Shown here: positions 1 through 64,000 of the stretch, in pieces
Layout of the letters: the number at the start of each line of letters is the position of its first letter
Numbering within the stretch: position 1 is the stretch's first letter
Source: Candidatus Omnitrophota bacterium
Lineage (GTDB): Bacteria; Omnitrophota; Gorgyraeia; Gygaellales; JAQTUX01
DNA: 64,000 bases
Reading direction: 5' to 3'
Assembly: GCA_028707125.1 (NCBI GenBank)
Contig: JAQTUX010000001.1
Coordinates: forward strand, 269,639-333,638
Program-made: the position numbers and the translations under genes
Notes under the pieces: model-generated
What the model saw: only the letters and a program-made list of their open reading frames with translations
What the model was told of the DNA's origin: nothing
Databases searched by the model: none

Positions 1-2
1 TA

Positions 3-3000
3 GAGCTGTTTACCGACGACCCGGGGCTTTCAGGCGCGATAGGCGGCGGCGCGGCTACGCAGGAAAGCAGCGGCATCTATCCTCCGGGCCAGGGCTGGAA
101 CACCAACGGCAGCCAGGCAACGGTTACGATGTACACCACAGGCACATACGCGTCAACCGCTCCCCAAAACCGTTCGTATAAGGTGCAGATAGATACGGCA
201 GGCAATACATTTTCCTGGTGGTATATGGACGATACCACCAACTGGACGAATACCGTCGGCGGCAGCGCAGTGGCAATGTCCACCAATTCCGCGGGCACTG
301 ACTTAAACGCCGGGGTCAAGGTGTATTTCAGCGCGGCATCAGGCACTGCCAACGACAGCTGGTATTTCTCCGCCTCAAACGGGACCGCCTATGGCGGGTA
401 TGATTCCTATGCCCAGACAGCCGCCTATACCGCGGGCGAAACAAGGATTTACAAGGACGGGGACCCGTTTTCTCCATATTACAACAAGATGGTATTCCAG
501 AGCGGGGCGACCAAGGTTACCCTTGACCAGCTGGCAGGCACTGTCGCCACCAACGCCACCATCTATAATCCCGCTATTGTCGGCGCCAACTCAGGCGGGC
601 TTACGATGTACAGTTCGGGAAGCTATACCGGTTCCGAGAGCCGCGCGTATCAGGTAAAGATCTCTTCGCAGGGTGTTGCCGGCACAAGCTCTGATAAGTT
701 CCAGTTTAAATACGGCGTCAATGACTGGGGCCCGGTAGGCGGCACAAGCATAACCGGCTCGCAGCAGTCCTTAGGCGACGGTATTTTTATCAGTTTTTCC
801 GAGAGCAACTACACTAACGACGGCACGATCACAGGCGGCAGCTCCTCAAATCCCGACCAGTGGAGCTTTAACGTTGTCGCCGGCTCAACCTCTACCAGCG
901 CCGGCGGCTGGACGGATTCTGGTACAGATGTGTACAGCTCCGCGGTAACCGACAATGTCGCCATTGGTACCACTGTTCCCGGCGGATACAAGTTGAATGT
1001 CAGCGGCACAGCCAACGCCACCACCTTGACAGAAGGCACAAACGCCGTGCCCAACGCAACCGACCACCTCGGCTTCTTTGCCGCAACCACCTCAGCGCAG
1101 CTTGCCGGAGTGCTATCGGATGAAACCGGCTCAGGTGGTGTCGCAGTATTCGCCACATCCCCTACAATCGCCACTCCCATTATTTCAACCTCTGCCACAG
1201 TTCCTCTGGTTATAGGCGGCAGCGCGACCACCAGCGATCTTTCCCTTCAGACCACTTCAGCCGCTGGTGAGGCAGGCGCGGATATGCATTTCCTCGTCGG
1301 CAATAACGGACAGACAGAGGCGATGACCATACTTAATTCCGGCTACGTGGGCATCGGCTCAACTGTCCCCACAGCAGCCCTGGACATAAACGGCAATATC
1401 CAGGTCTCTGGTACCATCACCGGCACCGTTGCCACAGCAGGCGGCTGGACAGACGCGGGCACATCTATGTATCCGACCAATGTGGACGATAACGTGGCCA
1501 TAGGCACAACAGACCCCGGCTCCTACGACTTGAATGTCGCGGGCACAGCCAATATGGGCACTCTATCCATAGGCGGCACTGCAGTCACAGCCAGCGCGAC
1601 AGAACTCAACTTCGTTGACGGGGTAACATCAGCCATTCAGACACAGCTTGATTCAAAGAGCGCGGCAAGCGACACACTTACTGGTTTAGTCCAGTCCACT
1701 GCCGCGGGCACAAGCTACATTACGGGCGGCTCTGTCGGCATCGGGACGACGAGTCCTCAATATTTGCTTGATGTAGACAAATCAGCCACAGGAAACTATA
1801 TTGCTCATATAAAGAATAGCGGGACTGCATCTTACGGGCTTTTTATAGAAGCCGGGACTGATACGGGTGATTATATTGTGAGCGTGGCAAGTAAGACAGG
1901 AAGTAACAAATTTGTAATAAGGGGTGACGGCAACGTCGGTATCGGCACGGTTGCACCAACCGCGCTATTGGACGTCAACGGCACTGCCAATGTTAACACG
2001 CTTTCAATAGGCGACACTACGATCACCCCCACGGCAGCAGAGCTCAACTTCGTAGACGGGGTAACATCAGCCATCCAGACACAGCTTGACGCAAAGGTGG
2101 GCACAAGCACCGCCTTCATAGGCGACGTCACCGGCGCCTACAACGCCACAGTTGTCGGCAACGACTCCCACGACCACACTGCCTCTACCATCTCCGGCCT
2201 GGGCGTCTCTGACTTCACTTCAGCCGCTATCTCCCAGTGGACCAATGACTCCAACTTCATCACCGCGGCAAGCACCATCACAGGGCTCATCCAGTCCACA
2301 GCCGCAGGCACCTCCTACATCACAGGCGGGAGCGTTGGGATAGGCACAGCAGTGCCGGGTGGTAAACTTGATATTTACGCTGACCAAAGCACCGAATACG
2401 CGTTGGTGGCGAGAAACACCGCCGACGCCAACCAGATTACGCATGCCTTTGACGCCAGCGCCGGCAATGCCCTTTTTAGATTGTGGGATGTTAATGGAGG
2501 TTTGAATGTTAATCTAGCTGCCAGTGGAAACAGCTATCTTAACGGCGGCAACGTCGGCATCGGGACGGCAGTGCCGGGTAGCGCATTAGAGGTCCAGGGA
2601 AATGTAACGCTTAACGACCGTTTGATTATGAGCGGTGATAGTATTGGCGCAACTGTTGATACAGCATACAACACGATTAAGGGCGCCATAGGGCCAACTA
2701 TAAACGGCCTAACATTAACCGGGGCATTAGTAGATTCTAACTTTTCAGACGATAATGCAAATATTACAAATGTGTATGGGTTAAAAATAGCAACTGCGGT
2801 TACGGGTCAGTATACTACAACTAATGCCTATGGATTATATGTAGACCAACCCACAGGTGCTACAAATAATTATGGCGCATATATAAACGGCAACCTCATT
2901 GTCTCCGGCACCATCACAGGAACAGTTGCCGCGGCCGGCGGCTGGACAGACGCGGGCACATCTCTCTACAACACCGAGCTGACTGACAAGGTAGGCATAG

Positions 3001-6000
3001 GCACTGCCACTCCTTCCCAGCTCCTGGACGTCAACGGCATTGCTAATGTGAACACGCTCTCCATAGGCGATACCACCGTTACATCCACTGCGGCAGAATT
3101 GAACATATTAGACGGCGTAACAGCCACCGCAACCGAGCTCAACTATGTTGACGGCGTAACATCAGCCATACAAACACAGCTGAACGCCAAGGTAGGTACA
3201 GCCACTTCATTCTCAGGAGACGTGACCGGCGCCTACAACGCCACAGTTGTCGGCAACGACTCCCACGACCACACCGCCTCAACCATCTCAGGGTTAGGCG
3301 TCTCTGACTTCACTTCAGCCGCCATCTCCCAGTGGACCAATGACTCCAACTTCATCACCGCTGCCTCTACCATCACTGGACTGATCCAGTCCACAGCCGC
3401 AGGCACAAGTTACATCACAGGCGGGGATGTAGGCATCGGGACTGCAGTGCCGGGAGAGAAACTTCATGTTTACAAAGAAAGTTTAACTGATAATAGTCAG
3501 GCAAAATTACTCAAGTTAGAAGGGAAGTTTAATGATGCTAGCATAGATAGCGATGATGTAATAGGAATTTCAGTAAAGGCGGTTAACTCTAGTGGGGGAT
3601 CCGGAGAGAATATGATTATTGGTGGCTCATGGGGAGGATCAGCGGTCAATACTTTATTAGCAGTAGATGGCGGCAACGTCGGCATCGGGACGACGGTGCC
3701 CGCGGCGAAATTGCATGTCTCGGCCCCGGCGGTTATTGCCGGCGGGTTTTATTCGGTCGCGGCAAATGACGCTGACGCGGATATCTGGGGTATTTCAACG
3801 ACCTATTATCCATCTCATGGAACAGCAGCCAACCAGTGGGGTATCAAGTGGCAGTCCACGCCGAACGCATTCTCTTTTGTGGGGAATGGCAGCGAGAAAT
3901 TAAACATCGATGTGGATACGGCAGGGCATATTTCGATGGTCGTGAACGGCGGCAACGTCGGCATCGGCTCAGCCGTGCCAGTTGCGAAACTTGATGTTGT
4001 CGGGACTGCCGAAGTGGACGGCCTCTCCATAGGCGGTACAGCAGTCACTCCCACCGCGGCTGAACTCAACTACGTTGACGGCGTAACCTCTGCCATACAG
4101 ACACAGCTTGACGCCAAGGTAGGCACAGCCACTTCGTTCTCAGGCGACGTGACCGGCGCCTACAACGCCACAGTTGTCGGCAACGACTCCCACGACCACA
4201 CTACCTCTACCATATCAGGGCTGGGTGTTGCTGACTTCTCCTCAGCCAACATCTCCCAGTGGACCAATGACTCCGGATATTTCAATACCAGTAACGACGG
4301 CGCAGGCAGCGGTTTGGACGCGGATATGGTGGATGGGTTGCATCCTACGCAATTCTTCAACGCCCACGGTCAGAATCACGGCACATATACGGACTTCAAT
4401 ACGCCTACAGATTTTGGATTTAGATACATTGTGGGTACCACAAACGGCCCTGGCATAGCCGGCGCAAGCCAATACTATAATCTTGGCATAGGGTTAGGTA
4501 ATGATTATGCCTATACAAGTTACGCTATGCAACTGGCGATTCCGAGAAACTTAAGCACTCCATATATATCTGTGAGATATAGAGAGAATGGAGCTTGGGG
4601 GTCGTGGTATAAGATTTATGCCGGATATGCTGATACCGCGGCCGCGCTTTCCAGCATGAACATCAGTCAGTTTACCAATAATTCCGGTTACTTTAATACT
4701 AGTAATGACGGCGCGGGAAGCGGCCTGGATGCTGACCTGCTGGACGGCCAAAGCAGCGCTTATTATATGACTGCCGCAACCGACAATTGGGTGAATACGA
4801 CCGGGGACACGATGAGCGGGAATCTGTATTTCAATAATTATGGGCTGGGAGTCATCGGCACCTATAGTGATATAAGATATCAGGGCGTATTTGCCATGGG
4901 CGATGCTTATAAGCTCGCTCTGGACGGTACGACATCAGGGACTTTATATGGCATTGCCTGGACCCATAGCAATATCGGAGGCCAATCCAAGGCGGGGTTA
5001 AGTCATCAGGCATTGTTTATGACAAATGGCGTGACTCAGACAGCAATAGGAACGGGTATATGGACGCTTGGCGGCTATACGCAAAGCGGGACAAGCACGA
5101 ATGCTTTTATGGGCAGCGTCGGCATCGGCACAGTGGCGCCGGGAGCGAAGCTGCATGTGACAAGCGCCAATACCGGAGCAGGGTTGTTGAGGTTGGATAA
5201 TACCGGTGGTTCAGCCGGGGATGTAAACGGGGTAGATTTTTATCATAATAACGGAACGTATTTACAGGCGTTTATACGCGATGAGATTCTGAGCAGCTGG
5301 CCCACGAAATTACATTTCGGCGTTGCCTCAACGAGCAACAACGCCGCGACAAAGATGACCATACAGGGGTCAAACGGCTACGTGGGCATCGGCACAGTGA
5401 GCCCGGCGGCGCATCTTCAGGTCGGCACAGGCACTCCCGGCTCTGCCACAGGCGCGGGCGACCTGTATGTGGCAAGCGACCTCGAGGTTGATTCCACCGC
5501 CTATCTTGACCTGGACGCGCGGGTAGGCCGCGACTTTATCGGCACAGCCGCCACTTCGTATATGTATATGACCGGCACGCTCACGGTTGACCTGGACAAC
5601 GACAACAATGGTACGGACAAGTTTTCTATAAGGGACGGCGGCAATACCGAGATATTCTACGTGAATGAAGATAACGGAGGCGGAGGCAATGTTGTGGCAA
5701 AGGGAGTCACCGAAGGCTCATACATAGGGTTATTCAAGGGCTTGGGTTCGCTTCCGGGCTACGGCTCCAGCCGTTATCCGACGCTGAAGACGGATTACTC
5801 CTACTTGTATTTCTCCGTTGCCGGCGCGTACTCCGCGTATATGGGCTCTAACGGCGTCCTGACCGCCCAATCCAGCCGCGAGAAGAAGGAGAACTTTAAG
5901 GAGCTTGACTTTGATAATGTCCTGGCAAAGATTGATAAAATGCCGGTTATGGAGTGGAACTACAAGAACGAAGAAGATTCCATAAAGCACATCGGCCCGT

Positions 6001-6179
6001 TTGCCGAGGATTTCCACGCGCTTTTCGGACTGAACGGCACCGATAATACAATGATCGGCCACAGCGACCCTCCGGGCGTTGCCCTCGCCGGCGTAAAAGG
6101 GCTGTATAGGAAGGTGAAGGAGCAGGAGAGGGTGATTGAAGAGCTGGAGACAAGGATAGCGGCGTTGGAGAAGAAGTAA
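3..6179 (+). CDS. Giant Thr/Gly/Ser-rich tail-fibre-like surface fibre protein, 5' end cut by the window edge
   Basis: The frame of the 129..6179 ORF stays open back to nt 3 (ELFTDDPGLSGAIGGGAATQESSGIYPPGQGWNTNGSQATVT then MYTTG). The module 'TMYxxGxY...R.Y.V.I' occurs at the first Met and again ~160 aa later, so the true start is probably upstream. Many copies of G(N/S)VGIGTxxPxxxLxV, ELN(F/Y)VDGVTSAIQTQL and GLDADxxDG motifs, as seen in phage tail-fibre-like proteins. I found no Cys in the 2016 aa shown. Confidence 0.85.
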   Translation, partial: ELFTDDPGLSGAIGGGAATQESSGIYPPGQGWNTNGSQATVTMYTTGTYASTAPQNRSYKVQIDTAGNTFSWWYMDDTTNWTNTVGGSAVAMSTNSAGTDLNAGVKVYFSAASGTANDSWYFSASNGTAYGGYDSYAQTAAYTAGETRIYKDGDPFSPYYNKMVFQSGATKVTLDQLAGTVATNATIYNPAIVGANSGGLTMYSSGSYTGSESRAYQVKISSQGVAGTSSDKFQFKYGVNDWGPVGGTSITGSQQSLGDGIFISFSESNYTNDGTITGGSSSNPDQWSFNVVAGSTSTSAGGWTDSGTDVYSSAVTDNVAIGTTVPGGYKLNVSGTANATTLTEGTNAVPNATDHLGFFAATTSAQLAGVLSDETGSGGVAVFATSPTIATPIISTSATVPLVIGGSATTSDLSLQTTSAAGEAGADMHFLVGNNGQTEAMTILNSGYVGIGSTVPTAALDINGNIQVSGTITGTVATAGGWTDAGTSMYPTNVDDNVAIGTTDPGSYDLNVAGTANMGTLSIGGTAVTASATELNFVDGVTSAIQTQLDSKSAASDTLTGLVQSTAAGTSYITGGSVGIGTTSPQYLLDVDKSATGNYIAHIKNSGTASYGLFIEAGTDTGDYIVSVASKTGSNKFVIRGDGNVGIGTVAPTALLDVNGTANVNTLSIGDTTITPTAAELNFVDGVTSAIQTQLDAKVGTSTAFIGDVTGAYNATVVGNDSHDHTASTISGLGVSDFTSAAISQWTNDSNFITAASTITGLIQSTAAGTSYITGGSVGIGTAVPGGKLDIYADQSTEYALVARNTADANQITHAFDASAGNALFRLWDVNGGLNVNLAASGNSYLNGGNVGIGTAVPGSALEVQGNVTLNDRLIMSGDSIGATVDTAYNTIKGAIGPTINGLTLTGALVDSNFSDDNANITNVYGLKIATAVTGQYTTTNAYGLYVDQPTGATNNYGAYINGNLIVSGTITGTVAAAGGWTDAGTSLYNTELTDKVGIGTATPSQLLDVNGIANVNTLSIGDTTVTSTAAELNILDGVTATATELNYVDGVTSAIQTQLNAKVGTATSFSGDVTGAYNATVVGNDSHDHTASTISGLGVSDFTSAAISQWTNDSNFITAASTITGLIQSTAAGTSYITGGDVGIGTAVPGEKLHVYKESLTDNSQAKLLKLEGKFNDASIDSDDVIGISVKAVNSSGGSGENMIIGGSWGGSAVNTLLAVDGGNVGIGTTVPAAKLHVSAPAVIAGGFYSVAANDADADIWGISTTYYPSHGTAANQWGIKWQSTPNAFSFVGNGSEKLNIDVDTAGHISMVVNGGNVGIGSAVPVAKLDVVGTAEVDGLSIGGTAVTPTAAELNYVDGVTSAIQTQLDAKVGTATSFSGDVTGAYNATVVGNDSHDHTTSTISGLGVADFSSANISQWTNDSGYFNTSNDGAGSGLDADMVDGLHPTQFFNAHGQNHGTYTDFNTPTDFGFRYIVGTTNGPGIAGASQYYNLGIGLGNDYAYTSYAMQLAIPRNLSTPYISVRYRENGAWGSWYKIYAGYADTAAALSSMNISQFTNNSGYFNTSNDGAGSGLDADLLDGQSSAYYMTAATDNWVNTTGDTMSGNLYFNNYGLGVIGTYSDIRYQGVFAMGDAYKLALDGTTSGTLYGIAWTHSNIGGQSKAGLSHQALFMTNGVTQTAIGTGIWTLGGYTQSGTSTNAFMGSVGIGTVAPGAKLHVTSANTGAGLLRLDNTGGSAGDVNGVDFYHNNGTYLQAFIRDEILSSWPTKLHFGVASTSNNAATKMTIQGSNGYVGIGTVSPAAHLQVGTGTPGSATGAGDLYVASDLEVDSTAYLDLDARVGRDFIGTAATSYMYMTGTLTVDLDNDNNGTDKFSIRDGGNTEIFYVNEDNGGGGNVVAKGVTEGSYIGLFKGLGSLPGYGSSRYPTLKTDYSYLYFSVAGAYSAYMGSNGVLTAQSSREKKENFKELDFDNVLAKIDKMPVMEWNYKNEEDSIKHIGPFAEDFHALFGLNGTDNTMIGHSDPPGVALAGVKGLYRKVKEQERVIEELETRIAALEKK
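2035..2345. repeat. Intragenic direct repeat copy A (~310 bp) in the fibre gene
   Basis: Encodes AAELNFVDGVTSAIQTQLDAKVGT..FIGDVTGAYNATVVGNDSHDHTASTISGLGVSDFTSAAISQWTNDSNFITAASTITGLIQSTAAGTSYITGG. The 48-nt run ccggcgcctacaacgccacagttgtcggcaacgactcccacgaccaca at 2131-2178 is identical in copies B and C. Confidence 0.9.
3135..3440. repeat. Intragenic direct repeat copy B
   Basis: Near-identical protein block (ELNYVDGVTSAIQTQLNAKVGTATSFSGDVTGAYNATVVGNDSHDHTAST...GLIQSTAAGTSYITGG). The identical 48-nt run lies at 3226-3273. Confidence 0.9.
4060..4270. repeat. Intragenic direct repeat copy C (shorter)
   Basis: ELNYVDGVTSAIQTQLDAKVGTATSFSGDVTGAYNATVVGNDSHDHTTSTISGLGVADFSSANISQWTNDS. The identical 48-nt run lies at 4153-4200. 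A more diverged partial copy is at ~1600-1740. Confidence 0.85.
5871..6176 (+). other. C-terminal intramolecular chaperone / autoproteolysis domain (peptidase S74, endosialidase-tailspike type)
   Basis: SSREKKENFKELDFDNVLAKIDKMPVMEWNYKNEEDSIKHIGPFAEDFHALFGL...GVALAGVKGLYRKVKEQERVIEELETRIAALEKK. It has the S-x-x-x-K-x-N start, the W.Y..E....H.G.IAQ-like core and a terminal coiled coil typical of this domain. Confidence 0.8.
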
Positions 6180-6187
6180 GACCAAAA

Positions 6188-6308
6188 GCGTATATCAGAT
6201 TATCAGTGTGTCAGTTAGAGTTTATCAGTTTATCAGAATATCAGAGAGAATGACCAATGTCCAATTTACCAATGACGAATGAAATCACAATGACTCAAAT
6301 CCCAAATA
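6188..6308. repeat. Left arm of a long imperfect inverted repeat built from TATCAG units
   Basis: Five TATCAG units (6193, 6201, 6223, 6231, 6239). 6188-6198 gcgtatatcag is the exact reverse complement of 6759-6769, and 6269-6283 ccaatgacgaatgaa is the exact reverse complement of 6677-6691. Confidence 0.8.
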
Positions 6309-6655
6309 GAAAGTATGATTTGCGGGAGAGAACTGCTAAATTTGGAGAAAACATAGTTAATTTCGCGAAGAGCATACCTGAAAATAGTGTGAATAGGCCA
6401 TTAATAAGTCAGCTAGTAAGGGCAGGTACGAGCGTAGGAGCTAATTATTGTGAAGCAGACGATGCCTCAACAAGGAAGGACTTCTTTTACAAAATTGGGA
6501 CCTGTAGGAGAGAATCAAAAGAGTCTAAGCATTGGCTTAGGATGATAACGACTGCTGTGCCTTCTTTGAAGGCTGAAGCCGAACTGTTCTTAAACGAGGC
6601 TCAAGAGTTAAATTTGATATTTTCCGCCATTATTAATAGGGCCGGAAAACGTTAA
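6257..6655 (+). CDS. Four-helix-bundle protein ('23S rRNA intervening-sequence protein' family); the true start may be the ATG at 6290
   Basis: YDLRERTAKFGENIVNFAKSIPENSVNRPLISQLVRAGTSVGANYCEADDASTRKDFFYKIGTCRRESKESKHWLRMI matches the family hallmarks (..QL.RA.TS.GAN..E......KDF..K......E..E...WL). The first 11 codons of the track ORF lie inside the left repeat arm. The region is visibly more AT-rich than its neighbours. Confidence 0.85.
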   Translation: MSNLPMTNEITMTQIPNRKYDLRERTAKFGENIVNFAKSIPENSVNRPLISQLVRAGTSVGANYCEADDASTRKDFFYKIGTCRRESKESKHWLRMITTAVPSLKAEAELFLNEAQELNLIFSAIINRAGKR

Positions 6656-6769
6656 TTGGGTATTGGGATTTGGACATTCATTCGTCATTGGGATTTGGTA
6701 ATTGTGGCTTAAGCTGATATACCGTTCTCTGATGTTCTCTAACTGATAAACTGATGTTCTGATATACGC
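6656..6769. repeat. Right arm of the inverted repeat (CTGATA units)
   Basis: ttcattcgtcattgg (6677-6691) and ctgatatacgc (6759-6769) pair perfectly with the left arm. The ~70-nt stretches between them are collinear and partly complementary (attgggattt / aaatcccaaat, ctaactga, ctgataaactga). Confidence 0.8.
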
Positions 6770-6846
6770 AGTTAACCCTGATAACCTTTACTTATCCGTA
6801 ACCATAACCGATAAACGTAACCCAATACCCGTTCCCTCCCTAGATT

Positions 6847-6874
6847 TTCATTGTAAAAGCCGCGAAAATATGAT
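6847..6874 (+). promoter_or_regulatory. Candidate sigma70-like promoter for the long operon
   Basis: TTCATT (6847-6852), 16 nt spacer, TATGAT (6869-6874), followed by TATAAA; ~60 nt upstream of the first operon gene. The promoter consensus of this organism is unknown. Confidence 0.25.
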
Positions 6875-6932
6875 ATAAAATCAGTTATACACCGAGTCCC
6901 GAGCCCTCCCAGCAGGAGACAATTAATACAAG

Positions 6933-7709
6933 ATGTCCGGTTATTTTCTGAGGCTAATCAAGGCGCGGCATATTCTGCGAAGCATGGTCCTGAAGAACTT
7001 GAAGGACAAATATGTCGGCTCAACACTGGGTATCTTCTGGGCGGTGATAAACCCCCTGTTGATCATGTCGGCCGTATCCTTTGTTTTCACTCAGGTGATG
7101 CAAACCCCGATACGGCGCTACCCGCTGCTGGTATTAAGCGCCTACCTTCCCTGGAATTTCTTCGTTAACTCCGCCACTGAAAGCGCCGCCTGCATAAGGC
7201 AGAATCAAGGCATACTCTCTCAATACACCATCCCCCGCGAGGCCATACCCGTATCAGTCGCGCTCGCCGATTTCCTGAACTTTTTATTCGGATTCGCGGC
7301 GATGCTGCCGATATTCATCTTCATGAACAGGGGGGCCGCGGGATGCCTGTGGCTGCTGCCTTTGGTAATGGCCCTGCATCTGGCATTCACCGTCGGGATC
7401 TCCTTATTGTTCAGCATCATCAATATATATTTCAGGGATTTTTCCCAGCTCCTGGGAGTGGGAATGCTGTTCTGGTTCTGGGTCACGCCGGTCTTCTACA
7501 CCCTGGAGATGATGCCTGCCGGCCTTCGCGGGGCATTCCTGGCCAACCCCGCCACATGCTATACGGTTATTTACAGGGAATTATTATATAACGGCCGCTG
7601 CGGCGGCATATCCATGTGGGTATTGGCCGTTATCTTCGCTTTGGCGAGTTTGGCGGGTGGATACATCTTATTTGCCGCCAAAGAAAAGGATATCCTCAAG
7701 CATATTTAG
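6933..7709 (+). CDS. wzm: ABC-2 type polysaccharide/polyol-phosphate export permease (Wzm/TagG-like)
   Basis: 258 aa with ~6 hydrophobic segments. The N-terminal LKNLKDKYVGSTLGIFWAVINPLL motif is typical of ABC-2 permeases. It sits immediately upstream of the cognate ATPase. Confidence 0.85.
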   Translation: MSGYFLRLIKARHILRSMVLKNLKDKYVGSTLGIFWAVINPLLIMSAVSFVFTQVMQTPIRRYPLLVLSAYLPWNFFVNSATESAACIRQNQGILSQYTIPREAIPVSVALADFLNFLFGFAAMLPIFIFMNRGAAGCLWLLPLVMALHLAFTVGISLLFSIINIYFRDFSQLLGVGMLFWFWVTPVFYTLEMMPAGLRGAFLANPATCYTVIYRELLYNGRCGGISMWVLAVIFALASLAGGYILFAAKEKDILKHI

Positions 7710-10421
7710 ATGATAACGCTGGAAGACGTTTGGCTGAAATACAGGATAGCGTTCAAGGAAGGCGCGAGGGCCGTTTGCGAGGATTTCTGGGCGCTTAAGG
7801 GCATAGACCTGAATGTCGGCAAGGGAGAGTGTTTCGCGGTCATCGGAGAGAACGGCTCAGGCAAGACCACGCTCCTGAGGGTGATCAGCGGCATGCTAAT
7901 GCCTGACAAGGGCAGGGTGCGCCTGGGAGGAAGGGTCGCCGGGCTTATGGAGATACAGGCCGGTTTCCATCCTGAACTGACCGGCAGGGAGAATATCTAC
8001 AATATCTCGGCGCTTTCAGGCCTGAGCGCCGATGAGACAGGCGCCTGTTACGCGGACATGGTTGAGTTTGCCGCCATCGGCAGGTTCATCAACGCCCCGG
8101 TAAAGACATACTCCCAGGGCATGCTTGTGCGCCTTGCCTTTGCCATAGCCATACACGCGCGCACCGACATATTGCTGGTTGACGACATATTCGCGGTAGG
8201 CGATATTTATGCCCGGCGCAAGTGCATTAATAAGATGTTTGAGCTGAAGGATAAGGGCCTGACCATTATTTTTGTTTCTCATGACCTGGATATTGCCAGG
8301 CGGCTGTGTAAAAGAGGCGTGCTGCTCAGGGAAGGCAGGGTTATCAGGGCCGGTTCAATAGACGGACTCGTCAGTTATTATCTTGAGACGGTAGGCAATA
8401 AGGAAGGTATAGCCCTGCTGCAAAAAGGGCGGCTGGCAATTATTTTTAATAACGGCAAGCTGATCATCAGGTGGAACGACTCCGCTCTTACCAAGGGCGC
8501 GGCCGGGCATACGGTGATGAGCTCTTCGGGCAGGACATATCAGTCAGATACCGCCTCCTGGATTATCCGGCAGCCGGCGGCAGCCGATGAGATCGTTGCC
8601 GTAGGCAGGTGGCCGGATATGCCGGCTGAGCTTATCTGGAAGATACGCTGCCGCGGCGAAAAGGAATTCAGCTGGGATGTAACTCTGCAGGCGCGCGCAC
8701 AGGCCCGGATAGAGGATTACACGGCCAGATTGATCCTGACCGACGAATACGAGGGCTGGTTTACATCGCAGGAGGAATACGTTTTTCCGGAGGCGTTCCT
8801 GCATGAGAACGAATGGCAGAGCCGCCGGATAGACGATCATCTTAACTGGCTGATAGGGTTAAAGACGGGAGCCGATAGCGGCGAAGGCCTGCCAACGCTT
8901 GTTTTAGACAGCTCAGGCGCGGATAAACAGGGCGCCTGCCAGATCGGCAATACCGGCATTGAGGCCTCTGCCAGAGGTATTCAGTTCAATTACGTTAATC
9001 CGGAACCAGAGCATGCCGCGGGCAGCTATAAGTTTTTTTCAACCGGCGTGAAGTTATTTGAGGAGCGGGACAGGCAGGATTTTGAATGTTATATGGCGCG
9101 GGCAAGGCAGGCCGGCAGGCGCAGGATCATCAGCCGCGGCCCGCTCGCCCTGTGTTGCGGGCAGCGCAAAATAGAGATTTTCCTGCGGGATGCGCTTTTA
9201 AGCAGCGGCGCGGGGCTGGATACGAAATTCATCTGGCAGGGCCGTACCTACAGCGCCGCCGGAGGTAACTGGTCCGTAGAAAAAGAAGGAGATAATTATC
9301 TTGTAGTTAATATCTTTTGGGGGCCCGAAGCGCCTTTTTTCCAGGTATGGAGAATGGAACTGCGGGATGAGTCCGCCATTTTCTGGCAGGCGGATATGGA
9401 AATAAGAGATGGGCTGGAGATCAGGAACAGGCAGGTTGAGCTTTTTCTCAGCGGCCGATATGACAGGTGGTTTACGCCTTCGGAAAACGGCGACTTTGGG
9501 GCAGTGGAAAAAAAAGGCAACACAGTCATACTAAGTAAATACATAAACGATTTTTCCGGCGTAGAACAGTCCTGCCTTATGCCGGCGGTTACCTTCGCCA
9601 ATCAAGACGGCCGCGCCAGAGTGTCGTATATTTCCCGGGGCCAGGACAAGGAATTAAATACGAAGCTGCATTATCTGGAGATAGATCCCGCCGCTGACGC
9701 GGCGCTTGAAGCAGGCAGGCACGCCTTTTTTAAGGGGGCCATAAGGATAGCGCCCAGGCAGGGACAAAAAGGCGTTGACGCGGTTGTCAATAATAACGGC
9801 GCGGCCGCGGCGATAAATTTTAACGGCGTTTCTCTGGATTTCAGGCACGGCAGGATGCGTCTTTTCTATGAAGGCGTTGAATTGACAAAAGGGCTGGGCC
9901 TTTACTCTGCGGTTTTGCATGAAGGCAACTGGCATGATTCTTCGCAGGGACTATGGAAGGTCGAGGCCTCGGACAGGGAAAGGTTCGTCGCCGTGGGCCG
10001 CTGGCCGTGGCTGCCTGTCAGGCAGGAATGGGAAGTAACGCTATTGGATGGCCGCGATATCATCTGGCGCATAACCAGGGATACCCGGGACGGCTTTGAT
10101 CCCGACAAGGAGCAGGTTAACCTGATGCTGTCGGATAATTACCGGGAGTGGTTTGTCCGGGAAAGGGCGCGGGGAAGGTTTCCCGAAGAGTTTGCCGAGC
10201 ATACCCGCGGCGGGTTCTGGGAGCGGTTATGGTCGGCGGCAGCGCAGTCGCCGGTCGGCGCCAAAGGGCCTGGGCTGCCGTCTGTCCTCCTGGACTGTTC
10301 AGAGAGCCCGGTTCCCGGCCGCCTGTGCATTGAGAACACGGACGCGTTATTCAAGGCCAGGGTCCTGCAGTGCGAATCGGCGCAGCAAAAACATTTTAGC
10401 GGAAAGATAAAGATATGCTGA
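7710..10421 (+). CDS. wzt: ABC exporter ATP-binding protein (Wzt/TagH-like) with a ~670-aa C-terminal extension made of three copies of an unassigned module
   Basis: Walker A GENGSGKTT, signature-like YSQGMLVRLAFA, Walker B ILLVDDIFAVGD, H-loop VSHD within aa 1-230. The ATG abuts the stop of the permease gene. The extension (nt ~8400-10418) has three ~200-aa repeats at ~8415-9075, ~9125-9760 and ~9805-10418. Confidence 0.9.
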   Translation: MITLEDVWLKYRIAFKEGARAVCEDFWALKGIDLNVGKGECFAVIGENGSGKTTLLRVISGMLMPDKGRVRLGGRVAGLMEIQAGFHPELTGRENIYNISALSGLSADETGACYADMVEFAAIGRFINAPVKTYSQGMLVRLAFAIAIHARTDILLVDDIFAVGDIYARRKCINKMFELKDKGLTIIFVSHDLDIARRLCKRGVLLREGRVIRAGSIDGLVSYYLETVGNKEGIALLQKGRLAIIFNNGKLIIRWNDSALTKGAAGHTVMSSSGRTYQSDTASWIIRQPAAADEIVAVGRWPDMPAELIWKIRCRGEKEFSWDVTLQARAQARIEDYTARLILTDEYEGWFTSQEEYVFPEAFLHENEWQSRRIDDHLNWLIGLKTGADSGEGLPTLVLDSSGADKQGACQIGNTGIEASARGIQFNYVNPEPEHAAGSYKFFSTGVKLFEERDRQDFECYMARARQAGRRRIISRGPLALCCGQRKIEIFLRDALLSSGAGLDTKFIWQGRTYSAAGGNWSVEKEGDNYLVVNIFWGPEAPFFQVWRMELRDESAIFWQADMEIRDGLEIRNRQVELFLSGRYDRWFTPSENGDFGAVEKKGNTVILSKYINDFSGVEQSCLMPAVTFANQDGRARVSYISRGQDKELNTKLHYLEIDPAADAALEAGRHAFFKGAIRIAPRQGQKGVDAVVNNNGAAAAINFNGVSLDFRHGRMRLFYEGVELTKGLGLYSAVLHEGNWHDSSQGLWKVEASDRERFVAVGRWPWLPVRQEWEVTLLDGRDIIWRITRDTRDGFDPDKEQVNLMLSDNYREWFVRERARGRFPEEFAEHTRGGFWERLWSAAAQSPVGAKGPGLPSVLLDCSESPVPGRLCIENTDALFKARVLQCESAQQKHFSGKIKIC

Positions 10422-13400
10422 AGGGCCTTTTATTTAATAACAGGAACAGGCGCGCGATAGAACGCGCCGGCATAAAAATAGATATTGATGAAGAGCGCCG
10501 CTTCAGGATCTACCATAACGGCAGCGAGCTCAGCAAGCTGCAGGGCATGCGCGTCTGTTTGTTTTCAGAGGGCAGATGGCACTATTTTCCCGCCAAAGAC
10601 AGTATCTTGAAGATAAGCAGGCCCGATGAAACCAGTTTTAGTTTGCGGCTTTACAATAGAACGCTGCCTGTTGTCCTGCATTGGGGAATGGAGCTGGGTG
10701 AGGGCAGCCGGTTGAAATGGAGCGTGGAATTAGAGCTAAAGGGGCCCATACGGCTGGATGCCGTGAAGGCCGTAGTGCTCCTCAGCCGTTCCTATAAAAG
10801 CTGGTTCTCTTATTCCGGCGCTAAAGAGGGCCTGTTCGCTGATAGCGCCGGAGAATTCCGGCAGGAGATCGGTATTGCCGATTCTGATTTTTTAAGCATT
10901 GGCGCGGACAGGCCGGAAATTGCCACGCTGCTGTTAAGGGCGGTTGATTCGCCTTTAAATGTTTCTTTGTGTAACACGGATGATCTGTCTTCCTCGCGTG
11001 AAGTTGATCTCTGCTGCAACGGGCAGAAGGAATTTTATGCCCCCGGCAGGCACTCTTGTTTTCAGGCGGTTATTGAACTCTGCGGGGATAAGTCCGCAGT
11101 AGAAAATATCATTCAGGATGTAAAAGGCAGAAAGAGGCGCGAAGAAGAAGAGGCGCTGCGTAAAAAGGAAGAGGAGCGCCTGGCGGAAGAAGAACAGCGC
11201 CGGCTAGAGGAAGAACGCCTGCGCCAGGAGGAACAAAGGCGCCTGGAAGAAGAGCGCCGAAAACAGGAAGAGCTCAAGCGCCTGGAAGAAGAGCGCCTGA
11301 GAATTGAGCGCGCGCGGGACCGGCAGCGGCGCACGCTTGAGGCGGGTGATTTCAGGATTTATTTTGACTACAATAACCGTTTCCATTTCTACCACAGGAA
11401 TGAGGAGTTTACCAAGGCGCATGGCCTGCATACGGGTATATTTTCAGAGGGCCGCTGGTATGGTTCGGCGGATTCAGAGGCCGCTATAGAGAATAGTGAG
11501 CCGGGTAGATTAAGGATCAATTTCAGGCACAGACATCTGCCCGTTATTCAATCCTGGGACCTGCGGTTAGATTCCGCGGGAGTAATCAGGTGGAGCGTTG
11601 ATATGCGGCTTGAGCAGCCGTTAAGGATAGAGCGCAGGAACGCCTGCCTGTTTTTGTCCCGCGCCTATGACAGGTGGCTTGCGCCTCCGGACGCGGGGGC
11701 GTTCCCCGCGGCATTCGGCCTGCAATGGCAGATGGCCAGCCCTTCGGAGAGCAGGCCGGGCTTTATAGGGCTGACGTCCGGGATGAAGCAGCTGCCGGGC
11801 ATAACATTAAAGGGCTCCGAAGACGGCGGCCGCCTGGCTGTTCATAACGCGGATATGGATGTCTCATCCCGCGTCCTTGAGGAGCGTTTTGAAGAGCGCG
11901 TAGAGTTTTACAAGGCAGGCGATTACTCTTTCTCGCGGGCGGTCATCCGGCTTTATAATGATAACGCGGCCATCGAGGGCGCGTTCAAAGAGGCGGAAGA
12001 AAAAGAGAACGCGCTCAGAGAGTTGCGCAAAGAGCGGCTGAGGCGCGCCGCCGGGCTAAGGCAGGGGAGAAAAGAATTTGAGGGGCTGCGCCTGCGCCCC
12101 GCGGCCTCGCGCGTCGTTATTTACGGCGATTCCCAGGGCCTGCACGATAAGATCAGCGGCGAGGCAGGCGGTTTTAACAGGGCCGTAGCGTGCATTAAGG
12201 CAGAAAGCGGCACAGCCGCGGTAGGTATCTCACGGTTTAATTTCTTCAAGATCCATGAGGTCGTCCAGTTCATCTCTACTTTGAGGAACGCGCGGATCGA
12301 TACGCGCCCTGTCTGCCTGCCGCTGTTTCCGGCAAGCGGTATTTACTCCAGTTTTCTTAATTACATAAAGGAGATCAAATCTCTCGTCGCAGGAAAGGGC
12401 ATCGAACTTTTCTTAAAAGACGTTGATCTGCTCAAACTCCTGCAGGCTGTGTCTTCGCAGTCCAATAGAGATAACGAGAGGGACCTGCTGCGGCTTCTGG
12501 GGCTGATAGCCGAGCATCCCTTTATCGGGCCGCAGACGCTGGTCCTCGACACAACGCATAAATGCAATACAAACTGCGCCCATTGCTGGATACACAACCC
12601 CCGCAGCAAGACGCCCCCCGCCGTGCTCGAATCAAAGATGGACGACCGCCTGTACAGGAAGATCATTGACGACGCGGCAGCCATTTTGAGCGACGAGGTC
12701 ATAATACAGGGCGACGGAGAGCCGCTTCTGGACGACCGCTTTATCGAGATGGCGCGTTACGCCAGGGACAAGGGGTTAAAGGTCCTGTTCTTTACCAACG
12801 GCATACTCCTGGATGAGGCGACGGCTAAATGCCTGATAGACCTGGAGGTCAATGAGATATTCTGCAGCCTGCCCGCCGGGACCGACCTGACCTACAGCTG
12901 GATAAATTCGCGGCAGTCAAAAGACACCTTCCACAGGATCGTCGGCAATCTGAAAAACCTGATCTCCCTGAGGAACGGCTCGGGCAGGCCCCTGCCGCTT
13001 TTGCAGATGACCCACGTGATACACAATATGAATTGCCATGAGATCGAGCAGATGTCCGCTGTTGACGCGGACATAGGCGCGGACAGGGCACGCTTCTACC
13101 TGGCCCGCCTTGACGAGAACATCGCGCATTTAAAGATACTATCTTCACAGGTAGAGGCGCTAAAGGCATCCCTGCGGAAGGCCGCCGCGTTGCTTAAAGA
13201 AAGCAAAATAGACCTGCAGGACAATATTTTTTTCCAGCTGGACAATTATCAGCCGGAGACCGGTTACTGGTCGCAGGGCCGTTTTCTTGAAACGGGCTGC
13301 CCGGTGGGGTGGTTTTTCGCGCTGATATTGGCTGGAGGAGAATTGAGCATGTGCTGCCATATGCGGGTGGTCGGGCGCCTGGGGGAAAGATCGCTGAGGG

Positions 13401-13588
13401 AGGCGTGGAATTCCCGGGAATACAACGATTACAGGGTCAAGGCCAAACATATGCGGGACAATATGGACGCGCGTTTCTCAAACGGCGTCAAGCTTTACGA
13501 TGATTTCTGCAATCATTGCGATACGCATCAGGTGATCTTAAGGATAAACGGCCTGCTGGAGCGATACGGGCTGAAGAAATTCTTATAA
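10415..13588 (+). CDS. Multidomain radical-SAM protein: two copies of the Wzt-extension module, an E/R coiled coil, a linker domain and a C-terminal rSAM/SPASM-like catalytic domain
   Basis: CX3CX2C at 12563-12586 (HKCNTNCAHCW), GDGEPLL, and C-terminal Cys motifs GELSMCC...CNHCDTH. The modules lie at ~10472-11085 and ~11336-11965. The gene overlaps the wzt stop by 7 nt. Confidence 0.8.
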   Translation: MLKGLLFNNRNRRAIERAGIKIDIDEERRFRIYHNGSELSKLQGMRVCLFSEGRWHYFPAKDSILKISRPDETSFSLRLYNRTLPVVLHWGMELGEGSRLKWSVELELKGPIRLDAVKAVVLLSRSYKSWFSYSGAKEGLFADSAGEFRQEIGIADSDFLSIGADRPEIATLLLRAVDSPLNVSLCNTDDLSSSREVDLCCNGQKEFYAPGRHSCFQAVIELCGDKSAVENIIQDVKGRKRREEEEALRKKEEERLAEEEQRRLEEERLRQEEQRRLEEERRKQEELKRLEEERLRIERARDRQRRTLEAGDFRIYFDYNNRFHFYHRNEEFTKAHGLHTGIFSEGRWYGSADSEAAIENSEPGRLRINFRHRHLPVIQSWDLRLDSAGVIRWSVDMRLEQPLRIERRNACLFLSRAYDRWLAPPDAGAFPAAFGLQWQMASPSESRPGFIGLTSGMKQLPGITLKGSEDGGRLAVHNADMDVSSRVLEERFEERVEFYKAGDYSFSRAVIRLYNDNAAIEGAFKEAEEKENALRELRKERLRRAAGLRQGRKEFEGLRLRPAASRVVIYGDSQGLHDKISGEAGGFNRAVACIKAESGTAAVGISRFNFFKIHEVVQFISTLRNARIDTRPVCLPLFPASGIYSSFLNYIKEIKSLVAGKGIELFLKDVDLLKLLQAVSSQSNRDNERDLLRLLGLIAEHPFIGPQTLVLDTTHKCNTNCAHCWIHNPRSKTPPAVLESKMDDRLYRKIIDDAAAILSDEVIIQGDGEPLLDDRFIEMARYARDKGLKVLFFTNGILLDEATAKCLIDLEVNEIFCSLPAGTDLTYSWINSRQSKDTFHRIVGNLKNLISLRNGSGRPLPLLQMTHVIHNMNCHEIEQMSAVDADIGADRARFYLARLDENIAHLKILSSQVEALKASLRKAAALLKESKIDLQDNIFFQLDNYQPETGYWSQGRFLETGCPVGWFFALILAGGELSMCCHMRVVGRLGERSLREAWNSREYNDYRVKAKHMRDNMDARFSNGVKLYDDFCNHCDTHQVILRINGLLERYGLKKFL
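11125..11335 (+). other. Highly charged E/R/K/L heptad-like coiled-coil segment (~70 aa)
   Basis: RKRREEEEALRKKEEERLAEEEQRRLEEERLRQEEQRRLEEERRKQEELKRLEEERLRIERARDRQRR, with internal repeats of (E)EQRRLEEER(L/R)R. Confidence 0.8.
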
Positions 13589-13593
13589 AAGAT

Positions 13594-15798
13594 ATGAAGA
13601 TATCATTGGTAAATCTGCCCTGGAGGAGTTTTGGCAGGGAGGGGGTGAGGGCTGGTTCCCGCTGGCCGCATTTGAAGGCCCGCTCGGAGAAAGAATATCT
13701 GCCTTTCCCCTTTTTTCTCGCCTACGCGGCGGCGCTGCTTAAAAAGAACGGATTTAACGCGCGGCTCATTGACGCCATCGCCAGCGGCCTGTCTTACAGG
13801 CGGTTTTCGCGCCGGATGCGCTCCAGCCGCCCCGACATCCTGGTCTGCGAGACGTCCACGGTGACCCTCAAGCATGACTTGCGGGTCCTGAAGGGCCTGG
13901 GGAGCAAGGCGGAGATCATCCTTTGCGGCCCGGATGTCAATATCCGCCGGCCGGATTTTCTCAGGGAGAACGGATTTATAAAATATGTGCTGTCCGGAGA
14001 ATATGAATTTACGCTCCTTGAACTGCTGCAGCATCTTGATGAGGGCCGCGGCCTTGATGAGGTAAAGGGGATCATATACCGCTCTAACGGCGGCGTGAAG
14101 ATCAATCCCGCGCGGCCCCTGGTTGACCTGGACCGCCTGCCCTGGCCTCTGCGCGAAGGCCTGCCGATGTCGCGTTACAACGATGCCCCGGGAGACATAC
14201 CCATACCGTCGGTGCAGATGATGGCCTCACGCGGCTGCCCGTTTCGCTGCAAGTTCTGCCTCTGGCCGCAGGTGATGTATCAGGGCAGCCATTACAGGGC
14301 CAGGAGCGTCGTGGACGTCGTTGATGAAATGGAATACCTGGTCAGGAATTCGGGATACAGGTCGGTCTATTTTGACGACGATACCTTTAACTGCGGCAAA
14401 GAAAGGATGCTCGGCCTCTGCGCTGAGATCAAGAAGAGGGGCCTGAATATCTTCTGGGCGATAATGGCAAGGGCCGACCTGATGGATGAGGAGATCCTGG
14501 TGAATATGAAAGAGGCGGGGTTGTTTGCCGTCAAATACGGCGTGGAATCCGCCGATAACTCCCTGTTGGACAATATCAATAAGGGTATGTCGCTTGAAAA
14601 AACAGAGGCCGTCATCAAGATGACCAGGGCGCTGGGCATCAAGACCCACCTGACCTTTACCCTGGGCCTTCCGGGAGAGACCAGGCAGACCATAAAAAAG
14701 ACGGTTGATTTCGCCTTAAAGGCCGATCCGGAATCGCTTCAGTTTTCCCTGGCTACGCCGTTTCCGGGAACGGAGTTCTACAGGGAGATGAAGGAGAACG
14801 GCCGGATAATCTCCGCTGATTGGGCAAGATACGATGGAAGCCGCAGCAGCGCGCTCGCCTATGACGATCTCTCCGCGGGCGAGCTTGAGCGCGCCATGAG
14901 GTCGGCTTACAGGCGGTGGGCAATGCACCGTTTGAAAAGGGCCCGTTTTGACCGATTGGGGCTAAAGGCGTATTGCCGCTATTCCCTTGTCAATTCAATA
15001 AATAGCAACGGAATTGTCATGACCGCTTATAAGGTTTCGCGGTTTGCTTTCAGGTACGCGCTTATGCACGTGAGGGAGGCGTTGGTGTCCTCGCCCCGTA
15101 AGATTGAAAACATCGCGCGGGAAAAGGGGTTGAAACTGGGAAGGATGTCCCTGGTCCCGGACGGCCGCGGCCTGAGTTTGTTCTGGGGCGGCCTCAAGTT
15201 GACCCGCGGACGCGGATTTTACAGCTTTCTAAATTTTGAAGGCGCGGATAACGGCAGCGACGGCGCGCTTAAATGGGACACGCAGAGGCCGGACGCGGGC
15301 AGCATTATATTGAGGCGCCTGTATGACGGCGCCGGCATTGAGGAGATATGGAAGATAACCGCGCTGGATGAAAAGCAGATCGGCTGGGACGTGGATATTG
15401 AAATAAAAAAAGAGACGGGTGTGCGGCAGGAAGATATCGGCCTGGCGCTTACGCGCAAATACCGCAAGTGGATAGAAGAATGGGGCGAGGGCAGGTTTCC
15501 CCCTTTGAACGATTACCGCGAAGTTGAGCTCAGGAACGCGCGCAGCGCCGTTGTCGGCGTAAGGGGCAGGAGGGCATTGAGGAATACTCTGCCCACGGTC
15601 CTGCTTGACCTGTCCGCCGGCAATAACGGTTTTCTCCCGTCGGTAGGGAACTCGGCAGAAGGGCATCACGGCCGCCTGCTCGGGGTCAGGCTCGCGCGAG
15701 GGGCCCGCGTCCGCAGATACGCCGCCGGAAGGCACAGGTTGTTGTCGGCCAGGATAAAGATAGTGGAAGAGGATTTCGCGAAGGGCGGGCGAAGATGA
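13594..15798 (+). CDS. B12-binding-domain (class B-like) radical-SAM protein with one C-terminal copy of the Wzt-extension module
   Basis: The ATG at 13594 (MKISLVNLPW) is preferred to the track start at 13516, which overlaps the upstream gene. Rossmann-like N-terminal domain (DILVCETST...IILCGPD...VLSGEYE), ASRGCPFRCKFCLWP, and a module at ~15150-15790 (LSLFWGGLKLTRGRGFY...LPTVLLDLS). Confidence 0.85.
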   Translation: MKISLVNLPWRSFGREGVRAGSRWPHLKARSEKEYLPFPFFLAYAAALLKKNGFNARLIDAIASGLSYRRFSRRMRSSRPDILVCETSTVTLKHDLRVLKGLGSKAEIILCGPDVNIRRPDFLRENGFIKYVLSGEYEFTLLELLQHLDEGRGLDEVKGIIYRSNGGVKINPARPLVDLDRLPWPLREGLPMSRYNDAPGDIPIPSVQMMASRGCPFRCKFCLWPQVMYQGSHYRARSVVDVVDEMEYLVRNSGYRSVYFDDDTFNCGKERMLGLCAEIKKRGLNIFWAIMARADLMDEEILVNMKEAGLFAVKYGVESADNSLLDNINKGMSLEKTEAVIKMTRALGIKTHLTFTLGLPGETRQTIKKTVDFALKADPESLQFSLATPFPGTEFYREMKENGRIISADWARYDGSRSSALAYDDLSAGELERAMRSAYRRWAMHRLKRARFDRLGLKAYCRYSLVNSINSNGIVMTAYKVSRFAFRYALMHVREALVSSPRKIENIAREKGLKLGRMSLVPDGRGLSLFWGGLKLTRGRGFYSFLNFEGADNGSDGALKWDTQRPDAGSIILRRLYDGAGIEEIWKITALDEKQIGWDVDIEIKKETGVRQEDIGLALTRKYRKWIEEWGEGRFPPLNDYREVELRNARSAVVGVRGRRALRNTLPTVLLDLSAGNNGFLPSVGNSAEGHHGRLLGVRLARGARVRRYAAGRHRLLSARIKIVEEDFAKGGRR

Positions 15799-17114
15799 AG
15801 AGCGGCTCACGCTGGGTGAAGTTCAGGGATAGGCTGAAAAACAGCGGCCTGAAGGATACGCTGAGGACGGCTATGCTGGAATTGAGGCCCGGGCGTTTTT
15901 TCGGGGATTATCTTGATGTGCTGGGGGTGCTGGACGGGCTGCACGCTTATAAAGGCCCGGAGTTCGCCCAGATAGACCTTACCAACGACTGTAATAATAA
16001 TTGTATCGGCTGCTGGTGCAATTCGCCGCTTCTCGGAGACAAAAGGATAAGGTCCGGTGATAAAAGGCGGACACTGTCCCTTAAAAGCGTGCTGAAACTT
16101 CTTGATGAGTTGTCCGCCATGGCCACGCGCCATATTTATTATGCCGGCGGCGGCGAACCGTTCATGCACCCCGATATTATGGAGATACTCAGATACACAA
16201 AGCGGAAAGGGTTTGTCTGTTACGTAAATACCAATTTTACCCTGCTTGACGAAGAGAAGATAAGGAAGATCGTAGATTTGAAGGTTGATCATCTGACCGT
16301 GAGTGTCTGGGCGGCAACGCCTGAGGCCTACTGCTTCACGCACCCCAACAAGGAGGGGGCGGATTTTCTGAGGATAAAGGAGATGCTTTCGCTGCTTAAC
16401 CGGATCAAGCGCGGATACCCGGTAGTCAAACTATACAATGTGATCTTCAATATGAATTACCATGAGCTTTCCGCCATGGTGGATCTTGCCGCGGACACGA
16501 ATTCAGAGGCGGTTGAATTCACGGTCATCGATACCATCCCCGGCAGGACGGATAAGTTGTTGTTGAACCCCCAAGAGCGCAGCGCGTTGTTGGAGGAATG
16601 CAGGAAGATTGAACAGCGCAGCGCGAACGCGCATCTTCGGCCGCGGCCGCAGATAATGAATTTGCGGCAGTTCGCGCGCCGGATCGAAAACGCGGCCTCC
16701 TCAAGCGCCGAATATGATTCAGATGTGATCGGCAGCATGCCTTGCTACGCCGGATGGGCGTTCACGAGGATACTGGCCGACGGCAGCGTGAATTCCTGCC
16801 TGAAATCCCACCGTTTCCCCGTGGGCAATATCCGCCAGGAGAGCTTCAAGAAGATATGGAACGACAGGCGCCAGAGGTATTTCAGAAGGAAGGCCTACCA
16901 TCTGGATAGATCGGACCCCTTTTTCAAGATCATAGGCAACGACCCTGATTCGGCAATGGGCTGCTATAAAAGCTGCGATAATCTCGGACATAACATGGAG
17001 ATGCACGGCAAGATGTCCGCTTTGAGCGCCCGCCAAAGAAGATGGCTTGAACGCGCGGCAGGGATCATGAAGTCAGGGCGCAGATATTACTACGGAATGG
17101 CCGGAGGTAAATAA
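15795..17114 (+). CDS. Radical-SAM/SPASM-like protein, 'CxxxCxxCW' subfamily
   Basis: DLTNDCNNNCIGCWC, GGGEPFMH, C-terminal CYAGW...DGSVNSC...PVGNIR...CYKSCDN. Homologous to the catalytic halves of 10415..13588 and 39966..41636. ATGA start/stop overlap. Confidence 0.85.
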   Translation: MKSGSRWVKFRDRLKNSGLKDTLRTAMLELRPGRFFGDYLDVLGVLDGLHAYKGPEFAQIDLTNDCNNNCIGCWCNSPLLGDKRIRSGDKRRTLSLKSVLKLLDELSAMATRHIYYAGGGEPFMHPDIMEILRYTKRKGFVCYVNTNFTLLDEEKIRKIVDLKVDHLTVSVWAATPEAYCFTHPNKEGADFLRIKEMLSLLNRIKRGYPVVKLYNVIFNMNYHELSAMVDLAADTNSEAVEFTVIDTIPGRTDKLLLNPQERSALLEECRKIEQRSANAHLRPRPQIMNLRQFARRIENAASSSAEYDSDVIGSMPCYAGWAFTRILADGSVNSCLKSHRFPVGNIRQESFKKIWNDRRQRYFRRKAYHLDRSDPFFKIIGNDPDSAMGCYKSCDNLGHNMEMHGKMSALSARQRRWLERAAGIMKSGRRYYYGMAGGK

Positions 17115-18169
17115 TGGAAAAGCTGAAGCCCGGGTTCTGCTGCCCCGGGATAACCGATGACTGCATGCTGCGCTGCCGGATGTGCGACAAATGGAAGGCG
17201 GACAAGAACACCTACGGCAGGCCGCGCCCCACGCTCGAAGAGTGGAAGAGGGCGGCCACGCAGCTCAGGGAGCTGGTGGACGAGGGATTTGAGATAGATA
17301 TTGGTGGAGGAGAAGCCCTGCTGGTGGACTGGCTCTGGAGTTTTGTGCGGCATTGCGCGGACAGCGGTTTCAGGGCGACCATAGCCAGCAACGGATACCT
17401 GGTTGACGAGGAGATGGCCAGGAAGATCGCCGGCTCCGGGCTTTCCAGCATCATCTTTTCTTTGGACAGCTTGGACCACCGGGTCCATGATTATTGGCGC
17501 GGCAGGCAGGGCGTCTATGACCGGGTGATGCGGGCTATTGAGAATGTGGCGCGCTTTGCCCCTGATGTGCACATAGGCATTTGCAGCATCATAATGGAAA
17601 ATACCCTGGCAGGAATGGTCAAGCTGGCTAAATGGGTAAACAAGGACCCGCGGCTTAAATCGGCCTATTATATGGTGCCGATGCAGCCCAACAATACTTA
17701 CTGGGGCAAGGATGGTTTTGATAAATACTGGTTTAAGTCAAAGGAATACGGATTCTATTGGCCGCAGAATACCGCTAAGGTATTAAAGGTCATAGATGAG
17801 CTTATCCGCAGGCGCCGGGCAGGAGAGTTGATCGGGAATACCGTTGTCCAGCTTGAGGCCTATAAGAATTATCTGGCGCATCCGGAGCGTTTCGTGAAAA
17901 CCGCCCCCTGTAATCTTGACCGCGCCCTGCACATCAGTTCTGTGGGAGATATATTTTTATGTTATAACTGGCCGTCCCTGGGCAACATCAGGAATAAGGA
18001 AGACGACCTGCGCGAGATCTGGTTCTCGGAAAAGGCCGAGGCAGCAAGAAAGAATATCAGGGAATGCAGGGAAAACTGTCATTTCCTGTTGAACTGTTTC
18101 TTTGAAGGGGATTACCCCTTTACCACGGTGGATGAACATAAGCAGGCGTCAATTTTAGAAAAGACATGA
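17114..18169 (+). CDS. SPASM/twitch-type radical-SAM paralog P1
   Basis: FCCPGITDDCMLRCRMCDKW (C-x7-CX3CX2C-xxW), GGGEAL, SNGYLVDEEMARKIAGSGL, SLDSLDHRVHDYWRG, PCNLDRALHISSVGDIFLC (C-x11-G-x4-C), SLGNIR, CRENCHFLLNCFFEGD. Confidence 0.85.
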   Translation: MEKLKPGFCCPGITDDCMLRCRMCDKWKADKNTYGRPRPTLEEWKRAATQLRELVDEGFEIDIGGGEALLVDWLWSFVRHCADSGFRATIASNGYLVDEEMARKIAGSGLSSIIFSLDSLDHRVHDYWRGRQGVYDRVMRAIENVARFAPDVHIGICSIIMENTLAGMVKLAKWVNKDPRLKSAYYMVPMQPNNTYWGKDGFDKYWFKSKEYGFYWPQNTAKVLKVIDELIRRRRAGELIGNTVVQLEAYKNYLAHPERFVKTAPCNLDRALHISSVGDIFLCYNWPSLGNIRNKEDDLREIWFSEKAEAARKNIRECRENCHFLLNCFFEGDYPFTTVDEHKQASILEKT

Positions 18170-19176
18170 TCGTGAAGCCGAAATTCTGCTGCGTGGCGGC
18201 TACGGATTACTGTATGCTGCGCTGTAAAATGTGCAATAAATGGCAGGAGAGGTCCCCCCGGCCCGACGAGGTCCCTTCCCTGGATGAGTGGAAGAACTTT
18301 ATCGCCGCTTTCAGGGAGCTGGTGGACGAGGGTTTTGAGATGGATTTCGGCGGCGGCGAGGCGTTGTCGCTGCCGGGCATCCTGGAACTTGTAAAATTCG
18401 CCAAGGGCAGGGGCTTCCGTACCACCCTTGCCTCCAATGGCTATCTTATAGATAAAGAGATGTCCAGAAGGATAGCCGACTCCGGCCTTGATGCGGTCAG
18501 CCTGTCTCTGGACAGCCCTTATCCTGAAGTCCACGATAAGATGCGCGGCGTAGAAGGTGTTTATCAGCGCGTAATGGCCGCGCTGGATAATCTCTCTTTA
18601 TATTCCCCTTCAACCAGAAAGGGCCTTTGCTGCATAATTATGAATGAAAATATGGACAGTTTGATACGGCTGGCTGATATGGCTGATAAAGACCCCCGCG
18701 TTGACTGGCTTTATTTTATGTCGGTGGTCCAGCCCAATTACAGCGGCCCGCTGGACAGCGCCTGGCGCGATGAATACAGCTATCTTTGGCCGCGGGATAC
18801 CAGGCGGCTGCAAGACATAATAGATGAGTTGATACGCAGGAAGGCTGACGGCTCAAAGGTGAGCAACCGGCCCGAGCACCTGCGCGCCTACAAGGCCTAT
18901 TTCGCCGACCCAAAGACGTTTGTGAACAAGGCGAAGTGTATCGTGGGCGGGGCGGCGATAAGTGTGAATACCTACGGCTTCATTCAGCTTTGTTTTTTCA
19001 TGGATTTTATCGGCAACATCAGGAAGGATGATATCCGCAAACTCTGGTATTCTCAGGGCGCGGAGTCGGTAAGAGGCAAGGTAGGCGCCTGCAAGGCCAA
19101 TTGCCATCTGCTTCTTAATTGCTGTTATATAGAAGACGATCCCGAGTTATATTCCGTAAATAATGAAAGCCGTTAG
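18166..19176 (+). CDS. SPASM/twitch-type radical-SAM paralog P2 (closest to P1)
   Basis: FCCVAATDYCMLRCKMCNKW, GGGEAL, SNGYLIDKEMSRRIADSGL, KCIVGGAAISVNTYGFIQLC, IGNIR, CKANCHLLLNCCYIEDD. Shares a ~35-nt near-identical stretch with P1 (agggagctggtggacgaggg.tttgagat.gat). Confidence 0.85.
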   Translation: MIVKPKFCCVAATDYCMLRCKMCNKWQERSPRPDEVPSLDEWKNFIAAFRELVDEGFEMDFGGGEALSLPGILELVKFAKGRGFRTTLASNGYLIDKEMSRRIADSGLDAVSLSLDSPYPEVHDKMRGVEGVYQRVMAALDNLSLYSPSTRKGLCCIIMNENMDSLIRLADMADKDPRVDWLYFMSVVQPNYSGPLDSAWRDEYSYLWPRDTRRLQDIIDELIRRKADGSKVSNRPEHLRAYKAYFADPKTFVNKAKCIVGGAAISVNTYGFIQLCFFMDFIGNIRKDDIRKLWYSQGAESVRGKVGACKANCHLLLNCCYIEDDPELYSVNNESR

Positions 19177-20449
19177 ATTCTGGCTTGTGTCGCTATTTGC
19201 CGCCGCCGTATTGCTGGAGGCGGTATTAAGGGTTTCCGGGTCCGCGTATGCCGGGGCTCATTGGTTGAGGCAGGGCCTGTCAAGAGGCAGCCAGGGCAGG
19301 CCTTTTACCGTACTTTGCCTTGGTGATTCTTTTACCTTCGGCGTAGGCGCCGCCGCCAAAGACAGCTATCCGGCGCAATTGCAGCGGATGCTGCAGGGCA
19401 ACGGAGAGAAAGGATTCCTGATAATTAACGGCGGACGGCTGGCGAATACTTCTTCTCTGCTCCTGGAAAATCTGCGCTCCGACCTGGATACTTACAGGCC
19501 GGACTTGCTGGTGATCATGGTCGGCTGTAATAATTATTGGAATCTCCGCGGCAGCAGCTATTTCCATCTCAAGGGCGAAGGCGCGGGATTCCGGCAGAAA
19601 CTGGACAGCGTAATGAGCAACCTGCGTTTCTACCAGGCATGTAAGATAGGTTATTTGAATCTGAAGTCAAGATTGAATAACCGGCGCAGGCAGCCGGATA
19701 TTGCCGGCGTCCCCGATATGAAGGCGCGGCGGATAGACCCTGACGCTGACCGGCTGGTGGTGGAAGCGCAGAAGCTATACGAAACAGGCGAGTACGCGCT
19801 TTCAAGAGAAAAGTTGGACGAGGCGCTGGCGAGGGACGAATTCAGCCACCGCGCCCATTTCTTGTCGGCCATGCTGCTGAATATAGAAGGCAATGATACG
19901 GCGGCAAGGGATGAGCTCTGGCGGTCTCTTCAGGCGGCCAGGGAAACCGGCGAATGGGACGGCGGTTTCTTTTGCAATATTATTAATATTTGTTTACGGA
20001 TTGAGAAAGACATCCCCGCGCAGCGAAGGCAGTTGTCAAAGATGAGGGAGTTCGCGGCGCTGCACGCGCCGCCCGATAAGAAACAGGATATCCTTTCGCT
20101 CTTGGACGCGAAGGCAGGGCTGTTGGATGATAATAGCGATATGTATGAGGTCGCGAGGTTTGATATCGGACGGGTCGCCGGCCTGGCAAGGCAGCGTGGC
20201 TGCGCGGTCATACTCCAGACATACCCGGCAAAAAGCGATCTGAATTCAATGTTAAGACGGGTGAGCAAAGAATACGGCCTTGTTCTGGCAGATAATGAAT
20301 TATTCTTTGAAGAGAGAGGCAGAGAAGGCCCGTTAGGGGATCTTTTCGTGGCTGACGGCCACTGTTCAGCTGCCGGGTATAATTTGATCGCCGCAAACGT
20401 CTACGCGGCATTAGCCGATAATGGCTATATCAAAAATGCGAAAAGATAA
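19163..20449 (+). CDS. Membrane-anchored SGNH/GDSL-like hydrolase or acyl-esterase with an inserted TPR-like helical region (SGNH-TPR 1)
   Basis: N-terminal anchor MKAVRFWLVSLFAAAVLL. Block I VLCLGDSFTFGVG, block II INGGRLANTS, block III LLVIMVGCNNYWN, block V FVADGHCSAAGYNLIA. A ~200-aa helical insert sits between blocks III and V. Confidence 0.7.
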   Translation: MKAVRFWLVSLFAAAVLLEAVLRVSGSAYAGAHWLRQGLSRGSQGRPFTVLCLGDSFTFGVGAAAKDSYPAQLQRMLQGNGEKGFLIINGGRLANTSSLLLENLRSDLDTYRPDLLVIMVGCNNYWNLRGSSYFHLKGEGAGFRQKLDSVMSNLRFYQACKIGYLNLKSRLNNRRRQPDIAGVPDMKARRIDPDADRLVVEAQKLYETGEYALSREKLDEALARDEFSHRAHFLSAMLLNIEGNDTAARDELWRSLQAARETGEWDGGFFCNIINICLRIEKDIPAQRRQLSKMREFAALHAPPDKKQDILSLLDAKAGLLDDNSDMYEVARFDIGRVAGLARQRGCAVILQTYPAKSDLNSMLRRVSKEYGLVLADNELFFEERGREGPLGDLFVADGHCSAAGYNLIAANVYAALADNGYIKNAKR

Positions 20450-21443
20450 TACCGCCTGCGTTCCACGTTATTGCTGCTGGGTGATAAATTACCGCTGTAT
20501 GCTCAGGTGCAAGATGTGCCATATCTGGAATACCGATTATGATCCGGCGCAGGAAACGACCATGGAGCAGAAGAAGCGGCTGGTGAGCTCGTTGAAGGGC
20601 GTGGTGGAGCCGGGTTTTGAATTTCATCTTTCAGGGGGCGAGCCCTTGATCAGCGAAGGCATACTGGAGCTGGTGGATTTTATCGCCGATCAGGGCTATA
20701 AGACAAACCTGGTTACCAACGCCTTCCTCATTGACGAGAGAATGGCGCGGGATATTGCCGCGTCTTCTCTGGGGACCCTGACCATTTCCCTGGACGGGAT
20801 AAAAGCCGAGACGCACGATTTTATCAGGGGCGTAAACGGCAGTTACGAGAGGATAATGAAGGCGATCGGATATGTTGATAAATTCAGGAAAGGCGATGCG
20901 CCGCGCATTTCTATCCTGACCACAATTATGGAGCGCAATATTGATGAGCTTTTGCGATTAGCGGATTGGGTGCAGAGCGACAGGCGGCTGGAGATGATCA
21001 GCTTTCAGGCCATAACCCAGCCGTTCTGCGAGGAGGCGGATCAGGCCTGGTTTACAAGGGAGAAAAACCGCGCGCTCTGGCCGCAGGACGCGGAAAAGAC
21101 AGCGGCCGTTATGGATAAATTGGAGCAGCTGAAGCGGCAGGGCCGCAAGATCGGCAACCACCCGGACCACTTCCGCCATTTCGGGGAATATTTCAGATCG
21201 CCCGATACGTTCTTGAAGAAGATAAAATGCAACCTCGGCGATTATGAGTTCCACATTGACCCATACGGCAAGGTCTTCTTCTGTTGCCTGGTTGAACCCA
21301 TCGGCAATATCAAGTCAGACGATACGGCGAATATCTGGTTTACTCCCAATACCGCCAGGATCAGGCAGGAGGTTTATAACTGCCGTCGTAATTGCCATAT
21401 CATGATCAACTGTTTCTATGAAGAAGAGAAATCCGCTGCTTGA
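20421..21443 (+). CDS. SPASM/twitch-type radical-SAM paralog P3
   Basis: YCCWVINYRCMLRCKMCHIW, SGGEPL, SLDGIKAETHDFIRG, KCNLGDYEFHIDPYGKVFFC, PIGNIK, CRRNCHIMINCFYEEE. Confidence 0.85.
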   Translation: MAISKMRKDNTACVPRYCCWVINYRCMLRCKMCHIWNTDYDPAQETTMEQKKRLVSSLKGVVEPGFEFHLSGGEPLISEGILELVDFIADQGYKTNLVTNAFLIDERMARDIAASSLGTLTISLDGIKAETHDFIRGVNGSYERIMKAIGYVDKFRKGDAPRISILTTIMERNIDELLRLADWVQSDRRLEMISFQAITQPFCEEADQAWFTREKNRALWPQDAEKTAAVMDKLEQLKRQGRKIGNHPDHFRHFGEYFRSPDTFLKKIKCNLGDYEFHIDPYGKVFFCCLVEPIGNIKSDDTANIWFTPNTARIRQEVYNCRRNCHIMINCFYEEEKSAA

Positions 21444-22488
21444 TTTATTATTTCCGGGAAAGATGAGGCCTGCTCCGGCATTCTGCCTTCTGGTCGTCTC
21501 CAAGGCATGCACGTTCAGATGCAAGATGTGCAATATGTGGAAGAGCGCTGGGCGCAAGATAGACAGGAAGGAGCTTACGCTTGATGAGATAAAGGGCTTT
21601 GTGGATGACCTGAGGAATGTCACCACCGAGCCGATATTTATCCACCTCATCGGAGGCGAGGCGTTGTTGAGGAAAGACCTGATGGAGATCATCGCCTACA
21701 TCAGGAAAAGGGGATTCAACGCCTCTATCACGACAAACGGATATTATATAGACGAGGAGATGGCCGGGAGGATCGTGGCCTCGGGCCTTACCGGCATATT
21801 CCTATCCCTGGACGGTTATAAGGAACAGACCCATGATTATCTCCGCGGAGTTGAAGGCAGCTACAAAAAGGTGATGGATGCCATAGAGCTGCTGGACCGG
21901 TATCGCGGGACCGATAAGTCCAACCGGCTGAGTATAGGGATCACCACGACGTTGATGAATAGAAATCTGGATGAGGCGCTTGATCTGGAGCGATGGGCAA
22001 ACGCCAACGACAAGATAAACGATTTTTTCATCAACGCCTGCCTGCAGCCGTTTGACTGCGACGGCTATGAGCGCGACTGGTATAAGAACAGCAAGAACAG
22101 CGATGTCTGGCCGCAGGATATAGCTAATGCCTGCGATGTCCTGGAAGAGTTGGCGCTGCTTAAGGAAAAAGGGCATAAGATCTGCAACCCCCCTGAACAG
22201 CTGCGCCTGGTAAAGGAGTACTTCCGCAATCCCTACAGGTTCATTCACGACAGCCGGCTGAAATGCCCGAGGGGAGACCTGGCGCCGGAGATAAACGCCT
22301 ACGGAGACATAAATATGTGTTTTTATATGGAGCCGCTCGCCAACATCAGGGACAGGAAATTTTCCGAGGTCTGGTCTTCCCGGATGATGGATAAGGCCAG
22401 AGAAGAGATCAACAGCTGCAAAAAGGACTGCGATATCGTAGTCAACTGTTTCTACAAAATAGAGAATATAGCCGATAGCCGTGCTTAA
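21418..22488 (+). CDS. SPASM/twitch-type radical-SAM paralog P4
   Basis: FCLLVVSKACTFRCKMCNMW, IGGEAL, SLDGYKEQTHDYLRG, KCPRGDLAPEINAYGDINMC, PLANIR, CKKDCDIVVNCFYK. Confidence 0.85.
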   Translation: MKKRNPLLDLLFPGKMRPAPAFCLLVVSKACTFRCKMCNMWKSAGRKIDRKELTLDEIKGFVDDLRNVTTEPIFIHLIGGEALLRKDLMEIIAYIRKRGFNASITTNGYYIDEEMAGRIVASGLTGIFLSLDGYKEQTHDYLRGVEGSYKKVMDAIELLDRYRGTDKSNRLSIGITTTLMNRNLDEALDLERWANANDKINDFFINACLQPFDCDGYERDWYKNSKNSDVWPQDIANACDVLEELALLKEKGHKICNPPEQLRLVKEYFRNPYRFIHDSRLKCPRGDLAPEINAYGDINMCFYMEPLANIRDRKFSEVWSSRMMDKAREEINSCKKDCDIVVNCFYKIENIADSRA

Positions 22489-23479
22489 TAAGAAAGAGAA
22501 AATAGCCGCGCCAAGGACCTGCCTTCTGACGGTCACCAACCAATGCTGCCTGCGCTGCCGTATGTGCCGGCTTTGGAAGCTGGATACCATAAAAGACGAA
22601 GTAAACATTGAGGATTGCCGAAAATTCGTTGATGCGCTAGGCGGCTTCGGCCCGGGCCCCATGGAGGTGCACCTTATCGGCGGAGAGGCGCTGACCAAAA
22701 ATGGCATATTTGATCTTATCCGGCATATCAGCGCCAAAGGGTGGCGCACTGTAATGACCTCTTCAGGATATACCATAGACGAGCCGACAGCGCGGGCGCT
22801 GGTTGAGGCGGGCTTAAGCATGTTGAACTTGTCGCTGGAGAGTATGGATCCTTCGGTCCACGACCACTTAAGGGGGCAGGGCGGTTGTTTCAGCCGCCTT
22901 ATGGAGGCGATCCGGCATCTGGGCAGGCATAAGAATGATTCTTTTAAGCTGGGCATTAATTCCGTTATTTCCGCGGCCAATCTGGAAGATATCGCTGAGT
23001 TAGCAGAGTGGGTGCAGGGTAACGACATCCTGGATTCCATTTATTTTATGGCGGTTATGCGGCCTTTCGGCTCAGGGGCGGATTGGGATTGGTTTAAGCA
23101 GGAGGAATACCGCCATTTGTGGCCTTCAGACCCGGCAGGCGCAGGTCGCGTTCTGGACCGGCTTATCCGTTTAAAGGAAGGCGGCTCCTCTAAAATAGAA
23201 AATCCCGCCGGACAGCTGGAGTCGTTTAAGTCATATTTCCGCGACCCGTCCCATTTTATAAGATCCAACCGCTGCAATGTTTCGGAACAGGCGGTTAACG
23301 TCAACGCAGTAGGCGATATGTATATCTGTTTCTTCATGGAAAAACTCGGCAATATCAGGACCGACAACGTCGTTGAACTCTGGTATTCGGAAAAGGCCGA
23401 TGAGATACGCAGAAAGATGCGCGCCTGCAGGAGCAACTGCGAGCTGGTAGTGAACTGCTATTATGAAAATGAGCGTTAA
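22481..23479 (+). CDS. SPASM/twitch-type radical-SAM paralog P5 (GTG start)
   Basis: TCLLTVTNQCCLRCRMCRLW, IGGEAL, SLESMDPSVHDHLRG, RCNVSEQAVNVNAVGDMYIC, KLGNIR, CRSNCELVVNCYYENE. Confidence 0.85.
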   Translation: MLNKKEKIAAPRTCLLTVTNQCCLRCRMCRLWKLDTIKDEVNIEDCRKFVDALGGFGPGPMEVHLIGGEALTKNGIFDLIRHISAKGWRTVMTSSGYTIDEPTARALVEAGLSMLNLSLESMDPSVHDHLRGQGGCFSRLMEAIRHLGRHKNDSFKLGINSVISAANLEDIAELAEWVQGNDILDSIYFMAVMRPFGSGADWDWFKQEEYRHLWPSDPAGAGRVLDRLIRLKEGGSSKIENPAGQLESFKSYFRDPSHFIRSNRCNVSEQAVNVNAVGDMYICFFMEKLGNIRTDNVVELWYSEKADEIRRKMRACRSNCELVVNCYYENER

Positions 23480-24455
23480 AAAACCGGATTCCTGCTCCAT
23501 AGTCCTTCTTACAAATTGTCTCCTGAAGTGCAGGATGTGCCGGATGTGGAAGTCAACTGATGATCCGATGCGGGTCTCCACACAGCAGTGGAAGGCGTTT
23601 ATAAGTTCGCTTGACGGCCTGCTGGGAGGCCCGCGGGAACTTGTTTTCAGCGGAGGCGAGCCGCTGCTCAGGAAGGACATCCTGGAACTGATCAGGTTCG
23701 GGACGGACAAGGGCTTTAAGACGCTTATGCCTTCCAACGGCTATCTTATAGACGGGGATATGGCAAGGCGCATAGCCGATTCCGGCCTGAAAGAGATATT
23801 TATCTCGCTGGACAGCGTTGATCATGAAACGCACGACTTTTTAAGGGGCGTTGACGGCGCGCACAAAAGGGCGATGTCGGCATTTGACAATCTGCGCAAG
23901 CACTGCCCCGGCCTGAAAATAGGGATAATAACGGTGATATCGGGGCGCAATTATGCCGAAGTTGCCGGGGTGGCCAGATGGGTAAAGGATACCGGTTTTA
24001 TAAGCGGCGTATATTTTCAGGCCGTCGCAAAGCCGTTTTTTGCCACGTTAGGCGATGATTGGTACAGGCAGGAGCCCTACGCGTTACTCTGGCCCGGGGA
24101 TACCGCGAAGATGCTTTCCGCCATCGACGAGCTTATAGCGATGAGAAAATCGGGTTTTCCCATCCATAATTTCCCGCTTCAGCTGGAGATATTCAAGGCG
24201 TATTTTCAGGACCCGCAGAAACGCGCCAGAAGGTCAAGGTGTTATGCCGGCGACTATGTGGTCAATCTTAATCCCGCGGGAGACATATCTCTGTGCTGCT
24301 TTATGGAGCCGTTGGGCAATATAAGCAGCGACGACATCGGAGAGTTATGGTTTTCCCAAAAGGCGCAGGGTATGAGGCAGAGGATGCGTGAATGCGATGT
24401 CAATTGCAATAACATGGTAAATTGTTTCTTTAAAGAAGACGAGGAGGCCGGATGA
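23463..24455 (+). CDS. SPASM/twitch-type radical-SAM paralog P6
   Basis: SCSIVLLTNCLLKCRMCRMW, SGGEPL, SLDSVDHETHDFLRG, RCYAGDYVVNLNPAGDISLC, PLGNIS, CDVNCNNMVNCFFKEDEE. Confidence 0.85.
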   Translation: MKMSVKKPDSCSIVLLTNCLLKCRMCRMWKSTDDPMRVSTQQWKAFISSLDGLLGGPRELVFSGGEPLLRKDILELIRFGTDKGFKTLMPSNGYLIDGDMARRIADSGLKEIFISLDSVDHETHDFLRGVDGAHKRAMSAFDNLRKHCPGLKIGIITVISGRNYAEVAGVARWVKDTGFISGVYFQAVAKPFFATLGDDWYRQEPYALLWPGDTAKMLSAIDELIAMRKSGFPIHNFPLQLEIFKAYFQDPQKRARRSRCYAGDYVVNLNPAGDISLCCFMEPLGNISSDDIGELWFSQKAQGMRQRMRECDVNCNNMVNCFFKEDEEAG

Positions 24456-25522
24456 AGCCGGGCAGCAGGGATTCTTTTTTCAGCCGGCTTAAGGAGCGGA
24501 TAGAAAAGACCGGCTCAGGAACGGGCAAGCCGTTTTTCTGCGACTTATTGATCTCGGAAAAATGCAATTCCCGCTGCAGGACATGTTATTTCTGGAAGAA
24601 TGGCATAGAGGAGCGTTTGACGCTTGAGGAATGCAAGGGCTTTATCAGCGGCTTGAGCGGCCTGGCGGCGGCGCCTTTTGAGATAAACCTGGGAGGCGGC
24701 GAACCGCTGTTGAATGAAGGCATTCTGGAGCTGGTTAAGCATTGCCGCCGGCTTGGTTTGCAGCCGACAATATCCACTAACGCGATGTTGATAGACGGAG
24801 ATATGGCCAGAAGGTTGTCGGAGAGCGGGCTGCACAGATTAAGCCTGTCCTTAAAGGGATTTAGTGAAAAGACGCACGATTTTCTCACTGGCGTAGACGG
24901 CTCATACCGTAAGTTTATGGCCGCGCTTGAACACCTGAGGCGGTATTGGCGGGGCAAGGATCTAAATATCCATACAATTATATTGGAACAGAATCTTGAT
25001 GAAATAATCGGGCTTACGGAATGGGTAAATAAAGACGATCTTTTTACCGGCATAGCTTTCCAGGCGCTTTCCCAGCCCTTCCGCACTGATCAGGTTGATA
25101 ACTGGCATACAGGCGGTGAATACAGCTATCTCTGGCCCGGGGACAGCCATAAAGTCAATTCCGTGTTAGACGCGTTAGTAGAATTTAAGTCGTCGGGTTA
25201 CCGCATCCTGAACCCGCTGCCTCAACTGCTGATCTATAAGAGGTATTATCAGGATCCCGGGGCATTCGCCCGGGTGCACCGTTGTAATTCCGGTGATTAT
25301 ATTTTTAATGTCAACGTGCTGGGGCTGGTGCATCTTTGCTGCTTTATGCAGCCCATCGGAAATATAAATAAGAGCGATATTAAGGCGATATGGCATTCCA
25401 GAGAGGCGGCCTCAACAAGAGAGGCGATGCATAACTGCCAGAAGAGCTGTAACAACATCTTGAACTGTTATTTTCAGGAAGAAGGCGATGAAGGCGCGGG
25501 AAGCGACGCTGAAAAGCTGTGA
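24452..25522 (+). CDS. SPASM/twitch-type radical-SAM paralog P7
   Basis: FCDLLISEKCNSRCRTCYFW, GGGEPL, SLKGFSEKTHDFLTG, RCNSGDYIFNVNVLGLVHLC, PIGNIN, CQKSCNNILNCYFQEEGDE. Confidence 0.85.
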   Translation: MKPGSRDSFFSRLKERIEKTGSGTGKPFFCDLLISEKCNSRCRTCYFWKNGIEERLTLEECKGFISGLSGLAAAPFEINLGGGEPLLNEGILELVKHCRRLGLQPTISTNAMLIDGDMARRLSESGLHRLSLSLKGFSEKTHDFLTGVDGSYRKFMAALEHLRRYWRGKDLNIHTIILEQNLDEIIGLTEWVNKDDLFTGIAFQALSQPFRTDQVDNWHTGGEYSYLWPGDSHKVNSVLDALVEFKSSGYRILNPLPQLLIYKRYYQDPGAFARVHRCNSGDYIFNVNVLGLVHLCCFMQPIGNINKSDIKAIWHSREAASTREAMHNCQKSCNNILNCYFQEEGDEGAGSDAEKL

Positions 25523-26531
25523 TCTGATACTTACGCATTGCTGCAACTTGCGGTGCAAGATGTGCTATTTATGGGACCGCCGTGAGTACGGCAATAAAGA
25601 AGGGCAGTTGGGCTTAGAAGAGTGGAAACGTTTCATCGATGCCCTTGTCCCCTTTTCCGGAAAGGAGCCGATACGCCTGCATTTCGGGGGCGGTGAGCCA
25701 TTTTTGAAAAAAGGTATTTTAGGCCTTGTAAAACACAGCAGCCGGAGGGGATTTACCACGATGACCACCTCCAACGGGTTCCTGCTTGATAAGGGAATGG
25801 CGCGTAAAATAGCCGATTCGGGGTTGTCGCATATAACCCTGTCTTTAGACAGCATGGATGAGCGGGTCCATGACTATATACGCGGGACCAGGGGCAGCCA
25901 TTCCAGGGTCTTGAGGGCGATCGATGTGCTTAGCAGGCAACGCGGGCGCCCGACTATCGGGATAAATTGCATAATTTCGGACATAACACTGGATAGCGTC
26001 ATCCCTATGGCGGAATGGGCCATCAATGACGACAGGATTTCCGGCATTATATTCCAGGCGGTTGTCCAGCCGTATGAGACGGCGCCCGATGAGGCCTGGT
26101 ATGAACAGGAGAGGTTCGGGGAGCTTTGGCCTCGTGACGGCGGGAAGGTCGGCTCTGTGCTTGAAAAGCTTATCGCTTTAAAGATCCGGGCGCGCGCGGA
26201 TAGAGGCATAGGCGGGGGCGACGGCGATAAGATAAGCAATCCCGTATCCCAGATATCCGCTTTCGCAGAGTATTTCCGCCATCCACGGGAGTTTATACAC
26301 AACAGGCCCTGTCCGCTGGATAGTTCTTCGCTGCTTGTGAATTGGTCCGGGGAGCTGCATTTATGCGGAATGCTGCAGCCGGTGGGCAACGTCAGGCGCC
26401 TTGACCTGAAAGATATTTTGTTCTCAGGGGCGGCCTCGGAAAGGCGGGAGGAGATAAGGTCATGCCGCAGGGGCTGCAATAATAAGGTCAATTGTTTTTT
26501 TAAAGAGGCCGTTGCCGATGATGGAAATTAA
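25488..26531 (+). CDS. SPASM/twitch-type radical-SAM paralog P8
   Basis: SCDLILTHCCNLRCKMCYLW, GGGEPF, SLDSMDERVHDYIRG, PCPLDSSSLLVNWSGELHLC, PVGNVR, CRRGCNNKVNCFFKE. Confidence 0.85.
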   Translation: MKAREATLKSCDLILTHCCNLRCKMCYLWDRREYGNKEGQLGLEEWKRFIDALVPFSGKEPIRLHFGGGEPFLKKGILGLVKHSSRRGFTTMTTSNGFLLDKGMARKIADSGLSHITLSLDSMDERVHDYIRGTRGSHSRVLRAIDVLSRQRGRPTIGINCIISDITLDSVIPMAEWAINDDRISGIIFQAVVQPYETAPDEAWYEQERFGELWPRDGGKVGSVLEKLIALKIRARADRGIGGGDGDKISNPVSQISAFAEYFRHPREFIHNRPCPLDSSSLLVNWSGELHLCGMLQPVGNVRRLDLKDILFSGAASERREEIRSCRRGCNNKVNCFFKEAVADDGN

Positions 26532-27498
26532 AAAACCGATATTCTGCGATATAGGGATCACCGAAAGATGCATGTTCAGGTGCAGGATGTGCAGGTTCTG
26601 GGAGACAGCGGAGAACAGGCCGGAGCTCTCAGGCCGGCAGTGGATAGAGTTTATAGGGTCGCTTAAGGAATCCTGGGGAAACGATATCAGATTGCATTTT
26701 GCCGGAGGGGAGCCGTTATTAAAGGATGGTTTTCTGGATATATTGGACTTCGCCAATGATGCCGGCTTCAGGACTTTTATCGTGACCAATGGCTTTCTTA
26801 TGGATGAGAACATCGCCGGCCGGCTAACGCGTTCCGGCACGGAAGGCATCACGATCTCTCTGGATAGCCTGGACGCGCAAACACATGACTTCCTGAGGGG
26901 CACCAGAGGGGCCCATAGGCAGGCAATAACGGCGATCGGCCATTTAAGGGAAAAAGGCGCCAAAGGCATAACCGTACTCGCGGTGATCATGGGCTATAAT
27001 CTCGGCCATATAATAGAGCTTGCCGATTGGGCGCAGGCCAATGAGCATATAAGCTCCATATATTTCCAGGCGATATCGCAGCCCATTGCCACGGCTAAAG
27101 ACAGCCGGTGGTATGAGAAGGAAGAATTCAGCTGTCTCTGGCCCGGCGACCTGGCGCGCCTTGACTCCGTGATCGAGCGGCTGGCAGATTATAAAAGACG
27201 GGGGTATAAGATATCCAATTCAATAAGCCAATTGGAGATGTTCAAAACATATTTCCGGCAGCCTGAGAGGTTGTTTGAAGGCATGGTGTGCACACAGGGC
27301 GACTACGTGATCTATATCCGCCCCGGGGGCGATGTCCTGCTTTGCGGCTCTATGGCCCCCATCGGGAATGTGAGAGAAAACAGTATAAAAGACCTTTGGG
27401 ATTCCCCTGAGGCTTCCTTGAGGAGGGAGCAGATCCACAATTGCCAGGAGGCCTGCCTTAACGTGATAAATTGTTTCGTAGACAAAGATCTGCCTTAG
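26512..27498 (+). CDS. SPASM/twitch-type radical-SAM paralog P9
   Basis: FCDIGITERCMFRCRMCRFW, AGGEPL, SLDSLDAQTHDFLRG, VCTQGDYVIYIRPGGDVLLC, PIGNVR, CQEACLNVINCFVDKD. Confidence 0.85.
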   Translation: MPMMEIKKPIFCDIGITERCMFRCRMCRFWETAENRPELSGRQWIEFIGSLKESWGNDIRLHFAGGEPLLKDGFLDILDFANDAGFRTFIVTNGFLMDENIAGRLTRSGTEGITISLDSLDAQTHDFLRGTRGAHRQAITAIGHLREKGAKGITVLAVIMGYNLGHIIELADWAQANEHISSIYFQAISQPIATAKDSRWYEKEEFSCLWPGDLARLDSVIERLADYKRRGYKISNSISQLEMFKTYFRQPERLFEGMVCTQGDYVIYIRPGGDVLLCGSMAPIGNVRENSIKDLWDSPEASLRREQIHNCQEACLNVINCFVDKDLP

Positions 27499-28494
27499 TT
27501 GATTATGCGCGCCGCTTACGATAGACCGCGTTTTTGCGACCTCGTCGTCACGGAGAACTGCATGTTGAGATGCCGGATGTGCAGGATGTGGCAGAGCAGG
27601 GCCGGAGGCGATGAGCTGCCCGTCGACGCATGGAAAGGGTTTATCGATTCCTTCGCGGATTTCGCGGGCGGCAATGCCCAGGTGCAGTTTGTCGGGGGAG
27701 AGCCGCTGCTTAAAAACGGGATAACAGGCCTTATCAGCCATGCCCGCAGCAGGGGGCTGGCAACCACCATGACCACCAATGCCTATCTTTTAGACGGGAA
27801 GGCATCCGGTGATATCGCGCTTTCAGGGTTGGGCACGCTGGTCCTGTCGCTGGACAGCCTGAAGGCGCAGGTCCACGATTTTCTGCGGGGACAGGCAGGC
27901 GTCTACGCGAGGGTAATGGCGGCACTGGATTTCTTCAGCAGGCACAAGGATGATCGCCCCCGCCTGCATATAGTCACCACCATAATGCAGCCGGATTTAG
28001 ACGGTGTCCTGGAGCTTGCCGAATGGGCAGAGGCCAACAGGGCGATAGACGCCATAAGTTTTCAGGCGGTGATGCAGCCATTTTTCATGCCGCCGGATGA
28101 TGCCTGGCATGAGAGAGAAGAGTTTGCCTTATTATGGCCGAAGGATGCGGAAAAAATTGACGAGGTCATGGACGGGCTTATACGCCGTAAACGTTCCGGT
28201 TTTAAGATAACCAACCCCGCGGCGCAGTTTGAGGTTTTCCGGTCTTATTTCAAAGACCCCCGGAGATTTGTGAAGGCCTCAAGATGCAATCTGGGGTATG
28301 ACTCGCTGACGGTGAATACGGCAGGCGGCATATTCCTGTGTAATTCAATGGAGCCCATAGGGAATATACGCGACGGGGCGGATATCGCGGAGTTATGGCA
28401 TTCAGAGAAGGCCGAACTCGTAAGGAAGCAGATCGGCGACTGCCGCCGCAACTGCAAGCTTATGATCAACTGTTTTTTTGACGATGAAGGATAA
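27499..28494 (+). CDS. SPASM/twitch-type radical-SAM paralog P10 (TTG start at 27499, or ATG at 27505)
   Basis: FCDLVVTENCMLRCRMCRMW, VGGEPL, SLDSLKAQVHDFLRG, RCNLGYDSLTVNTAGGIFLC, PIGNIR, CRRNCKLMINCFFDDE. Confidence 0.85.
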   Translation: MIMRAAYDRPRFCDLVVTENCMLRCRMCRMWQSRAGGDELPVDAWKGFIDSFADFAGGNAQVQFVGGEPLLKNGITGLISHARSRGLATTMTTNAYLLDGKASGDIALSGLGTLVLSLDSLKAQVHDFLRGQAGVYARVMAALDFFSRHKDDRPRLHIVTTIMQPDLDGVLELAEWAEANRAIDAISFQAVMQPFFMPPDDAWHEREEFALLWPKDAEKIDEVMDGLIRRKRSGFKITNPAAQFEVFRSYFKDPRRFVKASRCNLGYDSLTVNTAGGIFLCNSMEPIGNIRDGADIAELWHSEKAELVRKQIGDCRRNCKLMINCFFDDEG

Positions 28495-30640
28495 TACCGA
28501 CGAATTCCAGCTGCACAAATTGATCCAGGCCCATCTTCAGGCCGGGGAATACGGCCCGGCCAGGGAGGCCTGCCGCCGGCTCTTGAAGATCAGGCCCTCA
28601 AGCATAGCCGCGCACCAGGAACTGGGCAACATACATCTTGAGGAAGGCGATCCTGCCGGGTCAATAAAATATTTCCGGAAGTCCCTGCGGCTGTGCGCGC
28701 GGCAGGGCGGCGGGGACGGGCCGTTAAATGTTTATATAAGGGAATCATATATCAATATGGGCCGGGCATATCTATCGATGAAAAAGTACGGCCGGGCGGT
28801 CAAGATGTTGAAGAAGGCGCTTGAATTAGCGCCGCGGGAGGAGAGGATATACAGATTCCTCGCCTCGGCATACCTTGAGGCGAAAGATTATGATGCGGCG
28901 GTAGATACCGCAGCCGGCCGTTTCAAATCCGCGGGAAAGATCAAGGCCTGCCAGGCGCAGGCCCGGATAAAGATGCTGCGCATCCCCAATTTTTACGGGC
29001 CCGATATCTTTTCCACGGAGATGAATTCCATTATGCTGCCGCCTCTGGCGCTGGGGAATATTGTCTCTTATGTCAGATCACGGGGGATCCCTATGGACCA
29101 GGACGATCTGCATATAAAAATACATCACGATAATTATTTCGGCGGCGGAGAGGAAAAGATAGACGAAGAGGTCTTCTTTGACGCCTCCAGGGTGGCCGGA
29201 TACGCCGGGGGAAACAGCGATCCGCTGATAGAAGGGATCATGGAAAGGGTATGCCGCAAAACCGGCATTGAAGGATACAGGATAATCCTTTTTTCTTTAG
29301 ACAGCTGTTCCATGAACGACAGCCATGCCTTGTTCGCCGTCTGCCTGGCAAGGTATCTAAAGAAGGTCTATGGCCCGATAATAATTTTAGGCGGGCTGAA
29401 TTATTTCCTGGACTTAACGCGCAAGATCGGCTGCCCGCGTTCGGACATAGATCATATAATAGGCAATGAAGGGGAGGAGGTTGTGGCAGAGTTGCTGGCT
29501 TCCTTATTGGATAACAAGGCATATTCAGGCACGGGCAGACAGGAGGGCGAGGGGGCCATTTATTCCCTGAAGGTCCCCGCTCCGGTAATGCCGGATTTTG
29601 AGGGGCTGCCCATTGACAAGTACCGCTATCGCGGCCTAAGGAGCGATTATTGCCCGGACGATGCGTTGAGCCGGGAAATAAAAGAATTCAACGATTCCCG
29701 GACATTGCTTCTGCCTTTCAGGTTCATAAAGGGCTGCACCAATAAATGTATATTTTGCGCCAGCTCCGCCGGCGGGCTGATCCATGTGGCGCCGCCCGCG
29801 GTCGCGGCCGAATGGCTCAAGCAGCTTCAGGAAAGATACGACCCGACAGGGTACCTTTTTCTTAACGATACTTTAAATATCTCCAAGAAATACGTTGACC
29901 GGTTTTGCGAAGAGGTGATAAAAAGAAAGATCGGGGCCCGCTGGTCTGATTGCGCGCGGGTGGACCGGCTGGATAAAGAATCCATATACAAAATGGCTGA
30001 AGCAGGATGCGTGCGGCTGGTATTCGGGATGGAGACCGCCAGCAGGCGGCTGCTGAAATATATCAATAAAGAAATAGACCTGGCCCAGCTGGAAAAGGCG
30101 CTTTACTGGGCTGACAAGGCCGGCATCTGGACAGGGGTGGAGATAATCAGCGGCCTGCCTTATGAGAAGGAAAGAGATGTCGAAGAGACGATCTCTTTCC
30201 TAAAACGCAACAGAGAGCATATTGACGCCTTTTACTATAACGCCTTTAATATAAAGGACACCTCCGCCATACGAGCGCACCCTGAAAAATACGGCATAAC
30301 CAATATATTTGAGCTATCCAGTTACGAAGAAGGGTTTTCCACATTTGTCAAATACGGCTTTGATGAAACGGGCGGACTGAAGTGGCCGGAGAAGAGGAGG
30401 CAGGTGGTCTCCAGTTTTAATAAGGTCATAGATGCCTTGGGGAGGCCTCCTTTTCCGGAACACGAATATGAAAGTTTTCTATTTTTCCTCTATTCCAAGT
30501 ACGCCGACAAGAGGGCCATAAGGGACATCTTTTATTCTGTAGGCAGGCACAAGAACGCATGCCTTGAGCTTTTCAGGAAGGCGAAGAGGAACGATCGGCA
30601 GCCCGGGCAAGCAGCCGAGAGGACACTGGTTTATGGTTGA
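28478..30640 (+). CDS. TPR + B12-binding-like domain + radical-SAM protein (class B-like, subfamily member 1 of 3)
   Basis: N-terminal TPR-like helices (aa ~10-150), then LPPLALGNIVSYVRSRGIPMDQDDL, IIILGG...IIGNEGEEVVAELL, FIKGCTNKCIFCASS, VFGMETAS. Paralogous to 34348..36402 and 36383..37993. Confidence 0.8.
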   Translation: MTMKDNTDEFQLHKLIQAHLQAGEYGPAREACRRLLKIRPSSIAAHQELGNIHLEEGDPAGSIKYFRKSLRLCARQGGGDGPLNVYIRESYINMGRAYLSMKKYGRAVKMLKKALELAPREERIYRFLASAYLEAKDYDAAVDTAAGRFKSAGKIKACQAQARIKMLRIPNFYGPDIFSTEMNSIMLPPLALGNIVSYVRSRGIPMDQDDLHIKIHHDNYFGGGEEKIDEEVFFDASRVAGYAGGNSDPLIEGIMERVCRKTGIEGYRIILFSLDSCSMNDSHALFAVCLARYLKKVYGPIIILGGLNYFLDLTRKIGCPRSDIDHIIGNEGEEVVAELLASLLDNKAYSGTGRQEGEGAIYSLKVPAPVMPDFEGLPIDKYRYRGLRSDYCPDDALSREIKEFNDSRTLLLPFRFIKGCTNKCIFCASSAGGLIHVAPPAVAAEWLKQLQERYDPTGYLFLNDTLNISKKYVDRFCEEVIKRKIGARWSDCARVDRLDKESIYKMAEAGCVRLVFGMETASRRLLKYINKEIDLAQLEKALYWADKAGIWTGVEIISGLPYEKERDVEETISFLKRNREHIDAFYYNAFNIKDTSAIRAHPEKYGITNIFELSSYEEGFSTFVKYGFDETGGLKWPEKRRQVVSSFNKVIDALGRPPFPEHEYESFLFFLYSKYADKRAIRDIFYSVGRHKNACLELFRKAKRNDRQPGQAAERTLVYG

Positions 30641-32054
30641 CGGCAATAACGAGACAGGGATCCTTCTGGTGCAGTCCCCGCCCTGGGGCGTTTATGCCCC
30701 GCCGCTGGGGATCGCCTACCTTTCCGCTTTTCTTAGGTCCGGCAGGCCGGGCGCGATGATATACGACTTGAATATGGAGATATTCCGCGGCTGTCCCGAA
30801 CGGATCAGGGCAAAATGGGATACGGGAGATTTTGAGTTCTGGGCATCCGGAAAGGCGGCGCAGGAGTTACGGGGGTCATTGGACGGGCTGGCGGAGGGGA
30901 TAATTTCTTACGGCGCCTCCGTGATCGGGTTTTCCGCAACTTTTGCCTCCGCGCCGTTTCTGAACGCGTTTATCCCCATGCTCAGGAAAAAGTCGGACAG
31001 GAAGTTGACGATCATAGTCGGCGGCGGCGGCGCCAGCTATGCCCAGACACGGTCGTTATTTACCGACGGCACGATCGATTATTTTGTGATCGGAGAAGGA
31101 GAGCGCGTTTTATCCGATTTGTTGGCTGAGATACGCGGGGGCGGCTTTAACAGCGCTCCGGCGGGTTGCATAAGCTGGAAGGATGTATCCGGCAGCCACG
31201 CCGTCTGTATAGCGGCGGACAAAAACAATACCGATATCAACACAATACCGTTTCCTACCTTTGAGGAATTTGACTTGAGTTATTACACTCAGGACGACCT
31301 TATCCCGCTCATAACCAGCCGCGGCTGCATACGTAATTGTATCTTCTGCTGCGATTCACCGCTGAAGAGGCCTTATCGCTGCCGCCGGCCGCGGGCGGTA
31401 GCGGATGAGATGGCTTATCATGTGAAGCGATACAAAAGAAAAAGATTTGAATTCAGCGACCTGTTGATAAACGGAGACCTGGGCTTCCTGGATGAGCTCT
31501 GCGACTGCCTGATCGCCATGGATATGGGAGTCGCCTGGGGCGGCCAGGCGACCATCAGAAGAGATATGGGCCGCGGCTTGTTGGGTAAAATGAAGGCAGC
31601 CGGCTGCGGAGGGTTGACATTCGGTGTTGAAAGTTGCTCCGACAGGGTGCTGGAGCTGATAGGCAAGGGCGTCAGCGCCGCGGACATCCGCAGGGGCCTG
31701 GCGCGGGCAAAGGATTCCGGCATGCAGGTAGAGATAAACCTTATCGTCGGCTTTCCCGGGGAGGCAGAGGAAGATATTGATGAGACGATAGATTTCATAA
31801 GGAAGAACGCGCCGTCCATTGATAAGATAAACAGCCTGAATATCTGCACCATAGGCCCCGGCACGCATATTTATGAGCATCTTCAGGACTATAATATAGA
31901 TAAGGATATGATAACGGACTGGTATGCCTGGTTCACCAGGGATATGTCCAATACGCTTGAGGTGAGGATGGCAAGGCACCGCCGGATATTATCGCTTTGT
32001 TCGGAATTGAACCTCGCGCCCGCCTGGCAGAATGTGAAAAAGAGCGATGTTTAA
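30633..32054 (+). CDS. B12-binding-domain radical-SAM protein
   Basis: The ATG at 30633 (MVDGNNETGILLVQSPPWGVYAPPLGIAYL) overlaps the upstream stop by 8 nt and is preferred to the track start at 30564. VIGFSATF...IIVGGGGASY...FVIGEGERVLSDLL, TSRGCIRNCIFCCDS, TFGVESCS. Confidence 0.85.
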   Translation: MVDGNNETGILLVQSPPWGVYAPPLGIAYLSAFLRSGRPGAMIYDLNMEIFRGCPERIRAKWDTGDFEFWASGKAAQELRGSLDGLAEGIISYGASVIGFSATFASAPFLNAFIPMLRKKSDRKLTIIVGGGGASYAQTRSLFTDGTIDYFVIGEGERVLSDLLAEIRGGGFNSAPAGCISWKDVSGSHAVCIAADKNNTDINTIPFPTFEEFDLSYYTQDDLIPLITSRGCIRNCIFCCDSPLKRPYRCRRPRAVADEMAYHVKRYKRKRFEFSDLLINGDLGFLDELCDCLIAMDMGVAWGGQATIRRDMGRGLLGKMKAAGCGGLTFGVESCSDRVLELIGKGVSAADIRRGLARAKDSGMQVEINLIVGFPGEAEEDIDETIDFIRKNAPSIDKINSLNICTIGPGTHIYEHLQDYNIDKDMITDWYAWFTRDMSNTLEVRMARHRRILSLCSELNLAPAWQNVKKSDV

Positions 32055-33357
32055 AAAGGCGCTTTCTTTTATATTTATCACGCTCTCTACCATCTTTTTA
32101 TTAGAGGCAGGCCTTAGATCCGGCGGATACCTTGTTCTGAAGTTTAACCCGCCCTCGCAAAGCGGCCGCCTGAAACAAGGGGGAGAAACAGTCATTCTTT
32201 GTTTGGGGGATTCTTTTACCTTCGGAGTAGGCGCCGCCTATCAGGATAGCTATCCGCGGCAGCTGGAAGGCATGCTTAAGGAGAGGTTCCCCCGGAAGTC
32301 CATCAAGGTTTATAATCTGGGTATCCCCGGGAGTAATTCCTCGCAGCTTGAGAGCGGGCTTCAACGGGATATCGATAAATACCATCCGGACCTGGTAATA
32401 GTCATGTCCGGACGCAATGATATCTGGAATATGGCCGGAGCCGGCAGGCCGGTTTTTTTACTGAGCGGATCGCGTTTATATAAATTGATAAAGGCCGCGC
32501 AGGCAAATATAGCGGCCAAGATGAGAAAGATTGAGGAAAATGAACGCGCCTTAGCGCCGAGAAAGGCGCCGCCGGAGGCAAGCCGGTTGATTACGCAGGG
32601 CCATGACTTGAAGGAGCAAGGAAGGTATGATCTGGCGAAGGAGTGTTTTCTTGAGGCGCTGCGTATCGACCCGGGCAATCCCGACGCCAACCGGCAACTG
32701 GGCACTATTTATAGAGAGGGGGCGGAATACGAGCTGGCTGAGAAGTGTTTGACTGAAGCGGTGAGGCAGGGTTATGGCGGGGATGGGAATATCTATGTGG
32801 AATTGGGTATGGTCCACAGGATACAGAACAGGCCCGGGTTGGTCCGGGAGGAGTTAAGGCGGGCATTGGTGGACCCGCGCGCGGCAGCGCTTGCCTTTAT
32901 TGAATTTCAGCAGACCTGTGCCGACAGCAGCGAGTTTTATAAAGAGATGGAGGCCTTCAGCGCGGGGCTTAAGGACAGGGGGAGTCGCAGGATGATCAAG
33001 GCCATGATAGCATTGCACAGGGACAAAGAGGCGATAGCGGCAATAATGCGCGATAACTTCCTGAAGATATATAAGGCCTGCAGGGATAACGGTGTCGGGC
33101 TGATATTGCAGACATATCCGGAAACGGAGAACGTAGCGGAAGGTGTAAGGCATATAGCCGATAGATACGATATCCCCACGGTGGACAACCATCTGGTATT
33201 TGAGAAAGAATTGAATGGCCGCGATAGAAGGGAGTTTTTTGTAAGCGATGACCATTGCAATGCCGAGGGGTACCGGCTTATCGCGGAGGGCGTATACGAG
33301 GCCATGATCAGGGAAGGGATGATTGATGATACCGTCGCCATCGCCGCAAAAAATTAA
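32047..33357 (+). CDS. Membrane-anchored SGNH-TPR paralog 2
   Basis: Anchor ALSFIFITLSTIFLLEAGL. VILCLGDSFTFGVGA, LGIPGSNSS, LVIVMSGRNDIWN, FVSDDHCNAEGYRLIA. The TPR-like insert contains ...YDLAKECFLEALRIDPGNPDANRQLGTIY.... Confidence 0.7.
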   Translation: MFKKALSFIFITLSTIFLLEAGLRSGGYLVLKFNPPSQSGRLKQGGETVILCLGDSFTFGVGAAYQDSYPRQLEGMLKERFPRKSIKVYNLGIPGSNSSQLESGLQRDIDKYHPDLVIVMSGRNDIWNMAGAGRPVFLLSGSRLYKLIKAAQANIAAKMRKIEENERALAPRKAPPEASRLITQGHDLKEQGRYDLAKECFLEALRIDPGNPDANRQLGTIYREGAEYELAEKCLTEAVRQGYGGDGNIYVELGMVHRIQNRPGLVREELRRALVDPRAAALAFIEFQQTCADSSEFYKEMEAFSAGLKDRGSRRMIKAMIALHRDKEAIAAIMRDNFLKIYKACRDNGVGLILQTYPETENVAEGVRHIADRYDIPTVDNHLVFEKELNGRDRREFFVSDDHCNAEGYRLIAEGVYEAMIREGMIDDTVAIAAKN

Positions 33358-34357
33358 CGAGCCAAAGAGTTGCGTCATACTGCTCACTCTTGGATGCGTT
33401 CTAAGATGCAGGATGTGCCATCTCTGGAAGAACGACGAGGCAGGGATAAAAAAGCCCGGCCTGCAGGACTGGAAGGATTTTATTTCTTCCATAAACAGGC
33501 CGCGGGATCCCGAATTTACGGTCATATTCGGCGGAGGAGAGCCGATGCTGTTTCCCGATACCCTGATAGAGTTGATCCGCTTCTGCCGCGCAAGAGGATT
33601 CAGGACCTCTCTGGCGACAAGCGGATATTTCATAGATGAAGCAATGGCTAAACGCCTGGCAGATTCAGGGTTAAACTATATAGCCCTTACTTTATACAGT
33701 TTAAATGAAAAGACCCATAATTTTTTGCGCGGTATGCCCGACAGCTATGACAAGCTCATACGGGCGATCGGCTATCTTGCCGGACAGCGCGCCTCTCTCG
33801 AAACAGCCATAGACACCGTGATCATGGCGCCTAATCTGGGAGAGGTCTTAGAATTGGCGGATTGGGTAAAGGGCGACGGAAGGATATCTTCCGTTTTCTT
33901 CCAGTCGGTTGTGCAGCCGTTCCATACGCCGGCGCTGGAAGAGTGGTATAAGTCAGGGGAATACGGATTCTTATGGCCAAAGGACGCCGCTCAGGTGGAT
34001 TCCGTCATTGACGGATTGATAGAAAGGAAGGAGCGCCTGGGGGAGGGAAGGGGCAGGATCAATAATCCCGTTTCGCAGCTTAAACTTTTCAAGGCCTATT
34101 TCAGGGACCCGCGCAAGTTTATAAAACGTTACTCCTGCAACGTTATTAATGACAGCGCCTTTACCGTGTCTCCCGACGGAGGAGTGAATCTTTGCCCGTA
34201 TATGAAGCCCATCGGCAATATACGCGGCGGCTCCCTGCGCGATATCTGGCATTCGCAGGAGGCGCTGGCCAGGCGGGATGATATAGCGCGGTGTAAAAAG
34301 AACTGCCACCACATAATCAATTGCTGGTATGAGGAAGAAAAGGCGGTATGTGCTTAG
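33323..34357 (+). CDS. SPASM/twitch-type radical-SAM paralog P11
   Basis: SCVILLTLGCVLRCRMCHLW, GGGEPM, TLYSLNEKTHNFLRG, SCNVINDSAFTVSPDGGVNLC, PIGNIR, CKKNCHHIINCWYEEE. Confidence 0.85.
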   Translation: MMIPSPSPQKINEPKSCVILLTLGCVLRCRMCHLWKNDEAGIKKPGLQDWKDFISSINRPRDPEFTVIFGGGEPMLFPDTLIELIRFCRARGFRTSLATSGYFIDEAMAKRLADSGLNYIALTLYSLNEKTHNFLRGMPDSYDKLIRAIGYLAGQRASLETAIDTVIMAPNLGEVLELADWVKGDGRISSVFFQSVVQPFHTPALEEWYKSGEYGFLWPKDAAQVDSVIDGLIERKERLGEGRGRINNPVSQLKLFKAYFRDPRKFIKRYSCNVINDSAFTVSPDGGVNLCPYMKPIGNIRGGSLRDIWHSQEALARRDDIARCKKNCHHIINCWYEEEKAVCA

Positions 34358-36402
34358 ATAGTGAAAACGGCCATATAATATCCGGCAACCGGTATCTGGA
34401 CAGAAAGAAATACAGCCGGGCGCTGGAAGAATTCAATAAGGCGCTGGATGCTGACCCGCGCAACGAATACGCCTATCAGGGGCTGGGGCATCTATATCTG
34501 CAGCAGGGAAAATATGAGCAGGCATTAGAGGCATTCCGGAAGGGGCTGCGGATCAACAGCCGGAATCAGTATATACATCAGGGTTTAGGGTATATATACC
34601 TGGAACAGGGCTCATATGATGCTGCAGAGCGGGAGTTTGAGGTGACCCTGCGGCTGGGCGGAGATAATATGTTCGCCCGTAGGATGCTGGGATATATCTA
34701 TAAGAGAAAGGGAAAGGACGAGGCGGCGGCGTCGGAATTCATAAAGGCGACGGAATTATATCTGGGAAGAGAGGAAAATAATAAAAGGCCGGCTTCGGGA
34801 GACGGCCGCCGGGATTGGAAGGTCAAGCTGTTAAGGATGCCCGGCTTTCCCGACGAAAATGATATCGGCGGCAGGCAGCTGAATTACTGCCTGCTACCGC
34901 CTCTGGCGCTGGGCTGCCTTACCGGTTTTCTGAGGCAGAACGGGTTTGATATCGATCAGGATGACCTGAACATAAAGATCCATTACGATAATAAATATTG
35001 CGATGACGCCGGAGATAAGGTAGATATCTCCGTTTTTTACGATGAGGGCAGGATACTGAGGTGGCTGCGGGAAGGAGGAGACGGGTATTTAGATTCGGTT
35101 ATGGAGGCAGTCGGGCGCAAGACAGGGTTGAGCGGATACCCGGTCGTCTTATTGTCGCTGCCCGCGTTTTTCAATAATTCCGGCTGTCTTATGTTCACCC
35201 TGGCGCTGGCAAGATTCCTCAAGAATAGACACAATCCCGTCCTGGTTTTAGGGGGAGCCAATCAATCGGTTGAATTGTTGAGCAAGTATGACAGGCGTGA
35301 CATAGATTTTGTGATCTACGGTGACGGAGAGGTGGCGCTGCTTGAACTACTTGGGGCCATAAGACAGGATGCCGACCCCGGGGAGTGCCTGTATTCCTGC
35401 GTTAAAGAAGAGGGCAGGTTTATGGCAACAGAGGTCCATCCTCCGCTTAAGCCGGATTTTTCCGGACTGCCCATGGACAAATACAGGCATGAGGGGACGC
35501 TGCTTCTTTTGTTTAAGTTTATCAAGGGATGCGCCCATGAATGCGTTTTCTGCCCTGAATCCACAAACAGACTGGTTTATGTTTTGAAGCCGGAGAAGGC
35601 AGCCGGTTATTTAAAAGAGCTTCAGGAAAAATACAACCCCACAGGATTTTTCTTCTTAAGCGATACCATAAATATCTCCAGGGGTTTCCTTAATGAGTTT
35701 TGTGATGAGATAATCGGCAGCGGAACGGACATACTCTGGACCGACAGCGCGCGCGCGGACAACCTGGACAGGGATACGCTTTTTAAGATGCGCCGCGCCG
35801 GATGCATACGCCTGGTCTTCGGCATGGAGACGGCCAGCCCGGGATTGTTGAGGTATGTGGACAAGCGCATCAGTTTAAGGCGGCTGGAAGATGTATTGAG
35901 ATGGGCTGATGAGGCCGGGATATGGACGGGGGTGGAGATAATCTGCGGCCTGCCGCACGAGAAAGAAAGAGATGTTGACGAGACGGTATCCTTTTTGAAC
36001 AGGAACAAGGAGTTTATAAACAGCGCGTATTTTAATCAATTCGGCCTCAGGGACGGCAGCGTGCTTATGCGCAGCCCGGAAAGGTTCGGGATTGAAAATA
36101 TAAAAGAGATATGCCAATACGCGGACGGGGAATTTACCTATTTTCATAAATACGGATACGACGAGACAGGCGGCCTTCAATGGCAGGAAAAGAAGAGGCA
36201 GATCATTGCCGCGCATAAAAAGCTCATTAATAATACCTGCTGGCAGAGCGCCTTTCCCATCTATGAGTTTGAGCATGTTTTGTTTTCGCTTTATTCCAGG
36301 TTCGCTGATAAAAAGGCGGTTTCCGGCATATTCAATGAGATGCTGAAAGAGAGGAATTATCAGAGGCAACAATCTACAGACCATGCCAAAGCGCGGTATT
36401 AA
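34348..36402 (+). CDS. TPR + B12-binding-like + radical-SAM protein (subfamily member 2 of 3)
   Basis: TPR repeats (YSRALEEFNKALDADPRNEYAYQGLGHLYLQQGKYEQALEAFRKGLRIN...), LPPLALGCLTGFLRQNGFDIDQDDL, FIKGCAHECVFCPES, VFGMETAS. Confidence 0.8.
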   Translation: MCLDSENGHIISGNRYLDRKKYSRALEEFNKALDADPRNEYAYQGLGHLYLQQGKYEQALEAFRKGLRINSRNQYIHQGLGYIYLEQGSYDAAEREFEVTLRLGGDNMFARRMLGYIYKRKGKDEAAASEFIKATELYLGREENNKRPASGDGRRDWKVKLLRMPGFPDENDIGGRQLNYCLLPPLALGCLTGFLRQNGFDIDQDDLNIKIHYDNKYCDDAGDKVDISVFYDEGRILRWLREGGDGYLDSVMEAVGRKTGLSGYPVVLLSLPAFFNNSGCLMFTLALARFLKNRHNPVLVLGGANQSVELLSKYDRRDIDFVIYGDGEVALLELLGAIRQDADPGECLYSCVKEEGRFMATEVHPPLKPDFSGLPMDKYRHEGTLLLLFKFIKGCAHECVFCPESTNRLVYVLKPEKAAGYLKELQEKYNPTGFFFLSDTINISRGFLNEFCDEIIGSGTDILWTDSARADNLDRDTLFKMRRAGCIRLVFGMETASPGLLRYVDKRISLRRLEDVLRWADEAGIWTGVEIICGLPHEKERDVDETVSFLNRNKEFINSAYFNQFGLRDGSVLMRSPERFGIENIKEICQYADGEFTYFHKYGYDETGGLQWQEKKRQIIAAHKKLINNTCWQSAFPIYEFEHVLFSLYSRFADKKAVSGIFNEMLKERNYQRQQSTDHAKARY

Positions 36403-37993
36403 AGTCATAAGATTGCCCGGTTTTTTCAAGAAGCGGCAATTCTCTTCAGGGCCGAATTGCTGCCTGATACCTCCTTTGGGACTGGGGCTTATCAGCGCGC
36501 ACCTTCGCTCCAAAGATATGCCGGTAGAGCAGGCGGATCTCAATATTGAGATCCATCACAATAATTACTATTCCGATTCAGCCGCGGACAAGATTGATAC
36601 CGAGGTATTTTTTGACCTGCCGCGCGTAGAGAGATACGCGCTTGGCGGCAGCGATCAATATATAGATTCTATTATGGACAGGGCAGCCGGTAAGGCCGGG
36701 GTGGGCCAGGGGCAGTTTATGCTTCTTTCTCTGCCGGACAATATCGAGAATGAAACAAACCTTTCTTTCGCGCTGGCCTTTACGCGTTTTATCAAAGACC
36801 GATACGGCACCATAAACATATTGGGCGGGCAGGGGCCGTGGCTGGGCCATATGCGTTCCCGGTATGGCTGCCGAAATATAGATCATATCCTGCGCGGCGA
36901 CGGCGAATACCTTCTTGACCGGATTTTTGACGCGCCGGAAGCGGGCCCCGCGTTCTCCGGCGGGCCGTATCTGTCGGTTGAAGACGGCGGCAAGGTGATA
37001 ACTTCAAATAAGATATGCAGGCCGATCAAACCCGATTTCTCCGGCCTGCCCATGGACAAATACAGGTCCAGGCAGGAGGTGCTGGAGCATCCGCGGGAGC
37101 TTGGGGGTTTAATGGATGAATTCCAGAAAAATGGGGCGTTGCTTTTGCCGTACAGGTTTATCAGGGGATGCCCCTTTGAGTGCATCTTTTGTGTTTCCTC
37201 AACCCAGAGTTTAAGCCACGCGCTTTCTCCGGCGGAGATCGCCGGGCACCTGGAGTCCATGCAGGAACAATACCGGCCGGACGGGTTCTTCTTTTTGAAC
37301 GATACCATAAATATATCCAGGAAGTTCATAAATGAATTGTGCGATGAGATATTAAACCGCGGGCTTAAGGTCTTGTGGAGCGACTGCGCCAGGGCGGACA
37401 ACCTGGACAGGGACACGCTTTTTAAGATGCGCCGCGCCGGATGCATACGCCTGATCTTCGGGATGGAGACGGCCAGCCCCCGTTTGCTGAAGTACATAAA
37501 TAAACGGGTGGACCTGGCGCAGCTGGAGAACGTCCTGCGCTGGTCTGATGAGGCCGGCATCTGGACCGGGGTTGAGGTGATCTGCGGTTTCCCCCACGAG
37601 CGGGAGGAAGACATACGGGCCACGATCTCGTTCCTGAATAAAAATGAGGAATATATCAACCGCGTGTACCTGAATCATTTTGACCTGAGGCAGGGCAGCA
37701 TGCTTTACGATTCTCCCCGGAAATACGGCCTGAAGCGGGTCATTGAAGTCAATCAATGCACGCAGAGGGATTTCAGCAGTTATGTTCAGTTTGGCTTTGA
37801 CGAAGACGGGGGGCTGGCCTGGGAAGAAAAAGAGAGGCAGATGGAGCGTTCCCTGGGAATGGTCCGGGACAGCTGCGCGCGGGGCTCGAGGTTTTTTACA
37901 GACGAGCATCTTTTATTTTTTCTTTATTCCAGGTTCAGCGATAAGGAGAGGATAAGATCCATTTATCTCAAGATCCTCAAACAGGAGGGGTGA
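36383..37993 (+). CDS. B12-binding-like + radical-SAM protein (subfamily member 3 of 3, lacks the TPR head)
   Basis: IPPLGLGLISAHLRSKDMPVEQADL, FIRGCPFECIFCVSS, IFGMETAS. The 86-nt patch 37394-37479 differs at only 3 positions from 35755-35840 in the preceding gene. Confidence 0.8.
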   Translation: MPKRGIKVIRLPGFFKKRQFSSGPNCCLIPPLGLGLISAHLRSKDMPVEQADLNIEIHHNNYYSDSAADKIDTEVFFDLPRVERYALGGSDQYIDSIMDRAAGKAGVGQGQFMLLSLPDNIENETNLSFALAFTRFIKDRYGTINILGGQGPWLGHMRSRYGCRNIDHILRGDGEYLLDRIFDAPEAGPAFSGGPYLSVEDGGKVITSNKICRPIKPDFSGLPMDKYRSRQEVLEHPRELGGLMDEFQKNGALLLPYRFIRGCPFECIFCVSSTQSLSHALSPAEIAGHLESMQEQYRPDGFFFLNDTINISRKFINELCDEILNRGLKVLWSDCARADNLDRDTLFKMRRAGCIRLIFGMETASPRLLKYINKRVDLAQLENVLRWSDEAGIWTGVEVICGFPHEREEDIRATISFLNKNEEYINRVYLNHFDLRQGSMLYDSPRKYGLKRVIEVNQCTQRDFSSYVQFGFDEDGGLAWEEKERQMERSLGMVRDSCARGSRFFTDEHLLFFLYSRFSDKERIRSIYLKILKQEG

Positions 37994-38991
37994 TGGCCGC
38001 TGGCAATCCCCGTTTTTGCGATATCGTGGTCTCCAACCGGTGCCTGCTCAGGTGCAGGATGTGCAAGTCCTGGCAGTGCGGGCCTCAATCAAACGAGATT
38101 ACTCTTTCGGAGGCAAAGCGGTTCGTAGAGGGGCTTTCCGAATTTGTCAAGGAGCCCCTGGAAATAAACGTGATGGGCGGAGAGCCGTTATGGAAGGATT
38201 GGTGCCTGGACCTCTGCGCCTTTATTTCCAAAAAGGGCTTCAGGTCCATAATTTCCACAAATGCCTACCTTATAGACGAAGATATGGCAAGGCGCATAGC
38301 GGATTCGGGGTTGAACGTGCTGGCGATCTCGCTGGAAAGCCTGAATCCGGCGACGCATAATTTCTTAAGGGGCAGGGAAGATGTATTCTCCAGGGTGATG
38401 AAGGGCATAGAGAACATCCGCAGGTTCTGCGGCCCGGACCTGACAGTCACCATCCTCACCATAATAATGGAGAGGAATTTAAGCGAGATAATCGAGCTGA
38501 CGGAATGGGTGAACAGCGACAGGTTGTTCCAGAACATCTCTTTTCTGGCACTGCTGGAAACAGGCCTGGTAGAGGACAGGAATGGATGGTTCAGAAGCCC
38601 GGTGTACAAGGAGCTTTGGCCGCAGGACACGGAGAAGCTTTACCGCCTCATAGATGAATTAAAGGAGAAAAGAACGCGGGGTTACAAGATCTGGAATCCG
38701 CTTTCGCAGCTGGACGCGTTCAAAGATTATTATACCGAGCCGGAGCGGTTTATGAGAGAGACGCAATACCGCGTTCATGATTATATAATAGATTTAGATG
38801 AGAACGGCATTATCTACCTTAGCGGAGAGGCCCTGGGCAACATCAGGGATGATAATGTGCGGGGACTCTGGTTTTCAGATAAGGCGCAGGCGATCAGGGA
38901 GAAGATCGATGCGCGCGGCCCGGGGAAGAGGTGCTGCGTTATTAACTTTGTCTGCGCCTTCCCGCAGGACAGTGAATATGCCAAACGATAA
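37990..38991 (+). CDS. Radical-SAM paralog P12, with divergent C-terminal Cys motifs
   Basis: FCDIVVSNRCLLRCRMCKSW and MGGEPL are intact. The C-x11/12-G-x4-C pair is replaced (YRVHDYIIDLDENGIIYLS) and the CxxxCxxxxxC tail is replaced by GKRCCVINFVC. Confidence 0.8.
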   Translation: MMAAGNPRFCDIVVSNRCLLRCRMCKSWQCGPQSNEITLSEAKRFVEGLSEFVKEPLEINVMGGEPLWKDWCLDLCAFISKKGFRSIISTNAYLIDEDMARRIADSGLNVLAISLESLNPATHNFLRGREDVFSRVMKGIENIRRFCGPDLTVTILTIIMERNLSEIIELTEWVNSDRLFQNISFLALLETGLVEDRNGWFRSPVYKELWPQDTEKLYRLIDELKEKRTRGYKIWNPLSQLDAFKDYYTEPERFMRETQYRVHDYIIDLDENGIIYLSGEALGNIRDDNVRGLWFSDKAQAIREKIDARGPGKRCCVINFVCAFPQDSEYAKR

Positions 38992-39961
38992 ATCCCATAT
39001 GATTGGAAGGCCGAAATTCTGCGTTATAGAGGTATCGCATAGATGCATGTTCCGCTGCAAGATGTGCAACTACGGAGTATCCGCGCCCGAGCCGGAGGTC
39101 AGCGTCGGAGAACTGATAGGATACGTATCGTCATTCAAGGATTTTGTGAACACGCCTTTTGAGATAAACATCTCCGGCGGAGAGCCGCTTTTAAAAGAGG
39201 GCGCGCTGGAATTGCTGGGGTTCATCAGCGGCCTGGGATTTAACAGCTCCATGGCCACCAACGCCTATTTGATCAACAGGGAAAACGCCAGGCGCCTGGC
39301 GGATTCAGGGGTGGGGGTTGTCCCCATATCCTTGGACAGTTTAGATGGGCGCGTCCACGACTACCTTAGAGGAAAGGATGGGGCGCATAAGAACGCCATG
39401 GATGCCTTAAATTATTTTATGGAATACAGGGGCAGATTGAGGGGGGTGGTTATCCAGTCGATCATCATGGAGCCGACGCTGGATGGGCTGGTGGAGCTTG
39501 CCGGATGGGCCGATCAAAGGGACATCTCGGTATCATTTATGGCGGTAATGCGGCCGAATATGGTCCCTGTTGATTTAAGATGGCATGAAAGAGAGGAGTT
39601 CAGCTTTCTCTGGCCGAAGGATACCGCTAAAGCGCATTCCGTCATTGATAAGCTGATAGAAATGAAACAGTCGGGCTGCCGCGTAGATACGCCTGTCGGC
39701 CAGTTGAGGCGTTTTAAGTCGTATTTCGCCGATCCGCTTCAGTTCGTAAGAAAGGCCAGCTGCGGCCTGGGCGAGGATATCGTCCATATAAATAACAAGG
39801 GCGACATTTACCTTTGCTGCGAGATGGAACCGATCGGTAACGTAAAAGACGCCGATATACGCTATACCTGGTTTTCGCCGAAAGCCGCGCGGGTCAGGCG
39901 GGAGATAAAAAAATGCCGGAGAAATTGCGCGGAGATGATAAACTGCTATCGGGAGGAGTGA
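38978..39961 (+). CDS. SPASM/twitch-type radical-SAM paralog P13
   Basis: The ATG at 38978 (MPNDKSHMIGRPKFCVIEVSHRCMFRCKMCNYG) is preferred to the track start at 38798, whose Arg-rich extension overlaps P12. SGGEPL, SLDSLDGRVHDYLRG, SCGLGEDIVHINNKGDIYLC, PIGNVK, CRRNCAEMINCYREE. Confidence 0.8.
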   Translation: MPNDKSHMIGRPKFCVIEVSHRCMFRCKMCNYGVSAPEPEVSVGELIGYVSSFKDFVNTPFEINISGGEPLLKEGALELLGFISGLGFNSSMATNAYLINRENARRLADSGVGVVPISLDSLDGRVHDYLRGKDGAHKNAMDALNYFMEYRGRLRGVVIQSIIMEPTLDGLVELAGWADQRDISVSFMAVMRPNMVPVDLRWHEREEFSFLWPKDTAKAHSVIDKLIEMKQSGCRVDTPVGQLRRFKSYFADPLQFVRKASCGLGEDIVHINNKGDIYLCCEMEPIGNVKDADIRYTWFSPKAARVRREIKKCRRNCAEMINCYREE

Positions 39962-39965
39962 CGGC

Positions 39966-41636
39966 GTGAAGGCGGGGAAAATAAGCATTTTTTATAAAGA
40001 GCTAAGAAGCGCCTGCCCCAGGAATATAAAGGGGGTTTTCCGCAACCCGGGAAAGCTGCTGCGGTATGCCAGGGCATTTTTTAATTATGATATGGGGGCC
40101 GACGATAAGAACATGCGGCCTATGGATACGGCCAACGCATGCTGTTTATTCGGGGACTTTGAAGAGCTGCACGACAGGATCGCTGGCAGAGAAGGCGGCT
40201 ACAAAGATAAGATATCGAGCATCGGGTCCGCCTTGAGCCGGAAACAACCAGTGAAGATAAGCGTGGGGATATCGCGTTATAACTTCGGGCGGCTGCATAA
40301 GGTCTGCGAGCATGGAATGGCGCTTTTGGGAGAGAAGGCGGATCTATCAGGGATCGGTCTTGAGGTCTTTCCCGTCAAGGACCTGCCGCAGAATTTCATC
40401 GCTTATATTGAGGCATTGAAGCAGCGCCTTGACCCGCAAAAAATAGAACTCGTTGTCCACGACAATGAGTTGATGGATATCCTCAAGACCGTGGGGCTGC
40501 ACGCGCGGGTAAACGACGAGCGGGAGAAGGACCTCCTGCGGCTTCTGGGGGTCATAAGCGAACAGGTATTTATCGGGCCGCAGACGATCGTCTTTGATCC
40601 CTATCACAGGTGCAATACCAGATGTAAACATTGCTGGGTGCATACGCCCGGGGTCAGCCATCCCGAGGAGTTCCTTGACCGCAAATTTGATTTTGAGATA
40701 TTCAAGCGGATTATAGACGATGCTTCGGAGATGAAGGTGGACGGCATCATCCTGCAGGGTGACGGCGAACCGCTGATATACGACAAGTTCATGCCCATGC
40801 TCAGATACGCCAAGTCCAGGGACCTGGGTGTCCTGTTTTTTACCAACGGCATCCTCCTTGATAAGGAAAAATCAAAAGAGGTGATAGACCTGGGGGTCAA
40901 TGAGATATACTGCAGCTTTCCCGCCGGGACAGCCGTTACCTACGAAAAGATATCCTCTGTGCAGCCGGCGGAAACATTTTATAAGGTCCGGGATAACCTC
41001 AAGAGCTTTATGTCGTTAAGAAGGGGGATGAATAAACCGCATCCGCGGCTTATCATCAGCCACGTAATACATAATATGAATTATCATGAATTGACGGAGA
41101 TGGCCGGGATGGACGCCGATATAGCGCCCGACGCGGTCAGGTTCTACCTTATAAGGCTGGACGTGATGAACAGGTTCCTCCAGCTTGAGCCCCGTCAGAT
41201 AGAGGAGATAAAAAGGCAGGTGCCGGAGATCTCCAGGATCTTGAAAGAAAAGAACATAGAGTTCGTGGATAATTTCGGTTTCCAGCTGAACAATTATGAT
41301 GAAAAGACCGGCGCCTGGTCCAAGGATTTCTTCCTGAGGCACGGCTGCAATATCGGCTGGTATTTCAACCTTATACCGGCGAGATACGATATGAGCTTCT
41401 GCTGCCACCTGCGGACCGTGGGATACGTTGACAGGCAGTCATTCAAGGATATCTGGAACTCGGTGGATTACTGGCGCTGGAGAAGGCAGGCGAAATATTT
41501 AAAAGACAATAAATACGCGAAATTCGCCAACGGGCAGGTTCTTTATGACGAACATTGCGACCATTGCGATAATCACCAGACGATAATAAGGAATTTACGG
41601 GAGATCAGGAAGTATGGTCTGGATAAATACTATTAA
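39966..41636 (+). CDS. Radical-SAM/SPASM-like protein, 'CxxxCxxCW' subfamily; paralog of aa ~590-1057 of the 10415..13588 protein (GTG start)
   Basis: GISRYNFGRLHKV...EKDLLRLLGVISEQVFIGPQTIVFDPYHRCNTRCKHCWVHTP aligns with GISRFNFFKIHEV...ERDLLRLLGLIAEHPFIGPQTLVLDTTHKCNTNCAHCWIHNP. GDGEPLIY, and the C-terminal CNIGW...MSFCCHLR...CDHCDNHQ. Confidence 0.85.
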   Translation: MKAGKISIFYKELRSACPRNIKGVFRNPGKLLRYARAFFNYDMGADDKNMRPMDTANACCLFGDFEELHDRIAGREGGYKDKISSIGSALSRKQPVKISVGISRYNFGRLHKVCEHGMALLGEKADLSGIGLEVFPVKDLPQNFIAYIEALKQRLDPQKIELVVHDNELMDILKTVGLHARVNDEREKDLLRLLGVISEQVFIGPQTIVFDPYHRCNTRCKHCWVHTPGVSHPEEFLDRKFDFEIFKRIIDDASEMKVDGIILQGDGEPLIYDKFMPMLRYAKSRDLGVLFFTNGILLDKEKSKEVIDLGVNEIYCSFPAGTAVTYEKISSVQPAETFYKVRDNLKSFMSLRRGMNKPHPRLIISHVIHNMNYHELTEMAGMDADIAPDAVRFYLIRLDVMNRFLQLEPRQIEEIKRQVPEISRILKEKNIEFVDNFGFQLNNYDEKTGAWSKDFFLRHGCNIGWYFNLIPARYDMSFCCHLRTVGYVDRQSFKDIWNSVDYWRWRRQAKYLKDNKYAKFANGQVLYDEHCDHCDNHQTIIRNLREIRKYGLDKYY

Positions 41637-42825
41637 TTCAATGCGCCGATCTAAGGAAAGAGCCGCCTCAATAGCCTTCGGCATAGTGTTGTTTTTTCTG
41701 CTCCTTGAGCTTGGCATGCGCGCGGGAGCGGCCCTGCTGGCGTATTCGCAGGAACACAGGAACATAGTTTCCTTAAGGCAGAAACATACCTGCCGCATCG
41801 TCTGCCTTGGAGAGTCCACGACAGCCGGAGGGATGTATTCTTATCCGGCGCGGCTGGAAGAAGTCCTGAACAACGCCGGCATAGGCAGGGAATTCAGCGT
41901 GATAAATAAGGGCGTAGTTGGGATAGATACATCGGGAATACTGGCTGGTTTAGACGGCGTCCTTGATAAATATGAGCCGGATATAGTGATCGCGATGATG
42001 GGGGCAAACGATGAGCGGCCGCACCTGCTCTTTCATGTTGATTCCGGTTCGACGATAGTGGATCTTCTCGCCGGCTTAAAGACCGTTAAGCTGGCAAGAA
42101 TGCTTTGGTTTAATATCAATAGCAGGATCAGGCCGCCGCGGGCCATAAGGTCCGCCACGGAAAACAGCACGGTATATTTTGACCTGGGCCAGTTTTACAG
42201 GGACCGCAGGGAATATGTGAAGGCGGAGGAGATGTTCAGGGCCGCCGCGCAGGAGAATACGGCTGATTACAGGCCCTATTTTGAGCTGGGCTGCCTCTAT
42301 AAGAAAAGAGGGGATTTTTCCGGAGCGGCGGGGATGTTCAAGAGGGCGATAGAATTGGAGCCGGACAATGACAGGGCCTACAGAGGCATCCTGGCCATAT
42401 ATAATGAATTATCCCTTTATGGAGACGGAAAGGAATACCTTGCCTTGCTGTTGGAAATGAAAAAGAGGCACTATCGACCTTCGGCTATCATTACTCTGAC
42501 GCCCAATAACTACCGTAAATTGAAGGAGGCCCTGGAGAAGAGAGGGATACTGTTGGTCTGCGCGCAATACCCGATGCGCAGCATCGAGCCGCTGGAGGAG
42601 ATATTCGGCTCCGGGGAGGGCGTGATCCTTGTTGATAATGAAAAGATATTTAAGGACGCGGTCCGATCGGGAGGTTATGACAGGTATTTTACCGATACCT
42701 TTGGCGGTGACTTCGGGCACTGCACGGCAGAGGGTAACCTGCTTCTGGCGAAGAACATAGCTGATGTGATCATGGCCAGGGTGTTTGATAAAAATGGCCG
42801 GCTCGCTTATCGCAAAACCCATTGA
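41614..42825 (+). CDS. Membrane-anchored SGNH-TPR paralog 3 (GES nucleophile variant)
   Basis: Anchor IAFGIVLFFLLLELGM. RIVCLGESTTAGG, IVIAMMGANDE, GGDFGHCTAEGNLLLA. TPR-like insert (YVKAEEMFRAAAQENTADYRPYFELGCLYKKRGDFSGAAGMFKRAIELEPDN). Confidence 0.65.
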   Translation: MVWINTINSMRRSKERAASIAFGIVLFFLLLELGMRAGAALLAYSQEHRNIVSLRQKHTCRIVCLGESTTAGGMYSYPARLEEVLNNAGIGREFSVINKGVVGIDTSGILAGLDGVLDKYEPDIVIAMMGANDERPHLLFHVDSGSTIVDLLAGLKTVKLARMLWFNINSRIRPPRAIRSATENSTVYFDLGQFYRDRREYVKAEEMFRAAAQENTADYRPYFELGCLYKKRGDFSGAAGMFKRAIELEPDNDRAYRGILAIYNELSLYGDGKEYLALLLEMKKRHYRPSAIITLTPNNYRKLKEALEKRGILLVCAQYPMRSIEPLEEIFGSGEGVILVDNEKIFKDAVRSGGYDRYFTDTFGGDFGHCTAEGNLLLAKNIADVIMARVFDKNGRLAYRKTH

Positions 42826-42874
42826 CAGGGACAGCGGCCGCTATAGAATAAAATATACGTAGCAGAAAGGAAGG

Positions 42875-42982
42875 ATGCGTTTTATACTGACGGTATTATT
42901 AACGATCGCGGCTTTGGGCATGGATTGTTTCCTGTGGCTGCTTAAGAGGATCAAAAAAATATGCGTTTTCCCCGGGGGGTAA
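42875..42982 (+). CDS. Candidate 35-aa hydrophobic micro-protein (not in the ORF track)
   Basis: ATG at 42875 preceded by gaaaggaagg. Translation is MRFILTVLLTIAALGMDCFLWLLKRIKKICVFPGG, and the TAA at 42980-42982 ends 1 nt before the GT4 start. It has one predicted TM helix followed by a basic patch. This is the only sizeable intergenic gap inside the operon. Confidence 0.3.
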   Translation: MRFILTVLLTIAALGMDCFLWLLKRIKKICVFPGG

Positions 42983-42983
42983 G

Positions 42984-44177
42984 ATGAACATCCTGATGGT
43001 CCATCCTCATGATCTGTTCTCGGCGTCCGAACCTTGGACCATACGCATTGTTTCCATCGCCAGGGAATTTGTTAAAAGCGGCCACGGGGTAAAGCTGGTA
43101 TATTTTCCGCTGGAATGGGAAGGCCGTAGGCCGCGTAAACTTGGCCCCCATATTGACTGCTATCCCTTTTGCCGCAGGTCCGGCCCGCATATTTTAGCCG
43201 CCAATACCCTGCGCCTGTCAAAGTTAGCGGCCTGGGCGGATATCGTGCATTTTCAGAAGTGCTTCCATCAAGCGTCTATCCCCAGCATTATCGCGGCCCT
43301 GTTGAATAACAAGCCGCTTCATTATGATTGGGATGATTGGGAGGCCAAGATCTATGAGATCTCCACGCGGCCGGGTTTCTTAAGCTGCCTCATCCGGAAT
43401 TTCCTGGGTGCCCTTGAGGCATTTATCCCGCGGATAGTTGATACGGTGTCCGTTGCCAGCCGTAGATTAGAAATAGAGTGCAGGCGCCTGGGGGTAGGGC
43501 CGGACAGGATATTTGAGGCCCATGTCGGCGCAGATATTGACAGGTTCCGCCCCGATATTTCGGGTTCGGCGGTAAGGCGGCGCTATAATATAGGCAAGCC
43601 GCTTGTTTTGTATCTCGGCCAGCTTCACGGCGGCCAGTATGCCGAACTGTTCATCAGGTCCGCGGCAAAGATAACCCGCGGTTCCGGCCAGGACGCCGTG
43701 TTCATGATAGCGGGCGACGGATACCGGCGGCGGGAATTGGAAGAGCTCAGCCGCGGCCTGCGGCTTAACGGAAGCATGATCTTTACCGGGCCGGTCCCCC
43801 ATAGCGATGTCCCCGAATACATCGCCGCCTCCGACATATGCGTCGCCTGCTTTGAGAAGAACGACGTTACCTTGTGCAAGAGCCCTCTTAAGATAGCCGA
43901 ATATATGGCTTCGGGAAAGGCGATAGTCACCAGCGATGTGGGAGAGGCGCCGCGCATGGTAGGGCAGGCGGGGTTGATCACGGCCCCGGGAGACCCTGAT
44001 TCGTTAGCCGAGGGGATATTAAAGCTTCTGAGGCGGGAGGGTCTAAGGAAAGAGATGGCTTCGCGCAGCCGCCTGAGGGCGGAAGAGAAGTATAATTGGG
44101 CTGTAACGGCAGCGAATCTGATGCGGGCATACGGGAAGGCGGCGCGGATAAAAGGCCGCAAGGGAGGAAGGTCCTGA
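42984..44177 (+). CDS. Glycosyltransferase, GT4 family (GT-B, group 1)
   Basis: MNILMVHPHD...IRIVSIAREFVKSGHGVKLV, and C-terminal FMIAGDG...PLKIAEYMASGKAIVTSDVGE (EX7E-like region). Confidence 0.8.
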   Translation: MNILMVHPHDLFSASEPWTIRIVSIAREFVKSGHGVKLVYFPLEWEGRRPRKLGPHIDCYPFCRRSGPHILAANTLRLSKLAAWADIVHFQKCFHQASIPSIIAALLNNKPLHYDWDDWEAKIYEISTRPGFLSCLIRNFLGALEAFIPRIVDTVSVASRRLEIECRRLGVGPDRIFEAHVGADIDRFRPDISGSAVRRRYNIGKPLVLYLGQLHGGQYAELFIRSAAKITRGSGQDAVFMIAGDGYRRRELEELSRGLRLNGSMIFTGPVPHSDVPEYIAASDICVACFEKNDVTLCKSPLKIAEYMASGKAIVTSDVGEAPRMVGQAGLITAPGDPDSLAEGILKLLRREGLRKEMASRSRLRAEEKYNWAVTAANLMRAYGKAARIKGRKGGRS

Positions 44178-44179
44178 CA

Positions 44180-46561
44180 ATGAATACTACCGTTAAAACG
44201 CGGAGGCCGGCGGAAAGGATCATTTTCGCGGCCATCCTGCTTCTTATAATAACCGTGCCTTTGATCTTCAGCGGCAAAACCAGCCAGATATACGGGCTTA
44301 TCAAGATCGCCGCCATGGAATTCCTGCTTATCCTGCTTACGGGCCTTTGGGTCTTTAAGATGAACCGCAGGGGGGATTTTAAGATCATTTTTACTCCGGC
44401 AGGTATACCTTTGTTGATCTTCTCCCTTATTTGCGCGTTATCACTTTTGCGCGCCATAAATCTGCGGGAAGGGATAGTGCATCTGGCGCAGGTTTTATCT
44501 TACGTCGCCCTTTTCTTCATAGTAGTAAATAATATTGAATCTAAAAAAGAGGTCTCGCTGATAGTTAACGCCGCGATCTTGACGGCATTTTTGAGTTGTA
44601 TCTACAGCATGTACCGCGACCAGGGCCCTTATCTGTTTACCGCCATACGCCAGACATATATATCTACCTTCGGCCATCCGGTATTCTTCGCTCAGTTCCT
44701 GGGGCTTGTCGCGCCTGTGTGCCTGGCGGTTTTTCTGCAGAGCAAAAGCCTCCGGTCCAAACTATGCAGCGGCATCGCCCTGGCCACGCTCTTCTTCTTT
44801 TTATTATTGACCAAGGCAAGGGGGGCGTGGCTTGGCCTCATATGCGCCTCGCTTGTTGTCATTTTCATCCCGGCGGTTATGCATAAAGAGCGCAGATATA
44901 GATTCTTCCGCTTCATCCCCTGGAAAAGCATAGGCATATTCCTTCTTTGCCTTTTACTGCTTTTTTCCGGCCTGTCCGTATTCGCCCATTTCCGCGTCTG
45001 GCATAAGGAGATGGTAGAGCGTTTTTATTCGGCATTCAGCCTTTCCCATGTAACCAACGTAATGCGCGTTGAGGTATGGAAGAATACCTGGCAGATGATC
45101 ATGGGCAGCCGTTTATCAGGGGTGGGCGCGGGGAATTTTCCCGTTATTTATCCTGCTTACCGCAGCGTGGCCGAGATCTCGATCACGCCGGAAGGCAGGA
45201 CGTATTTAAGCGCCCATAACGATTACCTGCAGGTCCTGGCTGAGACGGGGATATTCGGCCTGGCCTGTTTTATGTTCATTATTTATTCTTTATTCAGAAT
45301 GGGCATATCTGTCCTGAAGAAGACCGGGGACAGGGACCTGTATTATATAACTCTGGGTATCCTGGGCGCGATCAGCGTGATCCTCGTGTACGCGCTTTTT
45401 AACCCTTCTTTTCAGATCCCTTCCACGGGAATGATATTCTGGCTTTGGGCGGGGTTGCTCGGCGTATTATACAAGAAGGAGTGCCTGTCCGCGCGCGAAG
45501 AGGCAGCTCCGAAGCCGAAGGGCCCTCTGGCCCAAAGCGCGATACTGGCGGTTACCTCAGCCGCGGCCATATATCTGGCCGCGCTGCTGATCAGGCATTT
45601 TGCCGCCGACTTATATTTTACCAAGGCAAGAGCATATAGAGAATCGGGGAGAGGGCTGGAGGCGATAAGTATCCTGGAAAGGTCCGCCCTGCTTTATCCC
45701 GGTAATTACGAAGCATATTTTTTGCTGGGGAACTATTACCAGGAACTGGAAAGGTTTAATGAGGCGTTCGCCCAGTATGAGGCCGCCCTGGAATTGCATC
45801 CGTACCAACCGATCGTTTTTAATAATCTGGGGACGGTATATTTTAAGACAGGGCAGTATCAGAAATCTGCCGTGGCCTTTAACAGGGCGGTAGACCTTAA
45901 TCCCCGCTACTTCGGGGCGTATTACAATCTTTATCTGGCCTATAACGCGATGGGGCAGCAGGAGAAGGCCCAGGAGTGCATACGCCTGATCTATGAGTTA
46001 AAGCCCGATTTCCTGGGCGGGATGTATATGGATCAGGAACAGTATGATGCCGCGATCGTGGCCTATGCCGCGGCTATTGAGAAGGATCCCGGAAATTACG
46101 GAGCGCATTTTAATCTGGGCCTGACCTATAAGATGAAGGGCCTGGATGATGAAGCGGCCGATGAATTCAGGAAGGCGATCGCGCTTAAGCCGGACCACGT
46201 GGGGGCTTACCGCAATCTGGGATTTCTGTTGTTTAAGAGTTTCAAAAGATATGATGAGGCAATAGAGATCCATAAGAAGCTGCTGGCCTTGGTGCCGGTG
46301 GATATAGAAGGCCACCTGAACCTCGGCCTGCTGTATACGGAGTCGGGAGATCACGCGCTCGCGGAACAGGAATTCAGGAAAATAATCGGGCTTAATCCTT
46401 ATTACGGCAAGGCCCATACCGCGCTGGCGGCGCTGTACCGCAGGCGGAATGATTTAGACGCTGCGGTCAGGGCGCTCAAGGAGGCGCTGGCGATAAGCCC
46501 GGAATCCTCCGAAATAAAAGTGATGCTGAACGATATTTATAAAGAAAAATTAATGCGGTAG
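44180..46561 (+). CDS. O-antigen-ligase/polymerase-like (Wzy_C) polytopic membrane protein with C-terminal TPR domain
   Basis: The ATG at 44180 (MNTTVKTRRP) lies 3 nt after the upstream stop and is preferred to the track start at 44096. More than 10 hydrophobic segments, the Wzy_C hallmark SAHNDYLQVLAETGIFGL, and ~8 TPR repeats over aa ~500-790. Confidence 0.8.
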   Translation: MNTTVKTRRPAERIIFAAILLLIITVPLIFSGKTSQIYGLIKIAAMEFLLILLTGLWVFKMNRRGDFKIIFTPAGIPLLIFSLICALSLLRAINLREGIVHLAQVLSYVALFFIVVNNIESKKEVSLIVNAAILTAFLSCIYSMYRDQGPYLFTAIRQTYISTFGHPVFFAQFLGLVAPVCLAVFLQSKSLRSKLCSGIALATLFFFLLLTKARGAWLGLICASLVVIFIPAVMHKERRYRFFRFIPWKSIGIFLLCLLLLFSGLSVFAHFRVWHKEMVERFYSAFSLSHVTNVMRVEVWKNTWQMIMGSRLSGVGAGNFPVIYPAYRSVAEISITPEGRTYLSAHNDYLQVLAETGIFGLACFMFIIYSLFRMGISVLKKTGDRDLYYITLGILGAISVILVYALFNPSFQIPSTGMIFWLWAGLLGVLYKKECLSAREEAAPKPKGPLAQSAILAVTSAAAIYLAALLIRHFAADLYFTKARAYRESGRGLEAISILERSALLYPGNYEAYFLLGNYYQELERFNEAFAQYEAALELHPYQPIVFNNLGTVYFKTGQYQKSAVAFNRAVDLNPRYFGAYYNLYLAYNAMGQQEKAQECIRLIYELKPDFLGGMYMDQEQYDAAIVAYAAAIEKDPGNYGAHFNLGLTYKMKGLDDEAADEFRKAIALKPDHVGAYRNLGFLLFKSFKRYDEAIEIHKKLLALVPVDIEGHLNLGLLYTESGDHALAEQEFRKIIGLNPYYGKAHTALAALYRRRNDLDAAVRALKEALAISPESSEIKVMLNDIYKEKLMR

Positions 46562-46567
46562 GTCGAT

Positions 46568-47398
46568 ATGTGCGTGAGCGTATATATCCCCGCGTACAAC
46601 GCGCAGGGCAGCATAGAAAAGAGCGTCAGGTCCATATTGAGCCAGTCCTGCCCCATAGATGAGATAATGGTCATAGACGACGGCTCCACCGACCGGACAG
46701 CGCAGATCGCCGCCGGCCTCGGCGTAAAGGTGATCCGCCATAGCCGGAACAGGGGGATCGCGGCGTCCCGTAATACCGCCCTCAAGGCCGTAAAGAGCGA
46801 GTTTGCCGCCTCCATAGACGCGGATTGCGTCGCCGAGAGCCGTTGGCTGGAGAAATGCCTGCGCCATTTTAACGACCCCGGCATCGCCGGCGTGGGAGGG
46901 GCAATGGCAGAGAGCGGGCGTTCTCTGCCGGACAGGTGGCGGGCGGTAAACCTGCGGCAAAACAATTGGAAAGGCGCTGACAGCGCGGTCCCTTTTCTTG
47001 CCGGCTGCAATACCGTGTACAGAAGAAGGGCGCTGTTGGATGCGGGGTTGTTCGACGAGAGGTTCAGGTCGCATCATGAGGACAGCGATATGGGCCGGCG
47101 CCTGCGCGAGAAAGGGGCTGTTTTACGTTATCTGCCGCATGCCATGGTCACGCATATAAAGGAAGATACGCTTTATTCGGTGATGAGGTCATGCTGGGGG
47201 TTCAGGCATAAGGCGGCGCCGCAGACATTGGCGGCGTTTACCGGAGATATCCTTGCCGATTGCAGGCATTACGTTTCAATTGTGCTCAGGGATGTCCGGA
47301 ACAGGGAATTGCGCCTTTTGCCGATAGACCTTGCATATTTATTTTTTCAGGCGTATTTTTCAATGAAATATTTCGCGCGGCAAGGCCGCATTAAATAA
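46568..47398 (+). CDS. Glycosyltransferase family 2
   Basis: VSVYIPAYNAQGSIEKSVRSILSQSCPIDEIMVIDDGSTDRT, with a DAD motif (SIDADCV). Confidence 0.85.
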   Translation: MCVSVYIPAYNAQGSIEKSVRSILSQSCPIDEIMVIDDGSTDRTAQIAAGLGVKVIRHSRNRGIAASRNTALKAVKSEFAASIDADCVAESRWLEKCLRHFNDPGIAGVGGAMAESGRSLPDRWRAVNLRQNNWKGADSAVPFLAGCNTVYRRRALLDAGLFDERFRSHHEDSDMGRRLREKGAVLRYLPHAMVTHIKEDTLYSVMRSCWGFRHKAAPQTLAAFTGDILADCRHYVSIVLRDVRNRELRLLPIDLAYLFFQAYFSMKYFARQGRIK

Positions 47399-48378
47399 TG
47401 ACAGCCAAACCGTTAGTGTCTTTATTGATCGTCAATTACAACGGGCGGCAGCTTCTTCCCGCTTTATTTTCTTCCATTGAGCGCCTTGATTATCCCCGGG
47501 AAAGGCTGGAGGTTATTTTTGTGGACGATAATTCAAGCGACGCATCGGTCGCCTTTCTGCGCGATAAATACCCCGGCATAAAAATAATCGAGAACAGGAA
47601 GAAGCTGGGCCCGGCCGGAGCAAGGAACGCGGGCATGCTTCGGGCGCGGGGAGAGTTTGTGGCCACGCTGGATAACGATGTGGTCCTTGACCCTGGCTGG
47701 CTGAAGCCGCTGGTGGAATTCATGCAAGGCGACGCGAACACGGGGGCCTGCGCTTCAAAACTGCTTTTTTATGACGATAAAGAGGTCATCAACGGAGCCG
47801 GAGGCATCGTGAACATATACGGCGACGGGATGGACAGAGGCATATTCCAGAAGGATTCAGGCCAGTATGATAAGCCCGAGCGGGTATTCTTTGCCTGTTC
47901 CGCGGCAATGCTGCTGCGCAGGAGCGTTATTGAGCGGATCGGCCTCTTTGACGGGGATTATTTTTATCTATATGAAGACCTGGATTATTGCTGGAGGATA
48001 AACCTGGCGGGATCCAAGGTCGTCTATGTCCCTTCCGCGGCCGCATACCACGGGTTTTCCCGGACGATGAAAAGGGATACCCTGCGGGTAAAATACCTCC
48101 TTGAGAAAAACCGGCTTACGACGCTCCTGAAAAATTACAGCTTATGGACGCTGGCGCGCCTTTCCGCGGGGCTGTTAAGGCACAGGTTTAGAAAGGCGTC
48201 TCTGCCCAGGGAGGGAGGGCATCCGGCCCTGGTCCTGTTCGCCGTCGGTTTAACCGCCTGGCTGTGGAATATCGCCAACGCGGGGCGGATCATTAAAAAG
48301 CGCTTATGGGTACAACGGCATGTGAGGAAGATAGGCGATCGCGAGATCGCCCGTCTAATGTGCGATGGAGCGATTTAA
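47398..48378 (+). CDS. Glycosyltransferase family 2 (rhamnosyl/galactosyl-transferase-like)
   Basis: VSLLIVNYNGRQLLPALFSSIERLDYPRERLEVIFVDDNSSDAS, GPAGARNAG, LDNDVVL, EDLDYCWR. Confidence 0.85.
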   Translation: MTAKPLVSLLIVNYNGRQLLPALFSSIERLDYPRERLEVIFVDDNSSDASVAFLRDKYPGIKIIENRKKLGPAGARNAGMLRARGEFVATLDNDVVLDPGWLKPLVEFMQGDANTGACASKLLFYDDKEVINGAGGIVNIYGDGMDRGIFQKDSGQYDKPERVFFACSAAMLLRRSVIERIGLFDGDYFYLYEDLDYCWRINLAGSKVVYVPSAAAYHGFSRTMKRDTLRVKYLLEKNRLTTLLKNYSLWTLARLSAGLLRHRFRKASLPREGGHPALVLFAVGLTAWLWNIANAGRIIKKRLWVQRHVRKIGDREIARLMCDGAI

Positions 48379-49492
48379 GGACATAAAAGTAGCGATAGTC
48401 CACGATTATTTAAATCAATACGGCGGCGCGGAAAGATGCCTGGAGATATTCCACCGGCTGTTTCCCCGCGCCCCGGTATTTACGCTGTTATACGACAAAG
48501 ACGCGCTTCCTCAATACAGGGATTGGGATATCAGGACGTCTTTTATCCAGGGCATCCCTTTTGCCGGGCGTTCATACAGGAATTTTATGTGGCTTTTTCC
48601 GCTGGCGATGAGGCGCCTTGACTTGAAGGGGTTTGACCTTATCTTGAGCAGTACTCACGCCTGGGGCAAGGGCATAAGGACAGGGCAGGGCAGCTGCCAC
48701 ATCTGTTTTTGCCTTACCCCCATAAGGTATTTCTGGGATCTATATGATGAGTACAGGCGCAATTACCACTTTAGCCCGCTTATGCGCCTGAGCCTGCCCT
48801 TGTTTGTCAACTCTATCCGCAGATGGGACCTTAAAATGTCGCGGCAGGTAGATTATTTTATCGCTATATCCAAGGTGGTATCCGGCAGGATACGCAGGTT
48901 CTATGCGAGAGAGTCATCTGTAATATACCCTTCTATTGACACCTCTTTTTTTTCCCCCTCCAACACCGGCGCAGACGGCGGCTATTATTTAAGCGTGTGC
49001 CGCCTGAAGGAATACAAGCGCGTGGACCTGATAGTAGAGGCGTTCAACCGCCTGAAATTGCCGCTGAAGGTCGCGGGCAGCGGGGAAATGGCCGCGAGAT
49101 TAAAAAGGAACGCCGGGCCCAATATAGAGTTTGTGGGCCCGGTGTACGGCAACGGCCTGCGCGATCTTTATCAGGGCTGCCGGGCGCTGGTCTTCGCCGC
49201 CAATGAGGACTTTGGGCTGGTGCCGCTTGAGGCCCAGGCCTGCGGACGGCCTGTGATCGCCTTTGCCGGGGGCGGGGCGCTGGAGACGGTTATTGAAGGG
49301 GTGACGGGCACGTTTTTCCGGGAGCAGGACGCGCGGTCGTTGATAGAGGCGGTTACCAGGTTCCAGCGGATGAGATTTGATGCCGCCGCGATACGCCGGA
49401 ATGCCGCGCGTTTTGACAACGCCAGATTTGAGACGGAATTCCTGGATTTTGTATATAAGCGGTACGAAGAATTCAACAGGGCAAAGGCATAG
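48365..49492 (+). CDS. Glycosyltransferase, GT4 family
   Basis: IKVAIVHDYLNQYGGAERCLE, EDFGLVPLEAQACGRPVIAFAGGGALETV. Confidence 0.8.
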   Translation: MERFKDIKVAIVHDYLNQYGGAERCLEIFHRLFPRAPVFTLLYDKDALPQYRDWDIRTSFIQGIPFAGRSYRNFMWLFPLAMRRLDLKGFDLILSSTHAWGKGIRTGQGSCHICFCLTPIRYFWDLYDEYRRNYHFSPLMRLSLPLFVNSIRRWDLKMSRQVDYFIAISKVVSGRIRRFYARESSVIYPSIDTSFFSPSNTGADGGYYLSVCRLKEYKRVDLIVEAFNRLKLPLKVAGSGEMAARLKRNAGPNIEFVGPVYGNGLRDLYQGCRALVFAANEDFGLVPLEAQACGRPVIAFAGGGALETVIEGVTGTFFREQDARSLIEAVTRFQRMRFDAAAIRRNAARFDNARFETEFLDFVYKRYEEFNRAKA

Positions 49493-49494
49493 CG

Positions 49495-50121
49495 ATGCGA
49501 AGGCCATATCTATTGATCAAAAGATCCGCCGATATAATCGCCGCCTCAGTGCTCCTGTTGCTGTTTTCCCCGTTATTTATAATACTGGGCCTGTTGATCG
49601 GCATGGATTCCGGCGCCCCTGTTTTTTTCAGGCAGACGAGGATAGGCAGGAACGGACGGAGGTTTAACATCTATAAATTCAGGACAATGCGCGAAGGCGC
49701 GGACAGATCGCAGGATCAATATGCCGATCTTAATGAATGGCCGCGGCCTTTATTCAAGGTCCGCAATGACCCGCGCCTTACCCGCATAGGCGCGCTCTTG
49801 CGCGACACGAATTTAGACGAGCTGCCGCAGCTGCTCAATGTTTTAAAGGGCGATATGAGCCTTATCGGGCCCCGCCCCTTTCAGGCAAACGAGGTGGATC
49901 TTTCCGACCGGCGGCAGCGCGGGCGCCTGGAGATCCTGCCCGGCATGGTCTCGCTGTGGCACGTGTCGGGCCAATACAGGCAGGGTATGAGTTTTGACGA
50001 GTGGATGGAGAGCGACCTGCGCTACGCAAGGGATATTTCTTTGTTTCTGGACGCGCAGATCCTGTTGAGGACTATCAGGATGTTAGGCCGGCACATTATT
50101 TTGAAGTTTTCCCTACGCTGA
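49495..50121 (+). CDS. Small monotopic phosphoglycosyl transferase (bacterial sugar transferase family, PglC/WbaP C-terminal type) that initiates on polyprenyl phosphate
   Basis: [67 protein letters not shown]. Confidence 0.9.
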
Positions 50122-50134
50122 TAATCAACACATT

Positions 50135-51283
50135 ATGATAAGCAGGGCTTGGAAGGTATTTTTATTGCTGTTGGGCGTAAAGGCCCTTACTCTAGGGCAG
50201 AAATGCGTCATCCCCGCCGTATACGCGATGGAGAAGATCCATCTTAGCAAGCCCGGAGAACGCAAGGTCCTTTCATCCGATGTTGCCGTAGTCAAAGGCA
50301 TGGATATAGGCGCCTTGACCAGGCGCGCGATAGACCTGATCGGCGGCATGAAGTCAATAGTCAGGAAGGGGGACAAGGTCTTCATAAAACCGAATTATGT
50401 CACAGGGGGCCTCGACGGGCACGACCCCGTGGCTGCAGGCGAGATAGCCCACCCGGCTGTGGTGGCGGCGGTTGCCGAGGAATGCGTAAAGGCGGGGGCC
50501 AGAGAGGTGGTCATCGGAGAATGGGTTGAGCGGCCGGTAGCGATAAACTTCGGCGGCAGGGAGGGCAGGGAAGGGGCGCAGGTAAAGCACAGGATAGACC
50601 TGCTGAACAAGAAATACGGGAATAAGATCTATCTTGTCAATCTGATGAACCGCACTTCGTATTTCAAGTATGTGCCTTCGCAGACCTCGCTCAGGTTCTT
50701 AGCCATACCTAACCTGGTCGCCGAGGCAGATGTGATTATTTCGATACCTTCCCTGAAGACGCATCATAAACCCTGCCCGGTCAGCTTGGGGATGAAGAAT
50801 TTTATGGGGATCATGCCTTCCATCTTTTACGGCGAGCCGCGCAGGAAACTCCATGAGGCGGGCGTACACCAGATCATCGTAGATATCAATAATGCGCTTA
50901 AACCTGACCTGGTTGTTGTTGACGGCAGCTTCGGCATGGAAGGCAGAGGGGCTTCTGTTTTTCTGGGAGGGGAACCGGTTGACGTCAGCAAGCGCATCGG
51001 AGGATACCTTGTGATCGCGGGCACGGATCCAGTTGCCACCGATGCCACGGCAACGCGTATTATATCCAGAAACTGGACGCCTGTTCCGGAAGCCGGCGTG
51101 CTGGGCGCGCCCTGGTATGTGCATCATATCAGGATGGCCCATGAACAGGGGTTAGGCAACATAGGCGCCGATCTCATAAATATCAAAGGGGACACTTCTC
51201 TGGAAGGCGTATCCATGAATTGGAAACAGTCGGATGACGGGGTGTATCCGGAAAGGCCGGGCGATAAATATGAAGCGTGGTAG
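50135..51283 (+). CDS. DUF362-like protein with N-terminal signal/anchor
   Basis: VFIKPNYV...SLKTHHKPCPVSLGMKNFMG...VVDGSFGMEG resembles the DUF362 pattern (IKPN / LKTH / DG..gmeG). Function unknown. Confidence 0.55.
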   Translation: MISRAWKVFLLLLGVKALTLGQKCVIPAVYAMEKIHLSKPGERKVLSSDVAVVKGMDIGALTRRAIDLIGGMKSIVRKGDKVFIKPNYVTGGLDGHDPVAAGEIAHPAVVAAVAEECVKAGAREVVIGEWVERPVAINFGGREGREGAQVKHRIDLLNKKYGNKIYLVNLMNRTSYFKYVPSQTSLRFLAIPNLVAEADVIISIPSLKTHHKPCPVSLGMKNFMGIMPSIFYGEPRRKLHEAGVHQIIVDINNALKPDLVVVDGSFGMEGRGASVFLGGEPVDVSKRIGGYLVIAGTDPVATDATATRIISRNWTPVPEAGVLGAPWYVHHIRMAHEQGLGNIGADLINIKGDTSLEGVSMNWKQSDDGVYPERPGDKYEAW

Positions 51284-52211
51284 AAGGGCCGGACTGGCCG
51301 TTCTTTTCGCGGCCGCCCTGTCCAATTGCCTTGTTTTCGCCGGCGATCGCGGGTTGGTCAGGCATGCCGTTGAGGCAAAGGGGGGCTGGGAAAGGGGGAT
51401 AGTCTTAAAAAGGGCGGTGTTGTTGACGGATAAGAACAACGCCGGCGCTGCCATAGATTTTGAAGTGCCTGTTGACGGAGATTATCAGCTTTACGCTTAT
51501 GTTTATCACAACTGGAGGAAGTATACGCCGTTCATTCATTTTGAAGCGCGGGATGCGGCAGGGGTTTTGCATGCCGGCTATATGTTTTTTGAGCATTGCT
51601 GGTATCTGGACAAAAGCCAGCCGGGCAGATGGCTGATGCATTCTCCCAACGCCATGCCGTTTTGGCGGCTGCCTAAGGGCAGGCTTTCCTTGCGTTTCCG
51701 GGCTACGGGCAGGGATTCCATGTGGGATCAGGATGATTCCGGAATGGAAGGCGTCATTGCTTTGGAGACATTGATATTGGTCCCGGTATCGGACGGCTTC
51801 TCCGCAAGCCCCATGGACCCGGAGTTCTTGCAGGGAGGGGCGCGGGATATGGTATATTCTGAAGACCACGGAACAGGGATAGCCGTGATCTCAGAAAACA
51901 AAGTTTCTTATCGGGGGATCAAGCTCCCGGTATCGGGAAACTACGCGGCGCTGTTCTCGCTCTATTCGCAGGGGCCCTATAAGCTTGAGGTGTCGTTCAG
52001 CAAAGGCGGAGTTGATCGGAACTTTATCATTGAAGATCAGGCCGCTTCATCTTTATGGCGAAACGCGGTCTCCGGCCAGTTTTATATCGAGGCCGGAGAT
52101 TATACCGTGGGGTTAAGAGATATGTCCGGATCAGCTGCCGGTAATGGAATGGCGGTCGACTACTTTATTCTTATGCCGTTGCCGAAGGAGGCGCATGGAG
52201 AGTTTGAATGA
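51270..52211 (+). CDS. Secreted protein of unknown function with two beta-sandwich-like (carbohydrate-binding-module-like) halves
   Basis: The ATG at 51270 gives the signal peptide MKRGRRAGLAVLFAAALSNCLVFAGD. Each half carries a G(D/N)Y..(L/A).....Y motif and ends in ...LILVPV / ...FILMPLP. No recognisable catalytic motif. Confidence 0.4.
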   Translation: MKRGRRAGLAVLFAAALSNCLVFAGDRGLVRHAVEAKGGWERGIVLKRAVLLTDKNNAGAAIDFEVPVDGDYQLYAYVYHNWRKYTPFIHFEARDAAGVLHAGYMFFEHCWYLDKSQPGRWLMHSPNAMPFWRLPKGRLSLRFRATGRDSMWDQDDSGMEGVIALETLILVPVSDGFSASPMDPEFLQGGARDMVYSEDHGTGIAVISENKVSYRGIKLPVSGNYAALFSLYSQGPYKLEVSFSKGGVDRNFIIEDQAASSLWRNAVSGQFYIEAGDYTVGLRDMSGSAAGNGMAVDYFILMPLPKEAHGEFE

Positions 52212-53067
52212 CCAGATCAGATCCATAAAGAAGCGTATGCGGGCAGTACCAGGTTTAGTTATAGATAACTTTGGCCTGTCTTCGCATCTTGGGAAGCGGC
52301 TTTCCCCGGGATGCCGCGCCTGCAAGGAGAACAAGTGGACGACCGTCTTTATCGGCAAGGCCTGTAATTGTTCATGCTATTTCTGCCCTCAGCCGCATAA
52401 AAAGCCGGCCCTGGGAAGCAGGGAAGATAATGACGGTATGATCAGCACAAGTTTCTCAAGGGAATCTTTTGAGCATCTTTTAGTTAAGCTGAAGAACGCG
52501 GCCCATAACGGCTCCATACGCGCGGTGGGATACTCCGGAGGCGACCCCCTTCTTTATGCCGAAAGGATTATTTATTTTGCCGGAGAATTAAACGACTCCG
52601 CCCCATCTTTATATCAATATATTGAAACCAATGCCAGATCGCTGAACAAGAAAATGGCAGGGGAACTTCGCGGCGCCGGCATCAAAGAAATACGCTTTAA
52701 TCTTGCCGCCACGGATTATTCTCCGTCGATAATAAAGAAGATGAAATACGCGAGGAAGGCCATGCCTTTTCTGACGGTTATCCTTCCGGCGTTAAGGCAG
52801 ACGCCAAAAATGATCGCGAGGCATATCGGAGAATTTATTGACATCGGGGTAGACCAGATCACTTTATGCGAGATGGTCGTCAACAGCAACAATGAACGCT
52901 ATTTCAAAGGCGAGTCCTTTTACAGTATGGGTAATGAAGAAAGGTATCCGATTTTCAGCAGGCATGTGATATACGACGTTATGAGCACCGCCGCTAAAGA
53001 GAAGTGGCCAATTACCATTAACGAATGCTCCGCCTTGAATCATCAGAAACCCGGCCCGCTGTTCTAA
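52195..53067 (+). CDS. Small radical-SAM protein (activase-like)
   Basis: The ATG at 52195 (MESLNDQIRS) is preferred to the track start at 52144. VFIGKACNCSCYFCPQP (CX3CX2C), YSGGDPLLY. Confidence 0.65.
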   Translation: MESLNDQIRSIKKRMRAVPGLVIDNFGLSSHLGKRLSPGCRACKENKWTTVFIGKACNCSCYFCPQPHKKPALGSREDNDGMISTSFSRESFEHLLVKLKNAAHNGSIRAVGYSGGDPLLYAERIIYFAGELNDSAPSLYQYIETNARSLNKKMAGELRGAGIKEIRFNLAATDYSPSIIKKMKYARKAMPFLTVILPALRQTPKMIARHIGEFIDIGVDQITLCEMVVNSNNERYFKGESFYSMGNEERYPIFSRHVIYDVMSTAAKEKWPITINECSALNHQKPGPLF

Positions 53068-53085
53068 GGGCCCGACAGGACTAAC

Positions 53086-54105
53086 GTGATACAGATCAAG
53101 CCAGAGCGGATAAAACGGCTGCGCGCGACGCTAGACGATATTTCTTACGATGTTATAAGCAGAGATGTCGGAGAGGCAGCGGCACACCGGCTTCCGGAAA
53201 AGATCAAGGTATTTATCGATCTTTTTGTTTTGGGTTCAAGTATCAAGCCGCCCTTGGTAAAAAAGGCCCTGGGAAGACAGTCCTTTGAGGATCTGTCGCG
53301 CCTTGGCCTTATCAGCTCTGATAAAGAGCGCGTAAAGCCCAAATACAGGATAAGGTCGTTTAATAATTATTACTTTTTATATGAAAAAGGCAGCAACAGG
53401 CATATAGATTTCGTGTACCTGGATCAGGATTCTTTTCATCTGGCTGAAAACCTTCCCTATAATTTCAAAGCTAAAAACGCGCTTGACCTGTGCACGGGAA
53501 GCGGCATACAGGCGGTCCTTTTATCAAAAACAGCCGAACGCGTCACCGCGGTTGAACTGTCTTCCAGAACCGCGGAGGTGGCGCGGTTTAATATCATATT
53601 GAACGGGCTTTCAAAGAAAGTATCGGTATTGCAGGGTGACATATACGCCCCCGTGGGCAGGCGCAGGTTCGACCTTATCGTTTCCAACCCGCCCTTTATG
53701 CCTGTGCCCGACAATATAACCTATCCGCTTTGCGGCAGGGGAGGAGAAGACGGGCTGCTGGTCAGCCGAAGGATAATCGACTCGTTGGACAAACATTTGA
53801 CCAGAAAAGGCCTGGCGGTCTTCTTAAGCATTACCTTTGGCGACAGATACGCCCCGTTTATCCTTAAGAACCTTGAATCTGCCGCCAAGAGGGATGATTT
53901 TGACGTTGACCTCATTTTATTCAGGCGCACCCCAAAACACTCCGAGATATCGGGAAGGGCGGCCACCTTGCGTAAAGATAACGGCGTAAACCCGCTGGAT
54001 GAGATGAGGCGGATCTACAAACAGGCGGGCGCTGACCACATTTACGTGTATCTTGTGAAGATTAAAAGGGGCAGCGGCTCTGTGAGGGTCATAGACCTAT
54101 GTTGA
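53086..54105 (+). CDS. Class I SAM-dependent methyltransferase with NPPF motif (HemK/PrmC/MTS-like)
   Basis: ALDLCTGSGIQAVLL (motif I), VTAVELS, FDLIVSNPPFMPVP (motif IV). GTG start. Confidence 0.8.
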   Translation: MIQIKPERIKRLRATLDDISYDVISRDVGEAAAHRLPEKIKVFIDLFVLGSSIKPPLVKKALGRQSFEDLSRLGLISSDKERVKPKYRIRSFNNYYFLYEKGSNRHIDFVYLDQDSFHLAENLPYNFKAKNALDLCTGSGIQAVLLSKTAERVTAVELSSRTAEVARFNIILNGLSKKVSVLQGDIYAPVGRRRFDLIVSNPPFMPVPDNITYPLCGRGGEDGLLVSRRIIDSLDKHLTRKGLAVFLSITFGDRYAPFILKNLESAAKRDDFDVDLILFRRTPKHSEISGRAATLRKDNGVNPLDEMRRIYKQAGADHIYVYLVKIKRGSGSVRVIDLC

Positions 54106-54153
54106 AAGTCCTTATGCTTCAGTTATCCGTAACCGGCAGCGTTGTTTGATTAA

Positions 54154-55731
54154 ATGAATAAGGTACCCTATACAAAATCAATGTTCATCAAAGACATGCT
54201 TTTAAGCCGGAGAAAGCTGGCGGTTTATATCCATATACCGTTTTGCCGGCGCAAATGCGCGTATTGTTATTTCTTTTCGCGCGCCGGATCAACCCTGTCC
54301 GAACGAGACAGCTATATCCGAAAGGTATGCGATGAGCTGCGCATTTACAGCGAGGTATTCCGGAGGCGGCGCGACAGCATAGCGGCGGTGTACATAGGGG
54401 GCGGCAGTCCTTCTTTGCTTAATAAGAGGCAATTGAGATCCCTGTTGTCCTGCATAGATGAGGTTATAAGGCCGGCAGAATTCCCTTCCGTTAAACAGCT
54501 CACTGTGGAGGTGAACCCCGAGATGTTCGCGCGGCGGGAATGTGAGGAAAAACTGGCTATAATGAAGTCGTATTCGGTCAACCGCCTTAGTTTTGGCGTC
54601 CAGGCCTTTAACAATGCCGTGCTCAGAAAGAATGGGTGCATTCACCGCCTGTCGCATATATACAATGCGGTCAATAAGGCAACGCTTAACGGATTCAGTT
54701 ACAATATTGACCTGATGTTCGGCCTGCCGGGAAGCGATTTTGGGTCGTGCATTGATACCATATTTTCCGCGATAGGCATACTGCCGCCCCATATTCAGCT
54801 CAACGCCCCCATTCATTACGTGCGCGGCAACAGGCCGTCCGGCCGCGTGCTTAGCCCCGTAGCGCAGGGCCTGCTGGCCATGATCGCCAGGATACTGTTG
54901 TTGAAGCTGCGTTATGGCCATAGCCCGTACCGTTATTTAACAGAGCTTTCGTTAAAGCGCGATGACCTGAATGTATTTTCGCATCTCCAATGGACGGGGT
55001 CTTCAGACGTGATAGGGATCGGTTCTTCCGCGCGGTCAGTGTATATTAAACGCAATATTATCGCGCGGAATACGGCCGATACCCGCAAGTATTGCATGAG
55101 CGATAGGGAATTTACTTTTGACAAGGCGAACTTCAATTATAAGCGGCTGCTGAAGCAGGGAGTTATAGAAGAATTCTTTAAGGAGAGATTGATAAAACCG
55201 CCCCTGCCCCTGCGCCGTTGCGGCAAGGTTATTATACGCAAAAAGAGCGCGGCCTATGTTCTGGCAGTTTTAAAAGGCATAGAAAGCGAGGTCAACGGCT
55301 TAAGTGACGCGGCATTTTTCCATTACCGTCAGGCCATGGATATTATACCCGGTAATTCTCTCGCGTACTTTTGTATGGCTGACCTGTTCCTGCTCGAAGG
55401 CAGGCCCGGCCCGGCCCTGGAATATATCAGCGGCTTTCCCCTGAATAATAACAGCGCGCGGATGCTTTCAATCCTGTTCTTGCTGGCGAAGAATGCCGGA
55501 GAGGAAAGATGCGTAAGGATACTGGCAAAGAAACTAAAGGATGACGGGGTGGAAATTAACGGGCTGGATATAAGGCATTATCACTATGCAGGCCTTCGCC
55601 CTCCGATAAAGCGCATGCGCCGGCTATTTAAGGAGTGCAGAGCGCTGGCGCGGATGTGCGGGATGACATTAGATTTTAAAGATCCCCTTAAAAGGGAGCA
55701 TGAGGGATTAAAACTTATTAAATCATTATGA
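54154..55731 (+). CDS. HemN/HemW-like radical-SAM protein (class C methylase-like fold) with C-terminal helical/TPR-like extension
   Basis: LAVYIHIPFCRRKCAYCYFFS, VYIGGGSPSLL, RLSFGVQAFN. C-terminal ~170 aa are helical (AAFFHYRQAMDIIPGNSLAYFCMADLFLLEGRPGPALEY). Confidence 0.8.
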   Translation: MNKVPYTKSMFIKDMLLSRRKLAVYIHIPFCRRKCAYCYFFSRAGSTLSERDSYIRKVCDELRIYSEVFRRRRDSIAAVYIGGGSPSLLNKRQLRSLLSCIDEVIRPAEFPSVKQLTVEVNPEMFARRECEEKLAIMKSYSVNRLSFGVQAFNNAVLRKNGCIHRLSHIYNAVNKATLNGFSYNIDLMFGLPGSDFGSCIDTIFSAIGILPPHIQLNAPIHYVRGNRPSGRVLSPVAQGLLAMIARILLLKLRYGHSPYRYLTELSLKRDDLNVFSHLQWTGSSDVIGIGSSARSVYIKRNIIARNTADTRKYCMSDREFTFDKANFNYKRLLKQGVIEEFFKERLIKPPLPLRRCGKVIIRKKSAAYVLAVLKGIESEVNGLSDAAFFHYRQAMDIIPGNSLAYFCMADLFLLEGRPGPALEYISGFPLNNNSARMLSILFLLAKNAGEERCVRILAKKLKDDGVEINGLDIRHYHYAGLRPPIKRMRRLFKECRALARMCGMTLDFKDPLKREHEGLKLIKSL

Positions 55732-57464
55732 GGGCCAATTCAAATAACCTGATACTTGCCTCCGCGCTGATATTGGTCGTTATCGTCCGTTTTCAAGGTT
55801 TGGGCAGCGGGCTTCCTTTTCAGTTTGTCAGGGGCGAACCCATAGGCTTTACGGCAGCGCGCGTGCGGGGGCTGGATATAAAGTCAATGCGGGGCCGGTA
55901 TCCCAATTTCCTGCCGATAAGCATAAAGATCGCCGAAGGCGTATTGAGCTATCTAAAGCTGGATAAGCCGATCCTCGCCGCTTATGGACTTTCGCCCCGG
56001 GAAGAAAAAACGTCATTTTTCCTTTCTCAGATAATCTGCCGTTTTTATTCGGCTTTGTTCGGGATAATGGGGATCATCGCTGTATTTCTATTTTCTAAAC
56101 GGTATTTGTCATACACCGTGGGGCTCATTGCCGCGTTTCTGCTTTGCGTTCACCCGCTCCACTTTTTTTACTCCCATTTTGACACGCCCCATATCACGCA
56201 GTCATTTTTTATAATCCTGACCGCCTTTGCCGGATATAACGCGCTGCGAAGAATGAGTGTTGTTAACTTTCTGGCACTCGGCCTGGTTTCCGGCCTGACG
56301 GCTTCAACGCTGCAAAACGGCCTTCTGACATTACCCTTTTTCTGCTGGTTGTTTTTTTATTCTCAGAAGGGCAGGGCCTTTTCCGGGAAGGATTGGCGCC
56401 TTCTTTTTGCAGCGCTGGCGGCCTTCGGCTTATGCGCCCGCATGGTGGGTTATTCATCCGCGTCCACAGGGGGAGATTCGCTTCGTTTCGGTTTTCTCAC
56501 GAGCCCGGATATGCCGGCAATCGTCTTGAATAACGCGCACGAGATATTTTTAAGGGAGTTTGGATTCAAAGGGTTCCGGTTTATGGGATACATCTTGATG
56601 CGCACAAGCCCGGTTATGCTGCTGTTCGCCGTTTTCGGCGGCGTTATGATATTGCTTGACAAAAAAAGGCTTAAGTCGTATCTGCCTTTATTTGTGCTTT
56701 ATGGTCTGTTCATATTCGCTCACGGGACATATAATATGACCACAGAGCGTTATTTTACCGAACCGCTGCCGCTTATGGCGTTGTTGGCGGCGGAGACGGT
56801 CATATTTTTAAAAGAGCGGATAGTCCAGCGTTTCCCCATGAGGCGCGGATGGCTGGCGGCGTCTGTGCTGGTGGTTTTTATCGCTGCCCCCATGTGCCTT
56901 AGGGATGCCGGCATAAATAATTTCCTGAAAAGCAAGAGCACATATACGTTGCTATACGAATGGATGGTGGATCAACGACGGTCATTCGAAGGCAAAAGGG
57001 TGCTTTTTCTGACGAATGTCGGCATGCAGAATGAATCCCTGTTCTTTAAGGCGGCAGACATTATTTTTACCCACAGTAATGTATTTTCCGGAGACAGGCA
57101 AGGTCTGCTTAAGGCGGCTGCCGGGCAAAAGATAGATTATATTATTACTTCAGAATCGTCGTGTTCCTTGCAGCTGCGTGAGGGGGCCTTTCAGCTTCTG
57201 CCGGAGTTTCCTGGATTCGCCAAAATGATAAAGACATTTAACCCCTTAAGGAAGGCGCCTGTTTCAGCCGTGCCCATTCTTGAGGAATGCAGGCAGCTCG
57301 CCTATGAGGAGCGGCTTTACGGCGTGACATTGAAGCAGGATTATTTGTGCTCGGCGATGTTTTTTAGCGCCCTGAGCTATAATATGCACCTGTATTACAG
57401 GCACGCGGAGCGCCCCGGGCCGATGCTTGCCGTGTACAGGGTAACAGCGGAAGATAATGATTAA
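55728..57464 (+). CDS. Polytopic membrane protein, possible GT-C (ArnT/PMT-like) glycosyltransferase
   Basis: ~11 hydrophobic segments followed by a ~200-aa soluble C-terminal domain. The N-terminal loop IVRFQGLGSGLPFQFVRGEPIGF loosely resembles the first-loop acidic motif of GT39/GT83 enzymes. Weak call. Confidence 0.35.
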   Translation: MRANSNNLILASALILVVIVRFQGLGSGLPFQFVRGEPIGFTAARVRGLDIKSMRGRYPNFLPISIKIAEGVLSYLKLDKPILAAYGLSPREEKTSFFLSQIICRFYSALFGIMGIIAVFLFSKRYLSYTVGLIAAFLLCVHPLHFFYSHFDTPHITQSFFIILTAFAGYNALRRMSVVNFLALGLVSGLTASTLQNGLLTLPFFCWLFFYSQKGRAFSGKDWRLLFAALAAFGLCARMVGYSSASTGGDSLRFGFLTSPDMPAIVLNNAHEIFLREFGFKGFRFMGYILMRTSPVMLLFAVFGGVMILLDKKRLKSYLPLFVLYGLFIFAHGTYNMTTERYFTEPLPLMALLAAETVIFLKERIVQRFPMRRGWLAASVLVVFIAAPMCLRDAGINNFLKSKSTYTLLYEWMVDQRRSFEGKRVLFLTNVGMQNESLFFKAADIIFTHSNVFSGDRQGLLKAAAGQKIDYIITSESSCSLQLREGAFQLLPEFPGFAKMIKTFNPLRKAPVSAVPILEECRQLAYEERLYGVTLKQDYLCSAMFFSALSYNMHLYYRHAERPGPMLAVYRVTAEDND

Positions 57465-58497
57465 GATCACAGCGCCGTTTAACAGCAGGGATGAAGTGAA
57501 GATAATGGCCGGATACGGGGCGGATGAGCTTTACTGCGGCTATCTTGCGCCTGAGTGGGCCAGGCATTATTCAAACCTTGAATTTGAAAGAAAAGGGGGG
57601 GTGGAAAGCAATTTTACGGATTTGGACGAACTTAATAAATCGGTTGAGCTGGCGCACCGCTATAATATCCCTGTTTTTCTCGCCTTGAACGGGCTTTACG
57701 TAAGACATCAATATCCGCTCCTTTTGAAGATTATCGATAAACTCAGGCAGATTGATTTTGACGCCTTTATAGTCGCGGATATGGGCCTGATATTAACGCT
57801 GGTTGAGCGCGATATCGGCAAAAAGCTCCACATATCCACGGGAGGCACGGTATTCAATACGGACGCGGTGGGTTTCTACCGCAGGTTCTCTCCGGAGCGC
57901 GTCATTTTAGACCGTCAGCTTACAATCCGGCAGATCAGCGGACTGGTCAAGAGAAACCCGGGCGTGGATTTTGAGGCCTTCATTTTCAGTACGATCTGCG
58001 TTCACATAGACGGGTTTTGTACATTTATGCATTCATACGGCGCAAACAGGGAAGAAAGTATCGCGCACTGCTCAGGGCTGGATCCAAAGCTGTATTTCGC
58101 CACAACATACGATCCCGAGGCTTTTGAGGATGCCTGCTCTTTGCGCTACGCCGTTAAAGTTTATGAACAAGGTAGGGCGGCCAGCCGCAAAAATAATGTA
58201 ATGCCCGCTTTTTATAAACGTCAGATGGACGGTATGGCCTGCGGGATATGCGCGATGTACGACCTGAATAAGGCGGGGGTAAGGGCGGTCAAGGTGGTGG
58301 GAAGGCAGGTTGGCCGTATAAGACGGTTGAAGAGCGTGGAATTCGTCGCGCGGGCGCGCGCCTTATTGGATGCGGATCCCGCTATTAAACGGAAAGAATT
58401 TATTCGGCGCTGTAAAGATATGTATCGCGAAGTTTGGGAATATAAAGGCCGGTGCAAAGGGAACAACTGCTATCATCCTTCTTTTGCGCGCGATTAA
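57457..58497 (+). CDS. Peptidase-U32-family protein (UbiU/TrhP/RlhA-like)
   Basis: ITAPFNSRDEVKIMAGYGADELYCGY, LDELNKSVELAHRYNIPVFLALNG, FDAFIVADMGL, and Cys cluster candidates CVHIDGFCTF...HCSG...MACGICAMY. Confidence 0.7.
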   Translation: MIKITAPFNSRDEVKIMAGYGADELYCGYLAPEWARHYSNLEFERKGGVESNFTDLDELNKSVELAHRYNIPVFLALNGLYVRHQYPLLLKIIDKLRQIDFDAFIVADMGLILTLVERDIGKKLHISTGGTVFNTDAVGFYRRFSPERVILDRQLTIRQISGLVKRNPGVDFEAFIFSTICVHIDGFCTFMHSYGANREESIAHCSGLDPKLYFATTYDPEAFEDACSLRYAVKVYEQGRAASRKNNVMPAFYKRQMDGMACGICAMYDLNKAGVRAVKVVGRQVGRIRRLKSVEFVARARALLDADPAIKRKEFIRRCKDMYREVWEYKGRCKGNNCYHPSFARD

Positions 58498-58515
58498 AAC
58501 AAAGGGAACATCCGG

Positions 58516-59382
58516 ATGGAAAAAGCGGTTTATATAGCGGATAAAAGGCGGCTGAAGAGTTTGAAGAAGGGCGCGGCCACAAGGATCTATTTCGGGGCTG
58601 AGTTCTGCGAGCGGCTTATCCCTTCCATTGGGGAGTGCAGGGAGGTTATTTCCCGGGCGCGCGATAAAGGCATGGATTTCTCGCTGGTCACTCCTTATGT
58701 GACCGACACAGGTATCAGCCGCCTAAGGTGTTTATTCGATCTTATGTCCTGCCTGGATGTGCCCGTTGAGGTGATAGTGAATGATTGGGGTGTTTTGGGC
58801 CGGTTGCGTAATGAATATACCGGACTTGTGCCTGTTCTGGGGCGTCTTTTGACCAAGCAGAAGAGGGGGCCGCGCATAAGGCGGCTGCTGGAAAGGCGCC
58901 TTCCTTCAAAGATCATCCGGCCGAAAGAGCCGTCGCGGCAGGGCGCAATGATTATTGTCGCCGAGAAACTTCCTCCGGATACCGATTTTTATTACCGCGG
59001 TTCCAGTGTCACGAGCGTGCCCGTAATCCATAAATTTCTTAAAGAAAATAACGTATACAGGATCGAGATTGATAACCTTCTGCAGGGTATTTATCTGGAG
59101 ATGGAGAATTCAGGCATTTCGGTGTCCGTCTATACGCCCTACGCGTATATATCGACTACGATGTTCTGCCCTACTGTCGGCTGCGAACGGAAGAAAAAGC
59201 CGTTTTTAAGGGTGCGCCCCTGCGTGAAAGAATGCCGCAGGTACACATTCCGCCTGAGGCATAAAAGCATGCCGGAAGATATCATTTTAAAAGGGAACAC
59301 GCAATTTTACAAAAACGGCCTCGGCTCGATCAGAAAATTAGAGCAGGCAGGTATAGATCGTATAGTGTATCAGCAATTGTAA
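58516..59382 (+). CDS. Second, shorter U32-like protein (UbiV-like partner candidate)
   Basis: GAATRIYFGAEFCERLIP, ARDKGMDFSLVTPYVTD, VEVIVNDWGVL, C-terminal Cys MFCPTVGCE...RPCVKEC. 288 aa, directly downstream of the 346-aa U32 gene. Confidence 0.5.
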   Translation: MEKAVYIADKRRLKSLKKGAATRIYFGAEFCERLIPSIGECREVISRARDKGMDFSLVTPYVTDTGISRLRCLFDLMSCLDVPVEVIVNDWGVLGRLRNEYTGLVPVLGRLLTKQKRGPRIRRLLERRLPSKIIRPKEPSRQGAMIIVAEKLPPDTDFYYRGSSVTSVPVIHKFLKENNVYRIEIDNLLQGIYLEMENSGISVSVYTPYAYISTTMFCPTVGCERKKKPFLRVRPCVKECRRYTFRLRHKSMPEDIILKGNTQFYKNGLGSIRKLEQAGIDRIVYQQL

Positions 59383-59397
59383 TTTAAGGGTGGGGTT

Positions 59398-60798
59398 GTG
59401 ATCGTGACACGGATCAAACATAAGTTTTTCCTGATGTTCGGTGCTGTTTTAGTTTTCCTGCTCATGCTTGAGGTCGTATTTCGCATAGCGGGATTCATTC
59501 TGCTGTCGTTTCAGGAGAGGGATAACCCGGTTTTGCTGGATAAACAGGAGGAGCTCCGTATTGTGTGCCTGGGAGAGTCCACCACCGCCTTCGGCGGCAG
59601 GGATTCTTATCCTTATCAATTGCAGGAGGTCCTGAGCGCCAGGATCCCCGGGGTTAAATTCAAGGTCATCAACAAAGGCGTTGCCGGAGTTGATACGGCG
59701 TTTTTCCTTTCCAAACTTGATGAGAATTTGGCCAGATATAAGCCCGATATGGTCATTACGATGTTGGGGACCAACCAGAATGATAATTCAATGAAATTTG
59801 AGGAAACACTGAGATTCAGGATAAAGCTGCTGGTGTATGAAATCAAGGTCTATAAGATGGTACGCCTGCTTTTTGACAGGATGAGGGTTAAATCCCGCAA
59901 CCGCATCTACGATAGAATGTATATGCCGCCGAATGAGGCGGGCGCCGGAGTGGCCCCTGATAGCGACCGCGCATACACGGAGATGGGGTTTATGGAGAAA
60001 GAGCAGGGCCGCCGCATCAGGGCGCTGGGACATTTCAAAAAGGCGATCCGGATGAATCCTTCAAACAGCTGGGCGCGTGTCGGCCTGGCCATGGTTTATA
60101 AAGAGATGGGCAGATTGGATGAGGCAATAGGCGCGCTCAGGGCCGCTATAGAAATAAACCCTTTGAGCGAGGCAGGCAACAGGGAGCTGGCGTGGTGCCT
60201 AAAGAAACAAAAGAGGTATGATGAGGCGGGATCCATATATCAAAAGATCATTAAGGATATAAAACCGCAAAACGGCTTCCTGTATATGGAGGCGGGATTA
60301 TTTTATAAAGAGATGGGCAGGTACCCGGAGGCGATTTCCGCCTTTGAGCGCGGTTTTGAGCTTAACCCTGAGACGGAAAACTTCTACGGCGACCTCGCCT
60401 TTTGTTATGAGCAGGCCGGCAAAGACGACCTGGCAAAGAGGTGCTATAGTAAATTTAATAAGTCGCTTTACACAACTTATAACCCCGCCACGATCTACAA
60501 TTACAGGCAATTGCGTGACAGGATCCTGGCAAAAGGTATTTTGCTGGTTTGTATGCAATATCCGGTGCGTCCCGTGGAGCCGTTAAGGCGCATCCTTGAG
60601 GGGCGTGAAGTGGTCATCTTCGTTGATAACGAGCGGGTCTTCAAGATGGCGGTAGCCAGGGACGGCTATGAGGAGTATTTTTATGATAATTTCCGCGGCG
60701 ATTTCGGCCATTGTACCCGCAAGGGCAACCGGCTGCTTGCCGAAAACCTTGCCGGTGTGCTGGAAAGGGAATGTTTCCGGGAAAGGACGAAGATATGA
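59398..60798 (+). CDS. Membrane-anchored SGNH-TPR paralog 4 (GES variant, GTG start)
   Basis: Anchor FFLMFGAVLVFLLMLEVVF. RIVCLGESTTAFGG, MVITMLGTNQND, RGDFGHCTRKGNRLLA. Clear TPR repeats in the insert (AYTEMGFMEKEQGRRIRALGHFKKAIRMNPSNSWARVGLAMVYKEMGRLDEAIGALRAAIEINP). Confidence 0.7.
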   Translation: MIVTRIKHKFFLMFGAVLVFLLMLEVVFRIAGFILLSFQERDNPVLLDKQEELRIVCLGESTTAFGGRDSYPYQLQEVLSARIPGVKFKVINKGVAGVDTAFFLSKLDENLARYKPDMVITMLGTNQNDNSMKFEETLRFRIKLLVYEIKVYKMVRLLFDRMRVKSRNRIYDRMYMPPNEAGAGVAPDSDRAYTEMGFMEKEQGRRIRALGHFKKAIRMNPSNSWARVGLAMVYKEMGRLDEAIGALRAAIEINPLSEAGNRELAWCLKKQKRYDEAGSIYQKIIKDIKPQNGFLYMEAGLFYKEMGRYPEAISAFERGFELNPETENFYGDLAFCYEQAGKDDLAKRCYSKFNKSLYTTYNPATIYNYRQLRDRILAKGILLVCMQYPVRPVEPLRRILEGREVVIFVDNERVFKMAVARDGYEEYFYDNFRGDFGHCTRKGNRLLAENLAGVLERECFRERTKI

Positions 60799-61784
60799 AT
60801 GTCGGATTGACGAACAGGTGTAATTTCAACTGTCCGTTTTGTTTTGCCAGGGACGCCATGTCCATCAGCAGGGCGATGAAGCAAGACAATGAGATCAGCA
60901 TGGACAGTATAAACAAGGTAATAAGATTCCTTAAAAAGTCGGGGCAGGATACCTTTAATATGATAGGCGGCGAGCCCACGCTGCATTCCAGGTTCAGGGA
61001 TATTTACGAGAAGATCGAGAATGAAGGCCTTGCCGTGTCGGTTTTTTCCAATGGCCTGATGCGCGAGGGCATAGCAGAGTTCCTCAGAGAAAGAAAAGGC
61101 CTCAGATGCGTCCTCATTAATATCCTTGAGCCGAGGCATTACACCAAGGAATTATGGGGCACGCTCAACAGGGCCCTGTCTGTGCTCAAGGATAAGGCCG
61201 TCCTGAGTTTCAGGATATACGAAACGGCCTTCAGGATCGATTTTCTCATTCCTTTGATCGACCGCTACGGCCTTTGCAGGGCAGTGAACCTGGCGCCGGC
61301 CTGCCCCAGCCTGAAAAGAAAAAACGTGTTTTTGCAAATAGAAGACCATAAACGGGTTTCCGCGAAGCTTCTGCGTTATTCATACAGGTTCCGGCAGCAC
61401 CGGATAAAGTGGTATTCCGATAACGGATTTATATATTGCGCCTTTACGCGTGAGCAGCTTAAGGGGCTGTACGCAAACACAGGGTTTATCCCGGCTTGCG
61501 TATGCCGCGCGCCCGTAGAGGTGGCGCCGAATCTTACGGTATTCAGGTGTTTCGGCATGGCGGAAAAATCCGACAGGGATATGAAGCTGACAGATTTCAG
61601 CGACCTGGCTTCGCTTGAGTGGTTTTTTGATAAAAAAACCTTTGTCTTGAAACGCGCCGGATTAAAGGACGAATGTCTCTACTGCGGCGATATGGAAAAG
61701 GGCAATTGCGACGGCGGCTGCGCGGTGCATATTATCAGAAGATTTCCGGGTTATAAGACGGCATCGGCACTGTATAAACAATGA
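60795..61784 (+). CDS. Radical-SAM protein with C-terminal Cys-rich (SPASM-like) region, subfamily D member 1
   Basis: The ATG at 60795 (ATGA overlap) gives MNVGLTNRCNFNCPFCFA and is preferred to the track start at 60711. IGGEPTLHSRF, NLTVFRCFG, ECLYCGDMEKGNCDGGC. Confidence 0.8.
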   Translation: MNVGLTNRCNFNCPFCFARDAMSISRAMKQDNEISMDSINKVIRFLKKSGQDTFNMIGGEPTLHSRFRDIYEKIENEGLAVSVFSNGLMREGIAEFLRERKGLRCVLINILEPRHYTKELWGTLNRALSVLKDKAVLSFRIYETAFRIDFLIPLIDRYGLCRAVNLAPACPSLKRKNVFLQIEDHKRVSAKLLRYSYRFRQHRIKWYSDNGFIYCAFTREQLKGLYANTGFIPACVCRAPVEVAPNLTVFRCFGMAEKSDRDMKLTDFSDLASLEWFFDKKTFVLKRAGLKDECLYCGDMEKGNCDGGCAVHIIRRFPGYKTASALYKQ

Positions 61785-62890
61785 TCGGGATAAACGTAAA
61801 CATAAACAGTTATTGTGATCTTGATTGTCCATACTGTTTCGGCAAGGAGTATATGCGCAGCAGCGCTCATAGGCTTGCCAGAAGCGAGATGACGTTTAAC
61901 GGATTCAGGAAGGCCGTTGATTTCCTGAGGAGGGCCAGGGTGAATATCTGCAATATAGGCGGAGGCGAGCCCACCCTGCATCCGAGATTCATTCAATTCG
62001 CCGCCTACGCCCTTTCGCAGGGCTGTTTTCCGGTACAGGTTTATACGAACGGCTTATTTTCCGAACGCGTCCGAGGCGCGCTGACAGATATTAAAGATAA
62101 AAGAAGATTATTCTTTCTTTGGAATATCAATCATCCGAAGTCATATTCAAAAGACAACTGGAGGCGGCTCAATGAGAACTTAAGCGTTATCGCCGCTCTG
62201 GGCACCTCCAGTTTCGGGGTAAACTTATATAAGAGACGGCAGGACCTGGATTATGTTTATGAATTAGCGGATAGATATTCGCCTTTGCAGCTGCGTTTAT
62301 GCGTTGCCCATCCGTCCGGTCCCGGGGCGCGCAATCGGTTTGTGGCAACCGGCGAAAGCCCGGCTGTGATAAAGGACGCCATGAAACTGATAAGGGGCCT
62401 GCGGCGTCGAGGGATGAGGGTTATATTTGACTGCGGCATAGTGCCTTGCCTGTTGAGTGATAAGGACCTCGGCTTCCTCACCAGGCACGGCGTTCATTTA
62501 GGCGCCTGCCGCAACCTCGCCGTGATAGGGCCCGATCTGAGCGTCTTTAATTGTTTTCAGAACGACAGCGTTACGGACAGGAGGACTCTTGGAGATTTTT
62601 CTTCTCTTCAGGAGATAGAAAAGCATCTTTCTGAAATAAGGTCGCGATTCGATATGGTCTTTCTTTTCAAGGAATGCCTGCGCTGTCCGATGTCGTGCGA
62701 CCTCGGATGCCTGGCTGAAAGGAAGATGATCGCCGCTGACTATGCCGGCTCCTTGCGGCGTACGCTCAAGAGGAAAGGCGCTGATCCCGGAGCCGGCCCG
62801 GCGATCGGGATGTTCCATTCCGGGCAGGAGAAAGAAGCCGGGGCGTATATTTACGGCAGCTCTTCCAGGGGCATTAAGGCCGGCAGATGA
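61781..62890 (+). CDS. Radical-SAM protein, subfamily D member 2
   Basis: INVNINSYCDLDCPYCFG, GGGEPTLHPRF, DLSVFNCFQ, ECLRCPMSCDLGC. Paralog of the preceding gene. Confidence 0.8.
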   Translation: MIGINVNINSYCDLDCPYCFGKEYMRSSAHRLARSEMTFNGFRKAVDFLRRARVNICNIGGGEPTLHPRFIQFAAYALSQGCFPVQVYTNGLFSERVRGALTDIKDKRRLFFLWNINHPKSYSKDNWRRLNENLSVIAALGTSSFGVNLYKRRQDLDYVYELADRYSPLQLRLCVAHPSGPGARNRFVATGESPAVIKDAMKLIRGLRRRGMRVIFDCGIVPCLLSDKDLGFLTRHGVHLGACRNLAVIGPDLSVFNCFQNDSVTDRRTLGDFSSLQEIEKHLSEIRSRFDMVFLFKECLRCPMSCDLGCLAERKMIAADYAGSLRRTLKRKGADPGAGPAIGMFHSGQEKEAGAYIYGSSSRGIKAGR

Positions 62891-64000
62891 AGATGAAGCC
62901 CACATTCACGTTTATTTCCCTTTTCAATCAGCATGCCATCAGTTTAAGGCCGCTTTTGTCTGTCCTGGAAAACGCGGGATTCAGCACGAACGTTGTTTTC
63001 TTCAAGCGCAGGGAAGACCAGGGGCGTTTCACGCCTAAAGAGCTCGCCCTTCTTACGGCCGTGATTGATATGCTTAAGACCGATTACGTTATGATCTCGC
63101 TCGTCTCCGGGGCTTATCAGGCCGCCAAAGCAATATCCTTAAAGCTGCGGAAGGAAAAAAAGAGGCGGTTTATCGTCTGGGGCGGCGTGCATCCTACCCT
63201 GGCCCCTGAAGATTGCATTAGGTATGCCGATGCCGTGTGCATAGGGGAAGGTGAGGGGGCTGTCCTGGATCTGGCAAGGGAGTTTGCCACGGGCCCGTTA
63301 CGCAGAAAGACGATAAGAAACTTATGGGTCAGGGGCGGCGGAGACGGGGTCAAATGTAAGTTGCGCCCGCTTTGTGATCTAAACGCCATTCCGGCCTATA
63401 AACCCAGGGATAATATATACCTGATAAGCAACGACCGCATAGGCAGATATAGCGATGCCAGCGAACTGGTTATTATTTCAAGAGGATGCCCTTTTGAATG
63501 CGCCTTTTGCTGCAATGCGGCCGTCAGGGGTTTATACGGAAGGCCGAAGGGTTTTCACAGGGCGCTTACCGTTGAAAACGCGATCAAGGGCCTTTTAGAG
63601 ATGAAGTCCCGGGGGGTAAGGCGCCTTGTCTTCGTTGACCCGATATGGCCCTATAATGACATTGATATTATGAAGGAGTTTAAAAGGGATTATAAAAAGC
63701 ATGTCGGTCTCCCTTTTTCCTGCGCCGTGTACCCTACCATGGTAAACGAACATCTGGTGGAGGGGCTGGAGCAATGCGGCTGTAAGAGTTTATTTATGGG
63801 GATACAGAGCCCTTCGGAAGATGTGCGGCAGCTGTTCCGGCGGCCCTATTCCGATGACGCGGTCGTAAATGCCGCGCGCATTATCGATAAAAATAACATC
63901 ATCGGGATATACGATTTCATAGATAAGAACATATTTGAAGGGCCGGAGCATCTTTTGAGAAAGAAGCTGCTTATTGAGCGGCTGCCCGCCGGCTCCGTTA
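62887..64000 (+). CDS. B12-binding-domain radical-SAM protein, 3' end cut by the window (not in the ORF track)
   Basis: The ATG at 62887 overlaps the upstream TGA (ATGA). My translation MKMKPTFTFISLFNQHAISLRPLLSVLENAGF...FIVWGGVHPTLAPEDCIRYADAVCIGEGEGAVLDLA...VIISRGCPFECAFCCN...LFMGIQSPS stays open to nt 64000. Confidence 0.8.
   Translation, partial: MKMKPTFTFISLFNQHAISLRPLLSVLENAGFSTNVVFFKRREDQGRFTPKELALLTAVIDMLKTDYVMISLVSGAYQAAKAISLKLRKEKKRRFIVWGGVHPTLAPEDCIRYADAVCIGEGEGAVLDLAREFATGPLRRKTIRNLWVRGGGDGVKCKLRPLCDLNAIPAYKPRDNIYLISNDRIGRYSDASELVIISRGCPFECAFCCNAAVRGLYGRPKGFHRALTVENAIKGLLEMKSRGVRRLVFVDPIWPYNDIDIMKEFKRDYKKHVGLPFSCAVYPTMVNEHLVEGLEQCGCKSLFMGIQSPSEDVRQLFRRPYSDDAVVNAARIIDKNNIIGIYDFIDKNIFEGPEHLLRKKLLIERLPAGSV

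Follow-up and report, generated by a model that had tools for sequence, protein, structure and literature searches.

A long open reading frame with phage-tail-fibre motifs and a predicted self-cleaving end opens the 64,000-nucleotide stretch of Candidatus Omnitrophota DNA analysed here (the window), on the same strand as a cluster of glycan and radical-SAM genes. We asked whether this gene encodes part of a virion, a protein serving the genes behind it, or a fibre of the cell itself.

Architecture of the fibre

The frame (3..6179, + strand) was described from sequence alone as more than 2016 residues long and open to the window edge. The ORF list of the 64-kb window gives 2058 codons in frame +3, free of stops from base 3 to the stop codon at 6177-6179, with the earliest in-frame ATG listed at base 129. 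A frame of this length in DNA of 52-56 % GC cannot have arisen by chance. Its translation is 100 % identical to part of MDD4909316.1 (P0001), a 3008-residue protein encoded on a 1.26-Mb contig of a Candidatus Omnitrophota MAG and already named "tail fiber domain-containing protein" by NCBI. This record places the true start, which the sequence-only reading had proposed to seek upstream, about 2.85 kb before the window; the window thus covers the last two thirds of the fibre, and the upstream part encodes a signal peptide, a conserved beta-sandwich domain at the N-terminus and roughly 900 more residues.

The composition agrees with the first description: the 3008-residue protein is Cys-free, and the visible 2058 codons include no Cys and are rich in G, T, A, S and N (13.6, 12.2, 10.8, 9.5 and 6.9 %, respectively), with Ser and Thr making up 22 % of the fibre. 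Cys poverty is a trait of the whole fibre family (0.26 %, versus 2.3 % in other window proteins). Tail-fibre motifs are present as reported (five ELNxxDGVT and two GLDAD), while the "dozens" of GxVGIGT turns came down to 10 by a strict and 13 by a looser pattern in the window part, and 17 in the whole protein.

The shaft is built of modules with differing kinships. Visible residues 1-340 (3..1022) are common to other giant Omnitrophota-type fibres, with 42-51 % identity to P0002, P0003 and P0005 and 37 % to P0004. Residues 354-484 (1062..1454) recur at 57-66 % identity in P0007 and in P0009, a phage-borne fibre (locus L016). A 300-nt block, which makes up the ELN..DGVT...NDSHDHT portion of a super-module of 309-365 aa, occurs three times, at 2029..2328, 3124..3423 (86 % identity to the first copy) and 4051..4350 (71 %); tandem duplication has enlarged the shaft. 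The two GLDADxxDG motifs (visible residues 1437 and 1574; 4311..4736) each start a module for which the representative library contains thousands of relatives. Outside the chaperone, the shaft has a pLDDT below 60 in an AF2 monomer model.

The C-terminal 102 residues (5871..6176) form an S74 intramolecular chaperone auto-processing (ICA) domain with a long terminal helix. The claim that the protein ends in S74 is borne out by a Pfam Peptidase_S74 match at residues 1957-2008 (38 bits; cut-off 22), an invariant Ser/Lys dyad, and profile matches to solved ICA domains. The ICA of MyRF (7dc3) is the best PDB match both by profile (profile A1, 3.5e-13), where phage S16 fibre 6f45, T5 pb1 8hqz and phi29 gp12 3gud also match, and by fold, where Foldseek places it with 3gw6 and 3gud. 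The AF2 model gives the domain block-mean pLDDT values mostly of 80-96, with one block near 60, and shows a helix at 333-368. Ser1957 (5871..5873; Ser2907 in P0001) is the predicted nucleophile and would become the first residue of the released chaperone, and Lys1962 (5886..5888; Lys2912 in P0001), five residues on, is the predicted general base; both are invariant in a 28-sequence alignment. Just before them lies a conserved pre-cleavage module (..GSLPGY..YPTLKTDYSYLYFSVAGAYSAYM..GVLTAQ, visible residues ~1895-1956; 5685..5870), which is common to 53 representatives among the matches listed.

Predicted secretion signal and gene surroundings of relatives

The N-terminus of MDD4909316.1 looks like a Sec signal peptide, behind which comes the conserved beta-sandwich domain. 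By inspection, the segment MNAKRIDLSKVFILSLLSLLLSSIFWNSSFA, which precedes APP, combines a basic n-region with a hydrophobic core of 16 residues and carries small residues at -3 and -1. Relatives carry equivalent cleavage sites right before the same domain (for example SFA/AI, AFS/DV, VFA/EL and GFS/AP, the slash marking the cut). The domain itself is modelled confidently as a beta-sandwich (pLDDT >90 over ~80 residues) and has only generic beta-sandwich matches, at E 0.01 or worse.

The idea of a cellular surface fibre gains strength from this signal and from two further sets of relatives. Of the nine loci of relatives, eight are cellular, and their neighbouring genes include tRNA synthetases, ribosomal proteins, Rho, chemotaxis genes and UbiD/UbiA; the ninth, that of P0009, is phage and its fibre lacks S74. 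Signal-peptide-like N-termini occur in at least 26 of the 48 complete proteins related to the C-terminal module, and two close C-terminal relatives are prepilin fusions (N_methyl plus Peptidase_S74).

Seven Omnitrophota loci extend far enough upstream of the N-domain relative to show what precedes it, and in every one of them the gene just before it is followed back to a secretin gene close by (L002, L003, L020, L022, L023, L025 and L042; L023 and L025 are nearly identical and represent a single locus). L002, L003, L020 and L022 hold a complete set of secretin, T2SSE ATPase and pseudopilin genes, and at L017 the upstream DNA shows only the last gene of the secretin operon. With a conserved 539-aa neighbour from these operons as query we found 99 relatives, none of them on the 1.26-Mb source contig, so the secretin linkage rests on the relatives' loci and not on the gene's own. 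Giant Omnitrophota genes are likewise preceded by a type II/IV-like secretion locus of similar kind (bioRxiv 10.1101/2023.11.21.568195).

The secretion signal and the cellular gene surroundings together make a cell-surface attachment fibre the most likely identity. We consider it probable, with some reserve, that the protein is a trimeric fibre which an Omnitrophota bacterium secretes to its own surface, a cellular product assembled from modules of the phage-tail-fibre type and not part of a virion.

Competing explanations

The fibre could be the protein acceptor of a glycan that the ABC-transporter-dependent locus downstream produces, a Wzy_C-TPR protein serving as O-oligosaccharyltransferase. 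Such an arrangement would resemble the slg clusters of Geobacillus and Paenibacillus and is compatible with a surface fibre. As in S-layer glycoproteins with slg clusters and in PglL/PilO targets, a surface protein here adjoins an ABC-transporter-dependent glycan cluster that includes a Wzy_C-family protein. The cluster opens with genes for an ABC-2 permease of the Wzm kind (6933-7709) and a Wzt/TagH-like ATPase of 903 aa (7710-10421), and also has glycosyltransferases, a Bac_transf initiating enzyme and the Wzy_C protein, together the gene set of slg clusters. It lies on the same strand, no + strand terminator is predicted between 6179 and 6933, the fibre is rich in Ser and Thr, and one relative, at L015, is followed by GlmS, epimerase and aminotransferase genes, the only sugar-nucleotide genes among the eight cellular loci of relatives. 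The reported adjacency, however, holds for the transporter and not for the other two proteins named: Wzy_C-TPR (44096..46561) is 38 kb from the fibre and the GT-C-like PMT_2 protein (55728..57464) 49.5 kb, with about 25 radical-SAM genes in the intervening DNA.

Between fibre and wzm lie a hairpin-flanked cassette (6188..6769), with 41-nt inverted arms at 6188-6228 and 6729-6769 around a four-helix-bundle gene (6257-6655; PF05635/TIGR02436), and a 278-nt gap with a promoter-like site; the cassette is probably functionally unrelated to the fibre. By the models used, the window's Wzy_C protein fits a WaaL (lipid-A-core) ligase, a Wzy polymerase and a PglL-type transferase alike, and the TPR membrane protein of the relatives' secretin operons has only its TPR part in common with window proteins. 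Wzm, Wzt and Wzy_C are found at none of the eight cellular loci of relatives; related fibres, distant homologues and not strict orthologues, thus occur without linkage to such a glycan locus, unlike the S-layer/slg and PglL/PilO systems. We read the glycan and radical-SAM genes downstream as a unit of their own, probably distinct from the fibre, and regard the acceptor role as unlikely.

Also to be weighed is an origin in a prophage, a tailocin or an extracellular contractile injection system (eCIS), of which the gene would encode the tail fibre and whose remaining genes would sit before the start of the window. The S74 ending fits such an origin, eCIS fibres being able to carry S74 (PMC12923769), and some modules do resemble tail fibres: the ELN..DGVT block has matches among annotated phage tail-fibre and minor-tail proteins. 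The contig of P0009 also carries YqaJ, RecT and Phage_rep_O. Deposited phages, however, have only short modules in common with the fibre: 36 of 50,697 phage records match it, covering at most 18 % of the query. In IMG/VR, 17 loci match the fibre C-terminus, all over the chaperone part only and lacking the pre-cleavage module, and the N-terminal domain has no match there, while the same method gave 9 genome and 22 metagenome loci. As first noted, no phage genes follow: a Pfam scan of all + strand ORFs of at least 150 aa (6257-62890) found no capsid, terminase, baseplate, integrase or reverse transcriptase gene across the 58 kb downstream, and the window holds no tRNA. The fibre's GC content is similar to that of the adjoining DNA. 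Virion and eCIS parts assemble in the cytoplasm, whereas the Sec-type signal peptide is kept across relatives, most of whose loci are cellular. A virion or injection-system origin is accordingly quite improbable.

Phage depolymerase spikes commonly terminate in S74 domains, and P0009 has a weak Beta_helix match, so the protein might be considered a polysaccharide depolymerase, secreted or bound to the surface, in the manner of endosialidases and tailspikes that end in S74. The body, however, consists of repeated fibre modules, and Pfam, NCBIfam and PHROGs detect no catalytic or beta-helix domain in the protein; a depolymerase is highly improbable. That the fibre is a substrate for cross-linking, epimerisation or other modification by the nearby radical-SAM/SPASM enzymes is hardly credible. 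Only proximity speaks for it: the same strand carries the first radical-SAM gene from 10415 onwards, 4.2 kb downstream of the fibre. With no Cys, chemistry of the thioether type, as in sactipeptides or ranthipeptides, is impossible; known SPASM peptide maturases modify short precursors whose genes lie beside their own; and no radical-SAM arrays accompany relatives' fibres (one cofH-like radical-SAM gene lies 10 kb off in L011).

Proposed maturation and role

For the secreted surface fibre that we favour, we propose the following path. The 3008-aa precursor would be exported by Sec and cut by signal peptidase I after ..NSSFA, as the sequence and the conservation of the site suggest, so that the mature chain begins at the conserved beta-sandwich domain. 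By analogy with its family, the C-terminal chaperone would align three chains and nucleate folding of the beta-rich shaft, then cleave itself between Gln1956 and Ser1957 through the Ser1957/Lys1962 dyad and free a 102-aa fragment. The dyad and domain are observed; self-cleavage is predicted from endosialidase, phi29 gp12, T5 pb1 and MyRF. The mature fibre, ~2875 aa per chain, may be held by its N-terminal end, with the pre-cleavage module as distal tip. Judging from relatives, it may cross the outer membrane through, or dock on, a secretin, type II secretion or type IV pilus-like machine.

With phage fibres and tailspikes (endosialidase K1F/63D, phi29 gp12, T5 pb1, S16 gp37-type) the protein has in common a C-terminal S74/ICA domain with Ser-x4-Lys dyad and terminal helix, and a beta-rich, repetitive, presumably trimeric body whose shaft includes modules with homologues in annotated phage fibres. 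It differs from them in its Sec signal peptide, its length (two to three times that of typical phage fibres), its cellular chromosomal setting, and its closest C-terminal relatives, which are secreted or pilin-fused cellular proteins. MyRF/MrfA, eukaryotic membrane-bound transcription factors, use the same domain for trimerisation and self-cleavage in a non-viral protein; their cleavage releases a transcription factor, whereas here it would mature an extracellular fibre.

Within the same phylum, the "Archaeovorins" are large exported proteins encoded after a conserved secretin/GspE-type locus, with a proposed role in prey or host contact (bioRxiv 10.1101/2023.11.21.568195). The N-domain relatives show similar secretin linkage, but Archaeovorins are more than 10 times longer than the fibre and have other domains. 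The Omnitrophota preprints searched, including that one, make no mention of tail fibres, S74 or endosialidase. The fibre shows no binding or enzymatic domain that would point to a target. It likely serves attachment to a host, a prey cell or a surface, a role that fits the host-dependent or predatory lifestyle proposed for Omnitrophota.

The fibre gene and its chaperone domain

The fibre gene (positions 3-6179, forward strand) is read in frame +3, which is open from base 3, the first complete codon, to a stop at 6177-6179, a span of 2058 codons. A database search identified the full-length protein as MDD4909316.1 (P0001), which comprises 3008 aa and is identical to the fibre across the entire window part. 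Its contig, from a Candidatus Omnitrophota MAG, measures 1,261,957 bp, and the NCBI name of the protein is "tail fiber domain-containing protein". The gene thus starts ~2.85 kb upstream of the window. Pfam showed no match in the first 1082 aa of P0001, NCBIfam holds no model for the fibre, and Rfam detected no RNA family anywhere in the window.

The visible translation is rich in Gly, Thr, Ala, Ser and Asn and contains no Cys; the mean Cys content of the remaining window proteins is 2.3 %. A GxVGIG[TS] turn occurs in 10 copies under a strict pattern, and under a looser one the window part has 13 and the full-length protein 17, alongside two further fibre motifs, ELNxxDGVT (n=5) and GLDAD (n=2). 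The DNA of the gene carries three copies of a 300-nt block (at 2029, 3124 and 4051), of which the second and third are 86 % and 71 % identical to the first. The spacings of 1095 and 927 nt indicate that the shaft was lengthened via tandem duplication of 365- and 309-aa super-modules. Every copy of the block encodes the motif NDSHDHT. In the T4 gp37 trimer, metal ions on the axis are coordinated by His-x-His motifs.

The protein ends in an S74 intramolecular chaperone (ICA) domain (5871-6176), preceded by a conserved pre-cleavage module (5685-5870). Self-cleaving chaperones that mature phage tail fibres and spikes are well studied in viruses, as is their counterpart in eukaryotic MyRF. Pfam assigned Peptidase_S74 (PF13884) to aa 1957-2008 of the window-visible part with 38 bits, against a cut-off of 22. 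A direct phmmer search of the C-terminal 659 aa against the PDB gave no match, and a profile was needed: one built from seven relatives matched solved ICA domains, including MyRF (7dc3; E 3.5e-13), the phage S16 long tail fibre (6f45), 8jov, T5 pb1 (8hqz) and phi29 gp12 (3gud). The fibre sequence QS/SREKKEN aligns with S-D-x-R-x-K-E-N of the relatives; the domain opens with the catalytic Ser, five residues ahead of the catalytic Lys, and both (Ser1957 and Lys1962) are invariant in alignments of 7 and 28 sequences. By analogy with the solved ICA proteins, self-cleavage would fall between Gln1956 and Ser1957 and would free a 102-aa fragment.

An AlphaFold2 (AF2) monomer model of the last 369 aa was confident for the chaperone domain only, where block-mean pLDDT was mostly 80-96. 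An S74 fold is expected to combine a small beta region with a long C-terminal helix that makes up a trimeric coiled coil; in agreement with this, the monomer model closes with a 36-residue helix (model residues 333-368). The top Foldseek matches of the model were 7dc3 (probability 1.0, E 6e-3), the endosialidase chaperone 3gw6, and 3gud.

Putative export signal, cellular setting and secretin linkage of relatives

The N-terminus of P0001, MNAKRIDLSKVFILSLLSLLLSSIFWNSSFA/APPREMY, has a basic n-region and a 16-residue hydrophobic core, with Ser at -3 and Ala at -1. By inspection, we interpret this N-terminus as a Sec signal peptide whose AXA-like site would be cut by signal peptidase I. It differs from the pilin-type G/FTLIE of class III signal peptides, and in relatives equivalent cleavage sites immediately precede the same conserved domain. 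That domain, aa 32 to ~125 of P0001, is predicted to be a beta-sandwich (pLDDT > 90), for which a fold search against solved structures returned generic beta-sandwich matches only. Fibres of phages, tailocins and eCIS are assembled in the cytoplasm and hence carry no export signal, so a Sec-type signal would set the protein apart from all three.

The DNA downstream of the gene and the loci of relatives likewise favor a cellular reading. A Pfam scan of all forward-strand ORFs of at least 150 aa up to 62890, covering 58 kb downstream, found no gene for phage structure, packaging or integration, and no tRNA genes occur in the window. Among nine homologue loci retrieved with called genes, eight are cellular, with neighbours that include tRNA synthetases, ribosomal proteins S6 and S18, SSB, Rho, chemotaxis genes, UbiD/UbiA and a P-type ATPase. 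The ninth lies on a phage contig beside YqaJ, RecT and Phage_rep_O, and its fibre has no S74 domain.

We also compared the fibre with viral sequences. In a set of 50,697 deposited phage genomes, 36 records match it, each over short modules amounting to at most 18 % of the query; the ELN..DGVT block matches mycobacteriophage minor tail proteins and two environmental tail fibres, and the chaperone domain matches a few further phages. PHROGs added three weak matches to families of unknown function, and neither collection contained a phage fibre with full-length similarity. The tail-fibre motifs noted in the sequence-only reading are therefore real, with ELN..DGVT recurring in phage tail proteins, but the whole protein is not close to any known phage fibre. 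In IMG/VR, alignment of the C-terminal region found 17 viral loci, all matching the chaperone part only (query residues 247-369) and not the pre-cleavage module. The N-terminal domain found no viral locus there; by the same method it found 9 genome and 22 metagenome loci.

Relatives of the last 659 aa number 14,853 among 1.84 billion representatives. The chaperone and pre-cleavage module are both present in 53 of the 150 relatives listed, and among the 48 of these with an initial Met, signal-peptide-like N-termini occur in at least 26. Two relatives, P0067 and P0091, are prepilin-type proteins carrying both N_methyl and Peptidase_S74. Overall, the locus, phage and IMG/VR results, together with the signal peptide, argue that the fibre family is cellular and exported.

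On Omnitrophota-type contigs, genes for relatives of the N-terminal domain (36-45 % identity over 150-390 aa) are the last members of a conserved gene row. This row encodes, in order, two unassigned proteins, a TPR-secretin, a T2SSE ATPase with MshEN, a TPR membrane protein, a pseudopilin (N_methyl + T2SSJ), a ~530-aa Big_13 protein, and the fibre; it was confirmed by Pfam in one locus (L022) and by BLAST in three (L002, L003, L020). In L023, L025 and L042 the fibre directly follows the secretin; L023 and L025 are near-identical copies of one locus, and L042 carries P0003, among the closest named relatives. A secretin is thus found upstream of the N-domain relative in 7/7 loci (two of them near-identical), with the full secretin/ATPase/pseudopilin set in 4. 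In an additional locus, L017, the upstream sequence shows just the row's final gene. A search with the conserved 539-aa neighbour of the secretin operon returned 99 relatives, none of them on the 1.26-Mb source contig. A comparable secretion locus has been described ahead of giant Omnitrophota genes (10.1101/2023.11.21.568195). From the relatives' gene order, we infer that the secretin machine could be the route across the outer membrane for the fibre.

The sequence-only reading had taken the gene at 3-6179 for a cellular fibre with a self-cleaving chaperone. What it observed is confirmed with details corrected, and its interpretation as a cellular fibre is supported; the putative signal peptide, the cellular context of the family, the fusions to prepilin among relatives and their linkage to secretins extend it. 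We also considered a GT-C/TPR link between the relatives' operon and the window, and rejected it: the operon's TPR membrane protein shares TPRs alone with the window proteins.

Several relatives have unusual architectures. In P0067 (640 aa) and P0091 (727 aa), a prepilin methylation motif is fused to the pre-cleavage module and S74 domain, with 39-41 % identity to the window's last 369 aa; no mention of such a pilin/tail-fibre chimera was found in the literature searched. Locus L039 (1-17843) encodes two giant proteins in tandem (4042 and 3280 aa) that end in S74 and contain CarboxypepD_reg and collagen repeats; this pair adjoins a chemotaxis operon. Locus L006 (6763-12383) encodes two tandem short forms of 780 and 578 aa, both with the N-terminal domain and each followed by a ~190-aa secreted protein; the S74 ending of the first is 40 % identical to the window's. 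Six S74-ending relatives (P0039, P0081, P0095, P0107, P0110, P0142) share an 'AWT(E/N/G)P...PP' motif that immediately follows their N-terminal hydrophobic segment and may serve in sorting or processing.

The adjoining cassette and the downstream gene cluster

The gene next after the fibre (6257-6655) encodes a four-helix-bundle protein of the PF05635/TIGR02436 family (23S_rRNA_IVP/Avd-like). It is enclosed by 41-nt inverted arms at 6188-6228 and 6729-6769, and the RNA of the whole cassette (6188-6769) folds with a long closing stem (z = -6.7 vs shuffles). The same hairpin layout surrounds PF05635 genes beside S74 fibres in L015 (8687-9119) and L013 (9581-10102), with inverted repeats of 31-41 nt across the three cassettes, and is absent in L017. 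In form, the element resembles the portable cassettes originally recognised as 23S rRNA intervening sequences, although here it is intergenic and beside fibre genes; it could be a mobile cassette or a site of RNase III processing. If portable, its recurrence beside fibres is explained without a functional link. The Avd-like gene prompted the idea that the fibre is a DGR target, which we rejected: there is no reverse transcriptase among the scanned ORFs and no template/variable repeat. No repeats pair 6180-6933 with the 3' end of the fibre gene. Small GIY-YIG nuclease genes also occur directly beside fibre genes or within the secretin operon (L041, 11497-11769; L003, 7107-7397); they resemble selfish insertions in these reduced genomes, as the PF05635 cassette does.

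Downstream, on the same strand as the fibre, lie genes for a Wzm-like permease and a 903-aa Wzt/TagH-like ATPase (6933-10421); from 10415, ~25 radical-SAM genes with GDSL-TPR genes between them; from 42984, glycosyltransferases, a Wzy_C-TPR protein (44096-46561) and a Bac_transf initiating enzyme; and a PMT_2 protein starting at 55728. This gene set resembles S-layer glycosylation (slg) clusters, so the proposal of the sequence-only reading that the fibre accepts the downstream glycan is reasonable in principle; the fibre would then be an O-glycosylated surface protein served by a slg- or PglL-type cluster. Comparison with relatives, admittedly distant ones, speaks against this glycan-acceptor role, which is not supported: none of the eight cellular loci contains Wzm, Wzt or Wzy_C, and in the window itself the Wzy_C gene lies 38 kb from the fibre. 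One relative locus (L015) encodes GlmS, an epimerase and an aminotransferase. The Wzy_C domain scores 71 bits; among the models available, none separates protein O-transferases from O-antigen ligases or polymerases. Between the fibre and wzm, we found no predicted forward-strand terminators and one promoter-like site (6845-6874), in scans that are weak evidence for an uncharacterised phylum. The further proposal that the fibre is a substrate of the radical-SAM enzymes has proximity in its favor and nothing else, is not supported, and with no Cys in the translation thioether cross-links are excluded.

The radical-SAM array is itself apparently exceptional in size, with ~25-28 same-strand genes at 10415-42825 and 52144-62890. 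Most members are 330-355-aa radical SAM + SPASM paralogues with 20-45 % mutual identity, and several carry B12-binding or N-terminal TPR domains; four GDSL-lipase-TPR genes lie within the array (19163, 32047, 41614, 59398). The array is flanked by the Wzm/Wzt exporter and the glycosyltransferase/Wzy_C/Bac_transf block, and it hints at extensive radical-SAM tailoring of either peptides or an exported polymer. In the Wzt/TagH-like ATPase (7710-10421), the ATPase match covers the first ~230 aa only; the ~670-aa extension matches no family, and may be a glycan-binding or enzymatic module.

A putative chaperone-matured fibre and its possible role in host-dependent bacteria

Taken at the level of its sequence, the fibre is best described as a known kind of chaperone-matured trimeric fibre that appears here as a giant, putatively Sec-exported bacterial protein. 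The family as such is not new: databases already label these fibres "tail fiber domain-containing protein", and there are thousands of relatives. In the literature searched, we found no description of S74-matured bacterial fibres for Omnitrophota or Patescibacteria. For these two groups, S74 matches should not count as prophage markers.

We tentatively propose, as a speculative reading that could well be wrong, that ultra-small host-dependent Omnitrophota and Patescibacteria took over phage receptor-binding fibres together with their chaperone as host- or prey-attachment organelles. These would be exported by Sec and displayed via or on a secretin or type IV pilus-like machine, in some cases as pilin-fibre fusions, and the 3008-aa protein would count among the giants of the family, having gained its length through tandem duplication of super-modules of 310-365 aa. 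Should such fibres prove to be the attachment organelles of host-dependent nanobacteria, they would become candidate determinants of partner specificity, a hard question to address without cultures. If true, the proposal would also provide a clear case of cells reusing a viral receptor-binding device.

Follow-up and report, generated by a model that had tools for sequence, protein, structure and literature searches.

Positions 6188–6769 of the window, by which we mean the whole stretch of 64,000 nucleotides that was analysed (positions 269,639–333,638 of the forward strand of contig JAQTUX010000001.1, assembly GCA_028707125.1, from a Candidatus Omnitrophota bacterium: Omnitrophota; Gorgyraeia; Gygaellales; JAQTUX01), form an inverted repeat in two layers, which encloses a four-helix-bundle gene of the PF05635/TIGR02436 type. 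The inner layer and the gene constitute a discrete conserved module (∼6246–6705), in which a heptamer array is followed by the gene and, directly after its stop codon, by an inverted array. The outer layer, made of TATCAGnn and CTGATRnn units, lies outside this conserved cassette and is a separate, independent hairpin element that exists also without it. Such a gene-in-hairpin layout is the rule for the PF05635 family outside rRNA, in many phyla and with differing repeat units. On balance we lean towards the view that 6188–6769 is an 'IVS-type' gene cassette nested in a second hairpin element, the stem of its transcript being processed by RNase III. All coordinates for the cassette and its neighbours are in window numbering, where position 1 is the first letter.

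The first-pass annotation had described one hairpin of TATCAG/CTGATA units with two perfect stems. Both stems were recovered, 6188–6198 (GCGTATATCAG) pairing with 6759–6769 (CTGATATACGC) and 6269–6283 (CCAATGACGAATGAA) with 6677–6691 (TTCATTCGTCATTGG), and its count of five TATCAG copies holds, all five being exact and accompanied by one TGTCAG. The TATCAG/CTGATA units, however, make up the outer layer only; the inner layer is of another, heptamer repeat type, making the whole a composite of two. Beyond its perfect stem the outer layer continues as arms of 41 nt (6188–6228/6729–6769) that are 83% complementary. Tandem Repeats Finder likewise resolved the 5′ side into two arrays, one at 6193–6245 with period 8 (TATCAGAT ×6.9) and the other at 6249–6282 with period 7 (AATGACC ×4.7). 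Allowing at most one mismatch, TATCAGnnTATCAG occurs nine times in the window, where 0.21 occurrences are expected; six of these fall within the two arms, and no second long inverted repeat of this kind occurs across the 64 kb.

The predicted fold of 6180–6780 is far more stable than that of shuffled controls (−185.4 kcal/mol against −144.9 ± 6.1; z −6.7), as the annotation's proposal had presupposed, and the minus strand of the same segment folds with z −6.9. The two arms linked by GAAA fold at −95 kcal/mol, the outer layer alone at −59.1 kcal/mol (z −11.1) and the inner layer alone at −35.4 kcal/mol (z −5.2). An alternative downstream hairpin at 6655–6835 was rejected, its z of −0.2 being on par with shuffles. 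The cassette is also AT-rich, as had been claimed, with a GC content of 39.6%, compared with 53.8% and 50.1% for the sequences on either side.

Table 1. Features of the gene-in-hairpin locus and its neighbours (window coordinates).
Feature	Position	Strand	Description
Upstream host gene	129..6179	+	2016-aa repetitive surface or tail-fibre-like protein; C-terminal Peptidase_S74 chaperone domain
Outer 5′ arm	6188..6245	+	∼7 octamers TATCAGnn; starts GCGTA; pairs with 6706–6769
Conserved insertable module	6243..6704	+	Inner arms and ORF; start 6243/6249, ∼460 bp; blastn boundaries
Inner 5′ arm	6249..6289	+	∼5 heptamer units, AATGACC-like, core CNAAT; contains the 15-bp perfect stem
'23S rRNA IVS protein' gene	6257..6655	+	132 aa from first in-frame ATG; 121 aa from ATG 6290; TAA 6653–6655
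Inner 3′ arm	6656..6705	+	Inverted heptamer array, ATTGG/ATTCG-type units; pairs with 6249–6305
Outer 3′ arm	6706..6769	+	Inverted octamers CTGATRnn; ends TACGC
Downstream host gene	6933..7709	+	ABC-2 permease, first of a long co-directional cluster

In blastn comparisons the outer arms fall outside the module common to relatives. They recur at another locus, L108:2459–2600, as a 129-bp copy with identical termini and a loop of only 13 nt, which folds at −61.2 kcal/mol (z −9.2). The outer 5′ arm is collinear with L108:2459–2525, AAAAGCGTATATCAG included, and the outer 3′ arm with L108:2538–2600, CTGATA(A/T)ACGCAGTTAAC included. This collinearity and the 13-nt loop indicate that the cassette occupies the apical loop of the outer element here. 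None of 159 loci with the TATCAG ×3 pattern shares the window's flanking genes and none encodes a PF05635 relative; the outer unit is therefore not a family trait.

The inner module, by comparison, was matched by blastn in four unrelated gene neighbourhoods (L081/L082, L083/L084, L085 and L086/L087), homology starting at 6243–6249 and stopping at 6704, or at 6684 for L085, which is the end of the L085 contig. Identity to relatives is 82% in the 5′ arm, 80% in the 3′ arm and 86% at codon positions 1+2, against 34% at four-fold sites, which are saturated between relatives. The inner 3′ arm is non-coding and has 0.66 matches per length, compared with 0.34 for shuffles, and dN/dS of the ORF is ∼0.04–0.07. 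The protein and both arms are thus under purifying selection.

For the ORF, which the first-pass annotation placed at 6290–6655, the stop codon stands; the start may differ. Besides an out-of-frame ATG at 6250, the inner 5′ arm holds in-frame ATGs at 6257 and 6272, so that with the one at 6290 the start codon is either internal to the 5′ arm or located where the arm meets the loop. The product matches the profiles PF05635 (44.9 bits against a cut-off of 33.8, E 1.5e-11) and TIGR02436 (66.5 bits against a cut-off of 24), aligns with PDB 2rld at E 4e-13 and is basic (pI 9.6). AlphaFold predicts four helices for it (pLDDT 81), and with this model Foldseek matched 2rld (TM 0.77–0.85), 2gsc and Avd (4dwl; TM 0.68–0.76), sequence identity to Avd being only ∼14%. 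The RxxxSxxxNxxE motif defined for IVS proteins (PMC3936711) is present in LVRAGTSVGANYCEA as R-AGT-S-VGA-N-YC-E, and GxxR occurs without its leading G. The product is a PF05635/TIGR02436 member and, judged from the model, has a fold like those of 2RLD and 2GSC.

The annotation had recognized an IVS-like gene-in-stem arrangement outside rRNA, and this proved to be general. We compared 80 loci encoding close relatives, none of which contains rRNA, with 252 control ORFs, taking a locus as bracketed if its inverted-repeat score exceeded the 95th percentile of the controls. By this measure 70 of the 80 (87.5%) are tightly bracketed by an inverted repeat, median scores being 43 for the relatives and 19 for the controls (Mann–Whitney p 4e-34). 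Between the end of the 5′ arm and an in-frame ATG the median distance is 1 nt, and the 3′ arm begins a median of 10 nt past the stop codon. The window itself had no Rfam match, rRNA included, at the gathering threshold, and 6100–6950 had none at E ≤ 1. All seven of the cyanobacterial and Bacteroidota homologues examined as a distant set, which are on plasmids (Nostoc, Anabaena, Aulosira, Pseudanabaena, Bernardetia), have the same layout at 31–38% identity, with other heptamer units, (AATTCAA)n, (CAATTCG)n and (AGTAAAA)n. Three Nostoc flagelliforme copies considered as independent insertions were rejected as such, being segmental duplicates of plasmid backbone. The search found no relative in viral contigs and only two weak matches in a phage database. 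In total the layout is kept in about 90 relatives over many bacterial phyla, a packaging that gives it the look of a self-contained, insertable module.

In the window, the stop codon of the Peptidase_S74 gene is 9 nt ahead of the outer 5′ arm, and the ABC-2 permease gene starts 164 nt past the outer 3′ arm, followed by an ABC ATPase gene and then radical-SAM genes. Promoter-like hexamers lie downstream of the cassette at 6845–6874, and the permease gene may have a promoter of its own. At the relatives' loci the upstream neighbour is co-oriented with the cassette in 66/71 cases and the downstream neighbour in 61/68; among loci with two co-directional neighbours, 56/57 have the cassette in sense orientation, a share no higher than that of ordinary operon genes of the same loci (148/161). 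Gaps to the neighbours are short (medians of 5 nt upstream and 12 nt downstream), and in L086 the cassette separates the binding-protein gene of an ABC transporter from its permease gene. Cassettes thus sit sense within operons, their arms abutting the neighbours directly; three of seven plasmid copies examined are antisense to theirs.

Under the reading we prefer, the cassette would have no promoter of its own and would be transcribed by read-through from the upstream gene. The arms would pair in the transcript to give an interrupted stem of ∼90 bp, which would mask the start codons of the cassette and juxtapose the upstream stop codon and the downstream sequence. RNase III would cut this stem as it does in the homologous 23S rRNA IVSs, freeing the cassette RNA and separating the flanking transcripts, and the basic, Avd-like protein probably binds the stem. 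By analogy with those IVSs, RNase III processing or insulation at the stem, one of the two roles put forward by the first-pass annotation, is plausible. The module, we infer, would spread horizontally, preferentially into hairpin loops or by exchange via the repeat arms.

What is selected in the arms bears directly on this reading. In the close family they carry a CNAAT core at a period of 7 nt (autocorrelation 0.50 at lag 7, with peaks at 7 and 14), which is oriented in 265 cases sense against 4 antisense. Arm mismatches of the G:U type are not in excess of A:C (90 against 81), which gives no signal of selection on the sense RNA; the comparison has little power because most mismatches sit in spacers (mismatch rates of 22–33%, against 0–6% at core positions). 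Given the lack of a G:U excess and the equal folding of both strands, the selected form could be DNA as well as sense RNA. As to the co-variation of the arms, a point raised by the first-pass annotation, cognate arm pairs have a higher mean score than non-cognate pairs (46 against 30), but only 13/73 loci have their own 3′ arm as the top-scoring partner, and position-by-position covariation is not demonstrable in the close family. Complementarity comes largely from the common oriented core motif, so selection could act on the motif and not on pairing.

In a rival explanation the inverted arrays are the DNA-level ends of a transposable or recombination-mobilized element, the RNA hairpin being a by-product and the arms serving as recognition sites or portable homology, possibly aided by the encoded protein or a trans-acting enzyme. 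We consider it unlikely. The absence of a G:U bias, the equal folding of both strands and the oriented core all suit it. As in inverted-repeat transposons and MITEs, terminal inverted repeats delimit a unit seen in different contexts, and the module boundaries coincide with the outer ends of the arms; in L250 and L258, a Nostoc and an Aulosira copy, similarity is confined to the arm-to-arm span. ORF-less 'solo hairpin' derivatives exist that look like MITEs, the GC content of the ORF is below that of its flanks in 70/72 loci, and a different repeat element carries the window cassette in its loop. Against this, the boundaries mapped for the window module, L250 and L258 show no target-site duplication, profile and structure comparisons of the 121–132-aa four-helix bundle gave no similarity to a transposase or recombinase, and arm sequences are wholly different between lineages. 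Moreover, the arms have been conserved long past synonymous saturation, which is unexpected for the ends of an element inserted once.

The idea of a mobile or insertable cassette, also raised by the first-pass annotation, has indirect support from the recurrence of the module ends in four contexts, from the arm-to-arm similarity of the Nostoc and Aulosira copies and from the occurrence of the outer hairpin without a cassette. On the other side, no orthologous empty site was found, the closest homologues of the ABC-2 permease, P0122 (73%) and P0132 (57%), not being syntenic upstream; near-identical copies in different contexts were not seen, and the 64-kb window holds no second copy. Since synonymous sites are saturated even between the closest copies, there is no sign of recent movement.

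Somewhat less probable still is that the arms are binding-site arrays for a translation-controlling protein that recognizes specific sequences in single-stranded or duplex nucleic acid, whether the cassette protein as a pentamer or a protein of the S1, Csp or CsrA type as proposed for TAACTGA repeats, their complementarity being secondary. The strict 7-nt periodicity and the near-invariance of the core relative to the spacers would be expected of such arrays, as would the basic protein, the position of the start codon at the inner end of one array and the end of the 3′ array a median of 12 nt ahead of the next gene's start. Even non-cognate arms score a mean of 30, compared with ∼17–19 for shuffled flanks and control ORFs, and TAACTGA arrays stand directly 5′ of start codons in Beggiatoaceae (PMC4679880). 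The units, however, vary radically by lineage (CNAATnn, AATTCAA, CAATTCG, AGTAAAA, TATCAGnn), yet the arms are always inverse copies of each other, for which a pure binding-site model has no need; irregular units, among them AAAG spacers and rare variants, reappear in mirrored order in the opposite arm, as L004 and L027 illustrate.

We think it very improbable that the hairpin merely terminates transcription or insulates the downstream operon from the surface-protein gene, with the ORF incidental: its position between two transcription units, its very stable stem and the promoter-like hexamers behind it are what one would look for, but no terminator-like site was predicted on the + strand of 6000–7000, no U-tract follows the stem, the enclosed 400-nt gene is under purifying selection, and most relatives have their cassette within a single operon whose genes are closely spaced, as in L086. 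That the locus is a remnant of a diversity-generating retroelement (DGR), its gene being an Avd gene, or else a low-complexity palindrome arisen by chance, is barely tenable: Avd belongs to the same structural family and the arms are repetitive sequence, but no reverse transcriptase adjoins the cassette (genes scanned to 22.5 kb), 5900–7100 contains no TR/VR-like long direct repeats, and shuffles and conservation in ∼90 loci exclude chance.

In 30 years, to our knowledge, no function has been assigned to the '23S rRNA IVS protein' family, nor an origin to the intergenic heptamer arrays of bacteria. In the window locus and ∼90 related loci, gene and hairpin travel as one conserved module, and they do so away from rRNA, within ordinary operons and also within other hairpin elements, which opens these two vague puzzles to concrete experiments. 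It also accounts for the occurrence of PF05635 genes as 'associated' genes of cas operons and of other, unrelated clusters.

Several known elements resemble parts of this arrangement. The Correia/nemis elements of Neisseria, which are cut by RNase III, and the enterobacterial ERIC/IRU elements are hairpin-forming miniature elements in operon transcripts. Like the cassette they are small inverted-repeat elements between co-transcribed genes, and their folding in the mRNA influences how the transcript is processed; unlike it they carry no gene and have conserved terminal repeats and target-site duplications rather than tandem units of 7–8 nt. Such tandem units are found in the STRR heptamer repeats of cyanobacteria, reportedly described by Mazel et al. 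in 1990. Others are the TAACTGA intergenic repeats of Beggiatoaceae, cyanobacteria and Bacteroidetes (PMC4679880) and the GGGAATC arrays of Xanthomonas, which are often arranged in convergent pairs that can fold into stem-loops (PMC4692102). All three share with the window locus tandem 7–8-nt units in transcribed intergenic spacers, often ending directly before a start codon, and the outer 3′ arm holds one exact TAACTGA (6740–6746) followed by TAAACTGA, within an array whose own period is 8 (CTGATRnn/TATCAGnn). The arrays of PMC4679880 and PMC4692102 are, however, not linked there to PF05635 genes. In the window, unlike in any of the three, the arrays form both arms of a hairpin that carries a gene, and octamers make up the outer layer. 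A wider and more tentative proposal, which we would not bet on as it stands, is that PF05635 proteins and inverted 7–8-nt arrays form one ubiquitous self-contained 'hairpin cassette', whose pentamer would read its own array at about one unit per subunit and either control RNase III excision or promote insertion into hairpin loops, with STRR, TAACTGA, GGGAATC pairs and ORF-less rRNA IVSs as its footprints or derivatives.

At the level of the protein a comparison can be made with Avd (PDB 4DWL, 8UB7), which has the same four-helix-bundle fold and is also basic. Avd binds RNA stem-loops, and a long-range duplex in DGR RNA loops out the template (bioRxiv 10.1101/2023.10.23.563531). The cassette differs in having no adjoining reverse transcriptase or template/variable repeats, and arms made of heptamer arrays are not a described feature of DGRs.

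The closest parallel is with the ORF-containing 23S rRNA IVSs of Leptospira, Coxiella burnetii, Xanthomonas and others, which encode the S23p/PF05635 protein. In the Coxiella IVS, three tandem heptamers, GACAGAT, lie between the base of the stem and the ATG, and RNase III excises the element by cutting at the first tandem heptamer upstream of the S23p ATG (PMC4990558). The window cassette has the same protein family, an ORF looped out by a long stem of terminal inverted repeats, and heptamers before the ATG as in Coxiella; short ORF-less versions exist of both, and it sits at the tip of a pre-existing hairpin as IVSs do on 23S helices. It differs in lying not in rRNA but in a spacer between protein genes, in sense orientation behind a coding gene, and its host helix is the TATCAG-octamer hairpin element rather than an rRNA helix; the RNase III excision shown for rRNA IVSs would, by homology, apply here as well.

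At 6188–6769 the window holds a gene enclosed by a two-layer inverted repeat. The perfect stems of 11 bp (6188–6198 / 6759–6769) and 15 bp (6269–6283 / 6677–6691) described in the first-pass annotation can be read directly from the sequence, and the outer arms are prolonged to 41 nt at 83% complementarity. Tandem Repeats Finder resolved the 5′ arm into two arrays, octamers at 6193–6245 (TATCAGAT, 6.9 copies) and heptamers at 6249–6282 (AATGACC, 4.7 copies). Strings resembling TATCAGnnTATCAG number nine in the window, where 0.21 would be expected, six of them within the two arms, and of two inverted repeats in the 64 kb (seed 11, minimum length 20) this element is the sole strong one. Folding of 6180–6780, the check proposed in that annotation, gave −185.4 kcal/mol as RNA, shuffled sequences averaging −144.9 ± 6.1 (z −6.7); the opposite strand gave z −6.9. 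With a tetraloop linking them, the two arms reach −95 kcal/mol; of the separate layers, the outer gives −59.1 (z −11) and the inner −35.4 (z −5.2). The cassette is also AT-richer than its flanks, as had been claimed (39.6% GC versus 54% and 50%). Just past the 3′ outer arm, 6775–6835 contains more degenerate units (CTGATAACC, GTAACCATAACCGATAAACGTAACCCAATACCC), and CCCAATACCC (6821–6830) is complementary to GGGTATTGGG (6658–6667); an alternative hairpin with the units of 6775–6835 folded no better than shuffles.

The identification of the enclosed ORF as a four-helix-bundle protein was borne out: it is a genuine PF05635/TIGR02436 member that also matches PDB 2RLD, and its predicted model superposes on 2RLD, 2GSC and Avd, the accessory protein of diversity-generating retroelements (DGR). 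With in-frame ATGs at 6257, 6272 and 6290, translation begins either within the 5′ arm or at the loop-facing end of it. A 100% identical protein is encoded on a 1.26-Mb contig of a Candidatus Omnitrophica genome bin. The element does lie outside any rRNA, the window being without an Rfam match, rRNA included. The 2016-aa upstream protein is highly repetitive, with recurrent 'AELNFVDGVTSAIQTQL' and 'SGLGVSDFTSAAISQWTNDSNF' blocks, no Pfam match in its first 1000 aa and, at its C-terminus, the Peptidase_S74 intramolecular-chaperone domain known from phage tail fibres. Downstream, after the ABC-2 permease and an ABC ATPase, at least eight of the next ten genes (10415–22488) are radical-SAM genes, many with SPASM domains, a paralogue run of unusual length for one co-directional cluster; the cluster also includes a GDSL lipase, and co-directional ORFs reach ~62.9 kb. 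In the closest homologue of this ABC-2 operon (L088, one of the loci fetched for comparison; permease 73% identical), the gene immediately upstream (L088:1–321) terminates in YIERNPVRARIV..., an ending that we take to be typical of REP-associated/IS200-like tyrosine transposases, and the corresponding position there thus seems to be taken by a different hairpin-related mobile gene.

Genes flanking the window element, ORF-less hairpins and plasmid-borne cassettes (L-numbers are comparison loci, with coordinates local to each)
Feature	Coordinates	Remark
Upstream gene, repetitive surface or tail-fibre-like protein (2016 aa)	129–6179	stop codon 9 nt before arm
Downstream gene, ABC-2 permease		164 nt beyond arm; heads long co-directional cluster rich in radical-SAM/SPASM genes
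Solo hairpin	L016:3377–3501	
Solo hairpin	L019:3409–3551	
Solo hairpin	L043:1491–1568	
Solo hairpin	L009:11–100	
Solo hairpins	L045:4182–4301 and 5711–5857	
Solo hairpin	L046:6171–6284	
Hairpin-bracketed PF05635 gene	L252:1492–1839	near cas genes on plasmid
Hairpin-bracketed PF05635 gene	L255:1492–1848	near cas genes on plasmid
Hairpin-bracketed PF05635 gene	L253:1498–1866	near cas genes on plasmid

This layout is shared across the protein family. We examined 80 relatives (55–76% identity) from bins of Omnitrophota, Patescibacteria/CPR, Planctomycetota, Cloacimonadota, Margulisiibacteriota, Stahlbacteria, Verrucomicrobiota, Lentisphaerota, Bacteroidota and Ignavibacteriota, among others, none of whose loci contains rRNA (0/80). 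In 70 of the 80, an inverted repeat lies close around the gene and its score exceeds the 95th percentile set by 252 control ORFs of these loci (median scores 43 versus 19; Mann-Whitney p = 4e-34). Among the 72 loci with an arm score of at least 30, median arm length is 47 nt, with 1 nt between the 5′ arm end and an in-frame ATG and 10 nt between the stop and the 3′ arm. The relatives' arms are tandem arrays of 7-nt period (autocorrelation 0.50 at lag 7) with an oriented core, CNAAT, found 265 times sense and 4 times antisense in 5′ arms and mirrored in 3′ arms. Distant homologues (31–38% identity) on Nostoc, Anabaena, Aulosira, Pseudanabaena and Bernardetia plasmids keep the layout with quite different units, for example a perfect 31-nt (AATTCAA)n / (TTGAATT)n pair, (CAATTCG)n or (AGTAAAA)n; unit sequence thus varies by lineage while each gene's two flanks stay inverse copies. 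In a Cloacimonetes single-cell genome (L015) a 16-nt palindrome, TCCCGACnTGTCGGGA, caps both outer arm ends (2986–3001 and 3431–3446), and small GC-rich palindromes adjoin an arm in several more loci (L035, L059, L060, L065). The second-closest genomic relative (L002:3001–3396; 75% identity) looks like a pseudogene, its frame being broken, with a longest open stretch up to the stop codon of only ~36 codons and arrays still recognisable.

The inner arms and ORF form a discrete module. Against four different neighbourhoods (one with type II secretion genes, one with a LamG-type giant protein, an ABC-transporter operon whose binding-protein and permease genes flank the cassette, and a further contig), blastn homology to the window sets in at 6243–6249 and ends at 6704, and none of the relatives in these neighbourhoods carries TATCAG units. 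Likewise, Nostoc and Aulosira copies are 76% similar strictly from outer end to outer end of the arrays, their flanks being unrelated. The proposal of a mobile or insertable cassette is indirectly supported by these unrelated contexts, but we found no target-site duplication, transposase or recent duplicate, and a search for an orthologous empty site found none; that the arms are the DNA-level ends of a mobile element is a less likely reading. Arrays of three TATCAG units are common in metagenomes and viral contigs, with no PF05635 relative encoded in the 159 such loci. In 23 of these arrays an inverted CTGATR cluster follows at 3–460 nt (all but two within 130 nt), which makes these arrays stand-alone hairpins. 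One of them, L108:2459–2600 (folding energy −61.2 kcal/mol, z −9.2), is flanked by co-directional sugar-nucleotide genes and is collinear, unit by unit, with the window's outer arms, sharing their termini (AAAAGCGTATATCAG ... CTGATA(A/T)ACGCAGTTAAC); a 13-nt loop stands precisely where the window has its 460-bp cassette. By this comparison the window element is a PF05635 cassette that occupies the apical loop of a separate hairpin made of octamer repeats. A gene-less nested hairpin also occurs at L103:2640–2870, (AATTGGT)n - (TATCAGnn)n - loop - (CTGATRnn)n - (ACCAATT)n, its heptamer layer opposite in polarity to the cassettes'. The consensus TATCAGgtTATCAGgtagtgggTATCAGgtTATCAGaaTATCAGgttaat is common to a sub-family of stand-alone TATCAG hairpins (L103, L105, L123, L133, L167, L200), which points to an element present in several copies within a single group of uncultured organisms. 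ORF-less 'solo hairpins' built of the cassette arrays, some directly behind an intact cassette, retain only start- and stop-proximal pieces.

Cassettes are embedded in operons. Neighbours are co-oriented upstream in 66/71 and downstream in 61/68 loci, and the cassette is sense in 56 of the 57 where both neighbours share direction, a bias not more extreme than that of ordinary genes of the same loci (148/161). The upstream stop lies a median 5 nt from the arm and the arm end 12 nt from the next start; sense, flush placement would be expected of an element that relies on its host's transcription. Antisense copies were 3 of 7 plasmid copies examined; two of these three, in Anabaena cylindrica and Nostoc sp. 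TCL26-01, separate cas2 from cas1. The Pseudanabaena cassette is flanked by csx2 and cas1 and shares their strand. PF05635 genes are known to be dispersed through cas operons (PMC3936711, PMC10910872), and these published 'associations' with CRISPR adaptation modules may be merely such cassette insertions. ORF GC is below that of the flanks in 70/72 loci, which fits horizontal spread.

Both gene and arms are under selection. Among the closest relatives (L081, L083, L085, L086, L001; 76–85% amino-acid identity, unrelated contexts) synonymous sites are saturated (four-fold sites 34% identical; dS > 1.3 or not computable) and dN/dS is ~0.04–0.07. The inner arms are nevertheless 82% (5′) and 80% (3′) identical, near codon positions 1+2 at 86%; matches per length are 0.79 / 0.66, compared with 0.44 / 0.34 for shuffled arms and 0.21 directly outside the module. 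The inner arms are therefore functional and not decaying. Arm mismatches concentrate in the 2–4-nt spacers between cores (22–33%), core positions mismatching in 0–6% and the variable N of CNAAT in 15%. G:U mismatches (90) show no excess over A:C (81) that would mark sense RNA as the selected form, and non-cognate arms within one lineage pair almost as well as cognate ones. That the arrays are instead protein-binding sites for translational control, a role proposed for TAACTGA repeats (PMC4679880), we consider less likely.

Considered jointly, the element's anatomy, the selection acting on its two arms, its placement within operons and its homology to rRNA IVSs (intervening sequences) for which cleavage has been shown by experiment lead us to prefer RNA processing as the reading. 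Transcription of the upstream gene would read through the module, and the arms would pair into a long interrupted stem masking the cassette's own start codons; RNase III could then cleave this stem, which would liberate the RNA of the cassette and disconnect the transcripts on either side, and the basic, Avd-like protein plausibly binds the stem. Processing, protein binding and mode of movement are what we infer from these comparisons. ORF-containing IVSs in rRNA (PMC4990558, PMC11270868), the similarity of Avd to PF05635 (PMC10053308) and unexplained heptamer arrays, convergent pairs included (PMC4679880, PMC4692102), have been described; in the open-access literature searched, we found neither a link between rRNA IVSs, PF05635 in cas operons, Avd and heptamer arrays, nor a cassette enclosed by a hairpin outside rRNA, nor one nested within a second repeat-built hairpin. 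The latter two may be new here, although an earlier description is possible.

Like the window cassette at its hairpin tip, rRNA IVSs are located where 23S helices end, at their tips, and short ORF-less rRNA IVSs parallel the solo hairpins. Avd grips stem-loops of an RNA in which a long-range duplex loops the template out (bioRxiv 10.1101/2023.10.23.563531). The Coxiella 23S IVS has the same sub-structure as PF05635 cassettes, a Shine-Dalgarno-like sequence followed by three tandem GACAGAT heptamers and an ATG, and RNase III cuts it at the first heptamer repeat (PMC4990558).

Follow-up and report, generated by a model that had tools for sequence, protein, structure and literature searches.

A Wzm/Wzt-type export locus rich in radical-SAM genes points to a radical-remodelled surface glycan in Omnitrophota

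Here we analysed a 64,000-nucleotide stretch of a Candidatus Omnitrophota genome (contig JAQTUX010000001.1; hereafter the window), in which 26 of the 44 consecutive genes of one locus encode oxygen-sensitive radical-SAM (rSAM) enzymes next to an ABC exporter and glycosyltransferases. The locus suggests a surface glycan, so far undescribed, with heavy radical remodelling. On balance, we favor the reading that it directs ABC-transporter-dependent synthesis of a lipid-linked surface glycan and belongs to an Omnitrophota-specific type of locus, of which no more expanded version is known. We found no published precedent for a glycan export locus so packed with rSAM genes.

A motif scan detected exactly 26 plus-strand ORFs with a CX3CX2C motif from position 10415 to the window end, the same number as in a preliminary description of this DNA. 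The profile searches proposed there bear out their rSAM identity, with all 26 scoring above the gathering score of Pfam Radical_SAM (PF04055, 29.5 bits) at 39.4-83.4 bits. Because so many consecutive genes belong to one superfamily and their order recurs in other genomes, the clustering is not due to chance. The packing is as tight as previously described. All listed genes from 6933 to 64000 lie on the plus strand, to which all coordinates below refer, and all but two of the gaps between them are 20 bp or shorter, the exceptions measuring 158 bp (42826-42983) and 48 bp (54106-54153). The window also has seven minus-strand ORFs of at least 200 aa, none with a Pfam match. A promoter/terminator scan of the locus stayed near background, so a single transcript is not established. 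The non-rSAM genes identified by Pfam are ABC2_membrane, ABC_tran, two GT4, two GT2, Bac_transf, Wzy_C with TPR, and four GDSL with TPR, in agreement with the partners listed before (exporter, four glycosyltransferases, phosphoglycosyl transferase, Wzy_C-TPR protein, and four SGNH-TPR proteins). Further genes, absent from that list, encode a PMT_2 GT-C transferase, a U32 protein and its Cys-rich partner, a DUF362 protein, and a HemK-like methyltransferase.

The rSAM array is ancient. The order Wzm-Wzt-rSAM-B12 rSAM-rSAM-SPASM paralogs-GT4 is kept in related Omnitrophota contigs, and collinear loci were found on 16 genome contigs, nearly all of them from Omnitrophota. Reduced loci have the minimal core Wzm-Wzt-B12-B12-GT4 and additionally hold Glycos_transf_4, GT2, carbamoyltransferase, and PMT_2 genes. 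The GT4 glycosyltransferase, GT4a (42984..44177; PF13692/PF00534), has orthologs of 47-63% identity in 80 metagenome loci, and an rSAM-class gene lies directly upstream of it in 37 of the 49 with enough upstream sequence. The neighborhood comparison suggested in the preliminary description thus recovers the linkage of rSAM genes to Wzm/Wzt and the conserved GT4 in the genome loci and in dozens of metagenome loci.

The locus begins with the exporter. The Wzm-type ABC-2 permease (6933..7709; PF01061), with 258 aa and six hydrophobic segments, has A. aeolicus Wzm as its best solved relative (6oih_D/6m96_B, E 2e-23) and a partial NCBIfam match to a galactan export permease. The Wzt-type ABC ATPase (7710..10421) has 903 aa, with the NBD at aa 1-225, and is closest to the Aquifex O-antigen transporter Wzt (E 4e-61). 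TarGH/TagGH and the mycobacterial galactan exporter are the next solved relatives after the A. aeolicus pair. These matches place the exporter in the Wzm/Wzt/TarGH glycopolymer clade. Canonical Wzt_C (PF14524) has no Pfam match in this ATPase; instead, it carries three repeats (nt 8409-9020, 9120-9704, and 9804-10406) of a new domain of ~197 aa, domain X, which is a galactose-mutarotase-fold beta-sandwich. A carbohydrate-binding domain is not universal among Wzt proteins, so the missing PF14524 does not exclude a Wzm/Wzt pathway.

Domain X is common to Wzt and three rSAM lineages. Its 91 matches among the compared sequences (window and related loci) always fall on the same carriers, namely Wzt (3-6 copies), a 1057-aa rSAM (2-3), an HpnJ-like rSAM (1), and a 439-aa rSAM or its fusion. 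Among 1.84 billion representative proteins, only 646 clusters contain the domain, and its fusion partners in a sample of 50 clusters were ABC_tran (28), Radical_SAM (5), and PMT/PMT_2 GT-C (4-6). By analogy at the level of its fold, which is shared by YidC and a small number of other proteins that are not CAZymes, domain X is a candidate sugar-binding module. According to a review (PMC9445017), ABC-dependent O antigens are completed in the cytosol and recognised via the Wzt carbohydrate-binding domain.

The first rSAM gene encodes the 1057-aa rSAM/SPASM protein (10415..13588; PF04055 47.7 bits, PF13186 30.7 bits), with two N-terminal domain X copies (aa 12-210 and 305-501) and an rSAM core from aa 713. 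Its orthologs follow Wzt in five related loci (L004, L006, L007, L012, and L015). It has a CxxxCxxCW motif, as do the 439-aa rSAM/SPASM protein (15795..17114; PF04055 72 bits, PF13186 40.3 bits) and a 556-aa rSAM/SPASM protein (39966..41636; PF04055 52.1 bits), which complete this trio. Orthologs of the 439-aa protein are 42-61% identical across the 16 genome loci, and in reduced loci they are fused to the preceding B12-like enzyme (~1400 aa in L008-L010, L013, and L021). The 556-aa protein is a paralog of the first enzyme that lacks domain X (43% identity over 508 aa), and its gene is the final rSAM gene before GT4a in full-type loci. The minimal conserved core includes a 496-aa B12-binding rSAM (30564..32054; PF02310 39.9 bits, PF04055 56.9 bits), whose ortholog is placed just upstream of GT4a in reduced loci. 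It also includes a class-B-like rSAM related to HpnJ (13516..15798, g13516; PF04055 83 bits), which carries one C-terminal domain X (aa 536-735). The true start of the latter gene is likely 13594, as called on an identical Logan contig.

HpnJ is the nearest named relative of g13516. The HpnJ model TIGR03471 matches it with 272.3 bits (E 8e-81) over ~420 of 472 model positions, below the cutoff of 577.6, and the window lacks hopanoid genes. g13516 is related to HpnJ, yet is no member of the family. HpnJ performs hexosamine ring contraction on lipid-linked glucosamine (PMC9204698), in line with action on a lipid-linked glycan. The resemblance of g13516 to HpnJ, and to a lesser degree to ladderane-type and GDGT-type lipid rSAMs, could instead signify that the rSAMs act on a membrane lipid or on the head group of a glycolipid, with hopanoid-, ether-lipid-, or ladderane-like chemistry, and that Wzm/Wzt flips the lipid. 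Lipids are also among the substrates of ABC-2/ABCA-type transporters, and the exporter's match list includes ABCA proteins further down. 'Ladderane' antiSMASH-type calls are also known from Omnitrophota MAGs (PMC9902471). We nevertheless consider a lipid substrate highly improbable. Wzt is far closer to the exporter than are the lipid ABCA proteins (E 1e-28), and the conserved partners are PGT, GT2/GT4, Wzy_C, GT-C, carbamoyltransferase, and SGNH acyl-esterase genes. Squalene/hopene cyclase, polyprenyl synthase, fatty-acid, and ether-lipid genes are absent from the window and related loci, which speaks against the membrane lipid that the preliminary description had offered as an alternative substrate. 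Its other candidate, a neighboring giant fibre protein, is no conserved neighbor among the related loci compared and is likewise disfavored.

Thirteen SPASM-type proteins of ~330-390 aa are mutual paralogs with 35-45% identity. Paralogs 1 and 2 (17114-18169 and 18166-19176) are followed by paralogs 3-10, which lie back to back (20421..28494, with starts at 20421, 21418, 22481, 23463, 24452, 25488, 26512, and 27499; PF04055 50-83 bits, PF13186), and by paralogs 11 (33323..34357), 12 (37990-38991), and 13 (listed as 38798-39961). Paralogs 1, 2, and 11 were assigned by Pfam and paralogy, and 12 and 13 also by alignment. The real start of paralog 13 is probably near 38990, and its 194-nt overlap with paralog 12 results from the longest-ORF rule. 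PF13186 (cutoff 21.5) is passed by 13 proteins, those of 10415 and 15795 and 11 of the 13 paralogs. It falls slightly below the cutoff in 18166 (19.0) and 39966 (21.1), and it is absent from 37990, where the SPASM Cys set is degenerate. In the paralog alignment, CX3CX2C, GGE, and three of five SPASM-region cysteines are invariant, with the other two present in at least 90%. The canonical SPASM count is seven, so the number of auxiliary clusters in these paralogs, with five conserved C-terminal cysteines, is uncertain. Orthologs at the same position in other loci are 56-78% identical (56-76% for paralogs 1 and 2), compared with the lower identity among paralogs, and occur in the same order; CX3CX2C and GGE are kept in all 42 orthologs. 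Solved structures nearest to the paralog profile include enzymes that act on peptides (SkfB, CteB), lipids (GDGT-MAS), and sugars (BlsE, DesII, BtrN).

Six rSAMs are class-B-like (13516, 28478, 30564, 34348, 36383, and 62887). PF02310, with a cutoff of 32.1, is passed by 30564 and 62887 (46.7 bits), scores below the cutoff in 13516 (22.4), and is not detected in 28478, 34348, and 36383, which are class-B-like through NCBIfam similarity only. The 720-aa protein at 28478..30640 combines TPR families with PF04055 (62.6 bits), has partial NCBIfam matches to ApyD/PhpK-type B12 rSAMs, and is 39-44% identical to the other two. Of those, 34348-36402 also has TPR (PF04055 59.6 bits), and it shares 46% identity with 36383-37993 (59.2 bits). 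A HemN/HemW-like rSAM (54154-55731; PF04055 68.5 bits; TIGR00539 134 bits, below cutoff) follows a HemK-like SAM methyltransferase (53086-54105; PF05175). The sub-classes assigned in the preliminary description therefore stand for the 13 SPASM proteins, the CxxxCxxCW trio, the six class-B-like enzymes, the HemN-like enzyme, and a further pair (60711 and 61781, below), but the 'activase-like' label of a small rSAM (52144-53067; PF04055 39.8 bits) was not confirmed. Since none of the window's rSAMs reaches an NCBIfam curated cutoff, no reaction is assignable to any of them.

The genes around GT4a provide the hallmark families of the ABC-dependent route, with PF02397, two PF00535, two PF00534, and PF04932 all in the locus. 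GT4a is followed, here and in L027, by a membrane protein of the Wzy_C (O-antigen ligase/polymerase) family (44096..46561; PF04932 71 bits) with 12 hydrophobic segments and a C-terminal TPR array. It is followed by two GT2 and one GT4 glycosyltransferases (46568..49492; PF00535 twice, PF00534) and a small monotopic-type polyprenyl-phosphate phosphoglycosyl transferase (49495..50121; PF02397 202.6 bits; TIGR03025 240 bits over the catalytic domain). Next are a DUF362 protein with a hydrophobic N-terminus (50135-51283; PF04015) and a 325-aa protein with an N-terminal signal-like segment and no family match in Pfam or NCBIfam (51234-52211). A polyprenyl-phosphate-sugar-dependent PMT_2 glycosyltransferase of the GT-C fold (55728..57464; PF13231 31.3 bits), with PMT_2 genes also present in reduced loci L008 and L010, brings the glycosyltransferases of the window to five. 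The four SGNH/GDSL hydrolase-TPR proteins are at 19163..20449 (PF13472, single N-terminal membrane anchor), 32047..33357 (PF13472 75.8 bits, N-terminal anchor), 41614..42825, and 59398..60798, the last two identified from Pfam and hydrophobic segments. The hydrophobic segments predict N-in membrane anchoring, so the catalytic domains would be on the periplasmic side. The presence of TPR on rSAMs, SGNH proteins, and the Wzy_C protein suggests membrane-proximal assembly.

The rSAMs could instead act on soluble nucleotide-sugar or small-molecule precursors, with the unusual monosaccharides then polymerised by ordinary glycosyltransferases. The characterised sugar rSAMs DesII, BlsE, BtrN, AprD4, and GenK use NDP-sugars or small glycosides, DesII and BlsE are among the closest solved relatives here, and only five glycosyltransferases accompany at least 20 rSAMs in the window. 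However, three core rSAM lineages bear the multi-copy domain of the exporter ATPase, and the canonical Wzt counterpart of this domain recognises finished polymer. Pfam also found no nucleotide-sugar synthesis genes (nucleotidyltransferase, NDP-sugar dehydratase/aminotransferase) in the window, HpnJ uses a lipid-linked sugar, and the TPR distribution again suggests assembly near the membrane. Overall, we regard precursor modification as unlikely.

The window ends with three rSAM genes at 60711-61784 and 61781-62890 (both PF04055), whose proteins are 29% identical, and at 62887-64000 (PF04055, PF02310), a B12-binding rSAM with a full length of 426 aa. This final ORF is cut off by the window end. 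Homologs of 61781 are spread over diverse phyla, with one of them in rSAM::ScmC and PqqD cassettes (L023), and apart from self matches the best shares only 39% identity. Past 64000, on the same strand of an identical contig (L022), there are PqqD (PF05402 34 bits), two PqqE/MftC-like rSAMs, a 67-aa Cys-rich ORF that is a candidate precursor (L022 14864-15067, outside the window), and an ScmC-like protein. The three rSAMs are probably the first part of this adjoining cassette, outside the conserved glycan core, and a role in glycan tailoring therefore cannot be claimed for all 26. The cassette resembles Haft's SynChlorMet (SCM) cassette (ScmC, PqqD homolog, ScmE/ScmF), but can be called SCM-like at best: the ScmE/ScmF models reach 45-99 bits where the cutoffs are 400, and ScmC on the downstream 358-aa protein is a weak precomputed Pfam match that was absent from our own scan at E <= 0.1.

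Peptide maturation is the best-known role of rSAM/SPASM enzymes, and SkfB and CteB are among the closest solved relatives of the paralogs. Since the gene chain runs on into the PqqD cassette, and SCM-like PqqD cassettes sit amid glycosyltransferase genes in another Omnitrophota contig (L023), the array might mature a ribosomal peptide or protein in a RiPP-like or cofactor-like manner. The glycosyltransferases would then glycosylate the product or just adjoin, and the ABC-2 exporter would release it. A conserved 47-aa ORF that heads the paralog array in six related loci (L002, L004, L006, L007, L012, and L015) could be its precursor; the window has lost it along with the first paralog, as if the two were a functional pair. 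However, the window retains 13 paralogs without this ORF, which in L016 forms part of an enzyme fusion and whose conservation spans its entire length, as in a subunit. No plausible precursor gene was found in the window, which has no free space for one, with small ORFs in its two gaps being implausible. Pfam detected no PqqD or RRE in the window, and a PqqD profile search of the window and about 95 related loci found none, so the conserved core lacks PqqD. CX3CX2C starts at residues 16-38 in 12 of the 13 paralogs, which therefore have no space for an N-terminal RRE; in g38798 it is at residue 83, probably because the listed ORF start is too early. In addition, the exporter is of the Wzm/Wzt type rather than a peptide-exporter type, the domain it shares with the rSAMs has a carbohydrate-associated fold found elsewhere on GT-C transferases, and, given the 39% identity of the best homolog of 61781, the tail cassette does not share the conservation of the core. 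Peptide maturation thus appears quite unlikely.

The radical-tailored glycan or glycolipid of the preliminary description, made by an ABC-dependent route, gains partial support from the exporter's relatives, the recurrent linkage, the common domain, and the lack of a precursor or RRE, except that its last three rSAMs probably belong elsewhere. Weighing against it are the peptide and lipid enzymes among the solved relatives of the paralogs, the PqqD cassette that follows, the 47-aa ORF of related loci, and the lack of nucleotide-sugar synthesis genes and of PF14524 in the window. From gene content, order, and conservation, we infer the following pathway. The small phosphoglycosyl transferase would prime polyprenyl phosphate, and GT2/GT4 enzymes would build the chain at the cytoplasmic face. 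Before the chain leaves the cytoplasm, its sugars would be remodelled by a fixed rSAM set consisting of the domain-X rSAM/SPASM enzyme, the HpnJ-like B12-type enzyme, the 439-aa SPASM enzyme, and the second B12 enzyme, to which this genome would add 13 non-redundant SPASM paralogs and three TPR/B12-like enzymes. By analogy with HpnJ, BtrN, DesII, AprD4, BlsE, GenK, and AviX12, candidate reactions include ring contraction or carbocycle formation, C-methylation, epimerisation, dehydrogenation, deoxygenation, and decarboxylation. Domain X may capture the substrate; it is at the canonical carbohydrate-binding position of Wzt and is also fused to core rSAMs, so tailoring enzymes and exporter would recognise the same glycan. 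Wzm/Wzt would export the finished chain. In the periplasm, the Wzy_C-TPR protein would ligate it to an acceptor, the GT-C enzyme may attach one more sugar, and the four membrane-anchored SGNH-TPR proteins may add or remove acyl groups.

Among the closest known systems is ABC-dependent O-antigen synthesis (A. aeolicus Wzm/Wzt; E. coli O9a type), which has the same exporter type, an initiating PGT, cytoplasmic glycosyltransferases, a Wzy_C/WaaL-family protein, and an ATPase C-terminal extension that is likewise at the carbohydrate-binding domain position. Unlike O-antigen loci, this one has 3-6 tandem galactose-mutarotase-fold repeats in Wzt where PF14524 was not detected, at least 20 rSAM genes between exporter and glycosyltransferases, fusion of the exporter repeat to tailoring enzymes, and a TPR array on the ligase-like protein. 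The sugar rSAMs named above share the rSAM core, some with SPASM/twitch or B12 domains. In those pathways, one or two enzymes act on small molecules, whereas here at least 20 form distinct conserved ortholog groups in a polysaccharide-export locus. Multi-rSAM RiPP systems, including SCM, also have consecutive rSAM/SPASM genes, and an SCM-like set with a PqqD homolog, two PqqE-like rSAMs, a small Cys-rich ORF, and an ScmC-like P-loop protein lies just past the window end; the conserved core here instead lacks PqqD, RRE, and precursor, with Wzm/Wzt and glycosyltransferases as partners.

More tentatively, Omnitrophota may possess a cytoplasmic rSAM "assembly line" acting on lipid-linked polysaccharide. 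At least a dozen non-redundant SPASM/B12 enzymes, recruited by the mutarotase-fold glycan-binding module and TPR scaffolds, would rewrite unactivated C-H positions (carbocycles, C-methylation, epimerisation, C-C/ether cross-links), and the exporter repeats would read the modification state as an export signal. If so, the resulting surface glycopolymer would represent a class without a described counterpart.

The locus also contains a U32-family (UbiU-like) protein with a Cys-rich 288-aa partner (57457..59382; PF01136 96.8 bits), which fits an anaerobic tailoring toolkit. In the UbiU/UbiV pair, peptidase U32 proteins form an O2-independent hydroxylase. The likeness of g57457 to UbiU is partial (NF047963 100 bits, far under the UbiU cutoff of 440 bits), its adjacent partner has no U32 Pfam match, and no ubiquinone genes are nearby. 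A second U32/Cys-rich pair lies downstream of the window (L022 16121-18071).

From position 6933 to the end of the window, plus-strand ORFs form a chain almost without gaps, with only two intergenic gaps longer than 20 bp. A motif scan found CX3CX2C in 26 ORFs of this chain, from 10415 (ORFs are named here by start position) to the final ORF, which is interrupted at position 64000, and all 26 exceed the Pfam gathering score for Radical_SAM. The preliminary description had claimed 26 radical SAM (rSAM) genes between 10415 and the window end; motif scan and Pfam agree on that number, and the doubt as to whether most of these ORFs are rSAM enzymes falls away. Pairwise comparison of the window proteins also recovered the proposed subclasses: 13 SPASM-type paralogs of approximately 330–390 aa with mutual identities of 35–45%, a CxxxCxxCW group of three (10415, 15795, and 39966), six class-B-like enzymes, one HemN/HemW-like enzyme (54154), one small rSAM (52144), and one pair (60711 and 61781). 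The six class-B-like enzymes had all been credited with a B12 domain, but a secure B12-binding Pfam match is present only in 30564 and 62887; the match is weak in 13516 and was not found in 28478, 34348, and 36383, which are class-B-like solely through NCBIfam similarity. Choosing the longest ORF probably places the start too far 5′ for 38798–39961, which shares 194 nt with the preceding gene, and for 13516–15798, whose start was called at 13594 (734 aa) on an identical Logan contig. Seven minus-strand ORFs of at least 200 aa have no Pfam match and were rejected as genes.

The exporter, glycosyltransferases (GTs), phosphoglycosyl transferase, Wzy_C-TPR protein, and four SGNH-TPR proteins said to be co-oriented with the rSAM genes are all on the plus strand and were confirmed by Pfam. 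The exporter comprises a Wzm-like permease and a Wzt-like ATPase of 903 aa, and the glycan-assembly genes encode a GT4, the Wzy_C-TPR protein, two GT2s, a second GT4, and a small Bac_transf phosphoglycosyl transferase. The chain also contains a DUF362 protein, a secreted protein without an assigned family, a HemK-like methyltransferase, a PMT_2 GT-C transferase, and a U32 protein with a Cys-rich partner. Each of the four SGNH-TPR proteins has a single N-terminal anchor preceded by positive residues, so their catalytic domains should face the periplasm, an orientation compatible with acyl editing after export. The Wzy_C-TPR and PMT_2 proteins are polytopic. It is tempting to speculate that the TPR arrays on the SGNH proteins, Wzy_C, and two rSAMs hold scaffolded complexes together. 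The U32-family (UbiU-like) protein and its partner of about 280 aa, which has no Pfam match, lie at 57457–59382 and may be an O2-independent hydroxylase pair. Upstream of wzm are a giant tail-fibre-like protein of 2016 aa (129–6179) with a C-terminal Peptidase_S74 (endosialidase-chaperone) domain, a 132-aa four-helix-bundle "23S rRNA intervening sequence protein" (PF05635, 6257–6655), and a 277-bp leader. No Rfam family, riboswitch or other RNA, was found in the window, including this leader, and promoter and terminator scans of the window were near shuffled background.

None of the rSAMs scanned (20 of the 26 in the window and five downstream) reached a curated NCBIfam cutoff, so no reaction can be assigned. 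A profile of the 13 paralogs matched PDB sequences of peptide (SkfB, CteB), lipid (GDGT-MAS), and sugar (BlsE, DesII, BtrN) enzymes at comparably weak E values from 1e-19 to 1e-6, and these matches do not separate the three kinds of substrate. That the rSAMs act on a lipid appears very unlikely. The most informative similarity is that of 13516 to HpnJ, an enzyme of a lipid-linked sugar; at 272 bits (E 8e-81) it falls short of the 577.6-bit cutoff and is an analogy rather than family membership. Ring contraction of the hexosamine in bacteriohopanetetrol glucosamine is the reaction proposed for HpnJ (PMC9204698).

At E ≤1e-10, a search with paralog 27499 retrieved 390 homologs; the top named ones are nearly all from Omnitrophota, and their identity of around 60% is higher than that of any paralog pair inside the window. 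A scan of species-representative genomes with 15795 (the 439-type rSAM) returned 16 loci, nearly all in Omnitrophota MAGs, whose ORFs we mapped onto the window proteins. Seven full-type loci share the order Wzm, Wzt, 1057-type rSAM (ortholog of 10415), HpnJ-like B12 rSAM (of 13516), 439-type rSAM, SPASM paralogs, B12-496 (of 30564), 556-type rSAM (of 39966), and GT4a, the GT4 at 42984–44177 in the window. Position-specific orthologs are 56–78% identical, CX3CX2C and GGE are retained in 42 of 42, and one full-type locus holds 16 rSAM genes within 21 kb. Reduced loci keep three SPASM genes, the 1057-type rSAM, SGNH genes, a fusion of the HpnJ-like and 439-type rSAMs, B12-496, and GT4a, flanked by Glycos_transf_4, GT2, carbamoyltransferase, and PMT_2 genes. 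The joining of the HpnJ-like B12 rSAM and the 439-type SPASM rSAM in one protein argues that the two act together. A metagenome scan anchored on GT4a added 80 loci, with an rSAM-class gene immediately 5′ of GT4a in 37 of the 49 with sufficient upstream sequence, and the minimal recurring unit was Wzm-Wzt-B12-B12-GT4. Collinear, distinct orthologs across these loci indicate that the rSAM array is an ancient conserved module of non-redundant members, with a glycan exporter and glycosyltransferases as its constant partners. Linkage of homologous clusters to peptide or lipid genes would have pointed elsewhere; the observed partners favour a glycan.

The fusion protein is about 1400 aa long and carries two copies of domain X, a galactose-mutarotase-fold repeat of approximately 197–200 aa (L008 7745–11974; L009 279–4430; L010 7781–11977; L013 7784–11980; L021 7649–11980). 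An amine oxidase, a NodU/CmcH-type carbamoyltransferase, and an SxtJ-like gene adjoin Wzm/Wzt in related loci (L004/L005 5655–9192; L010 1590–2897 and 15960–17504; L008 17722–19521); none of them is in the window.

The nearest solved relative of the window ATPase is the Aquifex aeolicus O-antigen Wzt (E 4e-61), followed by teichoic-acid TarH/TagH and mycobacterial RfbE, and that of the permease is Wzm (E 2e-23). There were no peptide immunity or export ABC-2 transporters among the best exporter matches. The C-terminal 680 aa of Wzt have no Pfam match and contain three domain X repeats of about 200 aa; rSAM 10415 carries two further copies at its N-terminus, and rSAM 13516 one at its C-terminus. 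A profile found 91 copies in the window and related-locus sequences, without exception on Wzt (3–6 copies), the 1057-type rSAM (2–3), the HpnJ-like rSAM (1), and the 439-type rSAM or its fusion. A search of 1.84 billion representative proteins recovered this rare domain in only 646 clusters. Among 50 of them taken as a spread sample, it was joined to ABC_tran in 28, to Radical_SAM with SPASM or B12 in 5, to PMT/PMT_2 GT-C in 4–6, and to no other domain; some proteins have up to 8–9 copies. According to PMC9445017, the canonical ABC-dependent O antigen is completed in the cytosol and its modified terminus is recognized by the C-terminal carbohydrate-binding domain of Wzt. Here that position is instead occupied by a different, carbohydrate-associated fold, which unlike in canonical Wzt systems is also borne by the core radical enzymes. 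Going by fold and architecture, the simplest reading is one common glycan that would be bound by the exporter and the tailoring enzymes alike. It is unlikely that the rSAMs work on soluble sugar precursors rather than on the assembled glycan.

Action of the core rSAMs on a peptide is also unlikely. The cluster motif lies at residues 16–38 in 12 of the 13 paralogs, which leaves no space for an N-terminal RRE; in the remaining one, 38798, it falls at residue 83 only through the probably too-early start, so that RRE space is absent here too. There is no PqqD-like ORF in the window or in approximately 95 related loci, and a precursor gene would find no space in the window. The giant upstream protein, previously suggested as an alternative substrate, adjoins the locus in no related contig and was rejected. 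The peptide reading does draw some support from a basic, Trp-rich 47-aa ORF (MAETxxQKF...GIDWRKFSR, 53–81% identical), which in six full-type loci (L002 626–769; L004 19724–19867; L006, L007, L012, and L015 at about 11260–11420) directly follows the 439-type rSAM. The window has neither this ORF nor the first of two 17114-like SPASM paralogs; their joint loss could reflect a peptide/maturase pair. As a general rSAM substrate the ORF was rejected, since the window has 13 paralogs without it and a seventh locus, L016 (8999–9067), fuses it to the next enzyme; it behaves more like a subunit than a precursor. Glycan tailoring is the best-supported reading of the locus, and we consider it moderately likely.

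The same-strand chain continues past 64000 on L022, the identical Logan contig (SRR22315508), where 12458–21110 corresponds to window-equivalent 64238–72890; the far end of the cluster lies beyond. The last window B12 rSAM is 426 aa at full length and is followed by a 93-aa PqqD protein (PF05402, 34 bits, above cutoff), two PqqE/MftC/NirJ-like rSAM/SPASM genes, a 67-aa Cys-rich ORF (MARKRKLKFDPQITKVKLHPEQAVLACQCWNTGLWGPNWQHSGSSSGCAFNGKYYVSFLTGAGATSS), a 298-bp gap, a SPASM fragment, a second U32 and partner pair (L022 16121–18071), a ScmC-like P-loop protein, a B12 rSAM resembling RiPP C-methyltransferases, and one more rSAM. This brings the single chain to at least 31 rSAM genes on the contig. 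No close ortholog of 61781 was found, the best non-self homolog being 39% identical. Its homologs come from diverse phyla; one lies within rSAM::ScmC and PqqD cassettes adjoining a peptide-type ABC exporter, and another among GTs and rSAMs without PqqD. Given these contexts and the downstream PqqD and ScmC-like genes, we regard 60711–64000 as the first part of a neighbouring, strain-specific SynChlorMet-like cassette, which is probably peptide-directed. Excluding this tail cassette, the glycan-type part has 23 rSAMs, 21 of them in the conserved array (10415–41636). The proposal of a heavily radical-tailored glycan would thus apply to the part linked to the exporter, GTs, and domain X, and probably not to the rSAMs of 60711–64000.

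ABC-transporter-dependent glycan loci are a known kind, as are individual sugar-directed rSAMs; to our knowledge, radical SAM enzymes that act on carbohydrates have so far been single ones in small-molecule pathways. The Omnitrophota are a widespread phylum of mostly uncultured anaerobes, some of them host-dependent. Among open-access papers, we found none that describes this array or an rSAM-rich polysaccharide locus, in line with the earlier claim that none so dense in radical enzymes had been described. The only rSAM/wzt neighbours found in the literature were in Xanthomonas LPS clusters, where rSAMs occur singly close to wzt, and in a recent Omnitrophota genome survey radical SAM comes up solely as a Pfam domain within giant proteins. 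Nor did we find, among open-access papers, a report of so many distinct, conserved rSAMs, of tandem mutarotase-fold repeats in place of the Wzt carbohydrate-binding domain, or of a mutarotase-fold module common to exporter and tailoring enzymes. A conserved polysaccharide-export locus with at least 20 distinct radical enzymes implies an undescribed type of glycan tailoring; it would provide many new sugar-directed radical reactions and a new glycan-recognition module coupling tailoring to export, and could help account for Omnitrophota cell-surface biology. Domain X is a direct experimental handle, since assays of what it binds can reveal the class of substrate ahead of product isolation. Mixed rSAM and GT loci may be more widespread: L024 (JGI Ga0247426_1000380, 938–20942) has at least eight rSAM genes interleaved with GT2, GT4, GT28, and polysaccharide deacetylase genes; in one of its proteins, rSAM-SPASM is joined to a GFO_IDH_MocA sugar-type oxidoreductase.
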